From positions 32,001 to 96,000 of the IMG/VR virus record IMGVR_UViG_3300031251_000003: a stretch of DNA of 64,000 bases, one strand, 5' to 3'. A model generated the notes under the pieces. That model did not search any database and had not been told where the DNA came from. It worked only from the letters and a program-made list of their open reading frames with translations. Origin of the DNA: a virus. The position numbers were made by a program, and so were the translations under genes. Shown in pieces: positions 1-64,000 of the stretch (the stretch's first letter is position 1; every line of letters begins with the position of its first letter).

Positions 1-2
1 AT

Positions 3-3000
3 AGTGAAGCACGCTTTGCATGGGGGCATGGTTATGAAAATGGTTATGAGCTTTATGGTCATCACAGTACTCCCGATGTAAACGCTCATGCTGAAGCAGC
101 CCTAGCTTACTTCATCAATAGTTTTCAGCAAGAGACTAGCAAGACGGCTGGTGAGTATACTCCCATGGTCAAGGGTATCCGTGGTCGATGGATCTTACTC
201 CACGATGGAACTGTGTTGAGTGACGATGATCCAGGGACGATACACGCTCAGATTCTATTAGACAATGGAGCAACACCGGATCAGATAAAGGATATTGGAT
301 TCGATGATGTCAGTCTGCGGAAGTACATTGATAACTATTACACATTCTATAACAATGTAAAGCAGGATCAAGAGCGCCAGCGTAATAGCTCAACTGATCA
401 GTGGGACAACATCCAGCCTGTCGATGATTCTTGTTACCTCGTTGCTGCTGATCTCTCTCATGAGTACCCAGAATTGCATTATGAAGCTGGTCAATATGGT
501 GATCAGGGCGAACATGCGTGGCTACGAATGGATGATGGAACAATCATTGATCCTACTCACGGTCAGTATGATGAGAGCAAGCCGATGAATATTGTCAAGC
601 CCAATGATCCAGCCCAGAAACTGTATAAGTCGTGGGCTACTAATCCTAACATGACTACTGATTGGAATAATTACCCAGAAGAGTTTATGGATGATCCCGA
701 TGATCCATTACACTGGTTATTTAGAGGAAAGCCAGGTCATCCTCATTCTGGCCCCGATGAGTTTGATGGAGCAATGGCTCCCAAGACGGCAGGCTGGGAA
801 CAACAGCAGCTTAACCCCGACGCTCAGTATATATGGGTAAGAGGTAATAAAACCACAGTAGCGGCACCAACATGGTACTCTCATGGCTCATTGATCCAGT
901 GGCTTCGAGATCATAATGAAGAACCATTATCCACGGGCAATATGTCATTGGGTAAGGACTTACCCGCTAATACTGTCGTGCTTCTATGGGAGGATGATGA
1001 GACAGGTGATAAATACTCAAAGGCAAGCTCAACTGTCACGGTACGAGATGATCCTCATCCCAAGAGCTTTATCTGGACATACGATGTGAACAAGGATCAT
1101 TTCACGGTAGGCAATCGTGACTGGTATCACACACGCTACTGGCCATCTACTGATGGTGGTGTAGTGTGCGGTGGTGTGAATCCCGATGGAGTGTGGAGCT
1201 ATGATGACTCCACCAATAAGACTACACCATCCGAAGCGAAAGCATTGATGCAGAATCTATTGGATCAAGGACTTCAAGAACAACTAACCAACAAAACGAG
1301 CGCTGTGGTTCCCAATCCTACAGAACCGTGGAATGATCCAGCATGGTTGAAGCAATGGCAGGATAGAGAGGACGAAGGAGGATTCTATGGTGATCATCGT
1401 GAGATCGCTAATCCTTATATCCCGTTCTTGGTCATGGAAGATGGCAGAACCTGGATAGGCTGGGACTATGCTTCACATGCATATGAATGGATGGTCGATG
1501 AAGCAGAAGAAGAGTTGAATATTGATTACAATGCAATGAAGGATTCACAAGGATCTATCAACTTCGCGGATCAAGAGTATGAAGTTCACTGGCCCAATCA
1601 TGGATTGCATAGAGAGCTAGAACAACAGATCGTAACCGAGATAGTCAATGATGTAGAGGATGAACGCAAGCGGGCATTCGAACGGGGTAGATTGGATGAC
1701 AAGACAGCATGGGTAAAGACGGCGACACGAGTGGACGTATCTAATCCCGAGGATCTAACACAATGGCGCTGTGGTTTATGGGTATACGATGAGAAACAGG
1801 ATCACTTGGTCTTGGCCCCGTATTTCTCACACTATCCGTTTCATGCCAAGCTGATCCGAGACTACATGTGGGACTTCGAACCCAATGATCGAGACTATGA
1901 GGCTCTAGTAGCTGGACAATGGTGGCTCAGAAACAACGACTTGGTTGTGGCCGAAATATACCCGGATGATAATGAAATTGAAGGGCCAATGAAAGATATG
2001 ATCGAGGGCTACATTAGTGAACATCTACAGACAGAGACAACGGCTGGATTGAATGGTGATCTACCCGACAACCTGCGGAACATTCCTTTAACAGAGAACG
2101 AAGGATGGTGGGGAACATACATCACCGATGTACCCGTGAGTACCGATAGACTGAGTAGAGATGTACTAACGACTTCCCCCACTCCACTCTCCAGACGTGA
2201 TGAGCAACTGACTCACAGGAATTCGGCATATATAAACACACATGAAAGTCAAGGCTTGACATACACTTCAAGTTATGCATCGGATCCAACAACCCCGCAT
2301 GAATACACAAGTAATATAACATCTGCCCTAGGGCTAGACACCATGCGGCACACTAACACCCCTATAGGCAAGTACCCCCACCAAGGTTGCCCCTCTAGGG
2401 TACCCCCGTGGCATAAAAGAGAGTACCTTTCCGCAAATGGAGAGGTTCCAGAGGTCGAGGACACAGGGGCAAGAACCGCAAGTGATACCCCTTGGTGGGT
2501 AGTGGCAGAGCCAGGGGAGGAACCGAACCAAATAGCATGGGTGGCGGATCTGAACACAAGAACGGTCTATGTAGGCGAATGGCATGGAGAGATCTTCAAG
2601 TCCCTCATGGGCCTCAACTACGATCACACAACGGATGAACAAGCGGAAGAAACACCCAATCTTGCCACGGGAAGAAGCTGGACACAGTTCTACGGAACCG
2701 AAATGAGCAGGGAACAAATAAAAGAGATGCTTCAAGCCATCCACGATTACTACGAACAAAGAGCCTACCATTTTTCTACAGATATTTTCCCCAGGGTTGA
2801 GGACATCCAGGCTTCCCCTAACAGCAAGTTAACGGCTCTATTCGAGGATATCAACGGTACGACGGCCTTTGCATGGAGTCCCGAACAACTCATTCAGGGC
2901 CACAATCATCGTTTCATTATCATGAAGATCCGAGATCAGGGGCTGGATCCCAATGACTTCACCTACGGATGGAAGAATGGAGATCACTTCTATATCCATT

Positions 3001-6000
3001 CATGGGATCATCAGGACTTCCAGGCCGAACATCAGATACTTGAGTGCAAGAAGGCTTTAGAGGCGATGGGACTCCACGATGAGGATGGGCCTTCCTTCCA
3101 GGACACTGGTAAGGTCACCGGTACACTTGAGCAACAGATTCACCCAGGTTGGGGAGGACAATCGCTTATCTATTTCCGGGGAAAACAGTATAGCGCCCCG
3201 ACTCATGCCCAGAATTTCAGAAAGCTTATTGGCGATGGAGCCTCATCGGAAGAGATCCTCCATGAAGGTATCCCCGGTGCCCGTTACTTGGATCCAGGTG
3301 CACAGAGACGTATAGGGAAAGTGGCGGCAATAAACGAAATTCCAGTAGAAACAGCGGGGATGCATCCATGGGGAGATGAACCCTTTATCTACTATGCACC
3401 GACCAATACTGTGTATGTTGCAACAAAATCGGGAAGGCATGGAGACATCATGCGCTGGATACAGGATCACGACCCGGAAACGTTCGCCCTGATTACCGAT
3501 AGGAGCACGGGATTGGACGCTTTCAAGAATATCTTCTATGGAGAATTCGTTCCTTTACATGAATGGAGGGGAGAAGTGGAGTCCGGGGAGATAGATTACT
3601 TCACCGCGAGCGGTTCAAGGTTGACATCCGATGAGGTACCGGAGGAACTCAAGCAATGGGCCGAAGCCCGTTGGGGCAATGTCACATCCAAAGTAATAGA
3701 GTCTCATCCGAGTCTCCATATCGTGGACGTAGATAACTACAGTAGTAGGATTGAAGGGCTTGAGCGTCCTGTATTACAACGGGAAGGCGATTCTAATCTC
3801 TATGTTGGACTGTATGGTGGAGGGCATTGGGATCTAGCTAGTGTCGCTGGTATTCCTTTTGATAATATTTTAACACAAGGATGGATCGATGAAAGTGGAG
3901 AGTTTAACGCTTATTCGATAACCACAGAGGCTTACGATACACTGGAAAATGCAGGATATAACCCAGTCAGTAAAAATTGGGAAAGAACAATCGAAGATAA
4001 AGTAGAGTCTCATTTATCGGGTATCCAACTCACCCAACCCAATGAACCAAGGGATATTGATAATCCCGGTGTTAGGTGGATAAAGACCCAGGATGGAACC
4101 TACTACACCGATGAAGAGGAACCGGTCATGACTCATGCCCATCTAGTTCACCGCTACAAGATTCCCTTGGATAAGATAGTCGATGTAGGCGTGGACGATG
4201 ATAGCCTCTGGAAATACTATAGCGGTTGGTATCAGAACCATCTACCCACAGACTTTATAGAGTCTCATAAAACAGCTACTCAACTAATACCCATTGATTT
4301 GGACGATTCATCTTGGCATTCCGAACCCGCTTGGATCTATGATCCTAATAAGGATCTTCTTTACGTTTCTACCGGAGCCAGTCACCACGCAAGACTTTTC
4401 CATAGTATCCTTGGAGATGACTACGGAGACACAGATGCGATGAAGACCGGTTGGATCGATCTGGATAACAACTATGTAGCCTTTGTTGACGAGGATGAAG
4501 AATCGGCATTCGCGAACAATATCACGGCCATATTCTCTCGTTATTACGATAGGGAAATGAAGCCCATTGATGGAAATACTTGGATGGCCAAGTATGGATC
4601 AATAGAGTCTCATAAACAGGGTGCCAACATAGGGGAACCTGACCCGAACAATCAAGGGAAGTTCATGGAAGGCAGTCAGCCATTTATTTACTACAATGGC
4701 GATTTCTATTGGGGTAAGGGCGCTGAACACCATCCCGATATTCTACGAACTAACATGCTTTATGGTAAGACTCCATTATTAGCTGGTTGGGTTAACTTTC
4801 GCAAGAAAGAAATCGGTCTATGGTCGGGGAACGTTACACAGGATCGTACCATCGAAGATGAGGTAGCCCGACAACTACAAGAGCAGTTCCCGGATTTCGC
4901 TATAGATAAAGGCTTTCGTTTAGGGGCGGTAACCTCTTGGAAGATCGAGGTTCTCCCCGAATCGACTGGACGGAGAATAGATGACAGAGTAGCCTGGGTA
5001 GCAGATCAGGATTCTCATACAATCTATATCGGGGATGGTTGGTTCCATGGAGATATCTTCAAGCAGATTGGAGAATTAAATGTTGATCATGCCGGAGATT
5101 TACATTGGAGACAAGACAAAACATCAGCATTATTGGCAGGAAGTATCTGGAAGAATAACATCTTACTCTACGGAAAATCGGGTGAATGGAACCCGTCTGA
5201 TGAGGCAGAAGTCTACGACACTATAAAGGACTGGTATCGGGAAGAAAGGAGCGAAGATGTGTCCACCCATCAGCTTCCAAATGTCCACGCAATGTACCAA
5301 CAAAGTCGAGTGATGGATATCGATGATCCGATCAACGGTAGACCACAAGAAAAGCCCTTCAGTTTCATCTACTACAACGGCGATGTATTCGTTGGATACC
5401 TCCACACTCACCCGATGCTTGTCTCCGATATGGCGGGTATGGGAATTAAGATATTAGATAAAGCCAACACAGCGGCGGGTTGGGTAGATACAGCTAATCG
5501 AGTAGGTATGTTCTACTCCTTTGAACAGCAATGGCTAAATCGTAGTAGTGAAGAAATCCAGCAGATTCAAGCCAACGAAGAAGATGCCAAGAGGCAGTTG
5601 GAGTCATGGGTACCGGGATTGGAATGGGTAAACCCCAATGATTATCTCAGACGAACCACAGCAACAGAGTGGAACTACCAGAGTGCTTTCTGGTATAGCC
5701 CTAGAACGGGACTACTCACAGGTAAAGCTGCCCACTGGCAGCTAATCGGGGATGCTCTAGCTAATCTCCCCTACGAAGAACGAGAAACTATAATGCAGCA
5801 TTCTTACTTGGGTTGGATCTTCGAGTCCGAGGGAGGCAAAGAGAAGGTAGCCGTTCCTGCATCAGTGGAACACAACCTTGACCCTACTCTTGAAGAAGAG
5901 GCTAGAGAGGCTTTGAAACAAGAGGGAATCACCCTAGGTGATCCACAACCGGGGATGTTCCAGTTCGATAGCGAAGATTATCCCGCTGAAGACTATCATC

Positions 6001-6386
6001 TTGGACGTTTAGCAACTGAAGTAGTCGATATTCCCGAAGTTGAAGAGGAAGACTATCAAGAAAGAACCCGTAGGAAGCCTTTTGTCTACAGTCCGAGGGA
6101 AGATAAGCTCTATATTGGCCCTTATGGGAGTCATCATGTGGAATTAATCTGGAAAGCATTCGGAATGAATGATGATCCTTCGACCCCTGGTTTCGACGCC
6201 AGAGAGGAAATAGCGATGAATATCGAGGACGATCCGGGCAATCTTGGGGTTATTTTGGTAGATCAGGTCACAAATGCACCATATTTAGTACATTGTTTCG
6301 GTGATCCGAGCGATAAATGCCTCGAAGCCTTGCGTTCTACCTTCCCCGGTGTTAGAATAGAAGACGAGAACTGTGAGGTTATCTAA
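3..6386 (+). CDS. Giant modular protein (>2127 aa, 5'-truncated) with ~17 His-module repeats and one papain/transglutaminase-like domain; putative virion-internal polyprotein
   Basis: Frame is open from nt 3 (SEARFAWGHG...SKTAGEYTP) into the tracked ATG at 165. Recurring pattern [FW]-[IV]-Y/W...[LI]Y[VI]G...H..[LI]...G[WY][IV]; modules separated by KTA/KVA/RTA-like linkers. Confidence 0.8.
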   Translation, partial: SEARFAWGHGYENGYELYGHHSTPDVNAHAEAALAYFINSFQQETSKTAGEYTPMVKGIRGRWILLHDGTVLSDDDPGTIHAQILLDNGATPDQIKDIGFDDVSLRKYIDNYYTFYNNVKQDQERQRNSSTDQWDNIQPVDDSCYLVAADLSHEYPELHYEAGQYGDQGEHAWLRMDDGTIIDPTHGQYDESKPMNIVKPNDPAQKLYKSWATNPNMTTDWNNYPEEFMDDPDDPLHWLFRGKPGHPHSGPDEFDGAMAPKTAGWEQQQLNPDAQYIWVRGNKTTVAAPTWYSHGSLIQWLRDHNEEPLSTGNMSLGKDLPANTVVLLWEDDETGDKYSKASSTVTVRDDPHPKSFIWTYDVNKDHFTVGNRDWYHTRYWPSTDGGVVCGGVNPDGVWSYDDSTNKTTPSEAKALMQNLLDQGLQEQLTNKTSAVVPNPTEPWNDPAWLKQWQDREDEGGFYGDHREIANPYIPFLVMEDGRTWIGWDYASHAYEWMVDEAEEELNIDYNAMKDSQGSINFADQEYEVHWPNHGLHRELEQQIVTEIVNDVEDERKRAFERGRLDDKTAWVKTATRVDVSNPEDLTQWRCGLWVYDEKQDHLVLAPYFSHYPFHAKLIRDYMWDFEPNDRDYEALVAGQWWLRNNDLVVAEIYPDDNEIEGPMKDMIEGYISEHLQTETTAGLNGDLPDNLRNIPLTENEGWWGTYITDVPVSTDRLSRDVLTTSPTPLSRRDEQLTHRNSAYINTHESQGLTYTSSYASDPTTPHEYTSNITSALGLDTMRHTNTPIGKYPHQGCPSRVPPWHKREYLSANGEVPEVEDTGARTASDTPWWVVAEPGEEPNQIAWVADLNTRTVYVGEWHGEIFKSLMGLNYDHTTDEQAEETPNLATGRSWTQFYGTEMSREQIKEMLQAIHDYYEQRAYHFSTDIFPRVEDIQASPNSKLTALFEDINGTTAFAWSPEQLIQGHNHRFIIMKIRDQGLDPNDFTYGWKNGDHFYIHSWDHQDFQAEHQILECKKALEAMGLHDEDGPSFQDTGKVTGTLEQQIHPGWGGQSLIYFRGKQYSAPTHAQNFRKLIGDGASSEEILHEGIPGARYLDPGAQRRIGKVAAINEIPVETAGMHPWGDEPFIYYAPTNTVYVATKSGRHGDIMRWIQDHDPETFALITDRSTGLDAFKNIFYGEFVPLHEWRGEVESGEIDYFTASGSRLTSDEVPEELKQWAEARWGNVTSKVIESHPSLHIVDVDNYSSRIEGLERPVLQREGDSNLYVGLYGGGHWDLASVAGIPFDNILTQGWIDESGEFNAYSITTEAYDTLENAGYNPVSKNWERTIEDKVESHLSGIQLTQPNEPRDIDNPGVRWIKTQDGTYYTDEEEPVMTHAHLVHRYKIPLDKIVDVGVDDDSLWKYYSGWYQNHLPTDFIESHKTATQLIPIDLDDSSWHSEPAWIYDPNKDLLYVSTGASHHARLFHSILGDDYGDTDAMKTGWIDLDNNYVAFVDEDEESAFANNITAIFSRYYDREMKPIDGNTWMAKYGSIESHKQGANIGEPDPNNQGKFMEGSQPFIYYNGDFYWGKGAEHHPDILRTNMLYGKTPLLAGWVNFRKKEIGLWSGNVTQDRTIEDEVARQLQEQFPDFAIDKGFRLGAVTSWKIEVLPESTGRRIDDRVAWVADQDSHTIYIGDGWFHGDIFKQIGELNVDHAGDLHWRQDKTSALLAGSIWKNNILLYGKSGEWNPSDEAEVYDTIKDWYREERSEDVSTHQLPNVHAMYQQSRVMDIDDPINGRPQEKPFSFIYYNGDVFVGYLHTHPMLVSDMAGMGIKILDKANTAAGWVDTANRVGMFYSFEQQWLNRSSEEIQQIQANEEDAKRQLESWVPGLEWVNPNDYLRRTTATEWNYQSAFWYSPRTGLLTGKAAHWQLIGDALANLPYEERETIMQHSYLGWIFESEGGKEKVAVPASVEHNLDPTLEEEAREALKQEGITLGDPQPGMFQFDSEDYPAEDYHLGRLATEVVDIPEVEEEDYQERTRRKPFVYSPREDKLYIGPYGSHHVELIWKAFGMNDDPSTPGFDAREEIAMNIEDDPGNLGVILVDQVTNAPYLVHCFGDPSDKCLEALRSTFPGVRIEDENCEVI
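3697..4613 (+). repeat. Four exact copies of TAGAGTCTCAT (3697, 4003, 4258, 4603)
   Basis: Read directly. All are in frame (encode I/V-E-S-H); spacings 306, 255 and 345 nt. Confidence 0.9.
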
Positions 6387-8233
6387 TGTTGACGACACGT
6401 AGGCCAGTAATCCCACCTAAAGGCGGTGTAGCTTATTGCTACCTCGATGGGAACATTTACTATGAGACAGAAGGATCTCATATGGAACTCGTACGACAGA
6501 TGCTTGACCAGGGGATTCCTAGATCAGCACTCGATGCATACGATCCGGGGTACAGCGCCATCTTTGGTTATATCTGGAATACAAGTGATACAGAAGAACC
6601 AAAATATGTAAATGATCAATACTCTGATATCTACTCTAACACGAAGGATCCACAGAAGACAGCGGAACTGAATTCTAAGTTACGTGCTTTATTTCCAGAC
6701 ATCACAACAGACACCAGTGGCCCTTACTTCGAGCCAGTAAAATGGACATTGAGCCACATTTCTGATACAATAGATCCAATGTCCGATATGACACCTATTG
6801 AGACGGCTATCCAAGGAGAACCTGCGGCTTCCATGGCTATTCGTGCGCTGAATCAAGCAGGCGGACGGGTATTTGTCGTTGGTGGTGCAGTTCGCGATGC
6901 CATCCTGGGTCACGCACCCAAGGACGTAGATCTCATGGTTCAAGGTCTGGATGGCGATGCTATCGAGAATGCGCTTAAGGGTCTGGGTAGACTGGACTTT
7001 ACGGGCAAGCAGTTCGGTGTGTATCGCTTCAAGAGTGGAACCTCTGAGGTAGAGATTGCTCTGCCCAGGACTGAGGTTTCTACTGGCCCTGGCCACCAGG
7101 ATTTTCAGGTTACCACAGATCCTAACTTGGATCCCGAGCAGGATCTGGCCAGGAGAGATTTCACCGGTAACGCTATGGCATATGAGCCTGCAACCGGTCA
7201 ACTCATCGACCCTTACGGCGGTGCAGAGGATCTTAAGAATGGTACTTTGTCACTTGTAAATGACAAGGCATTCGAGGATGACCCTCTCCGTGTCGTTCGT
7301 GCATTGGTTGCTAATGCGCGGTTCGGCCTTGAGCCGGATGAGCAGCTTAAGCAATCACTGGCCGATAACGCTCAGAAGATCAAGCATCTTCCGGGTGAGA
7401 GAATTCAGGCAGAGCTTGATAAGCTCCTGTCTGCCCCTGACCCTGCTAAGACGATCAGCCTTGCGGAGCAGAGTGGTCTGATCCCGTATCTGTTCCCTGA
7501 GCTAGAGGCGGCTGTTGGATTCGATCAGCACAATCCTCACCACGATATGAACGTCTTCGATCACACTTTGTCGGTGCTGAAGAAGATGTCTACACTTAGC
7601 AACGATCCTGATATGAGACTCGCTGCGCTGTTCCACGACTCCGGTAAGCCCGAGTCGTACTGGAATGACGAAAATCACGGTGGCAACGGTGGTGGCCACT
7701 TCTACAAGAAGGTACTCCACGACGGAACTGTCATTGGTGCCGACCACGAGGATGTGGGCGCACGTAACGTTCGGGCATTCATGACGAGGATGCGTTACCC
7801 TAAGGATCGTATCGACCGTGTAGAGAAGCTGATCAAGTTCCATATGTGGAACTACTTCAACTCCGAGAAGGGAGCGAGGAAGTTCCTCCGTGCTCTGGAC
7901 GGCGATACCAAGATGGCCTTTGATCTTCTGGCTATCCGCGAAGCCGATTCAAGTGGTAAAAGAGACGGAGAGCCGAACAACTACGATAGAGAGATGATCG
8001 ACAAGGATCGTCAACTACTCCAAGATGTAATTGCTGGTCATGATGCCGGTGAACAGCACGCATTCACGATTAAAGATCTGGCCGTCAATGGTCACGATCT
8101 GATCTCTCTTGGTCTAAAAGGCCCGGAAATTGGTAAAACTCTGAACTATCTGCTCGATCTGGTCATTGATCATCCTGCTCTGAATGAGAAGGAAACACTC
8201 ATGAAAGTAGTCGATGAGGGTGTCCGGGTATAA
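6386..8233 (+). CDS. cca: CCA-adding tRNA nucleotidyltransferase with HD domain and an extra N-terminal His module
   Basis: VGGAVRD...DVD, DLARRDFTGNAMA, EDDPLRVVR, ERIQAELDK, HH..DHT...LFHDSGK (HD), C-terminal LAVNGHDL...GPEIG. Confidence 0.93.
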   Translation: MLTTRRPVIPPKGGVAYCYLDGNIYYETEGSHMELVRQMLDQGIPRSALDAYDPGYSAIFGYIWNTSDTEEPKYVNDQYSDIYSNTKDPQKTAELNSKLRALFPDITTDTSGPYFEPVKWTLSHISDTIDPMSDMTPIETAIQGEPAASMAIRALNQAGGRVFVVGGAVRDAILGHAPKDVDLMVQGLDGDAIENALKGLGRLDFTGKQFGVYRFKSGTSEVEIALPRTEVSTGPGHQDFQVTTDPNLDPEQDLARRDFTGNAMAYEPATGQLIDPYGGAEDLKNGTLSLVNDKAFEDDPLRVVRALVANARFGLEPDEQLKQSLADNAQKIKHLPGERIQAELDKLLSAPDPAKTISLAEQSGLIPYLFPELEAAVGFDQHNPHHDMNVFDHTLSVLKKMSTLSNDPDMRLAALFHDSGKPESYWNDENHGGNGGGHFYKKVLHDGTVIGADHEDVGARNVRAFMTRMRYPKDRIDRVEKLIKFHMWNYFNSEKGARKFLRALDGDTKMAFDLLAIREADSSGKRDGEPNNYDREMIDKDRQLLQDVIAGHDAGEQHAFTIKDLAVNGHDLISLGLKGPEIGKTLNYLLDLVIDHPALNEKETLMKVVDEGVRV

Positions 8234-8417
8234 TATACACGACATTTTAGTTCGCCGTGGTGCTCACTTTGCAAATCCAGAGGACTGGTGGTATTGGGCC
8301 GGATGGCTCGATGTTCTCTATGGTAAATGTACAATCAATTACCCAAAGCAACTATCCTACGCCAGGGCATATGAAATGGGTATGGCTGATGCTAAAGGTG
8401 AATTATGTATAACTTAG
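8214..8417 (+). CDS. Small Y..GW.D / MGxxDAKG family protein (Rmf-like)
   Basis: DWWYWAGWLD...AYEMGMADAKGE; paralogous to neighbours. Confidence 0.7.
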   Translation: MRVSGYNIHDILVRRGAHFANPEDWWYWAGWLDVLYGKCTINYPKQLSYARAYEMGMADAKGELCIT

Positions 8418-8590
8418 ATCAAGTTTCCATGTTTAGACAACTTTACACAGGCCCAGACTTCTGGTATTGGACTGGTTGGATGGACTATATTAGTTATGGG
8501 AATGTTCATCGACCCAAAGAACCTGAGAATCTTACGGCTTATCTGATGGGATATGCCGACGCGAAGGGTGAAGACTATGGCTGCACCTAA
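8405..8590 (+). CDS. Small Rmf-like family paralogue
   Basis: DFWYWTGWMD...AYLMGYADAKGED. Confidence 0.7.
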   Translation: MYNLDQVSMFRQLYTGPDFWYWTGWMDYISYGNVHRPKEPENLTAYLMGYADAKGEDYGCT

Positions 8591-8846
8591 TCCATGGCGG
8601 AAGAGTCTCGAAGAGATTGGTCAACTTCAACCTATAACCACAAACAAAGACCCTAATCTGCTGAATGATTGGTGGTATTGGGAGGGGTGGAAAGATGTTC
8701 TTAACGGAAGGAAGGATTGGTTTACCAGTCCTCAGAACAAGGGGGACTATAAGGCTTACGATGATATCTTGGTTAGCTATCGATTAGGTCGCGCTGATGC
8801 TTCAAGAGACGAGCTATGTGAAGCAGACGATGCTAACTACACTTAA
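8553..8846 (+). CDS. Small Rmf-like family paralogue
   Basis: DWWYWEGWKD...SYRLGRADASRD. Confidence 0.7.
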   Translation: MPTRRVKTMAAPNPWRKSLEEIGQLQPITTNKDPNLLNDWWYWEGWKDVLNGRKDWFTSPQNKGDYKAYDDILVSYRLGRADASRDELCEADDANYT

Positions 8847-9067
8847 GGTCGAGGATCGACTAGATATGTCTTCATATATGCACCATGATCAAATCCATCA
8901 TCATACGCTTGCTGAAAGACATCCCACGGTGCTGGGAGTGCTCTCTTCACGAATCCTTCTTGACCGTCCGTGACTCCGTAGTTATACCATGTTGAAGGTA
9001 ATGGCATCGGTGTGTCGGCGGCGAATTCTAAGTCTGAAGTGTTCGGATCGAATAGAGGTTGTCCCAT
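8843..9067 (-). CDS. Small Rmf-like family paralogue, own late-type promoter
   Basis: WYNYGVTDGQEG...AYDDGFDHG; start lies within TAATAGATGATATGG. Confidence 0.65.
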   Translation of the reverse strand: MGQPLFDPNTSDLEFAADTPMPLPSTWYNYGVTDGQEGFVKRALPAPWDVFQQAYDDGFDHGAYMKTYLVDPRP

Positions 9068-9078
9068 ATCATCTATTA
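9064..9078 (-). promoter_or_regulatory. TAATAGATGA late-promoter-like motif
   Basis: 15-mer TAATAGATGATATGG is identical to 14622-14636. Confidence 0.55.
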
Positions 9079-9091
9079 GGGTGCGGTAGAG

Positions 9092-9526
9092 ATGCTTAAC
9101 ATGGAAACTCCCGAAGAAAGATATGACAGAATGACTCAGGGAATCGATTTTGACCCCGCAGATCCATCAAATGATGCTTTTTATGTTGGTGGGTATTACA
9201 TAGGATACCGAAGAACTGATTGGCATCCTTCATGGGATACGTCGCCATCTCTTCCCCAATATAGGGCTGCGTGGGAAATGGGGCAAGAAGACGGGAAGGG
9301 AGATAGGCAGCTTGCGGAAGAGGAAGAGTTGTGTTATACTGTGGAGAGATATGCAACGGATGACGAAATGAAGGAAGGTCTTCCTTTGGGGTACCATATC
9401 GTAGATTGGGGCACCGGTACACATGGACTCTACATGAATGGGTTCACAAACCCTAAAACCGGTTCGTCTCTAGCTGCTACTGGTGATAAAAATGCACTTG
9501 AAGCTCTGGTGAGGAAGTTTTCATGA
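9092..9526 (+). CDS. Rmf-like motif protein with C-terminal extension
   Basis: FYVGGYYIGY...AAWEMGQEDGKGDR. Confidence 0.7.
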   Translation: MLNMETPEERYDRMTQGIDFDPADPSNDAFYVGGYYIGYRRTDWHPSWDTSPSLPQYRAAWEMGQEDGKGDRQLAEEEELCYTVERYATDDEMKEGLPLGYHIVDWGTGTHGLYMNGFTNPKTGSSLAATGDKNALEALVRKFS

Positions 9527-9747
9527 GTAAGAATAAGAAATTAAAGAAAGCTCGCATCGAGGAAGCCAAGATCGTCATTGAATTACTCAATGAGATTAGA
9601 TACGATCTTTCTCGATGCAAAGGATATATCTCAGCCGTCGCTAAAGGACGGCAGGATGGTCACCATATCCTACTTGAAGATATACAGAGTGATATAGATT
9701 GCCTTTATGCGCTAAAAGAGCGGCTGCTAAGGGGTATTCGTGATTAA
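9523..9747 (+). CDS. Hypothetical helical protein
   Basis: ATGA overlap with upstream gene; part of a coupled gene chain. Confidence 0.6.
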   Translation: MSKNKKLKKARIEEAKIVIELLNEIRYDLSRCKGYISAVAKGRQDGHHILLEDIQSDIDCLYALKERLLRGIRD

Positions 9748-9997
9748 GCAGATCATCATTATCGATGAAGACGATAGAGCCAAGATCATTCAGGGTGATG
9801 ATCTAATCACTGGTGGCTTCAGAATCACCGATGTCAACCAAATATCTTCCATTGTCACGCTCGAAGATGACTATGAATCTCCCCTGAGTGACGGTAGTAC
9901 CGATTGTACAGTTACGATGATTTGGGAATATAGATCATCGATGAAAATTGGAGATGAAGTTGGCACTTCGTTCAACATGATCATGTGGGAGGACTAA
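9740..9997 (+). CDS. Hypothetical protein
   Basis: Translationally coupled chain. Confidence 0.6.
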   Translation: MIKQIIIIDEDDRAKIIQGDDLITGGFRITDVNQISSIVTLEDDYESPLSDGSTDCTVTMIWEYRSSMKIGDEVGTSFNMIMWED

Positions 9998-10723
9998 ATG
10001 GGTATTAGAGTAACCAAGGTTCTAGGTTATGGACTCACTGATGTAAAGATCCGAAAGTACAATATCGCTGACGGGCGCATCAATACAAAGAGTCCACTCT
10101 TAGACTACAGTAGCAAGAAAACTCTTGATGACTACATCGATTGGCTCAATACCAAACAACAACAGGATCAAGAAAAATTCTATTTCAACATGGATGGATA
10201 TCTATTCAAGGAACGAGAAGAAGAGGGATTCAAGTGGAACGATAGAACAGGTGCCTTTAGCCCTCAAGATCTCTGCCATCATGGAATCGAGTACATGATG
10301 AAGAATGTACTGCTAATTCGTCCTCTTTCATGTAAGGATTGGAATAGACACGACGATATCATGGATTATATAGAGGAAACCTCTTTTAAGGACGTTGGTG
10401 ATACCGATTACAGTGCCAATTGGGTTAAAGAGATCCCCGGTGGTATCTTTCCTTATAGCGGCTCATTCATGGATGCTAGAACGGGTGAGAGAGTCAAAGA
10501 CGGTATCACACTCTATAGGTATCTAACCTGGCCCTCATATAGTTCTTATCTCCGAGATGAAGCCTGTCAAGAGTATGGATTCAACGATATCGCTGACGCT
10601 TATAAGAATCTAGTTCCCATCGTCCCCGATGAGGTTCGGGATCTATGTGAATGGGGTAAACTGTTCATCGATGATGATGTCTGGAAGCAGCTTCGCCCAC
10701 TATTGTACTGCTACTGGTCATAA
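9998..10723 (+). CDS. Hypothetical phage protein
   Basis: 241-aa ORF, coupled to neighbours on both sides. Confidence 0.7.
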   Translation: MGIRVTKVLGYGLTDVKIRKYNIADGRINTKSPLLDYSSKKTLDDYIDWLNTKQQQDQEKFYFNMDGYLFKEREEEGFKWNDRTGAFSPQDLCHHGIEYMMKNVLLIRPLSCKDWNRHDDIMDYIEETSFKDVGDTDYSANWVKEIPGGIFPYSGSFMDARTGERVKDGITLYRYLTWPSYSSYLRDEACQEYGFNDIADAYKNLVPIVPDEVRDLCEWGKLFIDDDVWKQLRPLLYCYWS

Positions 10724-10980
10724 TGGGTACGACTTATAGCGAAGTTCTACAGACTTTGACCGATACGTCTCTTAGAGATGCTGACTCAAGGTACTATCTC
10801 CATGGATATATCCGTGGTAGATGGGGAGATGTTCAGATTGTGATGTTCCCGCCAGATAATCATAAAGCTGCATGGGAAATGGGCTTGAAAGATGGCGAAG
10901 CTGATGCCCATCCTATATACGAATACATTGCTATATATGAAGATAATGAAGCTTACTCACATACACAGAGGATAGGATAG
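10723..10980 (+). CDS. Small Rmf-like family paralogue
   Basis: YYLHGYIRGRWG...AAWEMGLKDGEAD. Confidence 0.7.
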   Translation: MGTTYSEVLQTLTDTSLRDADSRYYLHGYIRGRWGDVQIVMFPPDNHKAAWEMGLKDGEADAHPIYEYIAIYEDNEAYSHTQRIG

Positions 10981-11262
10981 ATGCGTAGATTCAGAGAAAT
11001 CAAGATCTGGAAGTTCCATATCCGTCATTGGTATTCTATATGTTCCAGGCACTACCATGGAAAGGACGATTGCCCTGCATGTAATACAGGGTCTAGTCGT
11101 TGGTTCTTCAGTGTGTGGATTTCTAGATTCTTCTATGGGCCAAGTCCTAGTAAGGGTGGCCCATTAGGTAAGACTGGACGAGAGATCTGGCTATGGTATG
11201 TAAACAGGCCGAATAGCAAGGCTAAGCGGGAGTTGAAGAAGTGGTTCCCAAGACTAAAATAA
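10981..11262 (+). CDS. Basic, Trp-rich hypothetical protein with C..H...CxxC motif
   Basis: SICSRH...DCPACNTG. Confidence 0.6.
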   Translation: MRRFREIKIWKFHIRHWYSICSRHYHGKDDCPACNTGSSRWFFSVWISRFFYGPSPSKGGPLGKTGREIWLWYVNRPNSKAKRELKKWFPRLK

Positions 11263-11289
11263 TGTGGAGATACAGGTTGGCGATGCTGC

Positions 11290-11314
11290 CGCCTCAATGG
11301 TTATTGAGGCGTTT
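11290..11314 (+). terminator. Possible intrinsic terminator (lies inside a possible 36-aa ORF, 11262-11372)
   Basis: CGCCTCAAT-ggtt-ATTGAGGCG followed by TTT. Confidence 0.4.
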
Positions 11315-11395
11315 ACCTATGAAGCTTCGCCTATGGTTCTATTGGTGGGCAATACAGGATCTGCTTAGATGAGATGCAGTTCCGCATGGTAATAT

Positions 11396-13546
11396 GTGAT
11401 GAATTCAGTAAAGAGCAACGTCTTTGATCCCATCCAACCTAACTTAGATCAAGTTATATTTAATGGCACGGATCTTAGGCCAAGTGTAAACAAATTTGTC
11501 CAAAAGATCTACTATCATGCCCTGAATCGTAAGCTTGGTGTGACGGGTAGGGATTGGGCACACCTGTATCTCACTGGCAGCCTAACAACTTACCAGTATT
11601 CGGCTACTTCTGATGCCGACCATAGTGTTTTCCCTGACTATGACAGAATTTGGAAGCATCTCAATATAGATCCGCATGATGCTCGTGTCATGTTGGTAGA
11701 GATGTCTATCGATTACCTAGATGGTATCTTCATTCCCGGAACCCTTCATCCTATCCAGTTCTTTGTCGAGAGTCCAGGGGTTGTACCGACTGATAAGTTT
11801 CGCCCAGGACTCAGATCTGCATATGATCTTTTGGATCGAGAGTGGTTTGTAAAACCAGAAAAGGAACGAGCACACAGCGTACAGGATGAATGGCCGGATG
11901 TCTATGAACGAGCTTCAGAGATAGCCGACAAGATGACTACTATGCTTGATTCTGGTAACTACGATGCGGCTCAGAACCTGTGGATTACAGTACACAAGAA
12001 GCGACAATTGGATCAGCAGGCCGATCTAGGAGATTTCTCTGAAGGCAACATCACCCTCAAGCTACTCTTGAATCGTGGCCTTATTGATCGTCTCAGAAAT
12101 GAAGTTGGATTGAAAATCCAGACTAAGGTAGGAACTCTCTATAATCCTTTGGATTCAAATAGGTTTAAGGCGGTGTTTGCCTTTGGTTATGATCCTGAGT
12201 CTGATACATTAGTGGCTGACAGAACTCATTACAGTGTCGTAAAAGAACTTATAGGGAAACTTGGTGCTCCCAAAGAAGATACTCGTGGTTTTGCAATGAG
12301 GATAAAACCCGTGCTAGGCTGGGTCTATCAGGACTACAATACAGGAGATCATGCACCAGATTGGAAAGTTGAGTTTGCCTCAGATCTCTATGACCAACAG
12401 GCTGGCTGGTCTGAAGCAAGGAATCAGCAGGCTCTAGAAGCCCTCCAACGAGAGAACCCTAACGCTAACATCACGTATGCGGGCCAGAGCGATTACAAGA
12501 ACCCAGATGATACCTATGAGTATCACGAAGCTACTCTCCACACAAGTATGCCGCCGTGTTGGCAGGCACCACAGTTCTTCGAGGATTATCAGAAGAGCTA
12601 TACACCTGAAGTAGGGGAAACTACAGAGGTTAGAGGCTATGATTGGGAAGTTGATTATGCCCGACTCTTCAAGCTTATTCACATGAAGACCTGGCCGCTA
12701 AAGAACATCGACGTAAGATTACTAACCCCGGAACACAAGGACTGGAACCAAATTTATGGGTATTACGAAAACGGCAAGATCTGGATCCATCCGTTCCTAA
12801 CTGCTGCTGAGGCTAGTGAAACTCTCTGGCACGAGATCCAGCATCAGTATCAGGATCAAGAAAAACGAAGACAATACTACAACTACAACGTCCCAAGGCG
12901 TAATTTCGATTATGATGTATCTGAGGAAGAACATGATCCTAGTCAATATGAAGAGCATCCCGACGAGATAGACGCAAATATGTTTGCTCAATTCATGAAT
13001 ATGGGAGAGCAAGCTTCTACGTTCTTGGTTGTGCCTATGCCGCCCAAGTACGATCCAACCTGGGTTCCCAGAGAACTACACCTGGATCGAGGCGAGTGGG
13101 ATGAACAGAACGAACTCTATGCCTTAACCCCGGAACAACTCAAGTCCGAAGAAGACGCACAGGTAAAGCTCTTCCGTACCGACTACAGTTTTTGGCAAGA
13201 GACTTGGGTTTCCGAAGAGAACTTTAGATGGAGTATCGTTGCTGCATTACCAGAGCTTTGGGAAGATCGAGTAACGACCAAGGTTATCTGGGATTGGGAC
13301 AAGGATCGTATCATCCTTGGGACAATGGCTTCATTGCCACAACTGCCTAACTCCAAGATAGTAGGAGAATACCATGACGGCAGGGTCACCTTGTTTGAAG
13401 CCGAGAAGCAATGGATCTCTCCTGTGTATTTCCGACGGCTCTGGCATAGTTCTTATCCTGATAAGGAACTGAAGGATGTTTACTTCCGTCGAGGTACGGG
13501 AGATGAGTATAAGTTGAGAAGTCTACCAAGGAAGCGAAATGTCTAA
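11396..13546 (+). CDS. Multidomain protein: Pol-beta-type nucleotidyltransferase + His module + HExxH metallopeptidase-like domain
   Basis: LTGSLTTYQYSATSDAD (GS..DxD); FAFGYDPESDTLVADRTH...LGWVY; LWHEIQHQYQ...HPDEIDAN. Confidence 0.75.
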   Translation: MMNSVKSNVFDPIQPNLDQVIFNGTDLRPSVNKFVQKIYYHALNRKLGVTGRDWAHLYLTGSLTTYQYSATSDADHSVFPDYDRIWKHLNIDPHDARVMLVEMSIDYLDGIFIPGTLHPIQFFVESPGVVPTDKFRPGLRSAYDLLDREWFVKPEKERAHSVQDEWPDVYERASEIADKMTTMLDSGNYDAAQNLWITVHKKRQLDQQADLGDFSEGNITLKLLLNRGLIDRLRNEVGLKIQTKVGTLYNPLDSNRFKAVFAFGYDPESDTLVADRTHYSVVKELIGKLGAPKEDTRGFAMRIKPVLGWVYQDYNTGDHAPDWKVEFASDLYDQQAGWSEARNQQALEALQRENPNANITYAGQSDYKNPDDTYEYHEATLHTSMPPCWQAPQFFEDYQKSYTPEVGETTEVRGYDWEVDYARLFKLIHMKTWPLKNIDVRLLTPEHKDWNQIYGYYENGKIWIHPFLTAAEASETLWHEIQHQYQDQEKRRQYYNYNVPRRNFDYDVSEEEHDPSQYEEHPDEIDANMFAQFMNMGEQASTFLVVPMPPKYDPTWVPRELHLDRGEWDEQNELYALTPEQLKSEEDAQVKLFRTDYSFWQETWVSEENFRWSIVAALPELWEDRVTTKVIWDWDKDRIILGTMASLPQLPNSKIVGEYHDGRVTLFEAEKQWISPVYFRRLWHSSYPDKELKDVYFRRGTGDEYKLRSLPRKRNV

Positions 13547-13724
13547 AGTACCAGACATTCTGGCTCAGGATACTAGATCTTATCATTATGCGGTAGGCTA
13601 TTCTTGGGGTTATGGGAATGACCATACTTCTGAGATGTTGGTAAGCTACTTACAGACAGCAACTAAAGATTGGTTAATGGGTTACGCAGATGGGAAGGGG
13701 GATCGTGAAAACTCCCAATTTTAA
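13539..13724 (+). CDS. Small Rmf-like family paralogue
   Basis: YAVGYSWGY...WLMGYADGKGDRE. Confidence 0.7.
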   Translation: MSKVPDILAQDTRSYHYAVGYSWGYGNDHTSEMLVSYLQTATKDWLMGYADGKGDRENSQF

Positions 13725-13896
13725 CCTAGATTACTATTGGACAGTCAAAGGAGATTTCTATTCGACTAGTTACGTTGCAGGATATATGAGGGGTCGTTGG
13801 GACTGCGCACTTCCTGATGAAATTGAACCGCTGATACATAGTCCTTTTGGAGTGATGGGTCTTGCCGATGGACGTGGAGATAAAGAATATGACTAG
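13690..13896 (+). CDS. Small Rmf-like family paralogue
   Basis: YVAGYMRGRW...VMGLADGRGDKE. Confidence 0.7.
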   Translation: MGRGIVKTPNFNLDYYWTVKGDFYSTSYVAGYMRGRWDCALPDEIEPLIHSPFGVMGLADGRGDKEYD

Positions 13897-14611
13897 TGGG
13901 ATATGGACATTCTCAGTAGGTGATAACCGAGGCCAGTTCAATCGTGCCCAGGCTTTCATGGCCATGCAGTATCCGAACGAGGTTCATGGCCTTGGTGGTC
14001 ATTGCATCAATCCAAAGTGTGATCACGTATGGGACGCTAACGATGAGAAGGAGATATCCCAGAACGACGGCTACATCGAGTGCCCAAATTGTGGATGGTC
14101 ACAGAACGTGTACGCTGAGGGTGTGAATCGTGTTGGTCTAACTAATGATCAGATGGGTCAAATAGGAGAGGATATCGTCTCAGGAATGAAGAACATTCCT
14201 TATCTAGGCGAGATCACCTGGGTATCGGGCTACAAGAACTTCCCCATAGACCTGATAGCTGGCCCCTTTGGTGTAGAAGTAAAGACAAATCATTCAGAAT
14301 CGCAACCCCGATTCAAACTTGGGGGTGGTAATAACCCCCAAGGTGGAGCATACACTCTTAAATCAAAATTGCAATATGTTCAGAGCGAGAACCTACGTCC
14401 TGCTCTGGTAGGTGTTCGACTCAACTTCTACACTGATAAGGCTGATGTGTTCGTTCGGCCAGATAGTTTCTCAGATACCTGGATCGGAGCGCCATCCCTG
14501 AATCACATAGCCACGATAGACTTCTCTAACCTGAATCCCTTTAAGGATCCGTCTCAAGTGCCGCCGCCAAGTCAGTTACCTGACGACGATGACTCAGATA
14601 TTCCGTTCTAA
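13889..14611 (+). CDS. Zn-ribbon + PD-(D/E)xK endonuclease-fold protein
   Basis: CINPKC...CPNCG, then GQIGEDIV...PIDL...VEVKT. Start moved to ATG 13889 (GGAGA RBS upstream). Confidence 0.7.
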   Translation: MTSGIWTFSVGDNRGQFNRAQAFMAMQYPNEVHGLGGHCINPKCDHVWDANDEKEISQNDGYIECPNCGWSQNVYAEGVNRVGLTNDQMGQIGEDIVSGMKNIPYLGEITWVSGYKNFPIDLIAGPFGVEVKTNHSESQPRFKLGGGNNPQGGAYTLKSKLQYVQSENLRPALVGVRLNFYTDKADVFVRPDSFSDTWIGAPSLNHIATIDFSNLNPFKDPSQVPPPSQLPDDDDSDIPF

Positions 14612-14621
14612 ACCTAACACG

Positions 14622-14636
14622 TAATAGATGATATGG
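14622..14636 (+). promoter_or_regulatory. TAATAGATGA late-promoter-like motif, leaderless start
   Basis: Same motif at 9064-9078 (-), 29836 and 51645. Confidence 0.55.
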
Positions 14637-17614
14637 ATCTAAAGTTCGTGTGGGCCGATGGAAAGCTAGGGTTTGGTAGTGCATACAGCAAGGTTCACCA
14701 TAAAGACATTCTTCAGCAGATGATCGACAATGGACAGGTTCAATTTCCTGTCCAAAACTACGTTGCAGGCCAGTTCATCCAGGACGATTTTCATGGGCCA
14801 CAATTAGATCAGATCCGCATAGTATGGCAGGGTGGTAAGCATCCTACAACAGGAGAGCTACGTTATCAGATTCAACAAGAGTTGAATCGAACTAGCCGGT
14901 TGTCCATGTACTCTAAGGTATCTTACACTTCAGAGTTAGAGAAGTGGGTTTACGTTCGTGGTTATGGTGGAAATGTGTGGGAAGATTTGGAGTTTAGCCA
15001 GAGCGCACAAGACGACTGGTATAGAGAGAATTGGGCAGAGGATGAAGAAGATCCTCCTGATTACAGTGACGCCCTTGTGTCCCATCTTGAAACGCTTGGT
15101 TCACTTGTAGGTTTAAATTTGGATTACAAAAAGCCAGAAGATTGGCAGAAGTTAAAGGCCATGTTAGCAACTACTCCTTATGCGATGGGGTTATATGATT
15201 CGTATAAAAAGGTATTCAGTGGTGACTACTTTAATGGATGTACTCCACAAGAGGTTAACGAAGAATTGTTCTATGACGAAGCAACACCCGAAGGTGGCGA
15301 CCTAAGAGATTCTTATGGGAAGGTGGGTGCTGATGTAGAAGATACCGAACCCGCTGGCGTCAATGTAGGATTCTTACACGATCCTCACAAGGAACTCTAT
15401 CCTAATCTATTTCGTGGTGGAAAGGTGATCCCCAAGGATGTCCGTGATATCCTAAAGAACCATGTATTAGAGCCACTTTCACAGGAATTCGATAACCCGG
15501 ATAGCTTCATCTACTTTACCATCTATGGTTCAGGGATCTCGTACAATTGGGATGAGAGTGGAGACTTGGATCTTCAGTTATGGGTTGACCTTGAGAAATA
15601 TAGCGCGACTGCTAACGATCCTCTCCCGGTCGATGATCTCTTAGCAGATATCCGCCGCATCGTTCAAATGGTCAACTTCCCATCCTTCAATGAACTAGGA
15701 TTGACCGATACAGGAACGGCTACTGAGGATACAACGGGAGTAATGTTGATCCAATACTATCCGAAGCCCGGTAAAGGAACCAAAGAAGAGAACCTAGCCT
15801 CACAACCGTACGCTTGTTACGATCTAGAGACAGACAAGTGGCTCGTGAAGCCAAAGCCCATTAGACCTAAGTTCTATGGCGAAAACTTCCTACTCCTAAT
15901 GCCCAAGGCTAAAGATATCGCTCTACAGACCGAGGCACTTCTAGGAGAGTACCAGCGTAATATCCTTAACTGGCAGTTTTGGTACGCGATGTGGTCGAGG
16001 TACAAGAAGAAGGAATACAAGGATCAGTACAAAGAGGCCATGGATGATGCCACGCAAGAGAAGGAAGGGATCAAAGTTCTTTTCCAGGGTGTCTTCGGTG
16101 GACGTGCTGAAGCATATTCTCCTGAAGGTCAGGGGATCATGGACGAACGTGATATGCTACAGAAGCTTTTAGAAGTCTGGGGAATCTTCCAGGATCTTAA
16201 GCATTTCGCTCGTGCTCCGTTGCCTTGGGAAGAGCAAGATATGCCGTTACCTACATCCTCAGTCAATTTGCAATTGATCCCCGGTGGTGGAGATTCAGAC
16301 CGGCCCAGATTCAAGAAAGACGACCAAGTTACTGGTGCTCCTGGGTCTGATCGAGAAGGTATTCGAGGCTACATCATCTATGGCCCTGACGAGGATGGGA
16401 GTTATGGAGTCCAATGGTATCCTATAGATTCAGATATGGAGTTACGTAGAGATAACGAATTGATACCTTACGGTTATACAGGGCCAAGGAGAATGGCCGC
16501 TACTCATGAGGATATCCTCTATCACGGCGGCGGTACCTTCTATGGAGTCTTCGACCCTGATCTCAAACCTTCCACGAAGGATCATGGATATTGGGTTTCA
16601 GTACAGGGCCAAGAGTACATCATTCCCAAGGATGATCTCAATATGGATGTCGTTCTCAACTATGCTGATCATGCTATTACAGAAGTTGGAGAATACATCG
16701 GGGCCTGGATTGATCAGGCTAAAGTATACCTGGACGTAACGAAATGGTTCCCTGATTTACAGGAAGCAATACAGTTTGGGGAACAGAACCATCAGCTAGC
16801 CATCTGGGATATTGCTAACCAAACAGAGATTCCTTTGGCCACAACACCACGCACAGCGGCGTTACGCAAGCTTGCGGTATGGTCTGACATCATGGAAAAG
16901 GCTAAGAGACTCCGAGATACCGGTAAAGTACAGATTACTAACAACCTTTCCAACCATGTTGTAGGTCAGGTCGAAGGAGATCATGGAACCTACAACACAG
17001 AGATATGGCGAGATGATCCTAATAGTGGTACCATTAGTCTGTGGAATTGTGATTGTCCATGGAGTCAATACTCTTGGGGTAGAACGAGACAATGGAAGAA
17101 GTACGAAGGTAGACCTTGCGCTCACACTCTAGCCCTTTATTGGACAGCGTTGGCGACACCAGTTGCCGATGAGAACCAGCAGACTCTTCCTGGAACCACA
17201 GCACCAGGGCAGTCACCGCAACAGCCCAGCCCATTGGATCTTCCAAATGCTCTTCAACAGACCATTCCTCCACAGATGCCTCAATCCCAGCCTGTGGTTC
17301 CGAGCAAGGAGAACGAACAGCTAACTATTTCATTCCCCGGTGCTCTATCGAAGTGGAGAAAGGAAGGTGCATTTATGAACGGAGATATCGTTAGGGTCAA
17401 CCAGAAAGTTGAAGGTTGGGATGATCGAGAAACGATGCATTCTATTCAAAGGAACACCATTGGTGAAGTTATCTGGTCTGACGATGAGGAAACAATTTGT
17501 ATCTTCTCACTCAATTCTGGGATGCTTGGGCCACATAATGTACGAGTCACAGCACCAACTTCGGCATTTACTCTGATGCCCCGAACTAGAGGGGTTGCAC
17601 CACGGAGACAATAG
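14633..17614 (+). CDS. Multidomain protein: two His modules + Pol-beta NTase + SH3-like + unknown domain + SWIM Zn finger + SH3-like
   Basis: IYGSGISYNWDESGDLDL (NTase); CDCPW...PCAH (SWIM); FVWADGKLGFG...HHKDIL...VAGQF (His module). Confidence 0.75.
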   Translation: MDLKFVWADGKLGFGSAYSKVHHKDILQQMIDNGQVQFPVQNYVAGQFIQDDFHGPQLDQIRIVWQGGKHPTTGELRYQIQQELNRTSRLSMYSKVSYTSELEKWVYVRGYGGNVWEDLEFSQSAQDDWYRENWAEDEEDPPDYSDALVSHLETLGSLVGLNLDYKKPEDWQKLKAMLATTPYAMGLYDSYKKVFSGDYFNGCTPQEVNEELFYDEATPEGGDLRDSYGKVGADVEDTEPAGVNVGFLHDPHKELYPNLFRGGKVIPKDVRDILKNHVLEPLSQEFDNPDSFIYFTIYGSGISYNWDESGDLDLQLWVDLEKYSATANDPLPVDDLLADIRRIVQMVNFPSFNELGLTDTGTATEDTTGVMLIQYYPKPGKGTKEENLASQPYACYDLETDKWLVKPKPIRPKFYGENFLLLMPKAKDIALQTEALLGEYQRNILNWQFWYAMWSRYKKKEYKDQYKEAMDDATQEKEGIKVLFQGVFGGRAEAYSPEGQGIMDERDMLQKLLEVWGIFQDLKHFARAPLPWEEQDMPLPTSSVNLQLIPGGGDSDRPRFKKDDQVTGAPGSDREGIRGYIIYGPDEDGSYGVQWYPIDSDMELRRDNELIPYGYTGPRRMAATHEDILYHGGGTFYGVFDPDLKPSTKDHGYWVSVQGQEYIIPKDDLNMDVVLNYADHAITEVGEYIGAWIDQAKVYLDVTKWFPDLQEAIQFGEQNHQLAIWDIANQTEIPLATTPRTAALRKLAVWSDIMEKAKRLRDTGKVQITNNLSNHVVGQVEGDHGTYNTEIWRDDPNSGTISLWNCDCPWSQYSWGRTRQWKKYEGRPCAHTLALYWTALATPVADENQQTLPGTTAPGQSPQQPSPLDLPNALQQTIPPQMPQSQPVVPSKENEQLTISFPGALSKWRKEGAFMNGDIVRVNQKVEGWDDRETMHSIQRNTIGEVIWSDDEETICIFSLNSGMLGPHNVRVTAPTSAFTLMPRTRGVAPRRQ

Positions 17615-17866
17615 ATGAAGAAGCAGCACAAGGAGTCTAAATGGTGGAGAGCTTGTCCATCTTGTCATCAATTAGTCTATACAACAGGGTTTGGAATAGG
17701 GAACCATGCTTGTCCTCCCAAGGCTGTAGCGAAGCGAGATGCTGAGCTAGATATGGTTGTTGAGGAAGAACTCTCCACTTGGAATGCTGACCTAGAAAGG
17801 TTTTGGAATTCTTCGGATGTAAAATTTATGGAATATATAATTCAGGAAAAGAAAGATGGCAATTAA
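17615..17866 (+). CDS. Small Zn-finger protein
   Basis: CPSC...HAC. Confidence 0.6.
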   Translation: MKKQHKESKWWRACPSCHQLVYTTGFGIGNHACPPKAVAKRDAELDMVVEEELSTWNADLERFWNSSDVKFMEYIIQEKKDGN

Positions 17867-20096
17867 TCTTCCCGACTTCGGTGGGGCACAGCAGTATGAT
17901 CTCATGGCCGCTCATATCATGGAAACCTTCCCTGAATCCGAGTGGCCATTGTGGGTTAAGAACCGTTCTCGTGCCAAGCAATCAGAGCCATTAGACCAGG
18001 GAACCACCCCGTTTCAACCTGAATGGTTGACCAACGAAGGTAAGTGGAAGATTGCGGCAATGAATCTGGGTATCCCAGCCGACTACACGCCTGCTGATCC
18101 TTATGATATCCACGGTAAGATGCCGTTGATCAATGCTATGGAAGTCAAGTGGTGGGAGATGCCACCCGATCAGGCCAAGCAGGTTATTGTCAATGCGTTC
18201 CGAGCCACGATGTTGAGTCCTCGAATGAACCTCAAGAGTAACGCGATCCTGTATCAGTCTCTCATGGATATCCCAGCAGACGAATCTGACCCAACTGTAT
18301 TTGAAAATCGTATTAGAGATCTAAAGGCTAAGTGGGATACGCAGGGTCAGATGGAACTTGGTCAGCAGCCCGATACTGTAATAGATCCTAATGAGATTTT
18401 ACCCGGCAAATTAATGCCTGGGTTCTGGGGTAACCTACGAAGGCTAGCAGGGCTAGGGCCGTTTGTCAATGATCTCTATCGTGCTGCTATGGATGACATA
18501 GAACACGGCGGCAAGGGTCAGATCTTCCGCAACGAGATTCTACACTTAGATATTCCCGGTGTTCAGTCCAAGGTTGCGTCTTTCGCTTGGTTGGCGTTAT
18601 CGCCAAACACGTCCGAATTAGCAACTCTTGATGTTCACATGATGCGTCATCTCAATGAGGCAGACGAGTCACCCAAGAACGCTAAGCATTATCTTGATCT
18701 AGAGGATCGACTAAGGAATGAACGGGATGAAATCTACGGAACAGAGGTTCCGCTCAGTCATTATCAGTGGGGAGTCTGGGATTCACGACGTACACCGGGA
18801 TACCATCAGGATCATACGCCGCTCAGAGCTTACCAACCTACACCATTCACAGATATAGCGTGGCCTAATACATATAGGCCACCAAGACCACAGAGGTTAG
18901 AAGAGATGCACCCGGAACAACAGAGTTTATTAGGTAAATGGAACAAGTTGCCACGGTGGTCAATGGTCAAACTAGCAGATAGTTACTCTCTTCAGGGAGA
19001 GACTATCGCCGGATTACCTAACTTGCAGGGTCAGGGAATCGCAGTCAGACCAGACCGTCAAAGTCAAGCAGAGATTGAATCGATCATCGAAGGACTTTCG
19101 ACACACAAGGATGATCAGCTAAAGCAGAAGAAGTTGATTCCTGATTGGGCTATCAATCGTGGTGGGAAGGTTGCTATGCGTGGATATCCTGATAAACAGA
19201 CTGCATTTGAGATATTTGTGAGAGACATTCTGAATGCAGCCGGTATTACACGCTTGAATGAATCAACCAATGTCTTCATTTACAATTGGGTTCTGGAACA
19301 AACACAAGGCGTAATCCCTAAGTATCCAGGGATAGATTACAATAGTACAAGACAATATCAAAACACTGTTCAAGACTTGGCTAAGAAGTTAGAGAATACC
19401 TCATTAGCTCTTCAGAATAAGATACCCGGAAAAGATTATCGACAAGACCAAGTTGATCGATATTTCAATGGTATCGTTCCTAAGCAAGCTCTTGACAATC
19501 CTCCAACTGCTCCGAGTGGGTTCACCTTAGGGCCAGATTCTGGATTCACTTATGCGCCAGGAGTTATCTGTGTAGCTGAGTGGGTTACTACAGATTTGGC
19601 ATGGTTATTACTCAATGATGCTTGTCTTGGAATTGTCGCAGAAAAGGGTGGGGCGGCTAGTCACGCCGTTGTCGTTGCCCGTACTCGAAATATACCGGTA
19701 ATTGTCAATGTACCCGAGGCTTCCAGAATTCAGCCTGGGGATCATTTGCAAATAGATTCTGGGCGTGCTATAATAGATGTTAATGGTGGACAGGTAGGAG
19801 ATTTTGGTGAAGCCAAGCAAGCCGAACTTCCCATCATCCGATTTGTTTGGTCGAATGGCCAGGGTAAGTCAACACCAGTTCCACAAGATGACCCCGAAAG
19901 TGGGGTTCTGCATCAGCATATCATCATGGAAATGATGCAGGCAGGGCAGTTTGACAGAAACAACTTTGCTATGGGCGTAATCTACCCGGACGGAAAGGTT
20001 CAGATGACAGGCAATCCAACCGACGAACCGCAGATGGAGCAATGGCTACAGACGATTCACCCGATTCAGGGCATTCAGCACGGCTTCGAGCTATAG
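17856..20096 (+). CDS. Multidomain protein: HhH-GPD (Ogg-like) DNA glycosylase + PEP-utiliser mobile phospho-His domain + His module
   Basis: IPGVQSKVASFAW...ATLDVHMMRHL...YLDLE; GIVAEKGGAASHAVVVARTRNIPVIV...IQPGDHLQID. Confidence 0.72.
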   Translation: MAINLPDFGGAQQYDLMAAHIMETFPESEWPLWVKNRSRAKQSEPLDQGTTPFQPEWLTNEGKWKIAAMNLGIPADYTPADPYDIHGKMPLINAMEVKWWEMPPDQAKQVIVNAFRATMLSPRMNLKSNAILYQSLMDIPADESDPTVFENRIRDLKAKWDTQGQMELGQQPDTVIDPNEILPGKLMPGFWGNLRRLAGLGPFVNDLYRAAMDDIEHGGKGQIFRNEILHLDIPGVQSKVASFAWLALSPNTSELATLDVHMMRHLNEADESPKNAKHYLDLEDRLRNERDEIYGTEVPLSHYQWGVWDSRRTPGYHQDHTPLRAYQPTPFTDIAWPNTYRPPRPQRLEEMHPEQQSLLGKWNKLPRWSMVKLADSYSLQGETIAGLPNLQGQGIAVRPDRQSQAEIESIIEGLSTHKDDQLKQKKLIPDWAINRGGKVAMRGYPDKQTAFEIFVRDILNAAGITRLNESTNVFIYNWVLEQTQGVIPKYPGIDYNSTRQYQNTVQDLAKKLENTSLALQNKIPGKDYRQDQVDRYFNGIVPKQALDNPPTAPSGFTLGPDSGFTYAPGVICVAEWVTTDLAWLLLNDACLGIVAEKGGAASHAVVVARTRNIPVIVNVPEASRIQPGDHLQIDSGRAIIDVNGGQVGDFGEAKQAELPIIRFVWSNGQGKSTPVPQDDPESGVLHQHIIMEMMQAGQFDRNNFAMGVIYPDGKVQMTGNPTDEPQMEQWLQTIHPIQGIQHGFEL

Positions 20097-20248
20097 AGAG
20101 ACTATTAGAGAAGGAGCGAAGCGGTCTTATTACGCATCGTCCATATCCGACTCATGCCGAACGTGTTGCCAAAATTAGACTCAAGGAACAACTCGAAGTC
20201 CAAAGAAAGATTGAAGAGTTGCGTGAAGCTGAGTCTAAAACAGAGTAA
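20042..20248 (+). CDS. Hypothetical coiled-coil protein
   Basis: Fills the gap; charged helical composition; start uncertain. Confidence 0.4.
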   Translation: MATDDSPDSGHSARLRAIERLLEKERSGLITHRPYPTHAERVAKIRLKEQLEVQRKIEELREAESKTE

Positions 20249-20426
20249 GCTGGTTCCAGACTTCGAAGTCCTTATTGGTCGCCCAAACCTGGGTACCATC
20301 TTCGAATTCTAGAATATAGATCTCAAAATGATTCTGGGGAGGTAAGGCGAGAGTCTTCACGACATCTGCCTTTTGACCTTTCTTCCAGTCATTGTGACGA
20401 GAATCTGATAGGAACCGTACTCTCAT
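20235..20426 (-). CDS. Small SH3-like hypothetical protein, leaderless
   Basis: ATG lies 6 nt after the -10 box of the promoter at 20433-20461. Confidence 0.6.
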   Translation of the reverse strand: MRVRFLSDSRHNDWKKGQKADVVKTLALPPQNHFEIYILEFEDGTQVWATNKDFEVWNQLTLF

Positions 20427-20432
20427 CTCATA

Positions 20433-20461
20433 AGTGTAGCACAAATAAGTATATTCTGCAA
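20433..20461 (-). promoter_or_regulatory. SigA/sigma70-type promoter
   Basis: TTGCAG-N17-TACACT with extended TG. Confidence 0.65.
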
Positions 20462-20522
20462 GCTTCCTAGCTCTAATAAGTAGAGTACTTCAACTAGAGG
20501 TTTAACGGAGTAGGAATAACTG

Positions 20523-23045
20523 ATGACACAGTTTGCATACGGGCAGCTTGAGAGCGCCTATCTTAATGTTAAGGAAGCAGCAAATGAACCATGGAGAGGA
20601 ATCACAGCTTGGGTTCAGGGAATGCCTTATCTCATCATCGACAAGAACGGTGAGAGTTTCGTATTAGAGGGCGAAGATGGTAACACCATCGAGCTAGAAA
20701 GATTTGAGAGTTGGGAACCCGCGACTGACGAGAGTAGTCTAGTCGCAGCAAGTCGTCTTGAAGGTTCTCCGTTTACTCGTGGAGTGAAGGTCGGTACGTT
20801 CACCGTAGGAAACCTTGTTTACTTTGAAAAAGAGTGGCAGGTTCGTGTGGGCGATACTGGTTTTACATTGCCACTTGAGAGATTAGTATCCAGATATGAT
20901 CAGGCACGGTGGGACAAGAGCGCCGATCTAATGCCCGCAATGGATTATCATTGCCCTGAATGCAAATCTCAAGACGTTATCCCTGATGCGGGAATGATGG
21001 TCTGTAAAGATTGTGGTTACTCTGGCCCAGAACAAGACTTTGAAAATGAACAACCTGATTATGATCCCACATTCGATGATCGAGCATGGTACGAAGATTG
21101 GAGTGGCCCGGAAGATCACGATGGTTACACTACTTCGGTAAAGCAGGCAGACTTTGAAGACGAACATCTATCACCTTCAGTACCTACGGGTGACGGTGGA
21201 GAGAACTGGAACACATTCGAGTACAATCTCCCGCCTCATGGTATCCACTTCAGAACCCACGCAGCTATGCAGGCCGCAAACATGCAGGCTAGAGTCCATT
21301 ATCCTCCTGGGGTAACAGATCATCATCCTGAAGGATTCACTAGCACCGTTCCTGGCCCTACGGCTATGGACGATATGATGATCCCAATGGATTATACGAT
21401 GAAGCACGGTGGTAGTCCTGAGGATATCGTTGTTCAGGTCGAGACTCCTAATGATCCAGAGCAGGTAAGACAGCTTATGGATCAGGTTGGTGGCCGTAGG
21501 AGTGCTAAAACAGCGGAAGTTGAAGAACCGATGAACGATCCTACCGTCGATACCCAGAAGGGATTGAAGTGCCCGAAGTGTGGATCCCATACTTTGCGAG
21601 CTTATTCACCCGAAGGTAACGAGGCAACTATCGTATGTCTGACTTGTGGTAATGAGTTCAAGAGAGACGTTCATTTTAATCCACAGTCATCCGTACGTCA
21701 GGCAACAATGCCCGTAGATCCTAACCTACACGCTCAGATTCTAGGACTCACTCAGCAGATACAGCAGGCTTATGAGCAGGGGAATACATCCCTGGCTCAG
21801 CAGTTGAATGCACAGCTTCAGCAGTTGCTCAATAACCCCAACGCGCCTATCAATCCTAATCAGTCTGTCATGACTTCTGGATGGAAGGTTGCTAATCAGT
21901 GGATTAGAAAGCGAGGGGATCAATGGTGCATCATTCAGAAGGGCACGGGTAAGGAACTATCTTGCCACGACTCCGAAGAGAAAGCTAACGCATCCTTCCG
22001 TGCTATGGAAATGCATAAGCATATGGGCGGTGAGTTCAAACCGGGTTGCTCTTGTGGTGGTAACTGTGGTTGTGGCAAAGGTGACAAGAAAACAGCAGTA
22101 GTCGATAATAGTCAATTGACTGACACTACTGAGAGGTTCTTCCTCGAATCTATGACTTTTGAAGCGACTGGTTTAGAAGAAGGAGATCGCTCAATTTGTC
22201 CGAGATGCAATGGACAATTAGCTCTTGATCCTTCTAGTCAGACTTTGAAGTGTCAGAATTGTGGTTATAATGGTGGCCCTTCGGGACAAAGGAATATGGA
22301 TTATGGCCCATTGAATCACACACAAATTCAGAGTTGGTACGATGGTGCCGATGATCCGTATCCTCCTGGCCCGGATCAAGTGAATCTAGATGACTATCAG
22401 GCCGAAGATCCTCAGGACTTCGATGATCGCAACATCGACTTCGCTCATTGCCCTGCTTGTGATGGCCCTGGTGTATTACTAGGCCAGCTTGGTTCTAGAA
22501 TTCATTACCGATGTCGTAACTGTGGTGTAGATTTTAGCCACAACACCGAGGGTAGTGATCATCAGACTCCTGGATTCACTAACGAAGCACCAGATCAATC
22601 ACCTGGAACCACCTACATGGGTAGTTACGAGGAAGTCAAAGAGGTTAACCAGAACACTCTAAAGGCATTCAAAGACTCAAGTGGAAATCCTTTGGAAGCT
22701 GGGAGACTCTACGTGCTCCATCATCCAGAATACAAGGTTCCCGATATTGTAAAGATCCTTAATCTAGAGGACAATCGTATCGAGGCAGCCATTGCATCGG
22801 ATGAGCATGGTTCATTCCCAATTCATATTACGCATGATGATGTTTTCACCCTAGATCCTTACGAGGATAAGAAGACGAGTAGCTGGAAGATCTCCCGCAA
22901 CAACATCAGTGCTCAGGAACAGGAAGACTTGATCAAAGAGAACATGGAAGGTAAGGCTCGCAACTTTGACAAGTTGAATCTAAGCAACACTCACTACCAA
23001 GTGAAAGAAGAATCAACTGATCCTTATTTCCTCCTAGGTATTTAA
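20523..23045 (+). CDS. Multi-Zn-ribbon head-associated protein
   Basis: Four CxxC...CxxC ribbons and a CSCGGNCGC motif; many K/R-x-A linkers; C-terminal EQEDLIKE..ARNFDKLNLSNTHY; strong RBS. Confidence 0.7.
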   Translation: MTQFAYGQLESAYLNVKEAANEPWRGITAWVQGMPYLIIDKNGESFVLEGEDGNTIELERFESWEPATDESSLVAASRLEGSPFTRGVKVGTFTVGNLVYFEKEWQVRVGDTGFTLPLERLVSRYDQARWDKSADLMPAMDYHCPECKSQDVIPDAGMMVCKDCGYSGPEQDFENEQPDYDPTFDDRAWYEDWSGPEDHDGYTTSVKQADFEDEHLSPSVPTGDGGENWNTFEYNLPPHGIHFRTHAAMQAANMQARVHYPPGVTDHHPEGFTSTVPGPTAMDDMMIPMDYTMKHGGSPEDIVVQVETPNDPEQVRQLMDQVGGRRSAKTAEVEEPMNDPTVDTQKGLKCPKCGSHTLRAYSPEGNEATIVCLTCGNEFKRDVHFNPQSSVRQATMPVDPNLHAQILGLTQQIQQAYEQGNTSLAQQLNAQLQQLLNNPNAPINPNQSVMTSGWKVANQWIRKRGDQWCIIQKGTGKELSCHDSEEKANASFRAMEMHKHMGGEFKPGCSCGGNCGCGKGDKKTAVVDNSQLTDTTERFFLESMTFEATGLEEGDRSICPRCNGQLALDPSSQTLKCQNCGYNGGPSGQRNMDYGPLNHTQIQSWYDGADDPYPPGPDQVNLDDYQAEDPQDFDDRNIDFAHCPACDGPGVLLGQLGSRIHYRCRNCGVDFSHNTEGSDHQTPGFTNEAPDQSPGTTYMGSYEEVKEVNQNTLKAFKDSSGNPLEAGRLYVLHHPEYKVPDIVKILNLEDNRIEAAIASDEHGSFPIHITHDDVFTLDPYEDKKTSSWKISRNNISAQEQEDLIKENMEGKARNFDKLNLSNTHYQVKEESTDPYFLLGI

Positions 23046-23057
23046 GAGGTTTAGTCT

Positions 23058-23627
23058 ATGCGTACCACGACTAATATCGGATTAACGGTATGGAATTTAT
23101 CCACGGATGCATTTGATCATACAATGCTTTCGGGCAATTGGGATCTTATTGATGCAATCGCCAATGCACCAGCGAATTCAATTTATCAGAGTTTAACTCT
23201 ACCAGTAAGTAGTAACTTCGTAGGGCGTATGGTTCTTCTTACTGGTGTCGATGGTGGATTTCAGCCCGGTACATTAGTCCGTTACGACGGAGCCAATTGG
23301 CAACCCGTTAATCGTATGGAAATCCAGCCTGCTATTCCTACTTTGGGAAACTTTCCAGGCCGTGTAATTATCTTATCGGCAACAAATGGTGGGTTCGCTG
23401 CTTGGTCTGTTATTAGATACGATGGAACTGCATGGAACATCGTTGGTGGATGGAATACCGTCAACACTGGTGCCGGAAGTACTAATATCAAAGGACTCAA
23501 GGTTGATAGCAGTGATGTCTATATCACAGATATCAACAGAGGATTAGTTCTATCTGATAGAACTAATGGTAACTTCTACCGCTTGTTTTTCACAGGCGGT
23601 AATCTAGTATTTGAACAGGTGACATAA
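23058..23627 (+). CDS. Virion structural protein (fibre-like, internal repeat)
   Basis: Two repeats NF.GR..L....GGF.....RYDG..W. Confidence 0.6.
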   Translation: MRTTTNIGLTVWNLSTDAFDHTMLSGNWDLIDAIANAPANSIYQSLTLPVSSNFVGRMVLLTGVDGGFQPGTLVRYDGANWQPVNRMEIQPAIPTLGNFPGRVIILSATNGGFAAWSVIRYDGTAWNIVGGWNTVNTGAGSTNIKGLKVDSSDVYITDINRGLVLSDRTNGNFYRLFFTGGNLVFEQVT

Positions 23628-24191
23628 ATGGCTACATTCATTGGGGATCCTCCCGGAACAGTTAAGCAGTTTGCAGGTTCAGTAGCCCCTACGGGCTATC
23701 TGATTTGTGATGGATCTACAGTTTCAAGAGCAACCTACGCTGCTTTGTTCACTGCTATCGGAATAGCCTATGGTGCTGGTGATGGATCAACAACCTTTGG
23801 CCTTCCAGATGGTCGTGGTCGAGTGTTAGTAGGTTTAGGTACTCATGCCGACGTGGGAACATTAGCCAATAACGAAGGTGCTTCATTAGGTGCTCGCCGC
23901 GTTAAGCACAAGCATACTAGTTCGTTCAGTGTCAATGATCCTGGACATAACCATGGTGGTGTCACGAGTGGCCCTAGTATTGGTATCCAGGAGCACAGTG
24001 TAGGTAACAACTCAACTTGGGGTGTATACTCTGGTGGGAATTGGGATCCTACACCGACATCTGCTCACACTCACACGATACCTTCTTCGGGAACATCGAT
24101 CAGTGTAACGGGGAATGTTGGGCCGCAAACTGGTAACGAACCAACCGATAGCGCAGCCTATTTGGTTATAACCCATATTATCAAAACGTAA
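23628..24191 (+). CDS. Phage tail-collar domain protein
   Basis: PGTVKQFAGSVAPTGYLICDGSTVSRATYAALFTAIG...FGLPDGRGRVLVG; ends in HIIKT. Confidence 0.85.
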   Translation: MATFIGDPPGTVKQFAGSVAPTGYLICDGSTVSRATYAALFTAIGIAYGAGDGSTTFGLPDGRGRVLVGLGTHADVGTLANNEGASLGARRVKHKHTSSFSVNDPGHNHGGVTSGPSIGIQEHSVGNNSTWGVYSGGNWDPTPTSAHTHTIPSSGTSISVTGNVGPQTGNEPTDSAAYLVITHIIKT

Positions 24192-24242
24192 AACTACTAG
24201 CAAGCGCGTGATAACTCAATAAGGAATTAATAGGAGAATAAA

Positions 24243-25016
24243 ATGATTTTTGAAATAGTCTCAGCACCTAAGTCCGATCTTCCAACTGAAGAGGCTCTAA
24301 TTGCAGCCCTAAGCAGAGAGAAGAAGGGATTTAAGGTCGAAAATATACATAGTGAGGGAGATAATTGGGTTGTACGCCTTGCGGCAGATGACAATCTACC
24401 TCCGTTTATGAAGAAGGATGAAGAGGATGAAAGCAAGGACGAAGCAGACGCGGACGATCCTGATGCAGATTCCGATGATGATTCCGAAGATAGCAAGGAT
24501 GACACAGACGACGACAAGGGTGGGGATAAGGGCGACAAACCTGCTAAGAATCCTGCCGCTGAAGTCAAGGGTGTTATCGACCAGCTAACAAAGCTATTCA
24601 CCGATCTTGGTGGTAAGGTTGACGAGCTACAGGCAGCACACGATGAGAAGGCAGATAAGCTCAAGGATATCGGTGACACCGTTGGCCCGGATGGTCATGA
24701 TGGCCCGCCTCCTGGTGACGTAGCTGACATTGGCCCGACTCCTGGTGGCCCTCCTGCACCGCCAATGCCCGACAAGGGATTTGACGGACGCAAGAAGCCA
24801 ATTCCTGGCTCGCCCGGTGGTGGACTTCCTACATTCACGAACTATCAGGTAGCTACTCATCCTGGCGTGGATGTTAATGGGAATAAGCTCACCCTCGTAG
24901 CTGCTTCTTCAGCACTTCAGGAAGATCCTGAGTTCGTCAACTACGATGTAGTTGGTGTTACTGAGAATTCTGATGGTACTTTCAGTGCCAAGCTTAAGCT
25001 GAAGACAACGGAGTAA
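24243..25016 (+). CDS. Acidic/Pro-rich head assembly (scaffold-like) protein
   Basis: D/E/K-rich tract, coiled coil and Pro-rich tract; just upstream of the protease. Confidence 0.55.
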   Translation: MIFEIVSAPKSDLPTEEALIAALSREKKGFKVENIHSEGDNWVVRLAADDNLPPFMKKDEEDESKDEADADDPDADSDDDSEDSKDDTDDDKGGDKGDKPAKNPAAEVKGVIDQLTKLFTDLGGKVDELQAAHDEKADKLKDIGDTVGPDGHDGPPPGDVADIGPTPGGPPAPPMPDKGFDGRKKPIPGSPGGGLPTFTNYQVATHPGVDVNGNKLTLVAASSALQEDPEFVNYDVVGVTENSDGTFSAKLKLKTTE

Positions 25017-25018
25017 GT

Positions 25019-25294
25019 ATGGAAGCTCTGGAAGCCAGAGAGATTGCTATTAGAGAATTGAACAGTTTGAGGGGAAGACTCTGCACGGTCATTGAATCGG
25101 CAGGGCTTCCCCAAAAACAAGAGAGAGCGATAGTTACATTGATCAAAAATGCTAGCTACCAGTCTCAAGCAGTGATTAGCGAGCTATTAGAAAAGCTCGA
25201 CAGTGGAGATATCAAATTCACTTACACAGAAAAATTGGATGGCCCATTAAATGATAACGAAATACGCGAACCTCGAACGTATATTAGAAGTTAG
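25019..25294 (+). CDS. Hypothetical protein
   Basis: 91-aa ORF within the head operon. Confidence 0.55.
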   Translation: MEALEAREIAIRELNSLRGRLCTVIESAGLPQKQERAIVTLIKNASYQSQAVISELLEKLDSGDIKFTYTEKLDGPLNDNEIREPRTYIRS

Positions 25295-27539
25295 AAGCAG
25301 TAAGAGCCGATTAGGTTTTACCGAATCTGAATCTGATAACCAGCGATTTGCAAAGTTCGCTGGATTGAATAAGGGAATTCGTGAAGAGGATGGTTATCTC
25401 TACGTTAGATGTCGGGCTATCTCATCTCGTGTAAACAAGAACAACGACGGATGGCCGTCCGAAGAACTATCGAAGTCGTATAAGACCTTTGAGAATCGTC
25501 CTATCTTTGTCGATCACAATAATGACAATCCGAATAGGACTCGTGGGATCATTGTAGCATCCGATCTACACGTAGAAGACAAGGAGAAGGTGTCTGCACT
25601 TGACCAGTATTACTCAAGTGCTCCTGATAACCATCTACCTCCTACTTGGATCGAATTACTTCTAGAAGTAGATGCTAAAACATTCCCGAAGTTGGCCAAG
25701 GCTGTCAAGGAGAAGCGAGTAGATGCTGTGTCGATGGGTGCTAATATCGATACGAGTATTTGTTCTGTATGTGCCCATGAAGCAGCTACTCCTTCGGAGT
25801 ATTGTTCTCACGTAAAGAAGAAGGGATCTACCTTCGAGATTACATCCGACAATGGAGAGAAGGTACACAAAAAAGCATACGAAGATTGTTATGGGATTAA
25901 CTTCTTTGAAATCTCATTCGTCTTCGATCCGGCTGATCCTACCGCTGACGTTCTAGACAAGCAGGCCACAACTAAATCTAGTTCTGAAGAATGTGAGCAC
26001 TGTAGCCATTCTAAATATGATCATCAAGACGGAAGAGGCCCCTGTGAAGAGGCAGGCTGCCACTGTGAAAGATTCAGTGAGTCCCGAGAATCTAGTTTTC
26101 AATTGGCAGAAATGGTGGGTCAAACTCTTTCACCTGAGCGTCTAGCTCAACTAAAGCAGTCTATTCCTTCAGCAGAGCAGTTCATGGCACCGAAGGGACA
26201 AGGACAGAATGATCAACCGAAGAATCGTAACTACATTCCTCAAGAAGATCTAGTAACTGCACCCCAGCATGTGGATACACTTCGCAACGATGAAGTGTGT
26301 CCAGTTTGTCATGCTTCCGAAATGGAAACAGGGGCAGATGGAATTATGACGTGCCCTATTTGTGGTCACGTACAAGAACCAGAACCTCTTAATAACCCTG
26401 ATCTTTCCTTAGCTCAAGACAATCAATTGCGCGAAGATCAGGCACAACCAGGCCAGCCTGTCACTCCTGTCAATGCAGATCCATTGGATGCTGTTGAATT
26501 CGATCATGAACAAAGTCAGATAAGCCAGCCTACTAGTACTACTAAAAGAAAGTATACTCCAAAGGGAATAAGTGATAACGCTATGTTTGAAACCAAATTA
26601 CGAACCACATCAAAAGAGGAAGCTGATAAGATGTTACCCGCAAAGGTAGCTCGAATCGAAACCAAATTAGGTAGTGGTATCCATCGTGGAATTTATGACG
26701 CTGCTCGTGAGGCTGGACTTAAGGTTAAGGTTGCTTATCCTGCGGTTAAATCATCCTCTGAAAATACAGTTGAAGTCCCTGGCGACAACGGAATCTTCAA
26801 CTTGTTTTATGCAGAAGAGTCTGCGATGAATCTAAATGTACCGATGAAGGATGTGCCTGTAGTAATTGAGGCCGCTTCAGAGAAGGATGCTCAGGCATTC
26901 TTGAAGATTTTGACTGAGACTGCATTACCGACTCGGAAGGTTCGTGCTGGTAATGACAAGCAGCCAATTCTACCGGGATCCAAGCCGACCGATGAGCCTA
27001 AGAAGGAGAAGATCATCTCTAATCCGACTCAGCCCGTCGAGGCAGCACTCAAGGAAGCTATTGAGCTTTCTGATGGTGTAGTTGAGATCGATGGTAATAA
27101 GTACAAGTTGAATCTAGTCACTGACGAGGTTGAGGACGATGAGGTCAAGGAAGTAGAGGCCGACGAGTCCAAGGAAGATGAGAAGGAAGATACCTCCAAG
27201 GAAGTAGAGGATACCAAGGAAGAAGAGAAGGATGACGAAGACCGCGAAAGCCGACTGTTGGCAGCATTCAAGCTTGCTGATATGTCAGTCGAGATGGGAC
27301 TAGTTACTCCTGAAAACAAGATGACATTGATTGCTGAACTTGAAGATGAAAATCTGGGTCAGCTAGATGTTCGTGAGAAGACTTTGATCGCTGTAAAGAA
27401 TGCTGGTCTATCCAAGCGCACAGCATCATCGGTACATGGCATTAAGCGAGTTCCAAGATTAAGTCACGCTGTTCCAGCGCTAAATGGCAGTACGAGTACG
27501 CCGAAGGAAGATGTCCCCTTAGAGGCGCTTTTCCTCTAA
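25251..27539 (+). CDS. Capsid maturation (prohead) protease with Zn ribbons and C-terminal scaffold-like region
   Basis: YVRCRAISSRVNKNNDGW..EEL..SYKTF..RPIFVDH, AVSMGA, FFEISFVFDPAD; acidic C-terminus; two genes upstream of MCP. Confidence 0.8.
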   Translation: MITKYANLERILEVRSSKSRLGFTESESDNQRFAKFAGLNKGIREEDGYLYVRCRAISSRVNKNNDGWPSEELSKSYKTFENRPIFVDHNNDNPNRTRGIIVASDLHVEDKEKVSALDQYYSSAPDNHLPPTWIELLLEVDAKTFPKLAKAVKEKRVDAVSMGANIDTSICSVCAHEAATPSEYCSHVKKKGSTFEITSDNGEKVHKKAYEDCYGINFFEISFVFDPADPTADVLDKQATTKSSSEECEHCSHSKYDHQDGRGPCEEAGCHCERFSESRESSFQLAEMVGQTLSPERLAQLKQSIPSAEQFMAPKGQGQNDQPKNRNYIPQEDLVTAPQHVDTLRNDEVCPVCHASEMETGADGIMTCPICGHVQEPEPLNNPDLSLAQDNQLREDQAQPGQPVTPVNADPLDAVEFDHEQSQISQPTSTTKRKYTPKGISDNAMFETKLRTTSKEEADKMLPAKVARIETKLGSGIHRGIYDAAREAGLKVKVAYPAVKSSSENTVEVPGDNGIFNLFYAEESAMNLNVPMKDVPVVIEAASEKDAQAFLKILTETALPTRKVRAGNDKQPILPGSKPTDEPKKEKIISNPTQPVEAALKEAIELSDGVVEIDGNKYKLNLVTDEVEDDEVKEVEADESKEDEKEDTSKEVEDTKEEEKDDEDRESRLLAAFKLADMSVEMGLVTPENKMTLIAELEDENLGQLDVREKTLIAVKNAGLSKRTASSVHGIKRVPRLSHAVPALNGSTSTPKEDVPLEALFL

Positions 27540-27602
27540 AGGACAGATAATACTAATATTTATTATTCTACATAAGGGATAATGATTGAGGGAGAAATTT
27601 AA

Positions 27603-28157
27603 ATGATTAGAGCTAATAACGCAACCAGGGCATTCCAGAAGCGAACCATTCGCCCGCTATACGCATGGCACAGTGCTGTTCCTTATGCAGCCTTCCTTGA
27701 TACGGCAGCAGTTGGAACCGCAATCGTTTACCCTGGTCAAGTAGCAGTAAAGACCACAGGAGAGCAGATGACCGTTGCTAACGCAAAGGCCGCTGGTCTA
27801 TCTGGACTAGGATCTGATGCACCGAACTACGCAGATGTTCCGTTCGGTCTGTTTAACAACTTTATCAATGGTACCATGGATGAACTTCACGGTGGTACTG
27901 AAATTGGTGTCTGGGTTGGTGCCCGAGACGCAGTATTCGAAATTCTCGCTGGGTACAGTTCTACTGAGACTCCGCTTGATTCCGCTGTAACATGGACTTC
28001 ACTTAATGCTACTCGTGGTGGTGTCGCACTTTACGCAGGACAGGATACAGGTCGTCTTTCTAACACGCAGCCCGCAAGCGGTATCCAGGTCGCTCGATTG
28101 ATCGAAGCCGTCAGTAACACCAAGATTGTCGTCCAGCTTGTTCTCGCGGTAGCATAA
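27603..28157 (+). CDS. Capsid decoration/cement protein
   Basis: Between protease and MCP; KRTIRPLYA N-terminus as recalled for Bxz1-like phages. Confidence 0.7.
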   Translation: MIRANNATRAFQKRTIRPLYAWHSAVPYAAFLDTAAVGTAIVYPGQVAVKTTGEQMTVANAKAAGLSGLGSDAPNYADVPFGLFNNFINGTMDELHGGTEIGVWVGARDAVFEILAGYSSTETPLDSAVTWTSLNATRGGVALYAGQDTGRLSNTQPASGIQVARLIEAVSNTKIVVQLVLAVA

Positions 28158-28170
28158 GGAGATTTGAATA

Positions 28171-29139
28171 ATGTTTAATCCAAATAGAAAAGCCGTCAAG
28201 AGTGAAGACTTTGCAGCAAAGCTAGCAGGAATTCCTAAGCTATCTGACGAGCAGAAGACAAGTAAGTTACAGCAGGTTTGGGCAGCAGATACCGACCCCG
28301 GTAAGCGTGGAGCATTCCAGCGTATCGGTGAGGGTATGATTGGGCCTATCCAGATCAAGCTGAAGTATGAAGGTATCGGTCGTAACGTCCTAGTGGAAGA
28401 CCCCCTAGAGAAGGGTTACCCGACACCATATGAGGTATTCGATGATCTTGGTCAGGCTTACGTCCTTAACCAGACTGACGCCGAAGTCAAGACCACACCG
28501 TTTGAAGGTAAGTGGGTTCCGCCCACACTATTCCGTATCGCTTCATTCCCGTTCGTGCGAAAGGAAGATCAGTACTTCCTCAAGGCTAACCTTGTAGAGC
28601 ACGCACAGAACATGACGCGAGAGGCAATCATGAAGCAGGAAGATGGTCGTCTTCTAACCCTTCTAGCTTCTGCAATTACCGATTACGCAGCAAACCCGGA
28701 TCACACGATTACTCCTGACCACATCGTTGAGATTGGTGCAGGTAACCCGCTTGATCTTGTAGACTTCTACGATGCAGTCAGCCGAGTTCAGCTTCACGAA
28801 CTTGCAGTCAACAGAGTTCTACTTAACCCGGTAGATCTTCGAGATCTCTACCTCTGGGATGTTAACCAGACAGGTTGGGGCTTCAAGGATCGAGTGGTTC
28901 AGGGTGATACGATTACTGAGTTCGGTGAGTTCTCATTCCAGACTTCGATTATGGTTCCGCAGGGAACGATCTTCCTAGTCCCGGATGCCACCTTCCTCGG
29001 TGTCATGCCTATCATGTATAGTCTTGATGTCGAAGAGAACAACCAGATCGAGCAGTTCAGACGAGGTTGGGTATTCGATGAGCTTATCGGAATGATGGTT
29101 CTAAACCCCCGTGGTCTAGCAGCAATCAAGAAGGTATAG
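28171..29139 (+). CDS. Major capsid protein, Bxz1-like (HK97 fold)
   Basis: MIGPIQ..L.Y.GI.RNVL.ED, DDLGQAY, TPFEGK, LFRIASFP, MYSLDVEE, GWVFDELIGM..LNPRG match my recollection of cluster C MCP. Confidence 0.92.
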   Translation: MFNPNRKAVKSEDFAAKLAGIPKLSDEQKTSKLQQVWAADTDPGKRGAFQRIGEGMIGPIQIKLKYEGIGRNVLVEDPLEKGYPTPYEVFDDLGQAYVLNQTDAEVKTTPFEGKWVPPTLFRIASFPFVRKEDQYFLKANLVEHAQNMTREAIMKQEDGRLLTLLASAITDYAANPDHTITPDHIVEIGAGNPLDLVDFYDAVSRVQLHELAVNRVLLNPVDLRDLYLWDVNQTGWGFKDRVVQGDTITEFGEFSFQTSIMVPQGTIFLVPDATFLGVMPIMYSLDVEENNQIEQFRRGWVFDELIGMMVLNPRGLAAIKKV

Positions 29140-29160
29140 TTACCGCACATCTTAGGATGG

Positions 29161-29192
29161 AGAAAAGGCCCAGGATATCCTGGGCCTTTTCT
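29161..29192. terminator. Bidirectional intrinsic terminator (perfect 32-bp palindrome)
   Basis: AGAAAAGGCCCAGGAT|ATCCTGGGCCTTTTCT between convergent genes. Confidence 0.9.
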
Positions 29193-29215
29193 GTTTGTGG
29201 ATCTATTGGTTTGAT

Positions 29216-29422
29216 TTAGATATTTTCGTCGTAGTACGGATAAAGATCCGCAGCTACTTCGATCAACTTCTTGACCTGAGCGAGAGTCACATCAGCCTCT
29301 CCTTCAATGTCTGGGCCGAAATTGATGACGTGATGGAAGGTACGAATCTCTTCTTCGAGTTCTACCAACTTACGGCCCAATTCAGCACCACGTAGGTCTA
29401 GAGCTTCTGCTTCTATTGTCAT
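29216..29422 (-). CDS. Hypothetical protein
   Basis: ATGA-coupled to the HNH-like gene. Confidence 0.55.
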   Translation of the reverse strand: MTIEAEALDLRGAELGRKLVELEEEIRTFHHVINFGPDIEGEADVTLAQVKKLIEVAADLYPYYDENI

Positions 29423-29790
29423 TTTCCTCTTTTCTTCTTTCGGGTTTCTTTGCCTTTTTCGAGAGCCTCAAGAGAATTCTCAAGCTGAGTTACCCAAGCG
29501 ATATTATCGAGTAGGTATCCTCTTGAAGAATCAATGCGGTGAACCGAAGGAGCACTACGACGAGCGTAGTTATCTGTCTCCCACTGTCTGAAAAGACGCA
29601 GGTAGTCAGGATGGTTGGTAGCCCATTTCAAGAATGAATCTCTGTCGAGACAAGGCAAACCCAACCAGGGGCAGGTCTTTCGATCTCCCGAGAGTTTACC
29701 TCGTACGCGCCTGGACATATCATCGTATCTCTTACTGAGTAGCCCCTTCGGAGTACGATAATGTGCCTTAGCCCTGTCTTGAGTTGTCAT
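29419..29790 (-). CDS. HNH-like endonuclease (homing-type), leaderless
   Basis: PSVHRIDSSRGYLLDNIAWVTQLENS; ATG 7 nt after TATACT. Confidence 0.65.
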   Translation of the reverse strand: MTTQDRAKAHYRTPKGLLSKRYDDMSRRVRGKLSGDRKTCPWLGLPCLDRDSFLKWATNHPDYLRLFRQWETDNYARRSAPSVHRIDSSRGYLLDNIAWVTQLENSLEALEKGKETRKKKRGK

Positions 29791-29797
29791 GAGTAGA

Positions 29798-29826
29798 AGT
29801 ATAGCAAACACTACAAAGGATGTCAA
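29798..29826 (-). promoter_or_regulatory. SigA-type promoter
   Basis: TTGACA-N17-TATACT, extended TG. Confidence 0.85.
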
Positions 29827-29835
29827 CACACGGCC

Positions 29836-29845
29836 TAATAGATGA
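29836..29845 (+). promoter_or_regulatory. TAATAGATGA late-promoter-like motif
   Basis: Restarts + strand transcription after the terminator and inverted insert. Confidence 0.55.
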
Positions 29846-29874
29846 ATCGATTCACTAATTTAGAGGTAAAACCA

Positions 29875-30114
29875 ATGGCAGATACAAGAAGTGGTGTAGG
29901 TGATGCAGGTACACGAGACACTCGTGTAGACCGTCCTGATGAGGGACTTCCTGGTATCGCAACAGTTGAAAACCCAACGGCTAACCCGCCTTCCCGTGGT
30001 ACGTTTGACACCAACAAGGCTACAGGGTTTAGACTTGCTCCGAAGCCTGGTGTCATTGACACTACTTGGACGCAGGGTGGCCCAACTGACGCTGAAGTAG
30101 CAAAGCGTAGTTAA
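29875..30114 (+). CDS. Small virion/head-associated protein
   Basis: GAGG RBS before ATG 29875; late-type motif upstream. Confidence 0.6.
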   Translation: MADTRSGVGDAGTRDTRVDRPDEGLPGIATVENPTANPPSRGTFDTNKATGFRLAPKPGVIDTTWTQGGPTDAEVAKRS

Positions 30115-30136
30115 GTAAGAATAAAAGGAGGAAATT

Positions 30137-30673
30137 ATGAGTGATGTAAATCTAGAGGACAAGAACAAGGAAGAGCTACTTGAGATTGCTCGTGAACAGG
30201 ATCTAGAAGGTCGTTCCAGCATGAACAAGGCAGATCTTGTCGAAGCACTTGGTAATCAAGGAGATGGGAGTGTAAGTGAAGGCGGCACCGAAGTACGTGA
30301 TGCCGAAGATCTTCTTACTCCTACTGGCCCTGGAACGGAAAATGATCAAGCAGAAAGCGAAGGTGCTCAAGAACGATTAGACACTGTTAAAGAAGTTTCG
30401 CCTGTAGCTGCCGATTTAGTGGCAGAAGAATTAGATTTCCAAGGCCCACTTCATATCCAGGATCCTCGTGAAAGAGTTATGACCGGCGCTGTTAGCGAAG
30501 AGCAGGCTAAGGAACAGGAAGAGTTGCTAGCTAACAAACCCGATGATTTTATTGGTGATACCACTGAGGCTGGTTTCGATACCGAGGGGAATCACATTAC
30601 AGCAAAGCGTTTGCCTGAAGTTGTTTCTGAAGAGTCTGATGAAGACTCAGTTGACTCAGAAGATCAGGACTAA
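30137..30673 (+). CDS. Rho N-terminal (HeH) domain protein, acidic
   Basis: KNKEELLEIAREQDLEGRSSMNKADLVEAL; AAGGAGG RBS. Confidence 0.8.
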   Translation: MSDVNLEDKNKEELLEIAREQDLEGRSSMNKADLVEALGNQGDGSVSEGGTEVRDAEDLLTPTGPGTENDQAESEGAQERLDTVKEVSPVAADLVAEELDFQGPLHIQDPRERVMTGAVSEEQAKEQEELLANKPDDFIGDTTEAGFDTEGNHITAKRLPEVVSEESDEDSVDSEDQD

Positions 30674-30702
30674 AACCGCCTAACAAACACGGGTGTTCTT
30701 CT

Positions 30703-30797
30703 AAACGAAACCTCCCCTTTAGGGAGGTTTCGTCTTTCTGTTAGTTTGTTTTGTACCCCGGCTCGGCCAGCAGGTACCTATCTCACTTCATCATATG
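30703..30797 (-). ncRNA. Candidate ~95-nt small RNA (or MMK minigene transcript)
   Basis: Consensus promoter upstream, only a 3-codon ORF, internal hairpin 30753-30777, terminator at the 3' end. Confidence 0.45.
30705..30733. terminator. Bidirectional intrinsic terminator
   Basis: ACGAAACCTCCC-cttta-GGGAGGTTTCGT. Confidence 0.85.
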
Positions 30798-30802
30798 GTG
30801 AT

Positions 30803-30830
30803 AGTATAGCAGATCCTCATAAAGTGTCAA
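30803..30830 (-). promoter_or_regulatory. SigA-type promoter
   Basis: TTGACA-N16-TATACT, extended TG. Confidence 0.75.
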
Positions 30831-30901
30831 GACCGATGAGGTAATCATTGAAGGATACCACCGCCCTTCTTTTACAACAGGTGGAGTCAGGGAAACAAAT
30901 A

Positions 30902-31414
30902 ATGAGCAATGCAAGTACAGCGTATTTAAGAAACGGTCGTCCTAACTCAGTCGTATTCCATTTTCAGGGGGTACGTTATAAGCTTGAGCATCGTGGGCAC
31001 CGACAAGATTCCGTAGCAGTACCCGCTGAGGCACTGAACGATGGTAACATTTCTCGCTGGATCAAGATTGGCCAGCTTGAGAAGATCACTCGTGATTCCT
31101 TTATGACATTGGGAGCACGTACAGTTGATATTTTGCCGAATGAGTTCTTGGCCCAGCCGATGCGAACCAGTCGTAACGGTGGCGCAGGCGCAGTTCCGAT
31201 GGAAAAGGCTGAAGCAGATACAGCCGGTACTTTGACACAGATCAAGGATGCCGACGTATTCAAGACTGTTCGTGAAGGAGTTTCGCCCAAGTGGGGTGGA
31301 GATCTACTTTCCACTGAAGAGGAACTTGAATCTTCCGAATTCGTCAATGCACAGACGACAACAAACAACTATCCTTCCAAGAACCGAGAAGATACTCGTG
31401 AGAGGGGATTCTAA
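30902..31414 (+). CDS. Hypothetical (probable virion-associated) protein
   Basis: ORF in the late block; ATG 30902 preferred as start. Confidence 0.6.
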   Translation: MSNASTAYLRNGRPNSVVFHFQGVRYKLEHRGHRQDSVAVPAEALNDGNISRWIKIGQLEKITRDSFMTLGARTVDILPNEFLAQPMRTSRNGGAGAVPMEKAEADTAGTLTQIKDADVFKTVREGVSPKWGGDLLSTEEELESSEFVNAQTTTNNYPSKNREDTRERGF

Positions 31415-31957
31415 ATGTCAGAAGAGAACCTATTAGATATGAGCCGTGCAGAGCTAGTACATATTGCGGCTGAACAAAAGATTGACGGCGCTAACAAGAT
31501 GAACAAGGTAGAACTTCTTGCCGCTCTAACGCCCTCTACCACAGAGGCTGAAGCAGTAGCAACTCAGGTTGCGGAAGACGTAGCTGAGGCTCCTGAGGCT
31601 CCTGTGGAGCCTACAGAGGCATCTCAGGAACCATGGATCCCTTCTCCTGAAGAGGTTCAGGCTGCTCGCGATTCTGTTGAGGCTGATGAAGAAGAGAAGG
31701 ATGAGCCTTTGCCCGCTGTTTTCTATGGCGCTCCAACAGGTCGCTGGGTACAGCAGAAAGCAGTCCTCTATACAGATGGTGTATCTGGGGTCGCTGATCT
31801 CAATCATGAAAGGGCTTATGAGTACAACGAGCGCTTTCAGTCTAGCGATTCCAACGAGCGTATCACCGGGGATGTTTCTTTAAGTGAAGCAGCTAAAGAA
31901 CAGAAGGAAGATATTGATCGACGTAGAGCAGAATACGTCAAAAGACAGAATAACTAA
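31415..31957 (+). CDS. Second Rho N-terminal (HeH) domain protein
   Basis: MSRAELVHIAAEQKIDGANKMNKVELLAAL. Confidence 0.75.
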   Translation: MSEENLLDMSRAELVHIAAEQKIDGANKMNKVELLAALTPSTTEAEAVATQVAEDVAEAPEAPVEPTEASQEPWIPSPEEVQAARDSVEADEEEKDEPLPAVFYGAPTGRWVQQKAVLYTDGVSGVADLNHERAYEYNERFQSSDSNERITGDVSLSEAAKEQKEDIDRRRAEYVKRQNN

Positions 31958-32030
31958 CAAAGAATAACTAGAAGTGGATATCCGGCCAATAACGGAGACG
32001 GGATAAAGACAACACTTCCATGGAGATAAA

Positions 32031-32612
32031 ATGGCAACTTTAGTAAAGATTAGAGGACTAGATCGAATTTCACCGTCAACCGACTCCCCGGTATCCAGGG
32101 GCTACAGAGGTTTTCGTGTGAAGTCTCAGTTCACTCAGGTTCAGGGTGGAACCAGTATGGTAAAGGCTACTTTGAGCATCACGAACCAGTTAACCGTAAC
32201 TGCTCTTACAGCGGGTACTTGGGGTAACAGCGTTACTTTCGCAACGGCTGTTGGTGGTTCTACCCCTGTTGTGGCAACAACATATGCATCAAGTACAGGT
32301 CTACCGACCATTACGGTCACGGCTCCTGCAACTGCTACATTAGCAGCTAACACATTGATCGTTAACGCAATTAACACAGACCCGCTTGCATCACAGTTCG
32401 TCGTGGCTGCTCTTGTAGGTACTGGTGCTGCTGCTAACGGTTCAACTTCGGCTGCTTTGTCAACCGGTTCCAACGGTTCTAACGGTACTCAGTACCCGAT
32501 CTGGATCCGAACGGGACAGAATGCTCCGGTAATTGTAGATATCGATGATCCTCAGAACGTTCGAATTCTTCGACGTAACTACAATCGTTTCATCTCACTA
32601 GGCGCAGCCTAA
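32031..32612 (+). CDS. Virion structural protein (sheath-like beta domain)
   Basis: T/A/G-rich; LTVTALTAGTWGNSVT...IVNAIN motif. Confidence 0.6.
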   Translation: MATLVKIRGLDRISPSTDSPVSRGYRGFRVKSQFTQVQGGTSMVKATLSITNQLTVTALTAGTWGNSVTFATAVGGSTPVVATTYASSTGLPTITVTAPATATLAANTLIVNAINTDPLASQFVVAALVGTGAAANGSTSAALSTGSNGSNGTQYPIWIRTGQNAPVIVDIDDPQNVRILRRNYNRFISLGAA

Positions 32613-32624
32613 GGAATTAAGGAT

Positions 32625-32654
32625 ATCCCTGCTGATCCACAAGTCAGCAGGGAT
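32625..32654 (+). terminator. Intrinsic terminator-like hairpin
   Basis: ATCCCTGCTGA-N8-TCAGCAGGGAT followed by TT. Confidence 0.65.
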
Positions 32655-32680
32655 TTACCTCTCTTCGGGAGTAGATTATA

Positions 32681-33283
32681 ATGCCTAAACTCAATTACTA
32701 TAATACTCATGATCTAATGGTGAAGGAAGCTCATGGTTCACAAACCAAGACCCTGGCTGTTCTTCACGAAACTGTTAGTCCTGATATCGCTGGACTCTCA
32801 GATATTACCGGAGTTGAGAACTATCTAGCTTCGATTGGATATGGTATCCATGGTATGACTGATCTAGAAGGTCATATGGCCTGGGCTTATGGATTAGGTA
32901 ATGCAATCTTCTGGCAGGCCGGTGGAGTCAATGAGATGTCTATCGGCATCGAGCAAGTGAGTTATATTCCTGCTCAACTTGCAAACAAGAGTATCACGCT
33001 AGCGCAGGCTAAGGCTAGGTGGCAGGCTAGAGATAAGCAACTTCACGCCACGGCTAAGCTACTTGCTTGCTGGCATAACGTATCTCCCACGAATCATCGA
33101 CTTGAATACGTTGATGGTACGGGTACTCACAAGGGCGTCACATCTCATTGGGACGTATCCCAGCATCATCCTGAGTCTGAGGGCCATACGGATTGTTGGC
33201 CTGTACCTCATGGTGGCTACTATCCTATTCTTGAAGTGATCGACTTCGCTAAGACGTACGCGAAGCTGAACTATCACTTCTAG
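32681..33283 (+). CDS. N-acetylmuramoyl-L-alanine amidase (Amidase_2), probable endolysin
   Basis: AVLHET, SIGIE, TSHWDV, GHTDC. Confidence 0.8.
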   Translation: MPKLNYYNTHDLMVKEAHGSQTKTLAVLHETVSPDIAGLSDITGVENYLASIGYGIHGMTDLEGHMAWAYGLGNAIFWQAGGVNEMSIGIEQVSYIPAQLANKSITLAQAKARWQARDKQLHATAKLLACWHNVSPTNHRLEYVDGTGTHKGVTSHWDVSQHHPESEGHTDCWPVPHGGYYPILEVIDFAKTYAKLNYHF

Positions 33284-33358
33284 AGAACATCTAGCAGTCT
33301 CTCCACGGTTTAAAACTATTACAGTTTTGTTTAAATCGGGATCTTCTAGATCGTCTGC

Positions 33359-34132
33359 TTAGACTGGATTAGAGTCGGCCAGAAAGTGCCAGGGAATGTT
33401 GAATTCCTTTGCAACCATCTTGGCCAATGCCTGCACACCAGATCTCTCAGTCTTATCATGACCGAGGGCCAGAACGTTCATCTTTAGATCCCGCGCAAGG
33501 TAGAGTGTCGGTTCAGCAGGCTCACCAGTAACGAAGGTATCAAACCCGTCACGATGAGCCTGCACTACGTAATGAGCCGCACCCCCAGCAATCACAGAAA
33601 TCTTTTTGGCACCGATGTTACCGAAGTTGTAAAGAGTTCCTTCTCTATCACTTAAACCAAGTGCAGTGCTAAGCTTCGCATACAATGACGGAAGGAAGTA
33701 AGGTTCCTTTAGCTCGCCTCCCCAACCGATATCGGCCCAAGGCTTGAGCTTCTTTAGACCTAGCGCCTTAGCAAGAAGAACGTTATTACCAATCTTAGGA
33801 TGGGCATCGAGAGCTAGATGATAACCCAGAAGGGTAATCCCATACTGTTCTAGGAGATCGATGCGGCCACCAACACGTTCATCGAGGATACGAGATTCAT
33901 TGTTCCAGAACATGCCATGGTGAACGATAAGGAGATCAGCGTCAGCAGCAGCGGTTCGCTCAATGATATCTTTCGATACACTGACGGCACAAGCAACCTT
34001 TCTAACTTCATCCTTACCCTGGAACTGTAGACCCATTGGCCCGTAGTCGGGAAAGGAGTGAAGCTTCAAGATATCGTTACAGAATGATGTAATGTTATCT
34101 CTGGGCGTGGCTCGCATTCCTGAATCAGCCAC
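33359..34132 (-). CDS. Nif3/YbgI (DUF34) dinuclear metal protein
   Basis: DYGPMGLQ, LLIVHHG, YHLALDAHP..GNN, FVTGE, LGHDKTE. Start GTG 34132 with AAGGAG RBS. Confidence 0.9.
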   Translation of the reverse strand: MADSGMRATPRDNITSFCNDILKLHSFPDYGPMGLQFQGKDEVRKVACAVSVSKDIIERTAAADADLLIVHHGMFWNNESRILDERVGGRIDLLEQYGITLLGYHLALDAHPKIGNNVLLAKALGLKKLKPWADIGWGGELKEPYFLPSLYAKLSTALGLSDREGTLYNFGNIGAKKISVIAGGAAHYVVQAHRDGFDTFVTGEPAEPTLYLARDLKMNVLALGHDKTERSGVQALAKMVAKEFNIPWHFLADSNPV

Positions 34133-34307
34133 GGTCGACCCACTCCTTGTGCCAGCGCTCGACCACTTCGACAAGCGCAGCGGCGCACTCTCCGGTCGCG
34201 GCGATCTGAACGTCAATCACCACGTCCGGGTCGGCATCCGTACCGCGTCCAACAGCCATGCCGAACTCGCCGCCGCTTTCGCGGACGACTGCGAGCAGAC
34301 TCGTCAT
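34125..34307 (-). CDS. Hypothetical protein (GC-rich segment)
   Basis: ATGA-coupled chain. Confidence 0.55.
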   Translation of the reverse strand: MTSLLAVVRESGGEFGMAVGRGTDADPDVVIDVQIAATGECAAALVEVVERWHKEWVDRG

Positions 34308-34612
34308 GCGAACACCCGGATGCCATCGTCGGGCGCTTCGCCCGCGAGAACCTGGCGCTCTGCCTGCGCCTCGCGTTCAAGCCATTCAACCGGGCGACCA
34401 ACGATGTCGCCCACGACAGGACACGGCTTGTAGAAGGTCAGCGCGAAGCTGTAGCCGGGATGCGCCATCGCGGCCTGCTCGCTCGGGAAGCGCTGCGCCT
34501 GCTCAAGATCCCACGTTCCGCAGGGGCCGATGGCCGTCCAGGTCATCAGGTAGCCGATGCGCTCGGGCGCTTTCAAGTCCTGCTGCGCCAGCACGTATTC
34601 GGTGTCAGGCAC
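34304..34612 (-). CDS. Hypothetical protein (GC-rich segment)
   Basis: GAGG RBS; coupled. Confidence 0.6.
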   Translation of the reverse strand: MPDTEYVLAQQDLKAPERIGYLMTWTAIGPCGTWDLEQAQRFPSEQAAMAHPGYSFALTFYKPCPVVGDIVGRPVEWLEREAQAERQVLAGEAPDDGIRVFA

Positions 34613-34835
34613 GGGACTTCCTCGGTTTCCGTGGCCCGAAGTCGCGCACCCAGCCGGGTCGCGCGCCGAGCCTGACGTAGAACCGGCGCTCGCCGGGATA
34701 GGCGTGGTTCGTGAAGTAGCACCAGTGGGTCAGGTTCACCGCGAACTCGTTGCCGTGCCGCGAAAAGCGCCAGAGCGTCAGCCCTCTCACGAACGCGAAC
34801 AGCGACTCTCCGGGCGTGGTTGGCAGACGGTTCAT
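34605..34835 (-). CDS. Hypothetical protein (GC-rich segment)
   Basis: ATGA-coupled to the upstream gene. Confidence 0.5.
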   Translation of the reverse strand: MNRLPTTPGESLFAFVRGLTLWRFSRHGNEFAVNLTHWCYFTNHAYPGERRFYVRLGARPGWVRDFGPRKPRKSRA

Positions 34836-35350
34836 CTGTCCATCCTGATCTCGTAGCGGTGACCCTCGTAATGCCCCTCGTCAAGCAGGCAACGCTCACC
34901 CTCAACACTGGCTGGGCATCGAGCAGGAAGCACCTGCTCTGTCGCTTGCTTTGATTCAAACGTATTACTGATCTGTTCTCGCCAGTCCTCCCCAAAGAGT
35001 TCTTCAATAGAGAGAATGAGATCGTGAAGATCCCACGCCTCATCGATTAGCCTCAAGATACGACCATTCGCATCGGCCCAATCCTGTAGAGACTGATTAC
35101 GAATCTCTCTACTAGTTCGTTCAACATCCTTAGCCTCAACAATAGCCACGAGAGAACGAGCATTCTTGACCTTAGATATCGGATTACTGTGATTCGCATG
35201 AGTCTCTCGTTTGATATGAAAGGTTCCGCCTTGTACTTTGGTAATTGTACCAATAGCGAGATCCCCAGAGTAGTTGAACGCTACACGAACACCCTCAACT
35301 AACTGTCTACCACGAATATCAATCATAGTCTGCACAATCATAGTCTTCAT
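34832..35350 (-). CDS. Hypothetical protein, SH3-like N-terminus and C-terminal C..C..H..H motif
   Basis: RCPAS...RCLLDEGHYEGH falls in the GC-rich part, so the gene may be chimeric. Confidence 0.6.
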   Translation of the reverse strand: MKTMIVQTMIDIRGRQLVEGVRVAFNYSGDLAIGTITKVQGGTFHIKRETHANHSNPISKVKNARSLVAIVEAKDVERTSREIRNQSLQDWADANGRILRLIDEAWDLHDLILSIEELFGEDWREQISNTFESKQATEQVLPARCPASVEGERCLLDEGHYEGHRYEIRMDR

Positions 35351-35567
35351 CTTTCTTGATTTGGAAAGCTACCTCATCGGGCCAGAGATCGACAAAGACC
35401 TGTAAGAGTCGCTCTTTTCTCATCCTAACCCAGGCACTTTCTTTGCCATCGACATATAGTTGAATCTTTACCATATCTGCTTCACCCTCATCCATAACTG
35501 AGAAGAAATCTAAAGTGTTCTCAGGAAGCTTTTTAAGGATAATCTGTCGTTTGACTATATTAGCCAC
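35319..35567 (-). CDS. Hypothetical protein
   Basis: Coupled chain. Confidence 0.55.
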   Translation of the reverse strand: MANIVKRQIILKKLPENTLDFFSVMDEGEADMVKIQLYVDGKESAWVRMRKERLLQVFVDLWPDEVAFQIKKDEDYDCADYD

Positions 35568-35928
35568 GGCCCTTTACCTCAGGATGGTGCCAGCAGTTAT
35601 AGGCGTCAGGGGAATTACATCTCGTACAGCGAAGAATGTGACGAGTTTGATTATTCCTCCGAGGACGAGTCAGGAAGGTAGCGGATCCACCCTTGCTTAG
35701 GTAAAACTCGTGAGGGCCAGGAACACGCTTCTCTCCGGTATACTCAAATCCTGAAGGGGCATCGTTGAAGTCAGTGAATCCGTCTTCAACCGGGCGCTCA
35801 ATTACGCGGTCACCTTTACCGTCGTTGTATCCCATCTCGTAATGAGACTCGGTAACCAGTGAAGCGTTAGCTGCCTTTCCTTCCTTGCCATCCTCATATC
35901 CAAGGTTATAGAGATCATCCGGGTTCAT
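35560..35928 (-). CDS. Rmf-like motif protein with C-terminal extension
   Basis: LYNLGYEDGKEG...HYEMGYNDGKGDR. Confidence 0.7.
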   Translation of the reverse strand: MNPDDLYNLGYEDGKEGKAANASLVTESHYEMGYNDGKGDRVIERPVEDGFTDFNDAPSGFEYTGEKRVPGPHEFYLSKGGSATFLTRPRRNNQTRHILRCTRCNSPDAYNCWHHPEVKGRG

Positions 35929-36146
35929 TACTTATCCTTCCTATGGAAAGGCCCAAAGGTGACCAGAATAGCCAAGGGGACATAGACCAGAGCAACAACA
36001 CAAGCCACACTCCCAGCGGTCACCATGGAGCTATCTTTGGTAAAAACCATGATGGCGATTCCCACGATAGCGGCCCCGACAATTGGCAGTACATCTCTCT
36101 TCCAAGAGCCTGCCTCACCCCAGATTTTCCATGCTGTAAAGTTCAT
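35928..36146 (-). CDS. Small two-TM membrane protein
   Basis: Two hydrophobic segments; GAAAGGA RBS. Confidence 0.65.
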   Translation of the reverse strand: MNFTAWKIWGEAGSWKRDVLPIVGAAIVGIAIMVFTKDSSMVTAGSVACVVALVYVPLAILVTFGPFHRKDK

Positions 36147-36156
36147 CTCATCCTTT

Positions 36157-36339
36157 CTAGAAAAGTCTTACGGCTTCCATTATACCAATAATGGGCCAAA
36201 GAATCAAGTTAATTGTGACTGTTGTTGCGATGAATAGATGGACGAGAAACGGAACACTGAAACTGAATGTACAGGTACCTCCACCCACGACAGGGAACTT
36301 GAAACCAAACAGTGGAGATCCCTTAAATAGATCTCTCAT
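36157..36339 (-). CDS. Small membrane protein
   Basis: Hydrophobic C-terminal half. Confidence 0.5.
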   Translation of the reverse strand: MRDLFKGSPLFGFKFPVVGGGTCTFSFSVPFLVHLFIATTVTINLILWPIIGIMEAVRLF

Positions 36340-36500
36340 TGGTCAAACACCACTGCTGCTACTACAGTTGAAATGAAAACCAATGCCACGAGCGTCAGCG
36401 TGAGAACGATATAAACGTTCACATCGTTTGCTGCACAAACCACGGCTGCTAGGCATGGTAACCACACCAGACCCGAGATAGACAACCATGCCGTTCTCAC
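36336..36500 (-). CDS. Small two-TM membrane protein (54 aa, not in ORF track)
   Basis: GTG start; RTAWLSISGLVWLPCLAAVV...VFISTVVAAVVFDQ; coupled on both sides. Confidence 0.55.
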   Translation of the reverse strand: MRTAWLSISGLVWLPCLAAVVCAANDVNVYIVLTLTLVALVFISTVVAAVVFDQ

Positions 36501-36694
36501 TTACTTACCGCCTTATCTAGCTGATCGATTAGATCACCACAGAACTTGATCCTATCAGTAATTACCTGACCGCCACCTTCACGGCCACTTGAAGCGTTGA
36601 TACGATAGAGGTTAAGTGTGTGTGACAACTCCTTAGCCTCTTCCTCGGTCAGCAATACTTGAACCGCTGCGATGGTTGCCTTACCAGCTAGCAT
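36497..36694 (-). CDS. Hypothetical protein
   Basis: AAGGAG RBS. Confidence 0.55.
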   Translation of the reverse strand: MLAGKATIAAVQVLLTEEEAKELSHTLNLYRINASSGREGGGQVITDRIKFCGDLIDQLDKAVSK

Positions 36695-36697
36695 TTC

Positions 36698-36904
36698 TTA
36701 CTCCTTCCCAAGTTGATGAATGGTCATTGTCAGTTCAAGCGGGATTGGCTTGTGGTATGCTTCTAGCAAAATACCCAAGGCATCTACAACTTCGTCCCAA
36801 TTGGGTCTAACTTCATGAGGTTCCAGACCCCATTCCTTTTCCATGCTCGGAGGACTTCCGTGAATTGCTCGTGCATAAACCTGTGTTGCATCTGCGATAG
36901 TCAT
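36698..36904 (-). CDS. Hypothetical protein
   Basis: AAGGAGG RBS; TGATG coupling. Confidence 0.6.
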   Translation of the reverse strand: MTIADATQVYARAIHGSPPSMEKEWGLEPHEVRPNWDEVVDALGILLEAYHKPIPLELTMTIHQLGKE

Positions 36905-37797
36905 CAGTCTTCCTCCTTTGCATTCATGCGGGACGCAAGCTCCTTGGCAAGCTCATCAACGAGCCGGACGTACTTGTGAAGAGCCTTGAGATCTCCACCC
37001 GACCAAGAGGCCAGATAGGGAACCGATGCCTCACTGACATCGAAACCGACCAGACCCAGAGCCATGACGGTAGCCGACTCCACGATAACCTCTGCCTCTT
37101 CGCGGCTGTAATCGGTGTAGTTGACATTGCCGTAGGCATGAGCAAGCTCGTGAACCAGGGTACGGACGATACCGTTACCACTCAGGTTCTTGTTGATGAT
37201 GATCTTCCACATGCGATCATCGACCCAACCATGAGCGTCGTTGGTATCCTCGCGGTACTCGACACTGTAGCCAAGAAGACGAGCGAAGTGCTCAAGCGGG
37301 CCGATCTTATCGCTCAGATCCTCGCCCTCAAGCTCGACCATGGGGTTGACCGTAACCTCAGGAGCATCGGTGTCGGAGACATCGAAACCACTGACGATGC
37401 GGAAGAACATGCGGCGCTGGGGATTCCCGTTCTTGTCGAGAACCTCGTTGCCGTTGGCATCCTTGTAAACGTAGAAACCGGCAGGAGCGAAGTAACGAAG
37501 CGGCTTCGCGTCAGCATTGACGGTGACCTTCTTCTTCTCCCACTGCTTCTTGCCCCAGACGACCGTGGCATCGCGCTTTTGCGACCAGATCATCAGAGCG
37601 TTGTTGAGAGTAAGACGACTCAGATTGGCCCGACCGAACTTGACGAAGTTCTCCCAAGCCTCCGAAGAAATGAGTTCCGCAACAGCGTTCTCGATCAACT
37701 GCTTCTGCTCCGAGAGGCGCTCTTCCTTCCAGGCAGCCTTCTCTTCGGCGGTGTAGTTGACCTTCTTGACCTTACCCTTCTTCGTTGCGACGGCCAT
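36904..37797 (-). CDS. ardC: ArdC-like ssDNA-binding antirestriction protein with zincin (HELAH) domain
   Basis: NALMIWSQ..ATVVWG.KQW, FDVSDT, TLVHELAH, EVIVES, YLASW. Start ATG 37797 after GAAAGGA. Confidence 0.8.
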   Translation of the reverse strand: MAVATKKGKVKKVNYTAEEKAAWKEERLSEQKQLIENAVAELISSEAWENFVKFGRANLSRLTLNNALMIWSQKRDATVVWGKKQWEKKKVTVNADAKPLRYFAPAGFYVYKDANGNEVLDKNGNPQRRMFFRIVSGFDVSDTDAPEVTVNPMVELEGEDLSDKIGPLEHFARLLGYSVEYREDTNDAHGWVDDRMWKIIINKNLSGNGIVRTLVHELAHAYGNVNYTDYSREEAEVIVESATVMALGLVGFDVSEASVPYLASWSGGDLKALHKYVRLVDELAKELASRMNAKEED

Positions 37798-37826
37798 TTG
37801 AAATCCTTTCATTCGCTTGTCGAAGT

Positions 37827-37855
37827 ATTATATCACTTCTACGTAACGATGTCAA
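37827..37855 (-). promoter_or_regulatory. Perfect SigA consensus promoter
   Basis: TTGACA-N17-TATAAT, extended TG. Confidence 0.9.
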
Positions 37856-38043
37856 ATATTTGTGTCGTTTGGCGGAATCCTATATGTTCCGACTACCAGG
37901 GCAGAAGAAACATACCAGACCCGACTTCCAGGTGACCATGCGGCCCGCTGAAGCGCCAGTTGGTTTTCCTTATAGGCTGCGACGTAACAACCGTCTACTT
38001 CAACGGCGTACCATCCATCTGTGAGTCCTGCTCTTCCAGTCAT
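37852..38043 (-). CDS. Hypothetical protein, leaderless
   Basis: ATG 6 nt after TATACT. Confidence 0.55.
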   Translation of the reverse strand: MTGRAGLTDGWYAVEVDGCYVAAYKENQLALQRAAWSPGSRVWYVSSALVVGTYRIPPNDTNI

Positions 38044-38049
38044 ATTCAT

Positions 38050-38078
38050 AGTATATCAGGCTCGATAATAGATGTCAA
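38050..38078 (-). promoter_or_regulatory. SigA-type promoter
   Basis: TTGACA-N17-TATACT. Confidence 0.85.
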
Positions 38079-38335
38079 GCCAAATAACCTTTTGATTCAA
38101 GAAAATTACGGAATAGAGTTAGCGCACCTTCCACTTCATCTGGCTCTACATCAGTCCCGAATCCCTCGCCAATTGTATCGTCTCCTAGATAATCTAAGAT
38201 CCCTACATTATGTTCAAAGAAATAAACAAAAGCCTCAAAATCGTCGGCTTCGCAGAGATCATCAAAAGAGATCTTAAGAGGGAAGATCGTGTAGTCCTCA
38301 TCTTCACCATACCACAAGATCAATTTGTTATTCAC
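38075..38335 (-). CDS. Highly acidic small protein
   Basis: D/E-rich, 86 aa; coupled to the RNA ligase gene. Confidence 0.6.
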   Translation of the reverse strand: MNNKLILWYGEDEDYTIFPLKISFDDLCEADDFEAFVYFFEHNVGILDYLGDDTIGEGFGTDVEPDEVEGALTLFRNFLESKGYLA

Positions 38336-39327
38336 ATCATCATCCTGTTCTTGTCAATAGAACCTACCCGCCAGTGTGTGCGATTTGTTACATGATCGGC
38401 ACGGACATACTTGGCGACTGACTTCTGGAAGTCAGATAGAATAAAGGATCCAGACTTGCGAACAACGTAACCCTCACGGTCATCATCCTGCCAGGTCTGG
38501 AAGAACTCATCTAGATCTCCGAATCGAGTATGGGCAATTACTGGAACAGGAGTGATCCCAAGGATATCAAAGTTCTCTAGCGTTTCATCCCAACTCAGGC
38601 ATACGTTATCCTGCCAGATTCCAAATCCATAGAAGTATGATTTTAGATTATCATACTTGATCGAATGAGTCGCGGCCATATTCTCACCCACGATTCGCAT
38701 CCCTGTTGGAATCTGATAGGAAATGCTATTAGCCCAGAAGTTCTTGACCCATGTTCTAGACCAGTGATAACCACCTTCAAGAGATCGGGCATGGATATGA
38801 TCCGCGTACATGGTTGTATTCTCACCGTCAAGTTTCTCGGTAACAACTACGATTTCTTCAGGATCGAACGGAGCATCGGGGAGAACCATATCATCCTTGG
38901 AACGTCCAAGACTCCAAGGAAGATGCGGAGTACGAGGATACTTGACGTATTGGTGAAACTTACCCAGATAGGGCGCTATGATCTTCTGCACCGATTCATC
39001 ATAGAAGAGCGGGCCTCGCATACGATGACCATCAGGGAGGATGATATTCCCCCACTTATCGTATTCATGGTCGTCTTCAAGAGTATCGGGCAGAGTCACC
39101 TTATGGATACCGGCGAGCTTACGTAACTCGGTAGCCGATAGCTCAGTACTCTCAGCCTGAAGATGATGAACAGAACAAAGACTTACGCCATTGTCCAAAT
39201 GATACCCACCATCGGGCCAGAGCCGACGTTCAATCAGATGATGAGCATCGACGGCAGGAGCAAAGCACTTCACGCAGAGGAAGTTATCTCGCTCGAAAAC
39301 TGCTTCTCTGAACTCATCCCGTGTCAT
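38332..39327 (-). CDS. HNH domain + ATP-dependent RNA ligase fusion
   Basis: VFERDNFLCVKC...DAHH...NGVSLCSVHH; KYPRTPHLPWS, TEKLDGEN, EGYVVR, AKYVR. Confidence 0.88.
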   Translation of the reverse strand: MTRDEFREAVFERDNFLCVKCFAPAVDAHHLIERRLWPDGGYHLDNGVSLCSVHHLQAESTELSATELRKLAGIHKVTLPDTLEDDHEYDKWGNIILPDGHRMRGPLFYDESVQKIIAPYLGKFHQYVKYPRTPHLPWSLGRSKDDMVLPDAPFDPEEIVVVTEKLDGENTTMYADHIHARSLEGGYHWSRTWVKNFWANSISYQIPTGMRIVGENMAATHSIKYDNLKSYFYGFGIWQDNVCLSWDETLENFDILGITPVPVIAHTRFGDLDEFFQTWQDDDREGYVVRKSGSFILSDFQKSVAKYVRADHVTNRTHWRVGSIDKNRMMM

Positions 39328-39335
39328 AACCATCC

Positions 39336-39364
39336 ATTATAACACATCAAGAGTGATGTGTAAA
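39336..39364 (-). promoter_or_regulatory. SigA-type promoter
   Basis: TTTACA-N17-TATAAT. Confidence 0.8.
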
Positions 39365-39369
39365 GTGGT

Positions 39370-39585
39370 TTATTCGGCTTTATCGATCAGAACTGATGCG
39401 TTAAGTTTATTCAACTTCTTTGCCCTACGTGTCCAGAGCTTGAAGGAGAGACGAGCCATCCACCAAGTCATAAAAGTCTTATCTCTAACGATATTCATAT
39501 TGAAATCGGAACACTTATCGTCTCGAACCATAGTGACTCGCCACTTGAACGATCCAGTCTCACAATGAATCTGTGTTCTATACAT
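39370..39585 (-). CDS. Hypothetical protein
   Basis: Fills the gap after the DNA ligase gene. Confidence 0.5.
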   Translation of the reverse strand: MYRTQIHCETGSFKWRVTMVRDDKCSDFNMNIVRDKTFMTWWMARLSFKLWTRRAKKLNKLNASVLIDKAE

Positions 39586-39587
39586 GA

Positions 39588-40763
39588 TTAGACATCTTCT
39601 CTGATTCTAAGACCTACGGGGAATCGCGGGACTCCACCGTTCGTCATCCCCTGGAACTGTACGGTAAGCTTCTTACCTTCCCAGGTGGAATGATCCACAA
39701 GGTACTTCTTTAGATCATCCAGAGCGCCCTTCATCTTGACCTGGAAGGTTTCTCCATTCTCGGCTTCGCAGACGAAGAGTGCCTTGTCATCCATCTTCCC
39801 CTTACCAGCTACGACACCCTTGATTGGGAACTCGGCATCATCGAACTTCTTCACCTTCTGAAGACTATCGGTACGCTTGCCAACGTAATGACCATTGGCA
39901 CTACGAATCATGATACCCTCATACCCCAACTTGATAAATTCATCAAGAAGCCAGGGGAGAGTCTCACGGTCACCAATAGATTCGGTCATAACCGAGACAA
40001 TCGTATTCTGGGTTCCATTAGCCTCAGAACGTGTCTCAAGCTCTGAGAGTACAGGAACACGATCCTTAAAGGGGGCGTCCACCACAACGTCGTAGACCCA
40101 ATACTGGACTACCTCATAACCAGGCTGAGGAACGGTCTGACGAATCTTGCTAGTCAGTTCCTCGAACCGATCCTTGTAGGCGTGGTTATAAAGCTCACCA
40201 TCGAGGGTGATATCGACATCAGGATACAGGCGCTCCAAGGCGTCCACGATATGCGGCATCGAAGTGATGCGCTTCCTCGTGCGCGACCAGAGTGTGCAGC
40301 CACCATCCTTAACGATAGCGATACAACGATGACCATCGAGCTTCGGCTGAATGTATGCGGGGAACTGCATCTTGTGACCATCTTTCTCGAAGGTCTTGGC
40401 CAGCATGGGATTGACGCCGCCCTCGATCAGGGAATCGACTGTACCGGCCTGTGCGTCATCGATAGACTCCACGTAGCCTTTCTTCTTCTTCTGTTCCCAC
40501 TGACTCTTAGCCTCAAGCTCAGCCTGTTCCAGGGCGGTTGTGGAGTTAGCCTTACCCAGGTTCTTACCTTCTTTGATAAGCTCCTTGGCAGTCTGCGGCT
40601 TGCCATTCTGCAAACCATAGACGGTAATAATCTGACCATAAGTGAATGGGATACCGTCACCCCCACCACCGTAATAGATCCGATGCTTAAAGGGTTCAAC
40701 TGAAATATCCCACATCTGGATCTTCCCTGTTGAAGTCTTCTTGTAAAGAGTCGGTAGATTCAT
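39588..40763 (-). CDS. lig: ATP-dependent DNA ligase (WGR-like N-terminus)
   Basis: QPKLDGHRC, LDGELY, GYEGIMIR, KVKKFDDAE, GVPRFPV. Confidence 0.93.
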   Translation of the reverse strand: MNLPTLYKKTSTGKIQMWDISVEPFKHRIYYGGGGDGIPFTYGQIITVYGLQNGKPQTAKELIKEGKNLGKANSTTALEQAELEAKSQWEQKKKKGYVESIDDAQAGTVDSLIEGGVNPMLAKTFEKDGHKMQFPAYIQPKLDGHRCIAIVKDGGCTLWSRTRKRITSMPHIVDALERLYPDVDITLDGELYNHAYKDRFEELTSKIRQTVPQPGYEVVQYWVYDVVVDAPFKDRVPVLSELETRSEANGTQNTIVSVMTESIGDRETLPWLLDEFIKLGYEGIMIRSANGHYVGKRTDSLQKVKKFDDAEFPIKGVVAGKGKMDDKALFVCEAENGETFQVKMKGALDDLKKYLVDHSTWEGKKLTVQFQGMTNGGVPRFPVGLRIREDV

Positions 40764-40999
40764 GACTTGCTCTGCTCCAATATCCCGTAGTGGTTGTTCA
40801 TGACCAACGAAGTTCTCTTGGTGATAAGAGAAAGCTCAATGATGTGCTTTCTCTCGTCCACTCCACGACTGGCCACTTCTTCGCCCTCGTTGTTAACCTC
40901 GATCCCACTCAAACACTTAGTACCCATGAACTCGACTTCATGAGAATCACGGAGGATCACAGTCTTGTTATCGAAGCGAATACGTTCATACTTGACCAT
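40760..40999 (-). CDS. Hypothetical protein, leaderless
   Basis: ATG 6 nt after TATACT. Confidence 0.6.
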   Translation of the reverse strand: MVKYERIRFDNKTVILRDSHEVEFMGTKCLSGIEVNNEGEEVASRGVDERKHIIELSLITKRTSLVMNNHYGILEQSKS

Positions 41000-41005
41000 A
41001 TGTAT

Positions 41006-41034
41006 AGTATATCACGTCAGAGTGTTCGTGTCAA
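41006..41034 (-). promoter_or_regulatory. SigA-type promoter
   Basis: TTGACA-N17-TATACT. Confidence 0.85.
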
Positions 41035-41045
41035 CTTGTCCTAAA

Positions 41046-41351
41046 TCAAGAATGCAAGGCTGCGTCACAAGGCGTACCGGGCGCTGTATGACAGATAGGA
41101 CAAGCCATCTCATGGTACGCCTTTACGATATCTACCTTGAGGTTTTCAATTACGTCGAAATTCTTGTCACGGGTTCGGTGAACCCAACGACCATCGGGAT
41201 GTCCACGCCAGAACTTCTCGACATCAGTAGATTCTAGCAGGACTTCGGTAGAAGTAACACGAATAACCACCCATGGATTACCGTATCGACGGATACGATT
41301 CTTCCCATGGAGAGTCTTCCCTTGAAGGGTTATGGTGTCTCCGGGTTTCAA
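41046..41351 (-). CDS. SH3-like + Zn-finger hypothetical protein
   Basis: CPICHTAPGTPC...H. Confidence 0.6.
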   Translation of the reverse strand: MKPGDTITLQGKTLHGKNRIRRYGNPWVVIRVTSTEVLLESTDVEKFWRGHPDGRWVHRTRDKNFDVIENLKVDIVKAYHEMACPICHTAPGTPCDAALHS

Positions 41352-41746
41352 AAGTCTGCGTTCCTCAGTCTATTAAGTGCCTTTTCGTACCGGGGAACAT
41401 GAGAGAAACGATCTACTTTCGCCCTTGCGAGGTTGACGGTAAGGTCGATGATCTTGACATCGACGGCTCCGCTGTTCCCAGATTCTAGGATGCGAGTAAT
41501 GAAATCGTCATAAGTCTCACCGTCACGGCGACTGACGATCATTACAATATCGACAACCTCATCGGGGAACAGACCACGAAGCTCTTCTTCAGTAGCGTAG
41601 CCATCCTCGACGGAATCATGCAACCAACCAGCGATCCCCTGGGCAGTATAACCACTGAACCGGGATGCTACACGAACCAGATGCGGAAGATCGTCAGCCC
41701 TGGCTGCGATGTTGATAGCGAGATCGATGTGATGATCGTTAATCAT
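41348..41746 (-). CDS. SpoT/Mesh1-like HD-domain hydrolase
   Basis: HLVRVA...WLHDSVED...YDDFITRI...VKIIDL..NL. Confidence 0.78.
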   Translation of the reverse strand: MINDHHIDLAINIAARADDLPHLVRVASRFSGYTAQGIAGWLHDSVEDGYATEEELRGLFPDEVVDIVMIVSRRDGETYDDFITRILESGNSGAVDVKIIDLTVNLARAKVDRFSHVPRYEKALNRLRNADF

Positions 41747-41752
41747 GGACAT

Positions 41753-41781
41753 ATTATATCATGCCTCCTGTAGAAGTGCAA
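41753..41781 (-). promoter_or_regulatory. SigA-type promoter
   Basis: TTGCAC-N17-TATAAT. Confidence 0.75.
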
Positions 41782-42340
41782 GTAGTGCTTCAGCATTACC
41801 CTTGGCATCATCGACGGGATTGTGAGTATGAGTGGTCTTCCGTAGCTTCTTCCAGGAGTTATGATCCGACCAATCTCTATTAAGCCCGCTATAGAAATCA
41901 CCGATCCTACGAGCACTAAAGCCAAAGGGATTACCCAACCCGTAGAGATGGAAATAGAAGTTAATGAACTGCCAATCAAAGGCAGGATTATCGGATACAA
42001 AGACCGGTCTATCGAACAGCGTGGTTAGCCAACTCTTGAACTGGATCATTGTTAGTTGAGAGTGTTGGAAGGACTCATGCTCAGCCCTCGTATAGCCACT
42101 GATGGCCAGATTCTTCTCTTCCCATCTAATGTACTCATCGGTGCGGCCACGAATCGATAGGTCAGCGGTCGTGAGAGGCGCTGTAAGCCCGTAGAAGCTC
42201 ACGTTCTTGTGTTCCGATAGACGGTTAACACTAACGGCTCCGAAGCACACCATGGAGCCTAGAGTGGGTGCAGGCCCATCAGCCTCAACGTCTACGATGA
42301 TGTACTCTCGATCTAGCTTAGTGTCAAGCATTGCACACAT
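41759..42340 (-). CDS. DEDDh 3'-5' exonuclease (Rv2179c-like)
   Basis: IVDVEADGP, DNPAFDWQF, HTHNPVDDA. Confidence 0.85.
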   Translation of the reverse strand: MCAMLDTKLDREYIIVDVEADGPAPTLGSMVCFGAVSVNRLSEHKNVSFYGLTAPLTTADLSIRGRTDEYIRWEEKNLAISGYTRAEHESFQHSQLTMIQFKSWLTTLFDRPVFVSDNPAFDWQFINFYFHLYGLGNPFGFSARRIGDFYSGLNRDWSDHNSWKKLRKTTHTHNPVDDAKGNAEALLALLQEA

Positions 42341-42767
42341 CCTTTAGCTTAGCAATAGCTTTGGGAGAAAGAACCTTGAAGCTATCACCTGTAATTGTCT
42401 TGGTCTGGGCAATGGCAATATCGGGCTTCCAGACCCCGTTGTACTTATACAGATCAACAATAAATTCACAGCCTCCCTCATTAATCCTGATCTGAGGGGT
42501 GTAATAGATCTCGTTCCCGCCCTGCTTGATAGCATTGGAAGGAAATCGATACCCATTAGCAATAAGATCTTGATAGATCTGTTGATGTTTTGCTTTACCT
42601 TGAGCTTCGCTGCGTCGGACAGCGCCATCAAATGTAACAACTGAACATGCAACAAGGATCACGAAAAAGATAAGAAAAACAGGATCTCCTGCATAGATCG
42701 TGGACATCAAAGCAAAAAATGCTGCACTAGCAAAAATAACACCGAAGATGAAGAAGAAAACTACCAT
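42324..42767 (-). CDS. Membrane protein (two N-terminal TMs)
   Basis: Hydrophobic N-terminus; GGAGG RBS. Confidence 0.65.
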   Translation of the reverse strand: MVVFFFIFGVIFASAAFFALMSTIYAGDPVFLIFFVILVACSVVTFDGAVRRSEAQGKAKHQQIYQDLIANGYRFPSNAIKQGGNEIYYTPQIRINEGGCEFIVDLYKYNGVWKPDIAIAQTKTITGDSFKVLSPKAIAKLKDVCNA

Positions 42768-42770
42768 TTA

Positions 42771-43178
42771 TTACCTCCAATAAGGTTTGATATCAAAGTT
42801 GTCATAAAAGCCCTTAGCACCTTCGTCCCAAGGATAGCAGTACACGTTCTTGAAACGGCTCATACGTCGAGCAAGTTTAGTACCAATCCCACGGCGACGG
42901 AATCGCTTAGGAACATAAATCATCATGATTCTTCGGCCCATCGTGTAATGAGCCTCAGCGATCAGACTCCATCCCATGATGGTATTATGATTACGAGCGA
43001 TCACGATGGGAACATCCTTAGCTGAAATATCTCCTGCCTCTAAACATTCCAAAGTTCGATACATCGTTGAACCCATATCCCCATCAGGATTCTCACCCGT
43101 AAGAGTAAGCTTCTTCAGTCTAGCCCGTAGCTTGGGGCTACACTTGGAGTAGTTTGTTTTCTGCAACTTTATAGACAC
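42771..43178 (-). CDS. GNAT acetyltransferase
   Basis: IYVPKRFRRRGIGTKL...AKGFY. Confidence 0.8.
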   Translation of the reverse strand: MSIKLQKTNYSKCSPKLRARLKKLTLTGENPDGDMGSTMYRTLECLEAGDISAKDVPIVIARNHNTIMGWSLIAEAHYTMGRRIMMIYVPKRFRRRGIGTKLARRMSRFKNVYCYPWDEGAKGFYDNFDIKPYWR

Positions 43179-43360
43179 AGTTCCCGAACCCTTCTCAGGC
43201 AGGAACTCATTGCGTCATCGTTACTCATGAAAGGCTGGCCCTTAGCGAGCCGCCTGTAGTTGGTTGCGTCGAAAGAAATCAGATTGCCAGAATGACGCTT
43301 CTGGGCGATTACTACCCAACCCAGATCCTCGATCATTTCTTTAGCGGCTTGATGCGTCAT
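43169..43360 (-). CDS. Hypothetical protein
   Basis: Start revised to MTHQAAK after GAAAGGA. Confidence 0.5.
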   Translation of the reverse strand: MTHQAAKEMIEDLGWVVIAQKRHSGNLISFDATNYRRLAKGQPFMSNDDAMSSCLRRVRELCL

Positions 43361-43520
43361 CTTCATTCCTTTCGCGTACGCATTGATTACAAATACCAAC
43401 TGGAACATCCTTGTCATTAAGACTGACCTGGAAGGGATTCTCTGGGTCAACTACCTTTTCCGCAATGTATCTCATTCGGAAACAAGAAGTACAGAAACCT
43501 AGATCTCCTTCGTATGTCAT
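43341..43520 (-). CDS. Small CxxC...CxxC protein (59 aa, not in track), leaderless
   Basis: MTYEGDLGFCTSC...GICNQCVRE; ATG 7 nt after TATACT. Confidence 0.6.
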   Translation of the reverse strand: MTYEGDLGFCTSCFRMRYIAEKVVDPENPFQVSLNDKDVPVGICNQCVRERNEDDASSR

Positions 43521-43527
43521 ACTAACT

Positions 43528-43556
43528 AGTATAGCAGATTAATATTAGAAAAGCAA
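43528..43556 (-). promoter_or_regulatory. SigA-type promoter
   Basis: TTGCTT-N17-TATACT. Confidence 0.7.
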
Positions 43557-43579
43557 GAGGGACGGTTGCCCGTCCCTCT
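43556..43579 (-). terminator. Intrinsic terminator after rIIB
   Basis: AGAGGGACGG-gcaa-CCGTCCCTCT followed by TGCTTTT (minus strand). Confidence 0.85.
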
Positions 43580-43601
43580 CACCTTTTGCTAGCCTGAACT
43601 A

Positions 43602-44816
43602 CTAGACCTTACGGAACCTGTGTGGTGTGGTCAGTCTCTCCGTAGAGATCCACACATGGACGTTACTCGGTAGCGACTTGCAATATGACTTATTCGGCCC
43701 TGACTCAAGAATCGTGACGGTGCGACCGACCCGCCTTGGATCAAGATCCTGGAAGATATCTCCAATGTTTACCGTAACATCCTCGGGATCGAAATCAGGG
43801 TCTACCTCTTCGTAGTCCTTGCTGATCAGCCGACCCAACTTGACCTTGACGACGTTGCCGGTTGTGGAGGACTGGCAGTAAGCAACCTGCTCATCCCGAT
43901 CAACGCTCACGACGGTCAGAGTGCGACCCTTGCGACGGGGATCACGGTCAGCGTAGACCTTGCCGACGTAGTAATCCTCGACCTGATCCTCATCGTCCTC
44001 ACGAGTAACCACAGCAGCGGTGTATTCCTGCTCGATGAGATCGACAACGGTATAACGGCAGACACGCATCTTAGCCTGTCCACAGTCCGTAGGAACGCTC
44101 ACAACGTCACGAGGGTTGACGTGAACCTCAAGCAGAGCGCCCTGCGCCCAACCTCTTGCGTAGTCGTAGGTGCCGACGTGCAGCCCCGTAGAACAGCCCT
44201 CACTAGGATCATGAGTAACCTCGTTGCGAGGCATCTCAACAACCGAACCAATTGCGTTCGGGATGGCTCCGGTCTTGACTTCACCGTCAACGATAGCGGT
44301 ACCCTGGTTGACGGAAACGTAGCCACCGTCCTCGCCCTTGCGGACGCCCTTGTAACCGATGATCAGACCGTCATTGGTGATACTGAAGTTACGAGACTCA
44401 AGCCAGGTGTAAAGCTGCTCACGGGAATGCTCGTTCGGATTGGCTAGGACGTTCTCGAAGAAGAGAACGAGTGACTTCCAATCCTCAACACCCTCATCGA
44501 GGAACCGGATGACCTGAGCCGTGAGAGCATTTGCAACCTCAACATTGTCAAGGTAGAGCCGTCCGTTGGCGGTGGTGATCCGATCACTGAGCCGCTGGAA
44601 CTTGGTTGCGGCGGTCTGAGCGACATCGAAAAGCTCGACTACGGATTCGTCATCAGCCACAACAGCGGCAACGATCTTGTCGAAGTTGACGTGGGTGGAA
44701 TGAGCCACCAATGGAGCCGAACCCTTGACGAACACGGTGATGTTCGAAGTCCCGTCCTCAGCGCCTACTAGTGTGTATTGCATGTTAGTTTTCCTCTCCT
44801 GCCGAGTAAACGGCAT
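43602..44816 (-). CDS. rIIB: RIIB-like protein with C-terminal tandem SH3-like repeats
   Basis: IIGYKGV, VEMPRNEV, CSTGLHVG, VHVNPRDVVSVP, KMRVCRY; follows rIIA. Start may be MQYT at about 44783. Confidence 0.88.
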   Translation of the reverse strand: MPFTRQERKTNMQYTLVGAEDGTSNITVFVKGSAPLVAHSTHVNFDKIVAAVVADDESVVELFDVAQTAATKFQRLSDRITTANGRLYLDNVEVANALTAQVIRFLDEGVEDWKSLVLFFENVLANPNEHSREQLYTWLESRNFSITNDGLIIGYKGVRKGEDGGYVSVNQGTAIVDGEVKTGAIPNAIGSVVEMPRNEVTHDPSEGCSTGLHVGTYDYARGWAQGALLEVHVNPRDVVSVPTDCGQAKMRVCRYTVVDLIEQEYTAAVVTREDDEDQVEDYYVGKVYADRDPRRKGRTLTVVSVDRDEQVAYCQSSTTGNVVKVKLGRLISKDYEEVDPDFDPEDVTVNIGDIFQDLDPRRVGRTVTILESGPNKSYCKSLPSNVHVWISTERLTTPHRFRKV

Positions 44817-46695
44817 TCATATAATGAGTCAGGTGATCAATCATCTTGGTATTCAGTTTATCATAGAAATAGATCTGTGTCAAGAGGATGTACTTATCGA
44901 AGGGGTTCTCCCATTCAGTCTCGGGGAGAACAGCGTAATTGCGGTAGAGATCGTAATCCTGAATCAGCTTGCTACCACTGTTGGAGAACTGAATCACATG
45001 CTTGAGTGCGGGATCCAGGATTCTCTCAGCGTCAAACTGACTGACCCGATGGGTGTGATCGTCTAGATGAAGCCGGATCGATGAAACCTGATCGGGAGTC
45101 AACTTGGCAAACCACTTCTGAGCCGCCTTGGACTGGTAATCGGTAAGGCTCTTGGCCTTAGGAAAGTCCCGCTGGAACTTGTTGACCCTGTTGCGATACA
45201 GAGTAACGATGGTGTGATTGGGGTTCTTCTTCTGAGCAAGAGCCGGATTGTACCGGTCACCCTGGACGTGATAGAAGATCGGATTACCCTGATTGATATC
45301 AGCGGCCTGAAGCTCGTGAACCCGAACACCGTCAACGAGGGCGCTGTAGGAGCCAGAGATCCGCCCGTTCCGAAGAACGGTACCTTGCGGCCGAGCGATC
45401 TTCTGAGCAGCAACGTCCGCCCAATCGTGAATCGTAGAAGGGTCAACCCACTCGGGAGCAGGAACCTTATCGACCAGTGCATAGTTCTCGAACTTGTAGT
45501 TCTCGATGCCCTTCTCTTCCAAATACTGGAACATCTTCTTGCGCTTGGTAGGAGTGAAGTCAGCACCGTCATAACCGGTGAACCAAAGGGTCTTGTTGAA
45601 CGTGAGGGGGAAGAGATCCTTCTCGAAATGCCATCCCTTGCTCTTATACCCCTTGGTACGATTGACCATGAGAATCTTGATATCCTGGCCCTGGGCACCC
45701 TGACCCAACTCAATCCGCTGAGGGATATCGACGCCCTTGTACACGGGGACTTCGGAGAAACCAAGAGCCTTGGCCTCCTTATAGATCCTGATTGCATCGA
45801 CGTTATCGACAGCAGCGTCAATTAGCTTCTGAAGAGCGACGTTCTTTTCGGCAACAACGCGATCCTTGAGGGTAGCGATAGTTGCCTTGGTCTTCGCCGT
45901 CATCTGAAGTGCCTCCCGCGAAGGAGTGAAGTTAACATCACCGATTGCGACAAAGGCAACGAATGGATGAGGCTCGTAGTGATCATTCGGATAGGGATAT
46001 GCGACATTACCCATGACGATCATAGACCGATCAACATCACGAGTGACTACGATGTCATCAGCGATCCACATGCCATCGATACGAGTAGGCTCTTCTCCAT
46101 TGACCAGAACGGAACCCTTCTCCCAGAAGCGGAAGAAATTCGTGCTCTTGGTATCAAAGGAATTCCAGCGATTGACCGGGACAATGATCTCGACGCCCGA
46201 AGGCTCATCGGTATCGTACTGAGCAACGATGGTCATAGAGCCGCCGCCGTCCTCATCACGGCTCACGCTCACCTGGGTACAAACTCCGTTCTTGATCCCC
46301 TGAAGGGTGAACTGGTCGCTGTAAGTGAGGGCCGACTTACAACCCAGACCCAGCGTGCCCACGACATCGTTGGATTCACGCTTCGTGGAAGTACCGTAGC
46401 GTGAGTAAATGTTGCGAATGTCACCGGCATCCAAGCCGAAACCAAAGTCACGAACGCGGAAGAAGGGAGCGAGATTCGACGGCAGAGTAACCTCGATAGG
46501 ACGGGTAACTCCAGCCTCGACGTGTGCATCGTATGCATTGGTGCTGTACTCACGGATGACCGCCAACTCGGGGTCGGAGTACAGGTCGGTAAGGACGCTC
46601 ATGATATGAGCAAGGGCACCCTCATCGATGGACATCCCAACGCGCTCACCCTCAAGGGTGGTCGTGACATCCATGACACGCGCTTCAACTTTCAT
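44785..46695 (-). CDS. rIIA: RIIA-like protein (GHKL ATPase N-terminus)
   Basis: LYSDPELAVIREYSTNAYDAH, RDFGFGL, STKRESN..GTLGLGCKS, TPSREAL. Confidence 0.9.
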   Translation of the reverse strand: MKVEARVMDVTTTLEGERVGMSIDEGALAHIMSVLTDLYSDPELAVIREYSTNAYDAHVEAGVTRPIEVTLPSNLAPFFRVRDFGFGLDAGDIRNIYSRYGTSTKRESNDVVGTLGLGCKSALTYSDQFTLQGIKNGVCTQVSVSRDEDGGGSMTIVAQYDTDEPSGVEIIVPVNRWNSFDTKSTNFFRFWEKGSVLVNGEEPTRIDGMWIADDIVVTRDVDRSMIVMGNVAYPYPNDHYEPHPFVAFVAIGDVNFTPSREALQMTAKTKATIATLKDRVVAEKNVALQKLIDAAVDNVDAIRIYKEAKALGFSEVPVYKGVDIPQRIELGQGAQGQDIKILMVNRTKGYKSKGWHFEKDLFPLTFNKTLWFTGYDGADFTPTKRKKMFQYLEEKGIENYKFENYALVDKVPAPEWVDPSTIHDWADVAAQKIARPQGTVLRNGRISGSYSALVDGVRVHELQAADINQGNPIFYHVQGDRYNPALAQKKNPNHTIVTLYRNRVNKFQRDFPKAKSLTDYQSKAAQKWFAKLTPDQVSSIRLHLDDHTHRVSQFDAERILDPALKHVIQFSNSGSKLIQDYDLYRNYAVLPETEWENPFDKYILLTQIYFYDKLNTKMIDHLTHYMNAVYSAGEEN

Positions 46696-46722
46696 AAGAG
46701 ATCCTTTCTATCGTGTTCAGAT

Positions 46723-46751
46723 AGTATATCAGAATGACTCAGAGAAGTCAA
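46723..46751 (-). promoter_or_regulatory. SigA-type promoter for rIIA/B
   Basis: TTGACT-N17-TATACT; GAAAGGA RBS downstream. Confidence 0.85.
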
Positions 46752-46927
46752 ATCTTTTCAGTGGAAACCTTTTTCCAGACGGCTGTTTTCGCCCAGACCG
46801 TAAAGGTCTGATCCCTCTGCTTCTCAGCCCTGGACTCGGCTAGTTCTTTAGTCGAAGCTTGGACTCTGAAGGAGTAGGTGCCGCCCGCCGGAACCTTATT
46901 GTTGGTGTAAGTAACTTTCCACTTCAT
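46748..46927 (-). CDS. Hypothetical protein (59 aa, not in track)
   Basis: MKWKVTYTNN...; TGATG coupling, GGAGG RBS. Confidence 0.55.
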   Translation of the reverse strand: MKWKVTYTNNKVPAGGTYSFRVQASTKELAESRAEKQRDQTFTVWAKTAVWKKVSTEKI

Positions 46928-47148
46928 CAGTCAAGCCCTCCGGTGACACCATGGAACCGATCACCGTTATGATCGATCTCGTACTGAAGCCATCCGGGTT
47001 CACCGAACTTGTAGAACCGTGCAACGACAGTACGGCTCTCCTGCTCGCTGTAAGTAAGCTGAACGTTGAAATAGTTCAGTTCGTTCAACTCTTTGTTCAA
47101 CTCCGCAAGAGTGCTGATCTGATTACCGTTGAGTTGGAAAATCAACAT
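46927..47148 (-). CDS. Hypothetical protein
   Basis: Start revised to MLIFQLNG after the promoter and GAAAGGA. Confidence 0.6.
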   Translation of the reverse strand: MLIFQLNGNQISTLAELNKELNELNYFNVQLTYSEQESRTVVARFYKFGEPGWLQYEIDHNGDRFHGVTGGLD

Positions 47149-47178
47149 CGCTATCCTTTCCTCGAAACTTGTACAGAT

Positions 47179-47207
47179 AGTATACCAGATTAGGATTTCT
47201 GTGTCAA
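47179..47207 (-). promoter_or_regulatory. SigA-type promoter
   Basis: TTGACA-N17-TATACT. Confidence 0.85.
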
Positions 47208-47485
47208 GACTTGTTACGAACAAATTCATACGGATCATATCCCCGATTCCTGAATACAGCAGATATGAACCCTTGAGTGGCCATAACGATAAGAACCACC
47301 GCCAGAGAAGTGTAGGTTGACGAGAATGCATTCCAAAGATACACGTACGCAACGATGGTCAAAAAGAAGTCGAACAGAAACAGATATATCCTCTCGGTAG
47401 TATCACTCGTACGACGCGCCTGAATCATGGGCAAGAATGATGCGCTATAGATCAAAATGGCCCAGAGTAGATTAATCCAGTGCAT
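47204..47485 (-). CDS. Three-TM membrane protein
   Basis: Hydrophobic; AGGAG RBS. Confidence 0.65.
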   Translation of the reverse strand: MHWINLLWAILIYSASFLPMIQARRTSDTTERIYLFLFDFFLTIVAYVYLWNAFSSTYTSLAVVLIVMATQGFISAVFRNRGYDPYEFVRNKS

Positions 47486-47492
47486 GACTCTC

Positions 47493-47687
47493 CTAAAGAT
47501 TGATTTGAACTGCTTGAACTTTTCGTTTCTTACCTTGTCGATAGTTCTTGATCCGTGGCCTCATGTAATCCCGCCACGCTTCAGTACACTTATCACAGCG
47601 GCAGCCATGGTTGTTGTACGAGCTAGCTCGCCCGTGGACAACCGATTTACCTGATGGTGTTAAGTCTACTGTAATGGGTTCAGTCAT
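47493..47687 (-). CDS. Small HG..Y..GCRC..C Zn-binding protein
   Basis: HGRASSYNNHGCRCDKCTEAWRDY, a motif common in actinophages. Confidence 0.7.
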   Translation of the reverse strand: MTEPITVDLTPSGKSVVHGRASSYNNHGCRCDKCTEAWRDYMRPRIKNYRQGKKRKVQAVQINL

Positions 47688-48215
47688 TTAAACCTCCTGC
47701 AAATCTTCTAGTTCCACCCTTTCATACTCGTGGTCACCACGGTCACTGAGGATAATCCAAGACAATGGAGTCTTGCGACCATTCTTGAATGTCACCATTC
47801 TAGTAGTATCCTGAGACTCAACTAGTTCTTTCATCTCAGCATACCACTCTCTATATCCACGACGATATTTATATTCTGAAACAGCGTTTTTAAACCCTTT
47901 GAGCTTCAGGTCTAGGATATCCTGATCATCGCCATACTTCTCTCTGATCTCTTTTGAATGAGCGTTAATAGCCTCGCTACGCACTTGTTCATCGACATCC
48001 CATCCTGGCCATGATTCACCAAGATGTGTTTCTACGAGATCCTTCGGACGAAACTTAAGTGTTTCGTTATCAAGGATCTCGGGATCATGATACCAGTATC
48101 CCTGTTCGTATCTCTGAGTTAGAATTGTCAGAGCAGACTTCGATAGCTCTTCATCTGTTGAGGCGGGCCAATACCACGTTCCATGCTTCTCTTCCGCTAC
48201 TAAGATGCTTCCCAT
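47688..48215 (-). CDS. Hypothetical protein
   Basis: 175-aa ORF with RBS. Confidence 0.65.
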   Translation of the reverse strand: MGSILVAEEKHGTWYWPASTDEELSKSALTILTQRYEQGYWYHDPEILDNETLKFRPKDLVETHLGESWPGWDVDEQVRSEAINAHSKEIREKYGDDQDILDLKLKGFKNAVSEYKYRRGYREWYAEMKELVESQDTTRMVTFKNGRKTPLSWIILSDRGDHEYERVELEDLQEV

Positions 48216-48523
48216 TTCCTGATCCTTTCTATGGAGTCAATTGCCGCTTGCATGTTCTTTCGACCGACTGGATTAGCAGAATGAATAGAGAACTTGTCAG
48301 GTAAAATCACTGAACGCATTTCTCCTGTGCCCACCATTCCCTCTAGGATATTGACAAAATCATATCCCGTAAGGATATCAGTCTCACCGAGATCGTGATC
48401 CAGGCTAACCTCTTCTACGAATCCACAATTATCAAGGAGCAAATCAAACGCATCCTGGACAGTACGAGCTACCGTCCAGGAATCATTTGGTGCATCTCTG
48501 AGATCATCTAGCCAGATTTTCAT
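48200..48523 (-). CDS. Cyclic-phosphate-processing receiver (cREC) domain protein
   Basis: MKIWLDDLR, SLDHDLG, TGYD, IHSANPVG. Confidence 0.82.
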   Translation of the reverse strand: MKIWLDDLRDAPNDSWTVARTVQDAFDLLLDNCGFVEEVSLDHDLGETDILTGYDFVNILEGMVGTGEMRSVILPDKFSIHSANPVGRKNMQAAIDSIERIRKWEAS

Positions 48524-48969
48524 TTAGTGTGCTTCCTATATGTCCCGTCGAGATTGGTCGAAACAATCCTGTGACAATAGCGACACTCGGACTTCTTCCC
48601 GAATGCTCTATGCCTTTTCTCAACAAGAGCACCAGAACCAGGACAGGTACCTGAGGGCAGCTTCTTGGGCTTTGAGTTGAATGGATTAGTTCTTGGGGTA
48701 ATTCGAACACCAGGCTTCTTAGAGACTATTGGAGCAGGGGTTCGTTTAGCCGTTCTAGGAATACGAACGGGGCTTTCCTTTGTAAGAACCAACGTGTACT
48801 TATCACCAACGCTATCCAACGATGGATCTCCAAAGATGTCGTAGTCAACTAGAAGGATGTACTTGATATCGCGCTCAACACCCTCAAGAGTGGTTGCGCG
48901 AGCCGTGTTGTCTACGTTCGTGGCTATAAGGTTAACTTCTACTTTGGGCTTCTTGATACTCATCGTCAC
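48520..48969 (-). CDS. Hypothetical protein with C-terminal Zn finger
   Basis: CPGSG...CRYC...RKH. Confidence 0.6.
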   Translation of the reverse strand: MTMSIKKPKVEVNLIATNVDNTARATTLEGVERDIKYILLVDYDIFGDPSLDSVGDKYTLVLTKESPVRIPRTAKRTPAPIVSKKPGVRITPRTNPFNSKPKKLPSGTCPGSGALVEKRHRAFGKKSECRYCHRIVSTNLDGTYRKHTK

Positions 48970-49032
48970 CTATAATATCACATATCTTACCAAACCGCAA
49001 CTTCCGGCTGTAAATAAATAGGAGGTAAGTAT

Positions 49033-49857
49033 ATGCAAGAGCGGGTTTACACAGGAGATACGGCTCTCATCGAGGCCAGTTTGTTTGACGAGGATGGAAC
49101 AACTCCGCTATCGTCAACTACCGTAGAGTATAGCATAAAGAAGCCGGACGGTACAACTTTTCAAGCACCCCCTTCTTCTATGGCTCAAACCATAGCCAGT
49201 ATAGCGTATAACGATACTGATCTGGTTGGCCAGTATTTAGCTAAGGTGACGTTCACTTTGAATGATCCATCTAGTACCAGACGTTCTACGCCTCTATCCT
49301 TTGAGGTTGTCGATCCACTTGAGAGCACGTATGATGAATCGACACCAGTAGATCATGTAGTCAACCGAACATGGATGAAGCTAGAAGATCTCTTCGACTC
49401 TGATCTAGGTGGCCCGTGGCTACGTGATAGAACCTTAGCGACATTCAATCGTGATAAGATAGAACGCTTGCTTCCCGACGCATTGTATAACATCAACTAC
49501 TACTATCAGCCCGCAACGAATTACTCCGAAACCGATTTCCCATACGAGACTCAGTTGCCTCTACTCTCACAAGCACTTTTGGTAGAGTCAGTAAGACATC
49601 TAATGCGATCTTACGTCGAGCAGCCTCAGCCAATGGGAGCCGGTACACCCACGTACTTTGATCGCCGTGACTATCTCAACCGATGGCAGAGTATTCTCAC
49701 CATCGAAGAAGACCGTCTAAACATGTGGTTGGATCTCTTCAAGAGAGGACTTATGGGATTCGGGCATACATCGATCCTTGTCGGTGGTTACGCAAGTTAC
49801 ACAAGTCGTTACCCTCGCTACATGCGTGGACGATATCCATACTTCTACAGGTACTAA
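49033..49857 (+). CDS. Head-tail adaptor/neck protein
   Basis: First gene of the tail operon; Ig-like N-terminus; DRRDYLNRW; AGGAGG RBS. Confidence 0.65.
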   Translation: MQERVYTGDTALIEASLFDEDGTTPLSSTTVEYSIKKPDGTTFQAPPSSMAQTIASIAYNDTDLVGQYLAKVTFTLNDPSSTRRSTPLSFEVVDPLESTYDESTPVDHVVNRTWMKLEDLFDSDLGGPWLRDRTLATFNRDKIERLLPDALYNINYYYQPATNYSETDFPYETQLPLLSQALLVESVRHLMRSYVEQPQPMGAGTPTYFDRRDYLNRWQSILTIEEDRLNMWLDLFKRGLMGFGHTSILVGGYASYTSRYPRYMRGRYPYFYRY

Positions 49858-49858
49858 T

Positions 49859-50149
49859 ATGCTAGCAAACATTATCATCAGTTTTGCGAATGTTCTCCGA
49901 ACTATGGATGTATTCTTGCTCGCTCTTTCAACCGGTATTTTTATCAGTAAGATATTCATCTATAAATCTTTCTCATATGGATGGATGCTCTCGTTCTCAT
50001 TCATTGTGTACTCTGTAGTTACCTTAGAGGTTGTACTCCATCGTTTCAATCATCCATTTAATTTTTGGATTGTAATAGTTTTCTTGGCAGCCTTGTGTAC
50101 TACAATAGGTCAATTAATGTATCCAGGTCTTAATATCAAAAATGAGTAA
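49859..50149 (+). CDS. Three-TM membrane protein (possible holin)
   Basis: Three hydrophobic helices; ATG 49859. Confidence 0.5.
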   Translation: MLANIIISFANVLRTMDVFLLALSTGIFISKIFIYKSFSYGWMLSFSFIVYSVVTLEVVLHRFNHPFNFWIVIVFLAALCTTIGQLMYPGLNIKNE

Positions 50150-50942
50150 AACATTAGAGAACTATGATCTTGGCCCAGCAGGGACTCCGCATGAAGTTAA
50201 GCAGTTACGTGAATCATCTTATGATTTACACAACCAACTTGGCGAAGCAATAATTTTCAAGCACCGTTGGAATGACCAAGATGTCCTCGACGGCAAGACT
50301 CAGCCGTGTCCATATCATGACGAACTATATGGTGGTCGTGATTCTGAATGGGACAATGTTTGTTTTGGAACCGGCTTCGTCGGTGGATACTCCGATGGAG
50401 TAGTCGTATTTGTTACTATTCAAGATGCGCCTGAAACACAGATCAAGATTACACAGCAAGGTATCTTGCAATTAGATATGCATCCGGCGATGACAGCACC
50501 CTGGTTACCCCATATGGGGAACGGGGATCTAATCATTACGGGAGAATTTAATACAGGATCATGGACTCTCGTTGATGAGTATGAACGTTTTACTCTCAGA
50601 GATGTTTCTCCTATTACGATGCGAGGGCCAGGTTGGGGACGGCAAGCAGGGTCGGTGTTGAAAAGAGAAAGGATCAGTCAGCAATCTCAGCTAGATAAAC
50701 TCCCATCTGGACATCCTCTCTACAAGGTTCCTATTGTCTTCGATTACTCATCAGTACCTCCCGACGTGACTCCACCATATGCACCACCCGGAACGACTCA
50801 GTATACAGACTTCGACGTACTTGTTCGGATTCATGGAATTGAAGGAGTACCCGAAGTTATTGAAGGTACGACAACAGTTACTCAGGTTACCAGTAAGATT
50901 GGTGGCAAGAGTCTAGATCCCGGAACTATAATAAACTTCTAA
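50142..50942 (+). CDS. Neck/head-closure protein
   Basis: CPYH...CFGTGFVGGY motif; position in operon. Confidence 0.65.
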   Translation: MSKTLENYDLGPAGTPHEVKQLRESSYDLHNQLGEAIIFKHRWNDQDVLDGKTQPCPYHDELYGGRDSEWDNVCFGTGFVGGYSDGVVVFVTIQDAPETQIKITQQGILQLDMHPAMTAPWLPHMGNGDLIITGEFNTGSWTLVDEYERFTLRDVSPITMRGPGWGRQAGSVLKRERISQQSQLDKLPSGHPLYKVPIVFDYSSVPPDVTPPYAPPGTTQYTDFDVLVRIHGIEGVPEVIEGTTTVTQVTSKIGGKSLDPGTIINF

Positions 50943-51577
50943 TGACTGTCGGAATAAACTTCAATTACACTCAGGGTGTCAAGCGGGCAGTTGTGTCTAC
51001 ACTTGAACCTATGATGAAAGATCCCAACTTCCCTATCCCCGAATTGACCGGTAATGTTACCGTTGGATTAGAGTACCCATTAACCAAGGCAAGTTACCCC
51101 GCTATCTTTATTACGTTTCAAGAAAGTCAGTTGAGAAATGTCGGAGTAGGAAATGAAGAGTTAGTCATTCAAGCTGATGGAACACCCACTCGTGTTAAGC
51201 ATTGGTATTTTATCGGAACAATTAACTTCAATATTCTAGCTTTATCTCCGATGGAACGTGATGAATTAGGATCCGTTTTAATTAATATCTTGGCATTTGG
51301 TGACACGAATAGTTGGCTGGGTAGATTCCAAAAGAATTTGATGGACGCATCTTACATAGAGGTTCAGTACCTCAAAGATATAATCCATCCAGGCGGCGAG
51401 CAAATTGGTACCGTTCCATGGGAAAGCACCACAGAGATGTCATTCGGAGTAAATTACTCGATAGATATCTTCGGTGAATTCTATAGTGATCCATGGACAG
51501 GAGATCTTATTCAGGTTGAGCATGTTGAGCTTTACCCTTATCTTCCTGGAACTACTCCACCGCTTGGAGATATCTAA
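50942..51577 (+). CDS. Tail terminator/completion protein
   Basis: YPAIFITF...ERDEL; immediately before the sheath. Confidence 0.65.
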   Translation: MTVGINFNYTQGVKRAVVSTLEPMMKDPNFPIPELTGNVTVGLEYPLTKASYPAIFITFQESQLRNVGVGNEELVIQADGTPTRVKHWYFIGTINFNILALSPMERDELGSVLINILAFGDTNSWLGRFQKNLMDASYIEVQYLKDIIHPGGEQIGTVPWESTTEMSFGVNYSIDIFGEFYSDPWTGDLIQVEHVELYPYLPGTTPPLGDI

Positions 51578-51644
51578 GATATACTATTTCATTAGTATAA
51601 CACTCAATAGGAATCTCCACTATAAAGAGGCAAAACTCTCAGGC

Positions 51645-51654
51645 TAATAGATGA
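51645..51654 (+). promoter_or_regulatory. TAATAGATGA late-promoter-like motif
   Basis: Upstream of the sheath gene. Confidence 0.55.
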
Positions 51655-51680
51655 TGAATCTTTCGGGAGATAGAATTTAA

Positions 51681-53363
51681 ATGGCCTACACTTCGCCTGG
51701 TGTAACAGTAGTCGAGACTGTCAATCCTACAGTTGCGCCCATAGCTGGAAACCCTGCTGTTGTCGCCCTAGTTGGTGCAGCCTCAGGTACACAGTCAGCA
51801 TCCCAAGCGGTTACTCTACCAGGGACGCAGGCTATTACGCTTAACAACACAGGCATTACCACGAACACAATCGTAGTTAAGACCTATGCCGGGGTAACAG
51901 TTGGTGCTGGTAGTTACGCTGTCGTTCAATCCAGTGCAGGAACCTCTGCAATCGGTGATGAAGTTTACACTATCGCTCGTGTAGCTTCTCCTTCAACAGC
52001 ACCGACAACAGCGTCAACGGCAGGTGCTCTAACAGGTACTTATGTCTACGCAGTATCTTATATCAATGCTGGTGGAGAAACTGGTATCGGCCCAGCGAGC
52101 GCACCGATCACGCTTACCGCCCAGGGTACTAGCATTTCAGCTATCCCCATCGGTATATCGGGTACTACGTCGAGAAACATCTATCGTATTAGAACTGATG
52201 GAGATAACATCTACCATCTTGTCGCAACGATTGCTAACAACTCCGCGACAACTCTAACCGATAACGTATCAGATGCTACCGCTTCAACTGGTGCTCTTCC
52301 CAAGGGAGGCATTGGAGATGGAGATACCGTGTACGTTTCTTATAGCTACGCTGATCTTCAGTACTACCAGCCGACCTTGATGTCCAATTTCGGTGATGTC
52401 ACGAATAAGTACGGTCAGCCTTACGATACAAACGGTAACATTCTAAGCCCTCTTAGCTTTGCAGCTAGATTAGCGTATGTAAATGGAGCCTCAGATGTCG
52501 TCTGTGTTGCAGCCAAGTCTTCAGGACAAGCAGATATTCAGAGCGCACTTCAGCTACTCGAATCAGATCCTACTATCAGGATCGTAGTAGTTGCCGAAGG
52601 TAGCGCCGGAACTCTTGCCTCTGTAGCGGCTCATTGTAACACCACGATTTCACAGGGATTGTATCGAATCGGTGTATGTGGACTCGATGGTACAAGTACT
52701 GCTATCACACCGGCAAGCCTTCGATCTTCTGCCCAAGGTATCAACTTCCAGGCAATTCGTCTCGTAAGCCCGACGAGTTTCCAGATGCAAAACCCGGTAT
52801 CCCCAGCAGCCAGTCTTAACGTTGGTGGTCAGTACATGGCGGCGGCATTAGCAGGAATGTATGCAGCCCGAGACGTACAGATTCCATTGACTAGAAAGTC
52901 AATTGCAGGGTTCACTGGTATAAACGATATTCGTACAGCAAGTGATCTCGTTCTAGATGCAACCGCTGGTCTACTTGCAGTCAAGCTCCTTGGTGGGGTT
53001 CTATTAGTAAATCACGATATAACCACCGCTGTAGGTAACGTTAACACTCGTGAGGCTTCAGTGGTTCGTGCTAAGTACGAGATGGCTACGCGACTCAAGC
53101 TCACACTTGACTCTGGGGTTGTCGGTTTGGTTGCACCTACTGACCGAGCAATCTTGGTTGTACAGAGCACCATCGTTGGAGTCTTGGAGCAGATGGTTCT
53201 TGAACAAGCTATCCAGTCCTACAGTGATGTTGCGGCTGTGGTCGCTAATGCTGATCCGACAACAGTGCAGGCTCAGTTCATGTATGTTCCTGCATACCCG
53301 ATCAACAACATTATTGTTCAACTAGCAATCAATACTACGAGTGGAGAGTTTACTCTTCAATAA
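51681..53363 (+). CDS. Tail sheath protein
   Basis: MAYTSPGVTVVE, PLTRKSIAGF, YVPAYPINNI; FN3-like insertion. Confidence 0.92.
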   Translation: MAYTSPGVTVVETVNPTVAPIAGNPAVVALVGAASGTQSASQAVTLPGTQAITLNNTGITTNTIVVKTYAGVTVGAGSYAVVQSSAGTSAIGDEVYTIARVASPSTAPTTASTAGALTGTYVYAVSYINAGGETGIGPASAPITLTAQGTSISAIPIGISGTTSRNIYRIRTDGDNIYHLVATIANNSATTLTDNVSDATASTGALPKGGIGDGDTVYVSYSYADLQYYQPTLMSNFGDVTNKYGQPYDTNGNILSPLSFAARLAYVNGASDVVCVAAKSSGQADIQSALQLLESDPTIRIVVVAEGSAGTLASVAAHCNTTISQGLYRIGVCGLDGTSTAITPASLRSSAQGINFQAIRLVSPTSFQMQNPVSPAASLNVGGQYMAAALAGMYAARDVQIPLTRKSIAGFTGINDIRTASDLVLDATAGLLAVKLLGGVLLVNHDITTAVGNVNTREASVVRAKYEMATRLKLTLDSGVVGLVAPTDRAILVVQSTIVGVLEQMVLEQAIQSYSDVAAVVANADPTTVQAQFMYVPAYPINNIIVQLAINTTSGEFTLQ

Positions 53364-53375
53364 ACCGAGGGAATA

Positions 53376-53891
53376 ATGGCAGTAGCAAGAGTAGGTGGCG
53401 GGTTTACCGTCTTCCATTGGAGTAATTCAACTGATCCGGGTAAGGTTATCGGATACGCTGATCGCGTTCAGAAAACTGCTGTACAGCCGGTTGCAACTCC
53501 GGTTGACGTACAGCCCATGAATGCTCTTCGTCCGCTAGAGATTGCGGTACCGAGAGCACATATTCATGGTGTTCTTACTCTCACATTGACTGAACTTTAC
53601 AATCAGGCTGTGTGGCAGAGACTAGCGGGACTTGCTAACTCTAACGATATCATCGATATCATGGAGTACATGGCGGGTCTTGATCAAGGTGTCATGATCA
53701 CCGAATACATCGAGCCGCCTAACGGTAAGACTTACAGTGAGACGTTCTATAACTGTATGATTACCCGCGTTGGTGACGACGAGGATATTCGTATCGACAC
53801 AATGTTGGTGAACAAGGATCTTGAAGTATGGTACACATACAGCAAGAAGAACTGGATCAACTCACCGGCACGACCCGCGACGTTTACTTAA
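53376..53891 (+). CDS. Tail tube protein
   Basis: Follows the sheath; size fits; GVLTLTLTELY. Confidence 0.85.
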   Translation: MAVARVGGGFTVFHWSNSTDPGKVIGYADRVQKTAVQPVATPVDVQPMNALRPLEIAVPRAHIHGVLTLTLTELYNQAVWQRLAGLANSNDIIDIMEYMAGLDQGVMITEYIEPPNGKTYSETFYNCMITRVGDDEDIRIDTMLVNKDLEVWYTYSKKNWINSPARPATFT

Positions 53892-53917
53892 AATCTTTTC
53901 TATAAGCGAGGTTAGGG

Positions 53918-54361
53918 ATGACGACGCCTTTAGAGGCAGCTTTTGATGTGCCTGTATTTGAGGAACCTGAGATTCAGGAAGATCCCATTGCAGATGACAC
54001 ATACAGTTTACTTCAGTTAGGATACCTGACTGACACAGTTACGATTGGGACGCATGTGATCCGTATTCGGACTCTCAAGATTGGAGAGGAACTGAATGCG
54101 GCCTTACTCGCTAACAAGTACAAGGATACAGCCGAAGAAGCAAGAGCCTTCGCAACAGCATTGGTTGCTGGCTCGATTGTTTCGGTGGACAATGCACCAT
54201 TACTTGGTGAATTACTCGGCCCCCGAGATGATGCATTGGAAGCTAAGTTCGACTTCATCCTTGCTAACTGGCATTGGGAGCCGATTAACCGGCTCTGGGT
54301 TAAGTACAATGAGCTACTTAATCGTGTTCGTGAGTCGGCAGACGAACTAAAAAAAGACTAA
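53918..54361 (+). CDS. Tail assembly chaperone
   Basis: Between tube and tape measure; ends at a slippery site. Confidence 0.8.
   Translation: MTTPLEAAFDVPVFEEPEIQEDPIADDTYSLLQLGYLTDTVTIGTHVIRIRTLKIGEELNAALLANKYKDTAEEARAFATALVAGSIVSVDNAPLLGELLGPRDDALEAKFDFILANWHWEPINRLWVKYNELLNRVRESADELKKD
54349..54356 (+). other. -1 programmed frameshift site A AAA AAA G
   Basis: The -1 frame is open from 54355 into ORF 54391-54675. Confidence 0.8.
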
Positions 54362-54675
54362 AGGCCGAGTCTGAGTTAGTAGGAAATCTGTTGAGACTCT
54401 TAGATCGCCAAGGACTTCTTAAGGGAGATCTGAATATTTTGCAACAGAACGGATTAGCATGGGTCTTGGGTTATGAATCTCAACAAATGGTTGACTTCGA
54501 GAAGTATCGAACGATCAACACAGGGCTAGTGACTAACCCAGCTACCTCTAAGGGGTTCCTCAAGAGACTTCTTGATGAACAAGAGCCGCAAACGATCCAT
54601 GAATCAAGCGATGAGTGGATGACCCCTCAGTCACTTCAAGATATCGAAGCCTTTTTGCAGCAGACGGTTACGTAG
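54355..54675 (+). CDS. Frameshift extension of the tail assembly chaperone (G-T type)
   Basis: Reads RLKAESELVGNLLRLLDRQ... continuously from the slip site. Confidence 0.75.
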   Translation, partial: RLKAESELVGNLLRLLDRQGLLKGDLNILQQNGLAWVLGYESQQMVDFEKYRTINTGLVTNPATSKGFLKRLLDEQEPQTIHESSDEWMTPQSLQDIEAFLQQTVT

Positions 54676-54829
54676 TGTCGTTGCCGAACAGGGTGCCCAG
54701 GAGCAACATGAAAATCACGAAGGCAATAACTCCACCGATGACCGGGATGGTCAAAGCTCCGAGCACTACGAAGATCATTCCGAAGAAGATGAATAATCCG
54801 TACCCTATATTTGAAGCTAACTGTTTCAT
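54668..54829 (-). CDS. 53-aa two-TM membrane protein (moron, not in track)
   Basis: MKQLASNIGYGLFIFFGMIFVVLGALTIPVIGGVIAFVIFMLLLGTLFGNDTT; GAAAGGA RBS; own promoter. Confidence 0.75.
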   Translation of the reverse strand: MKQLASNIGYGLFIFFGMIFVVLGALTIPVIGGVIAFVIFMLLLGTLFGNDTT

Positions 54830-54850
54830 AGTTTTATCCTTTCAATCACT

Positions 54851-54878
54851 ATTATATCACTAATTATGTGGATGTCAA
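54851..54878 (-). promoter_or_regulatory. SigA consensus promoter
   Basis: TTGACA-N16-TATAAT, extended TG. Confidence 0.85.
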
Positions 54879-57167
54879 ATGGCCGATATAAGTAATAGTC
54901 CTTTTTTTGATTCAGGATCCCAACGTAGAATTAACCCTTTGACGTTTGATCCTGGGCAATTCCCTCCTGGTCAACCTACCCCAACTCATCCTCTGTTATA
55001 TCAGATTCCTACTGTTGGCAGAGAACAGGTAGACCTTACGAATATCCTTAAAACCAATCTAGAAGTACTGGTGGGATTAGGCAATCAAACAAATAGGAGT
55101 CTTGGAGGCATTAATAATCTCCTTAATAGGACTGTGCAGCACTATGACAATATGGTAAATAGTGCTCAGCAACTTAATATCGAAACACAAAAGGGTGCAG
55201 AACAAAATCAGCAAATGATCGAGTTCGCTCAAGCCAGAGAACGGGCAGAGAAGCAAGTCAATGCTGCTATGGAGAAAGGTTTAAACTCACTAAGAACACA
55301 GTTTCAACTTGCCGGAATGTTAAAGAAAGAGAAGATCACTTATGCTGATTCCCAAGGTAGACCAAGATCTATTGATTTAAATCAGTTTTCTTCTCTTCCA
55401 CAAGAACAACAAGATCTTATCAAGAGGCAAGTTGTCTCAGGTATAGCTTCGGCTTCTCCTGGTAAGGCATCATTCAGTCAAGCATTTCAGCATATCCTTC
55501 ACGGAAACCTTGGAGCAGCAGTTGGTGAGCTAGTACAGGCACTACCGGGTACCAGCGGATTTGCAATGAAAGCTGCCGAAAAAGGAGCAGCTATTCAAGC
55601 CGGTGCAGGAGAGGGAATGACAGGGATGTTACAAAGAGGGCTTGGAGGACTTGTAGCATCGGGTGGAGAGTTCTTGGTTTCACCGGCAGCAGTATATTTG
55701 GTTCAGCGAGAGGTACGCCAAGGGATTAGAGCTTATCAGGAAAACCTTAGAACTGGTATGCAGACAGGTCTACAGGGTGGTTCAGCAGTAACGGAATCTA
55801 TTGGAGCTAATATCCGAGCGCACTTCGAGGCGCTGAACCCCTTCGACGCTTTGACGACCAGCATGGCAGAACAGATTTCCAAGGGGATTATGAGTGAAGG
55901 GTTCTCTGGGCCGATAAGAGCGGCATGGCAGGACTCAGTAACCGATGTGGTCAAGCAGACTGGATTAGACGCTAGCCAAGCTCTACAACTAATGACAACA
56001 GCAGTAGACCAATTAGGGTCTAGCGCTGACCAGTTCCGTAGCAACATGGGACTCGTTGAGCTAACCTCTAAACAAACTACTCTAAGTGTCGAGCAAGCGG
56101 CACAGTCCATGCAAGCTTTACAGTCACAGTTCGCCCCTAAGGGTGGAGCAGCCGGTGCTCAAGCTGTAGCTCCTGGTGGACAAGTATTCCAATCTCAGAT
56201 CACAAAGTTCTCCCGAATTGCAGGAGCAGGGTTAGCTCAGAGACTAATCCCAGCTATAGGGCAGAATTGGCAGATGTTGGTCACCAGGGCCGGACTCAAT
56301 CCCGCTGATGCATTTACACCACAGGTTGAAAAGCAGTTCCTAAAAGTTTTGGATGCTAATGGTCAGTGGTTATGGAACCTCAAGAATTCAAATCCGCTAT
56401 GGAGAAATATGGGATTAGGGCTTTGGGTAGGTCATATGGAAGGTATGTCTCCACAACTATTCGATACCCTATTGGGGCCGGGTGTCCAGAATTCAGATGT
56501 TGTAGCCTTTATGAATGCAACCAAGGGTCACGGGTTAGAGGTTCAGCAAGCCAAGACTGCCGCTGATCAACTCAAGACAGAGACTAAACCACAGGCTCAG
56601 CATAGAGGATTCTTTGGTGGACTCCTTCATGGTGGTCTTCATGTTATAACTGCCGGTACCCATGAAGTAGGGAATATAGCTAGCATCCCAGGAAAGTATC
56701 TAGGGAAGGGTGTGGCCGAAACCCTTCGTGATGTCGGTGTACCGAAGGATCTAGCTAATCAGATCGGAGGAATTAGTGGTGAGACTGGTGGGGATCTTGT
56801 ACCCGGAGCCTTGTTCAAGCATCTGCCAATCTATAACGATTACAGTTTCTCGAAAACACAAAATCAGATGCTCAAAGTTGCTTCACAGCAATTGAATTCA
56901 TTGAATATCCCGAGCAAATACAGAGATGAAATCCTTGCCCCATTACGCGAAGCCAATTCTATTGATCAGCTTCGTGGATCGGCCGCGAAAGCATATCAAG
57001 ATCAAGTAGTGAAGATTGAGATAGACCTTCATCCTAATGCCAAGAAGTTGATTCTTGCTCGAACAGATCCATCCTCGCAGCAGAAGTACCACGATTCCCG
57101 CAGCGCTAAATCAGGTACACAGGGTATGCCAACTACAGCAAACAACTCATCCTATTACGGTCAATAA
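54879..57167 (+). CDS. Tape measure protein
   Basis: A/G/Q-rich helical, 762 aa, after the chaperone. Confidence 0.8.
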   Translation: MADISNSPFFDSGSQRRINPLTFDPGQFPPGQPTPTHPLLYQIPTVGREQVDLTNILKTNLEVLVGLGNQTNRSLGGINNLLNRTVQHYDNMVNSAQQLNIETQKGAEQNQQMIEFAQARERAEKQVNAAMEKGLNSLRTQFQLAGMLKKEKITYADSQGRPRSIDLNQFSSLPQEQQDLIKRQVVSGIASASPGKASFSQAFQHILHGNLGAAVGELVQALPGTSGFAMKAAEKGAAIQAGAGEGMTGMLQRGLGGLVASGGEFLVSPAAVYLVQREVRQGIRAYQENLRTGMQTGLQGGSAVTESIGANIRAHFEALNPFDALTTSMAEQISKGIMSEGFSGPIRAAWQDSVTDVVKQTGLDASQALQLMTTAVDQLGSSADQFRSNMGLVELTSKQTTLSVEQAAQSMQALQSQFAPKGGAAGAQAVAPGGQVFQSQITKFSRIAGAGLAQRLIPAIGQNWQMLVTRAGLNPADAFTPQVEKQFLKVLDANGQWLWNLKNSNPLWRNMGLGLWVGHMEGMSPQLFDTLLGPGVQNSDVVAFMNATKGHGLEVQQAKTAADQLKTETKPQAQHRGFFGGLLHGGLHVITAGTHEVGNIASIPGKYLGKGVAETLRDVGVPKDLANQIGGISGETGGDLVPGALFKHLPIYNDYSFSKTQNQMLKVASQQLNSLNIPSKYRDEILAPLREANSIDQLRGSAAKAYQDQVVKIEIDLHPNAKKLILARTDPSSQQKYHDSRSAKSGTQGMPTTANNSSYYGQ

Positions 57168-58093
57168 TGGCTACGATATTCTCTCATCCAAATCTCAAGA
57201 CAGATCTAATATTGCGGCTAGACCCTACTGAAGTTGACTGGACATACAATCTCAATACTTCAGAGACAGCCACGTATGCAGGCCAGGTTGTTCAGATCCT
57301 CAGTGTGAACTTTGAGAGCTTTGTCATTCAAGGCAGATTTGGACGAGAAGCTAGAGATGATTATACCAGAGAAGGTGCGGCCCTAGTTAGGAAGCCACAG
57401 GGGAACCCGCTAACATCAGGAGCTTATGGGCCAGGATTGTTTCAAATGCATGAATGGTTCAAGCAGTATTTCTCTATAGCATCTCAGGGAATCAATGGTC
57501 AGGACAACTACAACCAGAGTCCGGTAACAGTAACCTACCGAGGAACTTATGATATCCCGGTCGATGATGATAAATCTGAAACTAGTTGGAAGGTATACCC
57601 AACTAGCTTTCCTAGCTTCCGAATTGCAAACGATAATTTCGCCCCGGAATGGAAAGTGGAATGTCAAGTCTATGAAGCGCCTAGTTCTATATCAACCTCT
57701 ACAATCGATGAAGCAATCGATAGATTACAGTATCAGCCTTTGTATCAGCCGGGTTCCAAGTGGAGTGATCCTAATCCTATCTCCGGTAATCCTACGCCAT
57801 CCCAACTAAGAGATGCAGCCCAAGCTGTATTCAACTCTTTGAATCAGGCAGCGGATATCTTTATTCAGAATCTACCGACCTATACTGCTTCAGATTTAGA
57901 AGAAATGATCGTAAAGGGATTCTCCACACCGCAGAGTGCTTCTGTTGGAAGTCAGGCGAAACCACAACAAGAAGTGATACCGGGTAACCTTTTCTCTGGT
58001 GATCCATTCTCGTTAGATCAGATCCTACCGGGTGTAGACGTAAATCCAGCTACAAATCCCAATGCTGCTGGGCCAGTGAAAGGAGGATCATAA
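57167..58093 (+). CDS. Baseplate/tube-initiator protein
   Basis: LDPTEVDWTY...TYAGQVVQILS; position. Confidence 0.6.
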   Translation: MATIFSHPNLKTDLILRLDPTEVDWTYNLNTSETATYAGQVVQILSVNFESFVIQGRFGREARDDYTREGAALVRKPQGNPLTSGAYGPGLFQMHEWFKQYFSIASQGINGQDNYNQSPVTVTYRGTYDIPVDDDKSETSWKVYPTSFPSFRIANDNFAPEWKVECQVYEAPSSISTSTIDEAIDRLQYQPLYQPGSKWSDPNPISGNPTPSQLRDAAQAVFNSLNQAADIFIQNLPTYTASDLEEMIVKGFSTPQSASVGSQAKPQQEVIPGNLFSGDPFSLDQILPGVDVNPATNPNAAGPVKGGS

Positions 58094-58645
58094 ATGGCAC
58101 AATGGGGAACACTTAGTTACATCGATGTTCAGGGGAACAGCCTTACTCACGACATCAAGATAACGAGCATAGATCAGCAGCAGTCCTTAGAAGGTCAGTC
58201 TTATCAAAGTCGTTCTAAGAGACATTTCTATCCTCGATCCCATATGCCGGGAGATATTCTCGTGGCTGGGATCTGTTCTAAGAGTAATCTAGGAGATGGT
58301 CAACAAACCTATCAGGCTTTAGCTGCATTTATTCGTCACCATCAGAGAGTGTTGTTAGGTGTACCTAGTGGCAATTTCCAGTTTAAAACAAATGCAGCAA
58401 GTAAATCACTTTTAACTTTGAATATCCCTACAGAGAATAGCGAATGGCAAGGATTCATTAAACAATTTGGAATGGTAAAGAAAGGAGTTTATGAACCAGC
58501 ACCAACTTACTTATTTAACTTCTTTGTTGTATTCGATAATTCTTCTGTAAATATCGGAATATCGAATCGTGTTTCAGCATATTACACAGCAGGGGCACAA
58601 ACTCCACCCCCGCCGAATTTGGCACAGATAATAAAGAACACTTAA
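58094..58645 (+). CDS. Baseplate protein
   Basis: Position in the baseplate operon. Confidence 0.55.
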   Translation: MAQWGTLSYIDVQGNSLTHDIKITSIDQQQSLEGQSYQSRSKRHFYPRSHMPGDILVAGICSKSNLGDGQQTYQALAAFIRHHQRVLLGVPSGNFQFKTNAASKSLLTLNIPTENSEWQGFIKQFGMVKKGVYEPAPTYLFNFFVVFDNSSVNIGISNRVSAYYTAGAQTPPPPNLAQIIKNT

Positions 58646-61206
58646 TGGAAAGATTAGTATACAATCCAAAGGTAGAATGTCTCATCATGCTAGAGGATGA
58701 AACGAGGCAGATAGATGTAACTCCTGATATCGTCAGCGGTACTATCAATCGACGCCTTAATGCCATGAGTGATATGTCTCTGACTCTTCAGAACAAGGAC
58801 GGGCGCTACACCAAGACAGATCTCATTCAGCCAATGGATCGTATCATTGTACGCATGTGTAGGGTTGGACAACCCTTCCTGACATTTAGTGGATTTGTCG
58901 ATGATGCTCCATACTATCAAATCTACCCCGGTACAGTGACGTTAGCGGCGAGTGATACACTGAAACTTCTCGCTAATACTTACTTTGATCCAGGACTTGT
59001 TGCGTTGCAAATGTGGTTCCAAAGTAAAGGATGGACTTATGATGCTGCTGCTGGGACTCTTTTGAAGTTTAGCAATGGCGGTGGAGTAGGTAATGACGAT
59101 CTCTTTGGGAACATGGGAGATCTGATTCAGTCCATGCTGATGGAGATAGCAAATTGGCCCAAAGACTCTATAGCAATTTATAACATTCCAATAACATTTA
59201 TTCAAAGTATTGCTAATGTATTGCAGGATGTAAATGCTGACGCCGAACAAACCTACAAGGAATCCGTGATTCTTTTGGATAAACTCTATGGTTCTACATC
59301 ATCCAATTTACAGAGTACAGGTGGTGGAACCATAACAAGCCCAGGAGCTTCGACGGGTGGCGGAAACATTAGTGGAAATGATGTAGCTAAGCTGGCTCTC
59401 AATGCTGGATTCTCAGGTGACAGTGCGGTAAAAGCTGTAGCCATTTCTAATGCAGAAAGTTCTTTCGTTACGAATGCCATGAACTTTAATTCAGATGGTT
59501 CTTATGATGTCGGACTGTGGCAAATCAATACCGTCCACACTTCGGGTGGAACCGGATTAACTGCGCCTCCCGGTGGAGTAGGAACCCTCAAGATGCCAGA
59601 AGATTGGTATGCTGTCAAGCCATCCCTGCCTTCCTCCGTTGCAGCATATATCGAAAGTATGTTCGTCCCGGCGACTAATGCCGGTGCTGCATTCTCGATC
59701 TCTAGTTCAGGTACAAGCTTCTCTCCTTGGTCAACATTCAATAATGGTGATTATCTATCTCATATGAGTGATGCAGCAGGATTCGTTCAAGGTGGAGCAA
59801 GTTCTTTGTCGGCAGGAACCTTGGGCCAACTAGCTAAAAATTCAAATGATACAACGCAGGCCACCACAAATCAAGCTCAGACGACAACCATTGCCGACAA
59901 CATTGTCAAGATAGCAGAGGGTGAAGCATCCAAGGGAATTAGGGAAATTGGTGATACTAACTCTGGCCCCGAGATCCAGAAGTATCAAGCTGTCACGGGT
60001 GCATTCGGTGAGGCTTGGTGTGCGTCATTCGTTCAGTGGGTCTACAAGACCGCAGGACGACCGTTGACGGAAACGGGATATACAGCGGGTGTAGGATCAA
60101 TGCAAGCAACAGCAGCGAGTAAGAATTGGGATATTGGTTCTCCACGCCCTGGCGATATCGTTATGTGGAGTGACGATCATACAGGGATTGTTACAGGCGT
60201 ACAAGGCAATCAGTTCTGGACGGTTGAAGGTAACTCATCCGATGGAGTAAACGCTCGTGGCCCATATACCATCGGTGTAGCGACTCCTGATGTCGATGGT
60301 GCTGTCCCGACATTTGCTCATCCATCGGGAATCGGATCATCAGCGGCTAACTACGTAGGAACCGATGCAAACACAACAGGTGTCGGCGGTAACCAGGATC
60401 TATCAACCCTTACAGTAGCACAAATTGCTCAACTTGGTAACCAGGGTGCATTCTACACACAGCAATTCCAGAGTTCGGATGTACTTCTTTCTCAATCTCT
60501 AACAGGTGCCCGTGCTTTAGCGAACGACCAGCCGATCCTAGAATGGATAGATACCGCTGTGCAGTCATCCGGTCGCGTCTACTGTACCACCCCAAGTGGT
60601 AAGTTTTTGGCATTCTTTCCAGATCGTTGGGGCTTCTTTGAGCGAACCCCTTACTTCCACATCAACGATATAGAAATAATAGATTTAACCATTAACAAGA
60701 ACGACACAAACCTTACTACACATGTGTTCACTAGTGGCCCAATCCTTCCAGCTTCCGGGATCACTATCATTGACCGTATGAGATCCATGGTGGCTTCAAT
60801 CGAGGATGAGGCATTTCCATTCTTCGTTCCGACCAGCAAGCCTCTCAATGCACTAGACTTCTTAAAGAGGTATGGTGCTCGCCCCTTTGTGAACGATATC
60901 CAGAATATCAACAACCCCTTCTTACTTTGGATGCACGGTTGGATGAAGTTCATCGAGCTATGGTCACAGAGATTTACTTCCAGCGCTTCGTTTACATTCA
61001 TGCCCGAGATTCTACCCGGTGGTCTAGTTTCTTTTGGTAATCGTGTCCAAATGTTTGTGGAGAGTGTAACCCATAACTTTGATTTGAGTGGCGGGTTTAC
61101 CACCAATGCAGAACTATCATCTCTCACCGCCTTGCAAGGAACTAATCAATTCCCCGATCTTACGGCTCCTGCACTTGAAGGTGGATTCGGAGTACAGACT
61201 ACATAA
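58645..61206 (+). CDS. Baseplate hub with inserted lytic transglycosylase (SLT-like) and CHAP domains
   Basis: AISNAESSF...DVGLWQIN...PWST; WCASFVQWVY...HTGIV...TVEGNS; hub C-terminus VESVTHNF...FTT. Confidence 0.85.
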   Translation: MERLVYNPKVECLIMLEDETRQIDVTPDIVSGTINRRLNAMSDMSLTLQNKDGRYTKTDLIQPMDRIIVRMCRVGQPFLTFSGFVDDAPYYQIYPGTVTLAASDTLKLLANTYFDPGLVALQMWFQSKGWTYDAAAGTLLKFSNGGGVGNDDLFGNMGDLIQSMLMEIANWPKDSIAIYNIPITFIQSIANVLQDVNADAEQTYKESVILLDKLYGSTSSNLQSTGGGTITSPGASTGGGNISGNDVAKLALNAGFSGDSAVKAVAISNAESSFVTNAMNFNSDGSYDVGLWQINTVHTSGGTGLTAPPGGVGTLKMPEDWYAVKPSLPSSVAAYIESMFVPATNAGAAFSISSSGTSFSPWSTFNNGDYLSHMSDAAGFVQGGASSLSAGTLGQLAKNSNDTTQATTNQAQTTTIADNIVKIAEGEASKGIREIGDTNSGPEIQKYQAVTGAFGEAWCASFVQWVYKTAGRPLTETGYTAGVGSMQATAASKNWDIGSPRPGDIVMWSDDHTGIVTGVQGNQFWTVEGNSSDGVNARGPYTIGVATPDVDGAVPTFAHPSGIGSSAANYVGTDANTTGVGGNQDLSTLTVAQIAQLGNQGAFYTQQFQSSDVLLSQSLTGARALANDQPILEWIDTAVQSSGRVYCTTPSGKFLAFFPDRWGFFERTPYFHINDIEIIDLTINKNDTNLTTHVFTSGPILPASGITIIDRMRSMVASIEDEAFPFFVPTSKPLNALDFLKRYGARPFVNDIQNINNPFLLWMHGWMKFIELWSQRFTSSASFTFMPEILPGGLVSFGNRVQMFVESVTHNFDLSGGFTTNAELSSLTALQGTNQFPDLTAPALEGGFGVQTT

Positions 61207-62462
61207 TGGCATCAGATAGACAAATACGACGGATGACCGAACAGAGAAGTGTAATCATCAATAACGTCGATACGACGAATAACAATATCAGCATGACCGA
61301 TCAGTATGGTAGTACTCTCTCGGCATCTATCCACTTCGGAGATCCAGTCATCTCTGTCCCTAAACAGGGCGAAGAGTGGGTAGTAGAAAGGAGAAATAAC
61401 GACTGGTTTCTTAAAGATAAAGCTACTGTTGGAGTATTACCGACTCTCAATCCGGGCGATGTTTTCTTTACTGGTGACAATCTCATTATGCCTGGTGGCA
61501 ACACTTATGGAAATACTGTTTTCATTACACAAGCTAATCATGGATTCACTAATGGAACTGTGCTGTATTACACCGGAAGTGCTTATGGGAAGGCAAAAGC
61601 AGATTCTATGCCTAACTCAGAAGTCGTAGGTATCGTGAGTTCCGTTCAAGATGCTAATAGTTTCATTCTCACTACAAGCGGATTGATGACTGGACTCTCT
61701 GGTCTTACTCCTGGCGCTGTCTACTTCTTAGATCCAGTTACAGCCGGGGCGTTAACCACCACGGAACCCACTACAGCGGGACAAGTCAGCAAGCCTCTTC
61801 TGGTTGCTGTTAGTGCTCTGAGCGGTTTCTTTATCAACTGGCGAGGTAATCTAGTAGTTTCATCGGTACCCTCAGGAGCAGTCTTCGCTCACGCTGCCAC
61901 TTCAGCACCTTCCGGCTATCTAATCTGTGATGGATCATCCCAACTTAGAGCCACATACCCTACTCTCTTTACTGCAATTGGTACTACGTATGGATCAGTC
62001 GATGGTACTCACTTTACTCTACCCGATATGCGAGGTAGAACTGTAGCTGGGTATGCCTCAGGTGGACACTCAGATGTCGCCACTATCGGTAACAACGATG
62101 GATCCTCCTTAGCCAATAGGCGACCAAAACACCCTCATACATCTTCTCATACCCTAACACTACCTAATCACGGTCACTCCGATACAATTTCGGTTAGCGT
62201 TGTACCTGATAATTCTGGTTCAGGTTATGAGTTCGTTACACACATCCCTGGTGCTAATAACTATGGGACATTCGGGATGTCAGCTAATTTCAATACAGGT
62301 GGTAATGAAGGTCACGTAGCAAATGCCGTGGCTACTAAAAGTGGATCAGTTGATAACCCTACCTCTAACCCGGCGATTAACGGTTCGGTAACAGTTGGAT
62401 CCTCAGGAGCAGCAAATGATGCACCTTCGTATATCGTCCTCAATTACATCATCAAAATATAA
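61206..62462 (+). CDS. Spike/fibre protein with C-terminal tail-collar domain
   Basis: OB-like N-terminus (PKQGEEW); APSGYLICDG...LPDMRGR; ends NYIIKI. Confidence 0.75.
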   Translation: MASDRQIRRMTEQRSVIINNVDTTNNNISMTDQYGSTLSASIHFGDPVISVPKQGEEWVVERRNNDWFLKDKATVGVLPTLNPGDVFFTGDNLIMPGGNTYGNTVFITQANHGFTNGTVLYYTGSAYGKAKADSMPNSEVVGIVSSVQDANSFILTTSGLMTGLSGLTPGAVYFLDPVTAGALTTTEPTTAGQVSKPLLVAVSALSGFFINWRGNLVVSSVPSGAVFAHAATSAPSGYLICDGSSQLRATYPTLFTAIGTTYGSVDGTHFTLPDMRGRTVAGYASGGHSDVATIGNNDGSSLANRRPKHPHTSSHTLTLPNHGHSDTISVSVVPDNSGSGYEFVTHIPGANNYGTFGMSANFNTGGNEGHVANAVATKSGSVDNPTSNPAINGSVTVGSSGAANDAPSYIVLNYIIKI

Positions 62463-62926
62463 TGTCCAATAATTTCAAAATAGCCAATGGAGATCTAGTC
62501 GTACAGAGTCGTTCGTATGATCGAGTCTCCGGTTTACAAAAACTACAACAGGATCTGATCCTCTGGATTCTAGAACATATCGGCACGGATCCATCCACTC
62601 CTACCTATGGAAGTTCATTGGACGGCGGTGTAATAGATGGAAGCCCTGTTCCTTCTTTCATAGGAGAACAGCCTACTCAAGCTCGTATCCAACAAATCGT
62701 GTCCGAAGTTAGGAGAGTTCTTGAGCTTTACCAGCAAACCCAAATCAATAAGATGCAGTTAGAAATGTCTATCTTTAGAGGAAAGCACACCTTGAGCGCC
62801 GATGAGGTTTTGGCTTCTGTTGATTCCATCAACGCAGTCGTTGAAGGAGATCAGGTGATCGTTCAGGTAGGAATTTCCACAGCTTCTAACCAGTCTCTAC
62901 TTCTCACTATCCCGGCACAGGCTTAA
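62462..62926 (+). CDS. Baseplate wedge subunit (gp25-like)
   Basis: KLQQDL...PTYGSSL; position before baseplate J. Confidence 0.75.
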   Translation: MSNNFKIANGDLVVQSRSYDRVSGLQKLQQDLILWILEHIGTDPSTPTYGSSLDGGVIDGSPVPSFIGEQPTQARIQQIVSEVRRVLELYQQTQINKMQLEMSIFRGKHTLSADEVLASVDSINAVVEGDQVIVQVGISTASNQSLLLTIPAQA

Positions 62927-64000
62927 ATGGCACAGACATCAGCAGATATCTCGAATGCAATTAGAACGAATCTTCGCGTTCTTGATCCTGACATCTCGAC
63001 CGAACCTCTAACACCTGAACGTAAGATCATCGACACTGTTGCCGATGTCATCGCAGAGGCCGGTGTCGATACCTTTGTTTCTAATTATCAGTTTGATATC
63101 GATACCAAGGTTGGTACTGATCTTGACAAGTTCATAGCTCTCTGGGGATTTGCTCGCCAAGGTGGTAGAGCAGCTTCAGGGGTTGTCACACTTTCTCGTT
63201 TCGATAGCGCAACGGTAGATCTACAGATTCCAGCGGGTACTCAGATTGTCAAGCCTGCTACTAGTGTTTCTCCGGCTATCACGTTCCAGACTACCACGAG
63301 TACGACAATCTATGTCGGCACGACATCTGCTAATGCTCCGATCCAATGTACGACGATAGGTAATCTCGGTAACGTTGCAGCTAATACCCTCACGGTTCTG
63401 TCCAGCTTAGCGGGTAGTGGTGTTTCGGCCGTTACGAATCCTAACCCTACCTCTGGTGGTACCGATCAAGAAAGTGATGCAGAGCTTCGTGTCCGCTTCA
63501 AGAACACTGTCTTTAGGAACATCGCTGGTACTCAAGATCAGTTCCTCGCTCTAGCTATCGCCTCTAGGTTCGCTAACAAAGCAAACGTCATTGGGCCTAC
63601 TAGCCGTTTCATCGAATATTTGCAGATTGCGGCTGGTGCAGCTACGTCAATTATCCCTTATTCAAAGAACACTTATAGCTTTGATTACTGGTTAACTGAT
63701 GGGAATTATACATCGGAGACTTTCTATACTCCTGCTGGTGCTGATTACACGTTCAATGCTACAACACCACCATCTATCACAGTAAACAACTCTACTCATC
63801 TTCCTAACGGGAAGATCGTTCTCTTGGAACACACCTATACGTCTAAGAATTCACGTAATGTCCCTGCCAGTGGGATCATGAACTATGTAGATGTCTACGT
63901 CTCCGGTAGGGATGAAACAACGGCAACCGAGGCGTGTGTATTCCCGTCATCGGCCAACAATTTCGTCAGTACTCCTACCACATCTACGTTCTACAATCAG
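62927..64000 (+). CDS. Baseplate J-like protein (3'-truncated, not in track)
   Basis: Hand translation: MAQTSADIS...GTDLDKF..WGFAR...IPAGTQ...GNVAANT...VTNP....GGTDQESDAELRVR. Confidence 0.88.
   Translation, partial: MAQTSADISNAIRTNLRVLDPDISTEPLTPERKIIDTVADVIAEAGVDTFVSNYQFDIDTKVGTDLDKFIALWGFARQGGRAASGVVTLSRFDSATVDLQIPAGTQIVKPATSVSPAITFQTTTSTTIYVGTTSANAPIQCTTIGNLGNVAANTLTVLSSLAGSGVSAVTNPNPTSGGTDQESDAELRVRFKNTVFRNIAGTQDQFLALAIASRFANKANVIGPTSRFIEYLQIAAGAATSIIPYSKNTYSFDYWLTDGNYTSETFYTPAGADYTFNATTPPSITVNNSTHLPNGKIVLLEHTYTSKNSRNVPASGIMNYVDVYVSGRDETTATEACVFPSSANNFVSTPTTSTFYNQ

Follow-up and report, generated by a model that had tools for sequence, protein, structure and literature searches.

A lysine/arginine–alanine tag at the module junctions of a giant phage protein and at candidate head-protease sites

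The window, that is, the whole 64,000-nucleotide stretch of DNA analysed here, belongs to the 158 kb genome of an uncultured phage. Its first open reading frame (ORF1), previously treated as a protein of its own, is the final 45% of a 4717-aa ORF located at genome 24233-38386. In this giant ORF a ~105-aa His-containing alpha/beta module is repeated in tandem about 22-26 times; the N-terminal domain and a single HNH domain lie before the window begins. The module matches no recognised domain, and none of the polyvalent-protein hallmark domains was found in the giant protein. The earlier note had described unrelated enzyme domains strung together in a head region. The first description is only partly true because a single repeated module makes up most of ORF1, and the second is loose because the portal and terminase genes lie ~64 kb away around the genome. 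The downstream neighbour of the giant ORF is a CCA-adding enzyme, and the block is not purely structural. The features of the locus are listed in Table 1.

Table 1. Genes, tag sites and related features in the window (positions of the window; residue numbers of the respective protein).
Feature	Position	Strand	Details
Giant ORF, tail (ORF1)	3-6386	+	last 2127 aa of the 4717-aa ORF
S-KTA-G junction tag	141-149	+	giant ORF aa 2637-2639
P-KTA-G junction tag	783-791	+	aa 2851-2853; module hairpin 16 aa downstream
KTA-WV-KTA double tag	1701-1724	+	aa 3157-3164; precedes a module
A-RTA-S junction tag	2472-2480	+	aa 3414-3416
G-KVA-A junction tag	3318-3326	+	aa 3696-3698
H-KTA-T junction tag	4269-4277	+	aa 4013-4015
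D-RVA-W tag	4986-4994	+	aa 4252-4254; abuts hairpin strand directly
E-KVA-V tag	5844-5852	+	aa 4538-4540
G-RLA-T tag	6006-6014	+	aa 4592-4594; last module hairpin 24 aa downstream
CCA-adding tRNA nucleotidyltransferase	6386-8233	+	N-terminal extension ~160 aa
716-aa ORF (ORF11396)	11396-13546	+	tag T-KVG-T at 12125-12133
993-aa ORF (ORF14633)	14633-17614	+	tags G-KVG-A at 15320-15328, R-KLA-V at 16868-16876
746-aa fusion ORF (ORF17856)	17856-20096	+	tag V-KLA-D at 18969-18977
840-aa zinc-ribbon-rich ORF (ORF20523)	20523-23045	+	three KTA/KVA sites
Protease-scaffold fusion, 762 aa (ORF 25251)	25251-27539	+	protease domain ~aa 40-235 (25368-25955)
Release-site-like D-KQA-T	25959-25967	+	aa 237-240; 10 aa past protease domain
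Maturation-site-like K-RTA-S	27417-27425	+	RTA-S aa 723-726; C-terminus 37 aa away
Conserved C-terminal tail	27426-27536	+	ends acidic-x-x-A-L-F-L
Cement/minor capsid protein (PF23968)	27603-28157	+	homologue of Myrna gp98 (PMC7150772)
Major capsid protein, 322 aa	28171-29139	+	HK97 fold type of phage G, Myrna, Bxz1
Capsid-protein site Q-RIG-E	28321-28329	+	aa 51-53; aligned with phage G bond A27|Q28

A motif of the form [K/R/H]-x-[A/S/G] had been proposed to separate the domains of six of these ORFs. All of the strings listed for it were found in the ORFs named, but the motif as written is too degenerate, with an expectation here of about one per 35-45 residues. When counts were compared with residue shuffles, four of the six ORFs were at chance level: ORF11396 (15 seen vs 15.5 expected), ORF14633 (19 vs 21.4), ORF17856 (15 vs 16.7) and ORF20523 (26 vs 19.4, z 1.7). 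The protease ORF had 33 vs 23.2 (z 2.3) and the whole giant ORF 127 vs 105 (z 2.4). The narrower core, [KR]-[TVI]-A, is strongly non-random. KTA is the most over-represented of all tripeptides in the giant ORF (8 seen vs 0.62 expected, p 3e-7) and KVA the third (7 vs 0.58), while the pattern [KR][ILVT][GA] occurs 30 times there vs 12 expected (p 9e-6, the strongest excess among 182 genes) and 8 times in the protease ORF vs 2.9. KTA is the fourth-ranked tripeptide in the 3504-aa relative and the top one among 148 independent family proteins (171 vs 26.8, p 3e-77), in which KTG, KVG and RIG showed no enrichment. Matches to [ASG]-x-E, the Glu-ending motif cut in phiKZ and SPN3US, were at chance here, and the other linker codes tested were absent.

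The 30 [KR][ILVT][GA] sites of the giant ORF were then compared with 5000 random placements. Sixteen precede a module hairpin by 0-45 aa, mostly by 21-30 aa, against 6.4 +/- 2.2 at random, and none of the 5000 trials reached that number; the placement relative to the modules surpassed all 5000 trials in each of two genomes, with a peak 20-29 aa before the hairpin. The proposed location at domain boundaries was therefore borne out for ORF1, where nine of the 13 sites originally listed are module junctions. Across 535 internal modules the tag is enriched 7.2-fold in the junction zone. The freedom that the proposed motif allows at each position was not supported there: His at P3 gave a ratio of 0.95, Gly at P1 reached 1.5x where Ala reached 7.2x, and middle residues other than T, V, I, L or M gave 1.27x. 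The consensus is Lys or Arg at P3, Thr, Val or Ile at P2 (Leu, or Ile in the capsid protein), Ala at P1 (Gly in the capsid protein) and usually a small residue at P1'; P4 is small too, and further upstream Phe or Leu is preferred at P5 and Trp at P7-P8. Only about 37% of the internal junctions bear the tag, and three or more canonical junction sites were counted in no more than 16 of 71 large family proteins.

In a two-module AlphaFold model, K107-I-A109 is predicted in a 5-residue coil that joins the C-terminal helix to strand 1 of the next module, with a pLDDT dip to 54. H-KTA-T is placed by a single-module model after a disordered stretch, 1-2 residues ahead of strand 1. The tag is not part of the module fold: it is missing from 51 of the 55 modules that start a protein, and many of these proteins begin at strand 1, a few residues from where it would lie. 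One family protein starts M-S-K-T-A, where no cut is needed. The HNH domain of the giant ORF is bracketed by RTA-1068 and KVA-1207.

None of the four mid-size ORFs is individually enriched; each has one to three candidate sites, and they are at best minor members of the tagged set. ORF11396 shows no overall enrichment for the tag; its T-KVG-T, for which the relative carries K-T-A one residue off, begins a domain homologous to that starting at KVA-367 of the giant ORF. The relative retains the G-KVG-A and R-KLA-V tags of ORF14633 as RVA and KTA, although the flanking sequence is poorly conserved, and the latter tag precedes a SWIM-like region that Myrna gp96 also has. V-KLA-D of ORF17856, whose C-terminal half carries a PEP-utilisers mobile domain, lies just beyond the end point of a 323-aa stand-alone relative. 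The three sites of ORF20523 (p 0.02) are all unconserved in the relative. The C-terminal stretch of this ORF (22812-23006) is common to the C-terminus of Myrna gp96 and resembles, by eye, that of LE2-3 gp68, both head-cluster proteins. In the CCA-adding enzyme, Q-KTA-E (6656-6664) is replaced by R-S-A in the relative.

The protease domain of ORF 25251 has an invariant His89 and Ser161, plus a Cys/His insertion, and by sequence no solved or Pfam protease family fits it; a long acidic, zinc-ribbon extension follows. At or within one residue of the release-like point, six of the nine relatives compared have [KR]-x-[AS], including phage G gp19 (E-KVA-S). The maturation-like site is [KR]-[TV]-[AS] in all eight aligned homologues, with equivalents in Myrna gp97 and LE2-3 gp71, and the tail behind it is a candidate capsid-binding anchor. 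The mature capsid protein of phage G comprises 255 of 282 residues by N-terminal sequencing, which places its cut at ...VALA|QAM (PMC5646251). This N-terminus, the sole experimental anchor, shows that this clade cuts after a small residue, not Glu. At the aligned site the window has RIG|E, Myrna RLG|Q and LE2-3 KVA|Q, and P3 is K or R in 119 of the 119 homologues where the anchor was found; in phage G this position is Ala instead. The portal carries RTA|S at aa 64-67 of its N-terminal region, and the cement protein has no tag.

Three module-free genomes, Myrna, Eggerthella phage LE2-3 and the complete relative G005, were ranked for the tag, and in each the protease fusion and neighbouring head-cluster proteins were at or near the top. 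The Myrna fusion, gp97, ranked first of 170 genes. LE2-3 gp74 has 10 KTA or RTA sites (p 6e-6) and is followed by gp71, gp68 and gp76, all located between the portal and capsid genes. The G005 fusion ranked second with a 4-residue and third with a 3-residue pattern, and its top ten also holds portal-flanking proteins and a large ORF upstream of the protease. The tag is concentrated in head-cluster proteins of four genomes. The extended form [GSA]-K-T-A-[SA] occurs in LE2-3 gp74, gp76 and gp68, Myrna gp97, the portals and the protease C-terminal region.

Since the tag also marks the capsid leader, the portal, the protease-scaffold and the head-cluster proteins of module-free relatives, its best reading, which we hold at roughly even confidence, is a recognition and cutting site of the phage's own head-maturation protease. 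The protease-site interpretation of the earlier note is thereby kept for the basic, beta-branched, Ala tag at the junctions and at the expected head-protease positions, and is not supported for the loose motif and the individually unenriched mid-size ORFs. We infer that the bond after P1 is cut and that the N-terminal domain of ORF 25251 is the cutter. The chain would run, as in herpesvirus UL26, from protease through release-like KQA|T, scaffold-like extension and maturation-like RTA|S to the conserved C-terminal anchor. The protease would free itself by self-cutting, trim the 53-residue capsid-protein leader at RIG|E and clip the portal at its RTA|S. The 4717-aa protein, perhaps inside the prohead at that time, would be cut at ~22 junctions, each piece (~105-570 aa) holding from one to a few His-modules and one of them the HNH domain, and the products may leave with the DNA.

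A conserved inter-domain linker that is never cut, like T-G-E-K-P of tandem zinc fingers, would instead close off a module's C-terminal helix and fix where strand 1 of the following module starts. The fixed phase ahead of the hairpin agrees with such a linker, and the residues preferred at P4, P5 and P7-P8 hint at a contribution from the end of the preceding module. Its length of only ~5 residues, abutting helix and strand, is tight for a protease, and the strict Ala at P1 of the giant-protein K-T-A differs from the capsid R-I-G; these points, together with the M-S-K-T-A start and the many untagged junctions, speak against cutting. A purely structural role is nevertheless unlikely, if worth keeping in view, given that protein-starting modules fold without the tag, that it brackets a heterologous HNH domain, that its extended form turns up in proteins without a module, and that phages with no module to link have it clustered in their head-cluster proteins.

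Cutting by another protease, or in the cytoplasm, would make the giant protein an ordinary intracellular polyprotein, neither packaged nor ejected. The CCA-adding neighbour, the distant portal and terminase, and a complete relative that has the same protease and wholly lacks the module weigh against the head-protease reading; the giant ORF has no recognisable capsid-targeting tail, and the phage encodes a second peptidase-like protein, a DUF2201-type metallopeptidase (genome 14779-16299), beside a MoxR-type ATPase. We consider this reading, with a host or metallopeptidase cutter or with cutting in the cytoplasm, rather improbable, as the tag occupies places in the capsid protein, the portal and the protease-scaffold that are processed by the head proteases of other phages (PMC10052503), its enrichment follows the protease fusion and its neighbours in Myrna, LE2-3 and G005, and the other codes tested are absent here. 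Chance combined with selective reading of a degenerate motif is hardly credible as a general account. It still stands for most listed sites in the four mid-size ORFs, where the counts of three match the shuffles and most listed ORF20523 sites are not conserved; for the giant and protease ORFs it is refuted, and the unbiased tripeptide scans and the site placement weigh against it.

Several known systems resemble the proposed head-protease cutting. Herpesvirus UL26 (assemblin, MEROPS S21) likewise combines in one chain an N-terminal serine protease, a site just after it and a scaffold-like extension; a second site follows, ~25-40 residues short of the C-terminal tail that binds the capsid. In herpesviruses the release and maturation sites both have Ala as their last residue with Ser or Thr next, the maturation site ~37 aa from the C-terminus (PMC4498786), as is the case for KQA|T and RTA|S. 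No sequence similarity between ORF 25251 and assemblin was detected, and the phage sites differ in their basic P3, whereas herpes sites favour Val, Leu or Tyr further upstream, and in recurring ~22 times in a giant non-scaffold protein that has no herpes counterpart. T4 gp21, phiKZ gp175 and SPN3US gp245 recognise a short motif in the capsid protein, the portal, themselves, the scaffold and numerous internal proteins, all of which they process, and some products are ejected (PMC10052503, PMC5694885). The use of one head protease and one short motif across many head substrates would be similar. As precedents for the motif itself, T4 and phiKZ fail: their proteases cut after Glu (PMC10052503), by the rules A-x-E and S/A/G-x-E, whereas P1 here is Ala or Gly, and nearly all known cuts in these phages remove an N-terminal propeptide rather than dissect 26 modules.

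For the very large multidomain polyvalent proteins of phages and conjugative elements, Iyer et al. 2017 (PMC5512222) proposed packaging, release by proteolysis and delivery along with the DNA. The giant protein is also very large, multidomain and phage-encoded. Polyvalent proteins, however, mix effector domains, often with their own zincin peptidase or a MuF/portal anchor, whereas the giant protein consists for the most part of a single unrecognised module in many copies, with one HNH domain, and its junction tag points to the head protease, not an embedded peptidase. A further comparison is the maturation of phage G gp27 (Hua et al. 2017, PMC5646251; PDB 6WKK). Phage G differs in having A-L-A at P3-P1, with Arg at P5, and no His-module protein, the module being present in no cultured phage. 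Its capsid protein (28% identity) and protease (32%) are homologous to those of the window, and its measured N-terminus maps onto the RIG|E site.

Protein tags are referred to here as short motifs of a basic, a beta-branched and an alanine residue, with the core [KR]-[TVI]-A at positions P3-P2-P1 and a putative cut after P1. The earlier note had listed strings of the looser type [KRH]-x-[ASG] between the domains of a giant ORF (4717 aa, of which its "ORF1" is the final part), of four mid-size ORFs named by their window starts (11396, 14633, 17856 and 20523) and of the protease ORF 25251. Every listed string was present in the sequence, but the pattern as written was too loose, chance alone giving about one occurrence in every 35-45 residues of these proteins. 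Compared with shuffles, ORFs 11396, 14633 and 17856 were at expectation, while z reached 1.7 in ORF20523, 2.3 in the protease ORF and 2.4 in the whole giant ORF. A tighter pattern, [KR][ILVT][GA], was derived from the capsid protein and the protease ORF, neither source using the giant ORF. Genome-wide, the giant ORF ranked best of 182 genes for this pattern (30 sites vs 12 expected, p 9e-6); the protease ORF held 8 vs 2.9 expected and the remaining genome was near expectation. When every tripeptide of the giant ORF was ranked without prior selection, KTA came first (8 vs 0.62 expected), AWV second and KVA third. In this narrower form, the observation was robust for the giant ORF and the protease ORF. 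Neither [LF]SSG nor R-[ILV]-[AG]-Q, two other linker codes, occurred here.

The giant ORF is built from a previously unrecognised His-containing domain, a module of ~105 aa that is repeated along the protein. The order of its elements is strand 1, Trp, a W-V-Y-D-P hairpin, L-Y-V-G, an invariant His starting a helix, Gly, two strands and a C-terminal helix. Iterated HMM searches identified 22-26 copies in the giant ORF and 17 in the 3504-aa ORF of the closest relative. With the hairpin as the position reference, 16 of the 30 giant-ORF sites were located 0-45 aa before it, mostly at 21-30, against 6.4 +/- 2.2 under random placement; none of 5000 trials reached 16. The closest relative presented 12 of 18 sites in the same interval vs 4.0 expected. 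AlphaFold models of a single module and of two modules were built on paralogue alignments. In the single-module model (pLDDT 78), K-T-A followed a disordered stretch and preceded strand 1 by 1-2 residues. In the two-module model, K107-I-A109 was placed in a five-residue coil leading from the C-terminal helix to the next strand 1, with a local pLDDT dip to 54. The claim that the motifs sit at domain boundaries was borne out for the giant ORF, where sites preceded module hairpins more often than under random placement.

No convincing fold was found for the module by Foldseek against the PDB (best E 0.4), in the ESM Atlas (TM 0.39 or lower) or in a VIA wide search (best Z 3.9). Pfam and PHROG searches of the giant ORF returned only an HNH domain and an N-terminal domain of unknown function, and no capsid-targeting tail was recognisable in it. 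Conservation of the giant ORF is highest in its N-terminal region, phrog_12251; phiCbK-like Caulobacter phages encode this region on its own, as a small protein (47% identity).

When 1.84 billion representative proteins were searched with a profile, 236 members of the module family (cluster representatives) were identified, many of which are 2000-4900 aa long, with up to 29 module copies. We pooled 148 of the family members (201,872 residues), leaving out the giant protein of the window together with its nearest relative. KTA was the most over-represented tripeptide of the pool (171 vs 26.8 expected, p 3e-77), exceeding even the core motifs of the module, and was followed by KVA (89 vs 28.7) and RTA (73 vs 30.2); KTG, KVG, RIG and H-x-A showed no enrichment in these proteins. 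The family logo of the tag was [LF]-[SAG]-[KR]-[TVI]-A-[ASTG], and across the family the sites peaked 20-29 aa before the hairpin. For 535 internal modules, the junction zone showed a 7.2-fold enrichment of the tag, and ~37% of these modules carry it or a close variant. Among modules that start a protein, 51 of 55 were without the tag, and many such proteins begin at strand 1, a few residues from the would-be cut. The canonical tag was used by a minority of junctions and a minority of family members. A global alignment of the giant ORF with the 4516-aa relative P0123 (35% identity) had the modules out of register and none of 21 sites aligned, and is uninformative either way. The module profile had no match in phage G, Myrna, the Eggerthella phage LE2-3 or the genomes G002-G006. 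When the giant ORF was compared with cultured phages by tblastn, only its N-terminal domain was matched among the hits listed. An IMG/VR search with peptide patterns from one segment of the giant ORF gave no result, and a relative (G001) was identified via the protease locus instead.

The window covers bases 32001-96000 of a phage contig of 158,106 bp, and the features of the locus are listed in the table. The capsid protein, cement protein and protease were all of the phage G / Myrna / Bxz1 / LE2-3 type. The giant ORF belongs to a block of genes on one strand whose last members encode the protease, the cement protein and the capsid protein, with 19 kb and a CCA-adding enzyme between it and the protease. 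Given that the portal and the large terminase are ~64 kb off around the circle, the "head region" of the earlier note is a loose label. A promoter and terminator scan of window 6000-25500 remained below chance. The N-terminal extension of the CCA-adding enzyme showed a weak His-module match at aa 16-43 (E 0.07) and K-T-A at aa 91; the orthologue has 757 aa, and a 1235-aa version is present in G005, a complete relative that lacks the module. A pair of paralogous ORFs, whose N-terminal motif resembles endonuclease VII / HNH, probably encodes homing endonucleases.

Features of the locus and of related contigs (genome, whole contig; a slash within a motif marks the putative cut)
Feature	Coordinates	Strand or setting	Remark
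Giant ORF	genome 24233-38386		final 2127 residues in the window
N-terminal region of giant ORF (phrog_12251)	genome 24233-24620		first ~125 residues
CCA-adding enzyme with N-terminal extension	window 6386-8233	same strand as giant ORF, downstream	
Extension of CCA-adding enzyme	window 6386-6870		~160 aa
Four ORFs, 716-993 aa, and some small ORFs		downstream of giant ORF, same strand	few recognisable domains
ORF17856	window 17856-20096		fusion
ORF20523, C-terminal stretch	window 22812-23006		common with Myrna gp96
ORF 25251, 762 aa	window 25251-27539		first ~235 residues match head-maturation proteases
Cys/His insertion of ORF 25251	window 25730-25820 (aa ~165-190)	just after catalytic Ser-Met-Gly	
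Release-like site KQA/T	ORF 25251 aa 237-240		sequence pattern
Maturation-like site RTA/S	ORF 25251 aa 723-726	37 residues from end	sequence pattern
Cement protein (PF23968), then major capsid protein		after ORF 25251, same-strand block	
Two paralogous ORFs	window 30137-30673 and 31415-31957	just downstream of capsid gene	
Portal and large terminase	genome 144-151 kb		
Portal N-terminal region, R-RTA-S	portal aa 64-67		
LE2-3 gp71	L001 20001-23114		annotated 'tRNA synthetase'
106-aa ORF of G005	91625-91945 (L042)	opposite strand	candidate gene
Stretch of the contig carrying P0146, distant module-family member	contig L019 6377-12025		

The mature N-terminus has been sequenced for the capsid protein of phage G. 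Mature gp27 of phage G comprises 255 of 282 residues, as determined by N-terminal sequencing (PMC5646251), which places the cut at ...VALA/QAM; the predicted mass agrees with this position. The bond aligned with it is RIG/E in the window, RLG/Q in Myrna and KVA/Q in LE2-3. The anchor was located in 119 capsid homologues; all of them have K or R at P3, with I, L or V at P2 and G or A at P1, whereas phage G itself has Ala at P3. The tag of the giant protein needs Ala at P1, while the capsid-protein site usually has Gly. The published Myrna capsid paper holds no cleavage data, and a literature search found no paper on LE2-3.

ORF 25251 was matched by PHROG 18299, 'head maturation protease', at 6e-19, and by tblastn to jumbo-phage 'prohead core protease' genes at 22-30%. 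No Pfam peptidase matched it even at E up to 10, and no protease was retrieved from PDB chains with either the sequence or a profile as query. When it was aligned with seven IMG/VR relatives, H89 and S161 of the protease domain were invariant in the 8 homologues. The domain is followed by extensions of 500-600 aa, for which we infer a scaffold role, and by a conserved C-terminal tail, ...A-L-F-[LM]. A [KR]-[TV]-[AS] motif lies ~37-40 aa from the C-terminus in all 8 homologues, and Myrna gp97 and LE2-3 gp71 have equivalent motifs; in ORF 25251 the motif leads into the conserved acidic-x-x-A-L-F-L end. Of 9 relatives compared, 6 have [KR]-x-[AS] after the protease domain, either at one common position or no more than a residue away from it. 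The domain also contains a Cys-x-x-Cys ... Cys-x-His insertion, invariant in 8 homologues including phage G gp19 and Myrna gp97, which resembles a zinc ribbon embedded in a head protease. In LE2-3 gp71, the protease domain matches that of the window in two pieces (aa 1-138 and 526-596), so that ~390 residues are inserted in mid-protease. The insert may represent either an intein or an additional domain, and gp71 is probably misannotated in the public record.

The main rival explanation regards the tag as a conserved structural linker between domains. Against this, the tag stands on both sides of a heterologous domain, the HNH domain of the giant ORF (RTA-1068, KVA-1207), precedes non-module parts of ORF14633 and lies just past the fusion point of ORF17856. 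It is also carried by proteins that are free of the module, namely the portal, the protease ORF and a 300-aa ORF between terminase and portal, the last being second-ranked for the tag in this genome. Further evidence against a mere linker came from a blind per-protein ranking for [KR][TVI]A[SGAT] or [KR][TVI]A in the module-free Myrna, LE2-3 and G005, where head-cluster proteins ranked at or near the top. In Myrna, the protease fusion gp97 was first, and gp87 was second with the four-residue pattern. With the same pattern, the top four of LE2-3 were gp74 (ten KTA or RTA sites), the protease fusion gp71, gp68 and gp76, all encoded between the portal and capsid genes. In G005, an opposite-strand 106-aa ORF was first and the protease fusion second or third; the top ten also included portal-flanking proteins and a large ORF upstream of the protease. 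The 106-aa ORF carries four [KR][TVI]A[SGAT] tags (p 4e-7). Half of the sites have Val or Ile at P2, and self-cleavage at Thr was rejected on this ground. We regard a protease cut-site code as the best explanation of the tag, with about an even chance of being correct.

For the mid-size ORFs, which the earlier note had read as polyproteins of the same kind, this interpretation carried less far, since ORFs 11396, 14633, 17856 and 20523 hold one to three candidate sites each. Kept in the relative within divergent surroundings were KVG/RVA and KLA/KTA of ORF14633, KIA of ORF17856 and KVG/KTA of ORF11396 (slashes here separate variants); no site of ORF20523 was kept in the relative. In ORF17856, the first ~368 residues correspond to a stand-alone 323-aa protein in the closest relative, and the tag is located three residues after the end of that protein. 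The added C-terminal half contains a PEP-utilisers mobile (swivelling phosphohistidine) domain. The C-terminal stretch common to ORF20523 and Myrna gp96 reads E-Q-x-x-L ... A-R-N-x-D-x-L-x-L-x-x-T-H-Y, with unrelated N-terminal parts, and the C-terminus of LE2-3 gp68 appears similar by eye. Both gp96 and gp68 are head-cluster proteins. The shared stretch is the best hint that ORF20523 is head-associated, and may represent a head- or portal-docking element.

The proposed system would be a variant of kinds that are already known, namely the substrate codes of head proteases and the polyproteins of phages. The Glu-specific prohead proteases (T4 gp21, S77; phiKZ gp175 and SPN3US gp245, S80) cut C-terminal to Glu, at [ASG]-x-E or [LI]-x-E, as documented for phiKZ and SPN3US (PMC10052503). 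In contrast, the capsid-protein site of the window, homologous to the sequenced N-terminus of phage G, has Gly or Ala at P1, and [ASG]-x-E occurred at chance level in the candidate ORFs (135 vs 128.8 expected, z 0.65). In herpesvirus UL26, the protease is followed by an Ala-ending release site, a scaffold and a maturation site, also ending in Ala, ~37 residues before a capsid-binding tail (PMC4498786). ORF 25251 shares this layout, with an N-terminal His/Ser protease domain, a long scaffold-like extension and a conserved C-terminal tail; its putative release and maturation sites (Ala, then a small residue) agree with UL26 as sequence patterns. Polyvalent proteins carry varied effector and anti-defence domains, often with a MuF, portal fusion, Ard, methylase or zincin peptidase domain (Iyer et al., 2017), whereas the giant ORF has one repeated module, an HNH domain and the N-terminal domain of unknown function.

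On the most economical reading, the ORF 25251 protease would recognise a basic, a beta-branched and a small residue, would act on the capsid-protein leader, on the portal and on its own chain, and would cut the giant protein into pieces of ~105-570 aa. Packaging and ejection of these pieces as cargo would be a further step that we infer. It is a tentative and rather doubtful proposal that the 530-kDa, ~26-copy polyprotein enters the procapsid and that a UL26-like protease-scaffold dices it at K-T-A into ~20 proteins accompanying the DNA. If true, the head protease of a large, barely studied lineage (phage G, Bxz1, Myrna, LE2-3 and many metagenomic relatives) would follow a basic/beta-branched/Ala rule that is unlike the Glu rule of T4 and phiKZ and akin to the 'cut after Ala' rule of herpesviruses. 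The phage-herpesvirus link would then be strengthened in both substrate recognition and protease-scaffold layout, and capsid-internal proteins, including cargo, could be predicted from sequence. It would further define a new family of giant proteins, with 236 cluster representatives of up to ~4900 aa. On the contig of the distant family member P0146, ORFs of very large size follow one another (998, 1882 and more than 1742 aa), and one of them matches 2',5' RNA ligase / 2H phosphoesterase; this contig suggests that whole arrays of such giant proteins may exist.
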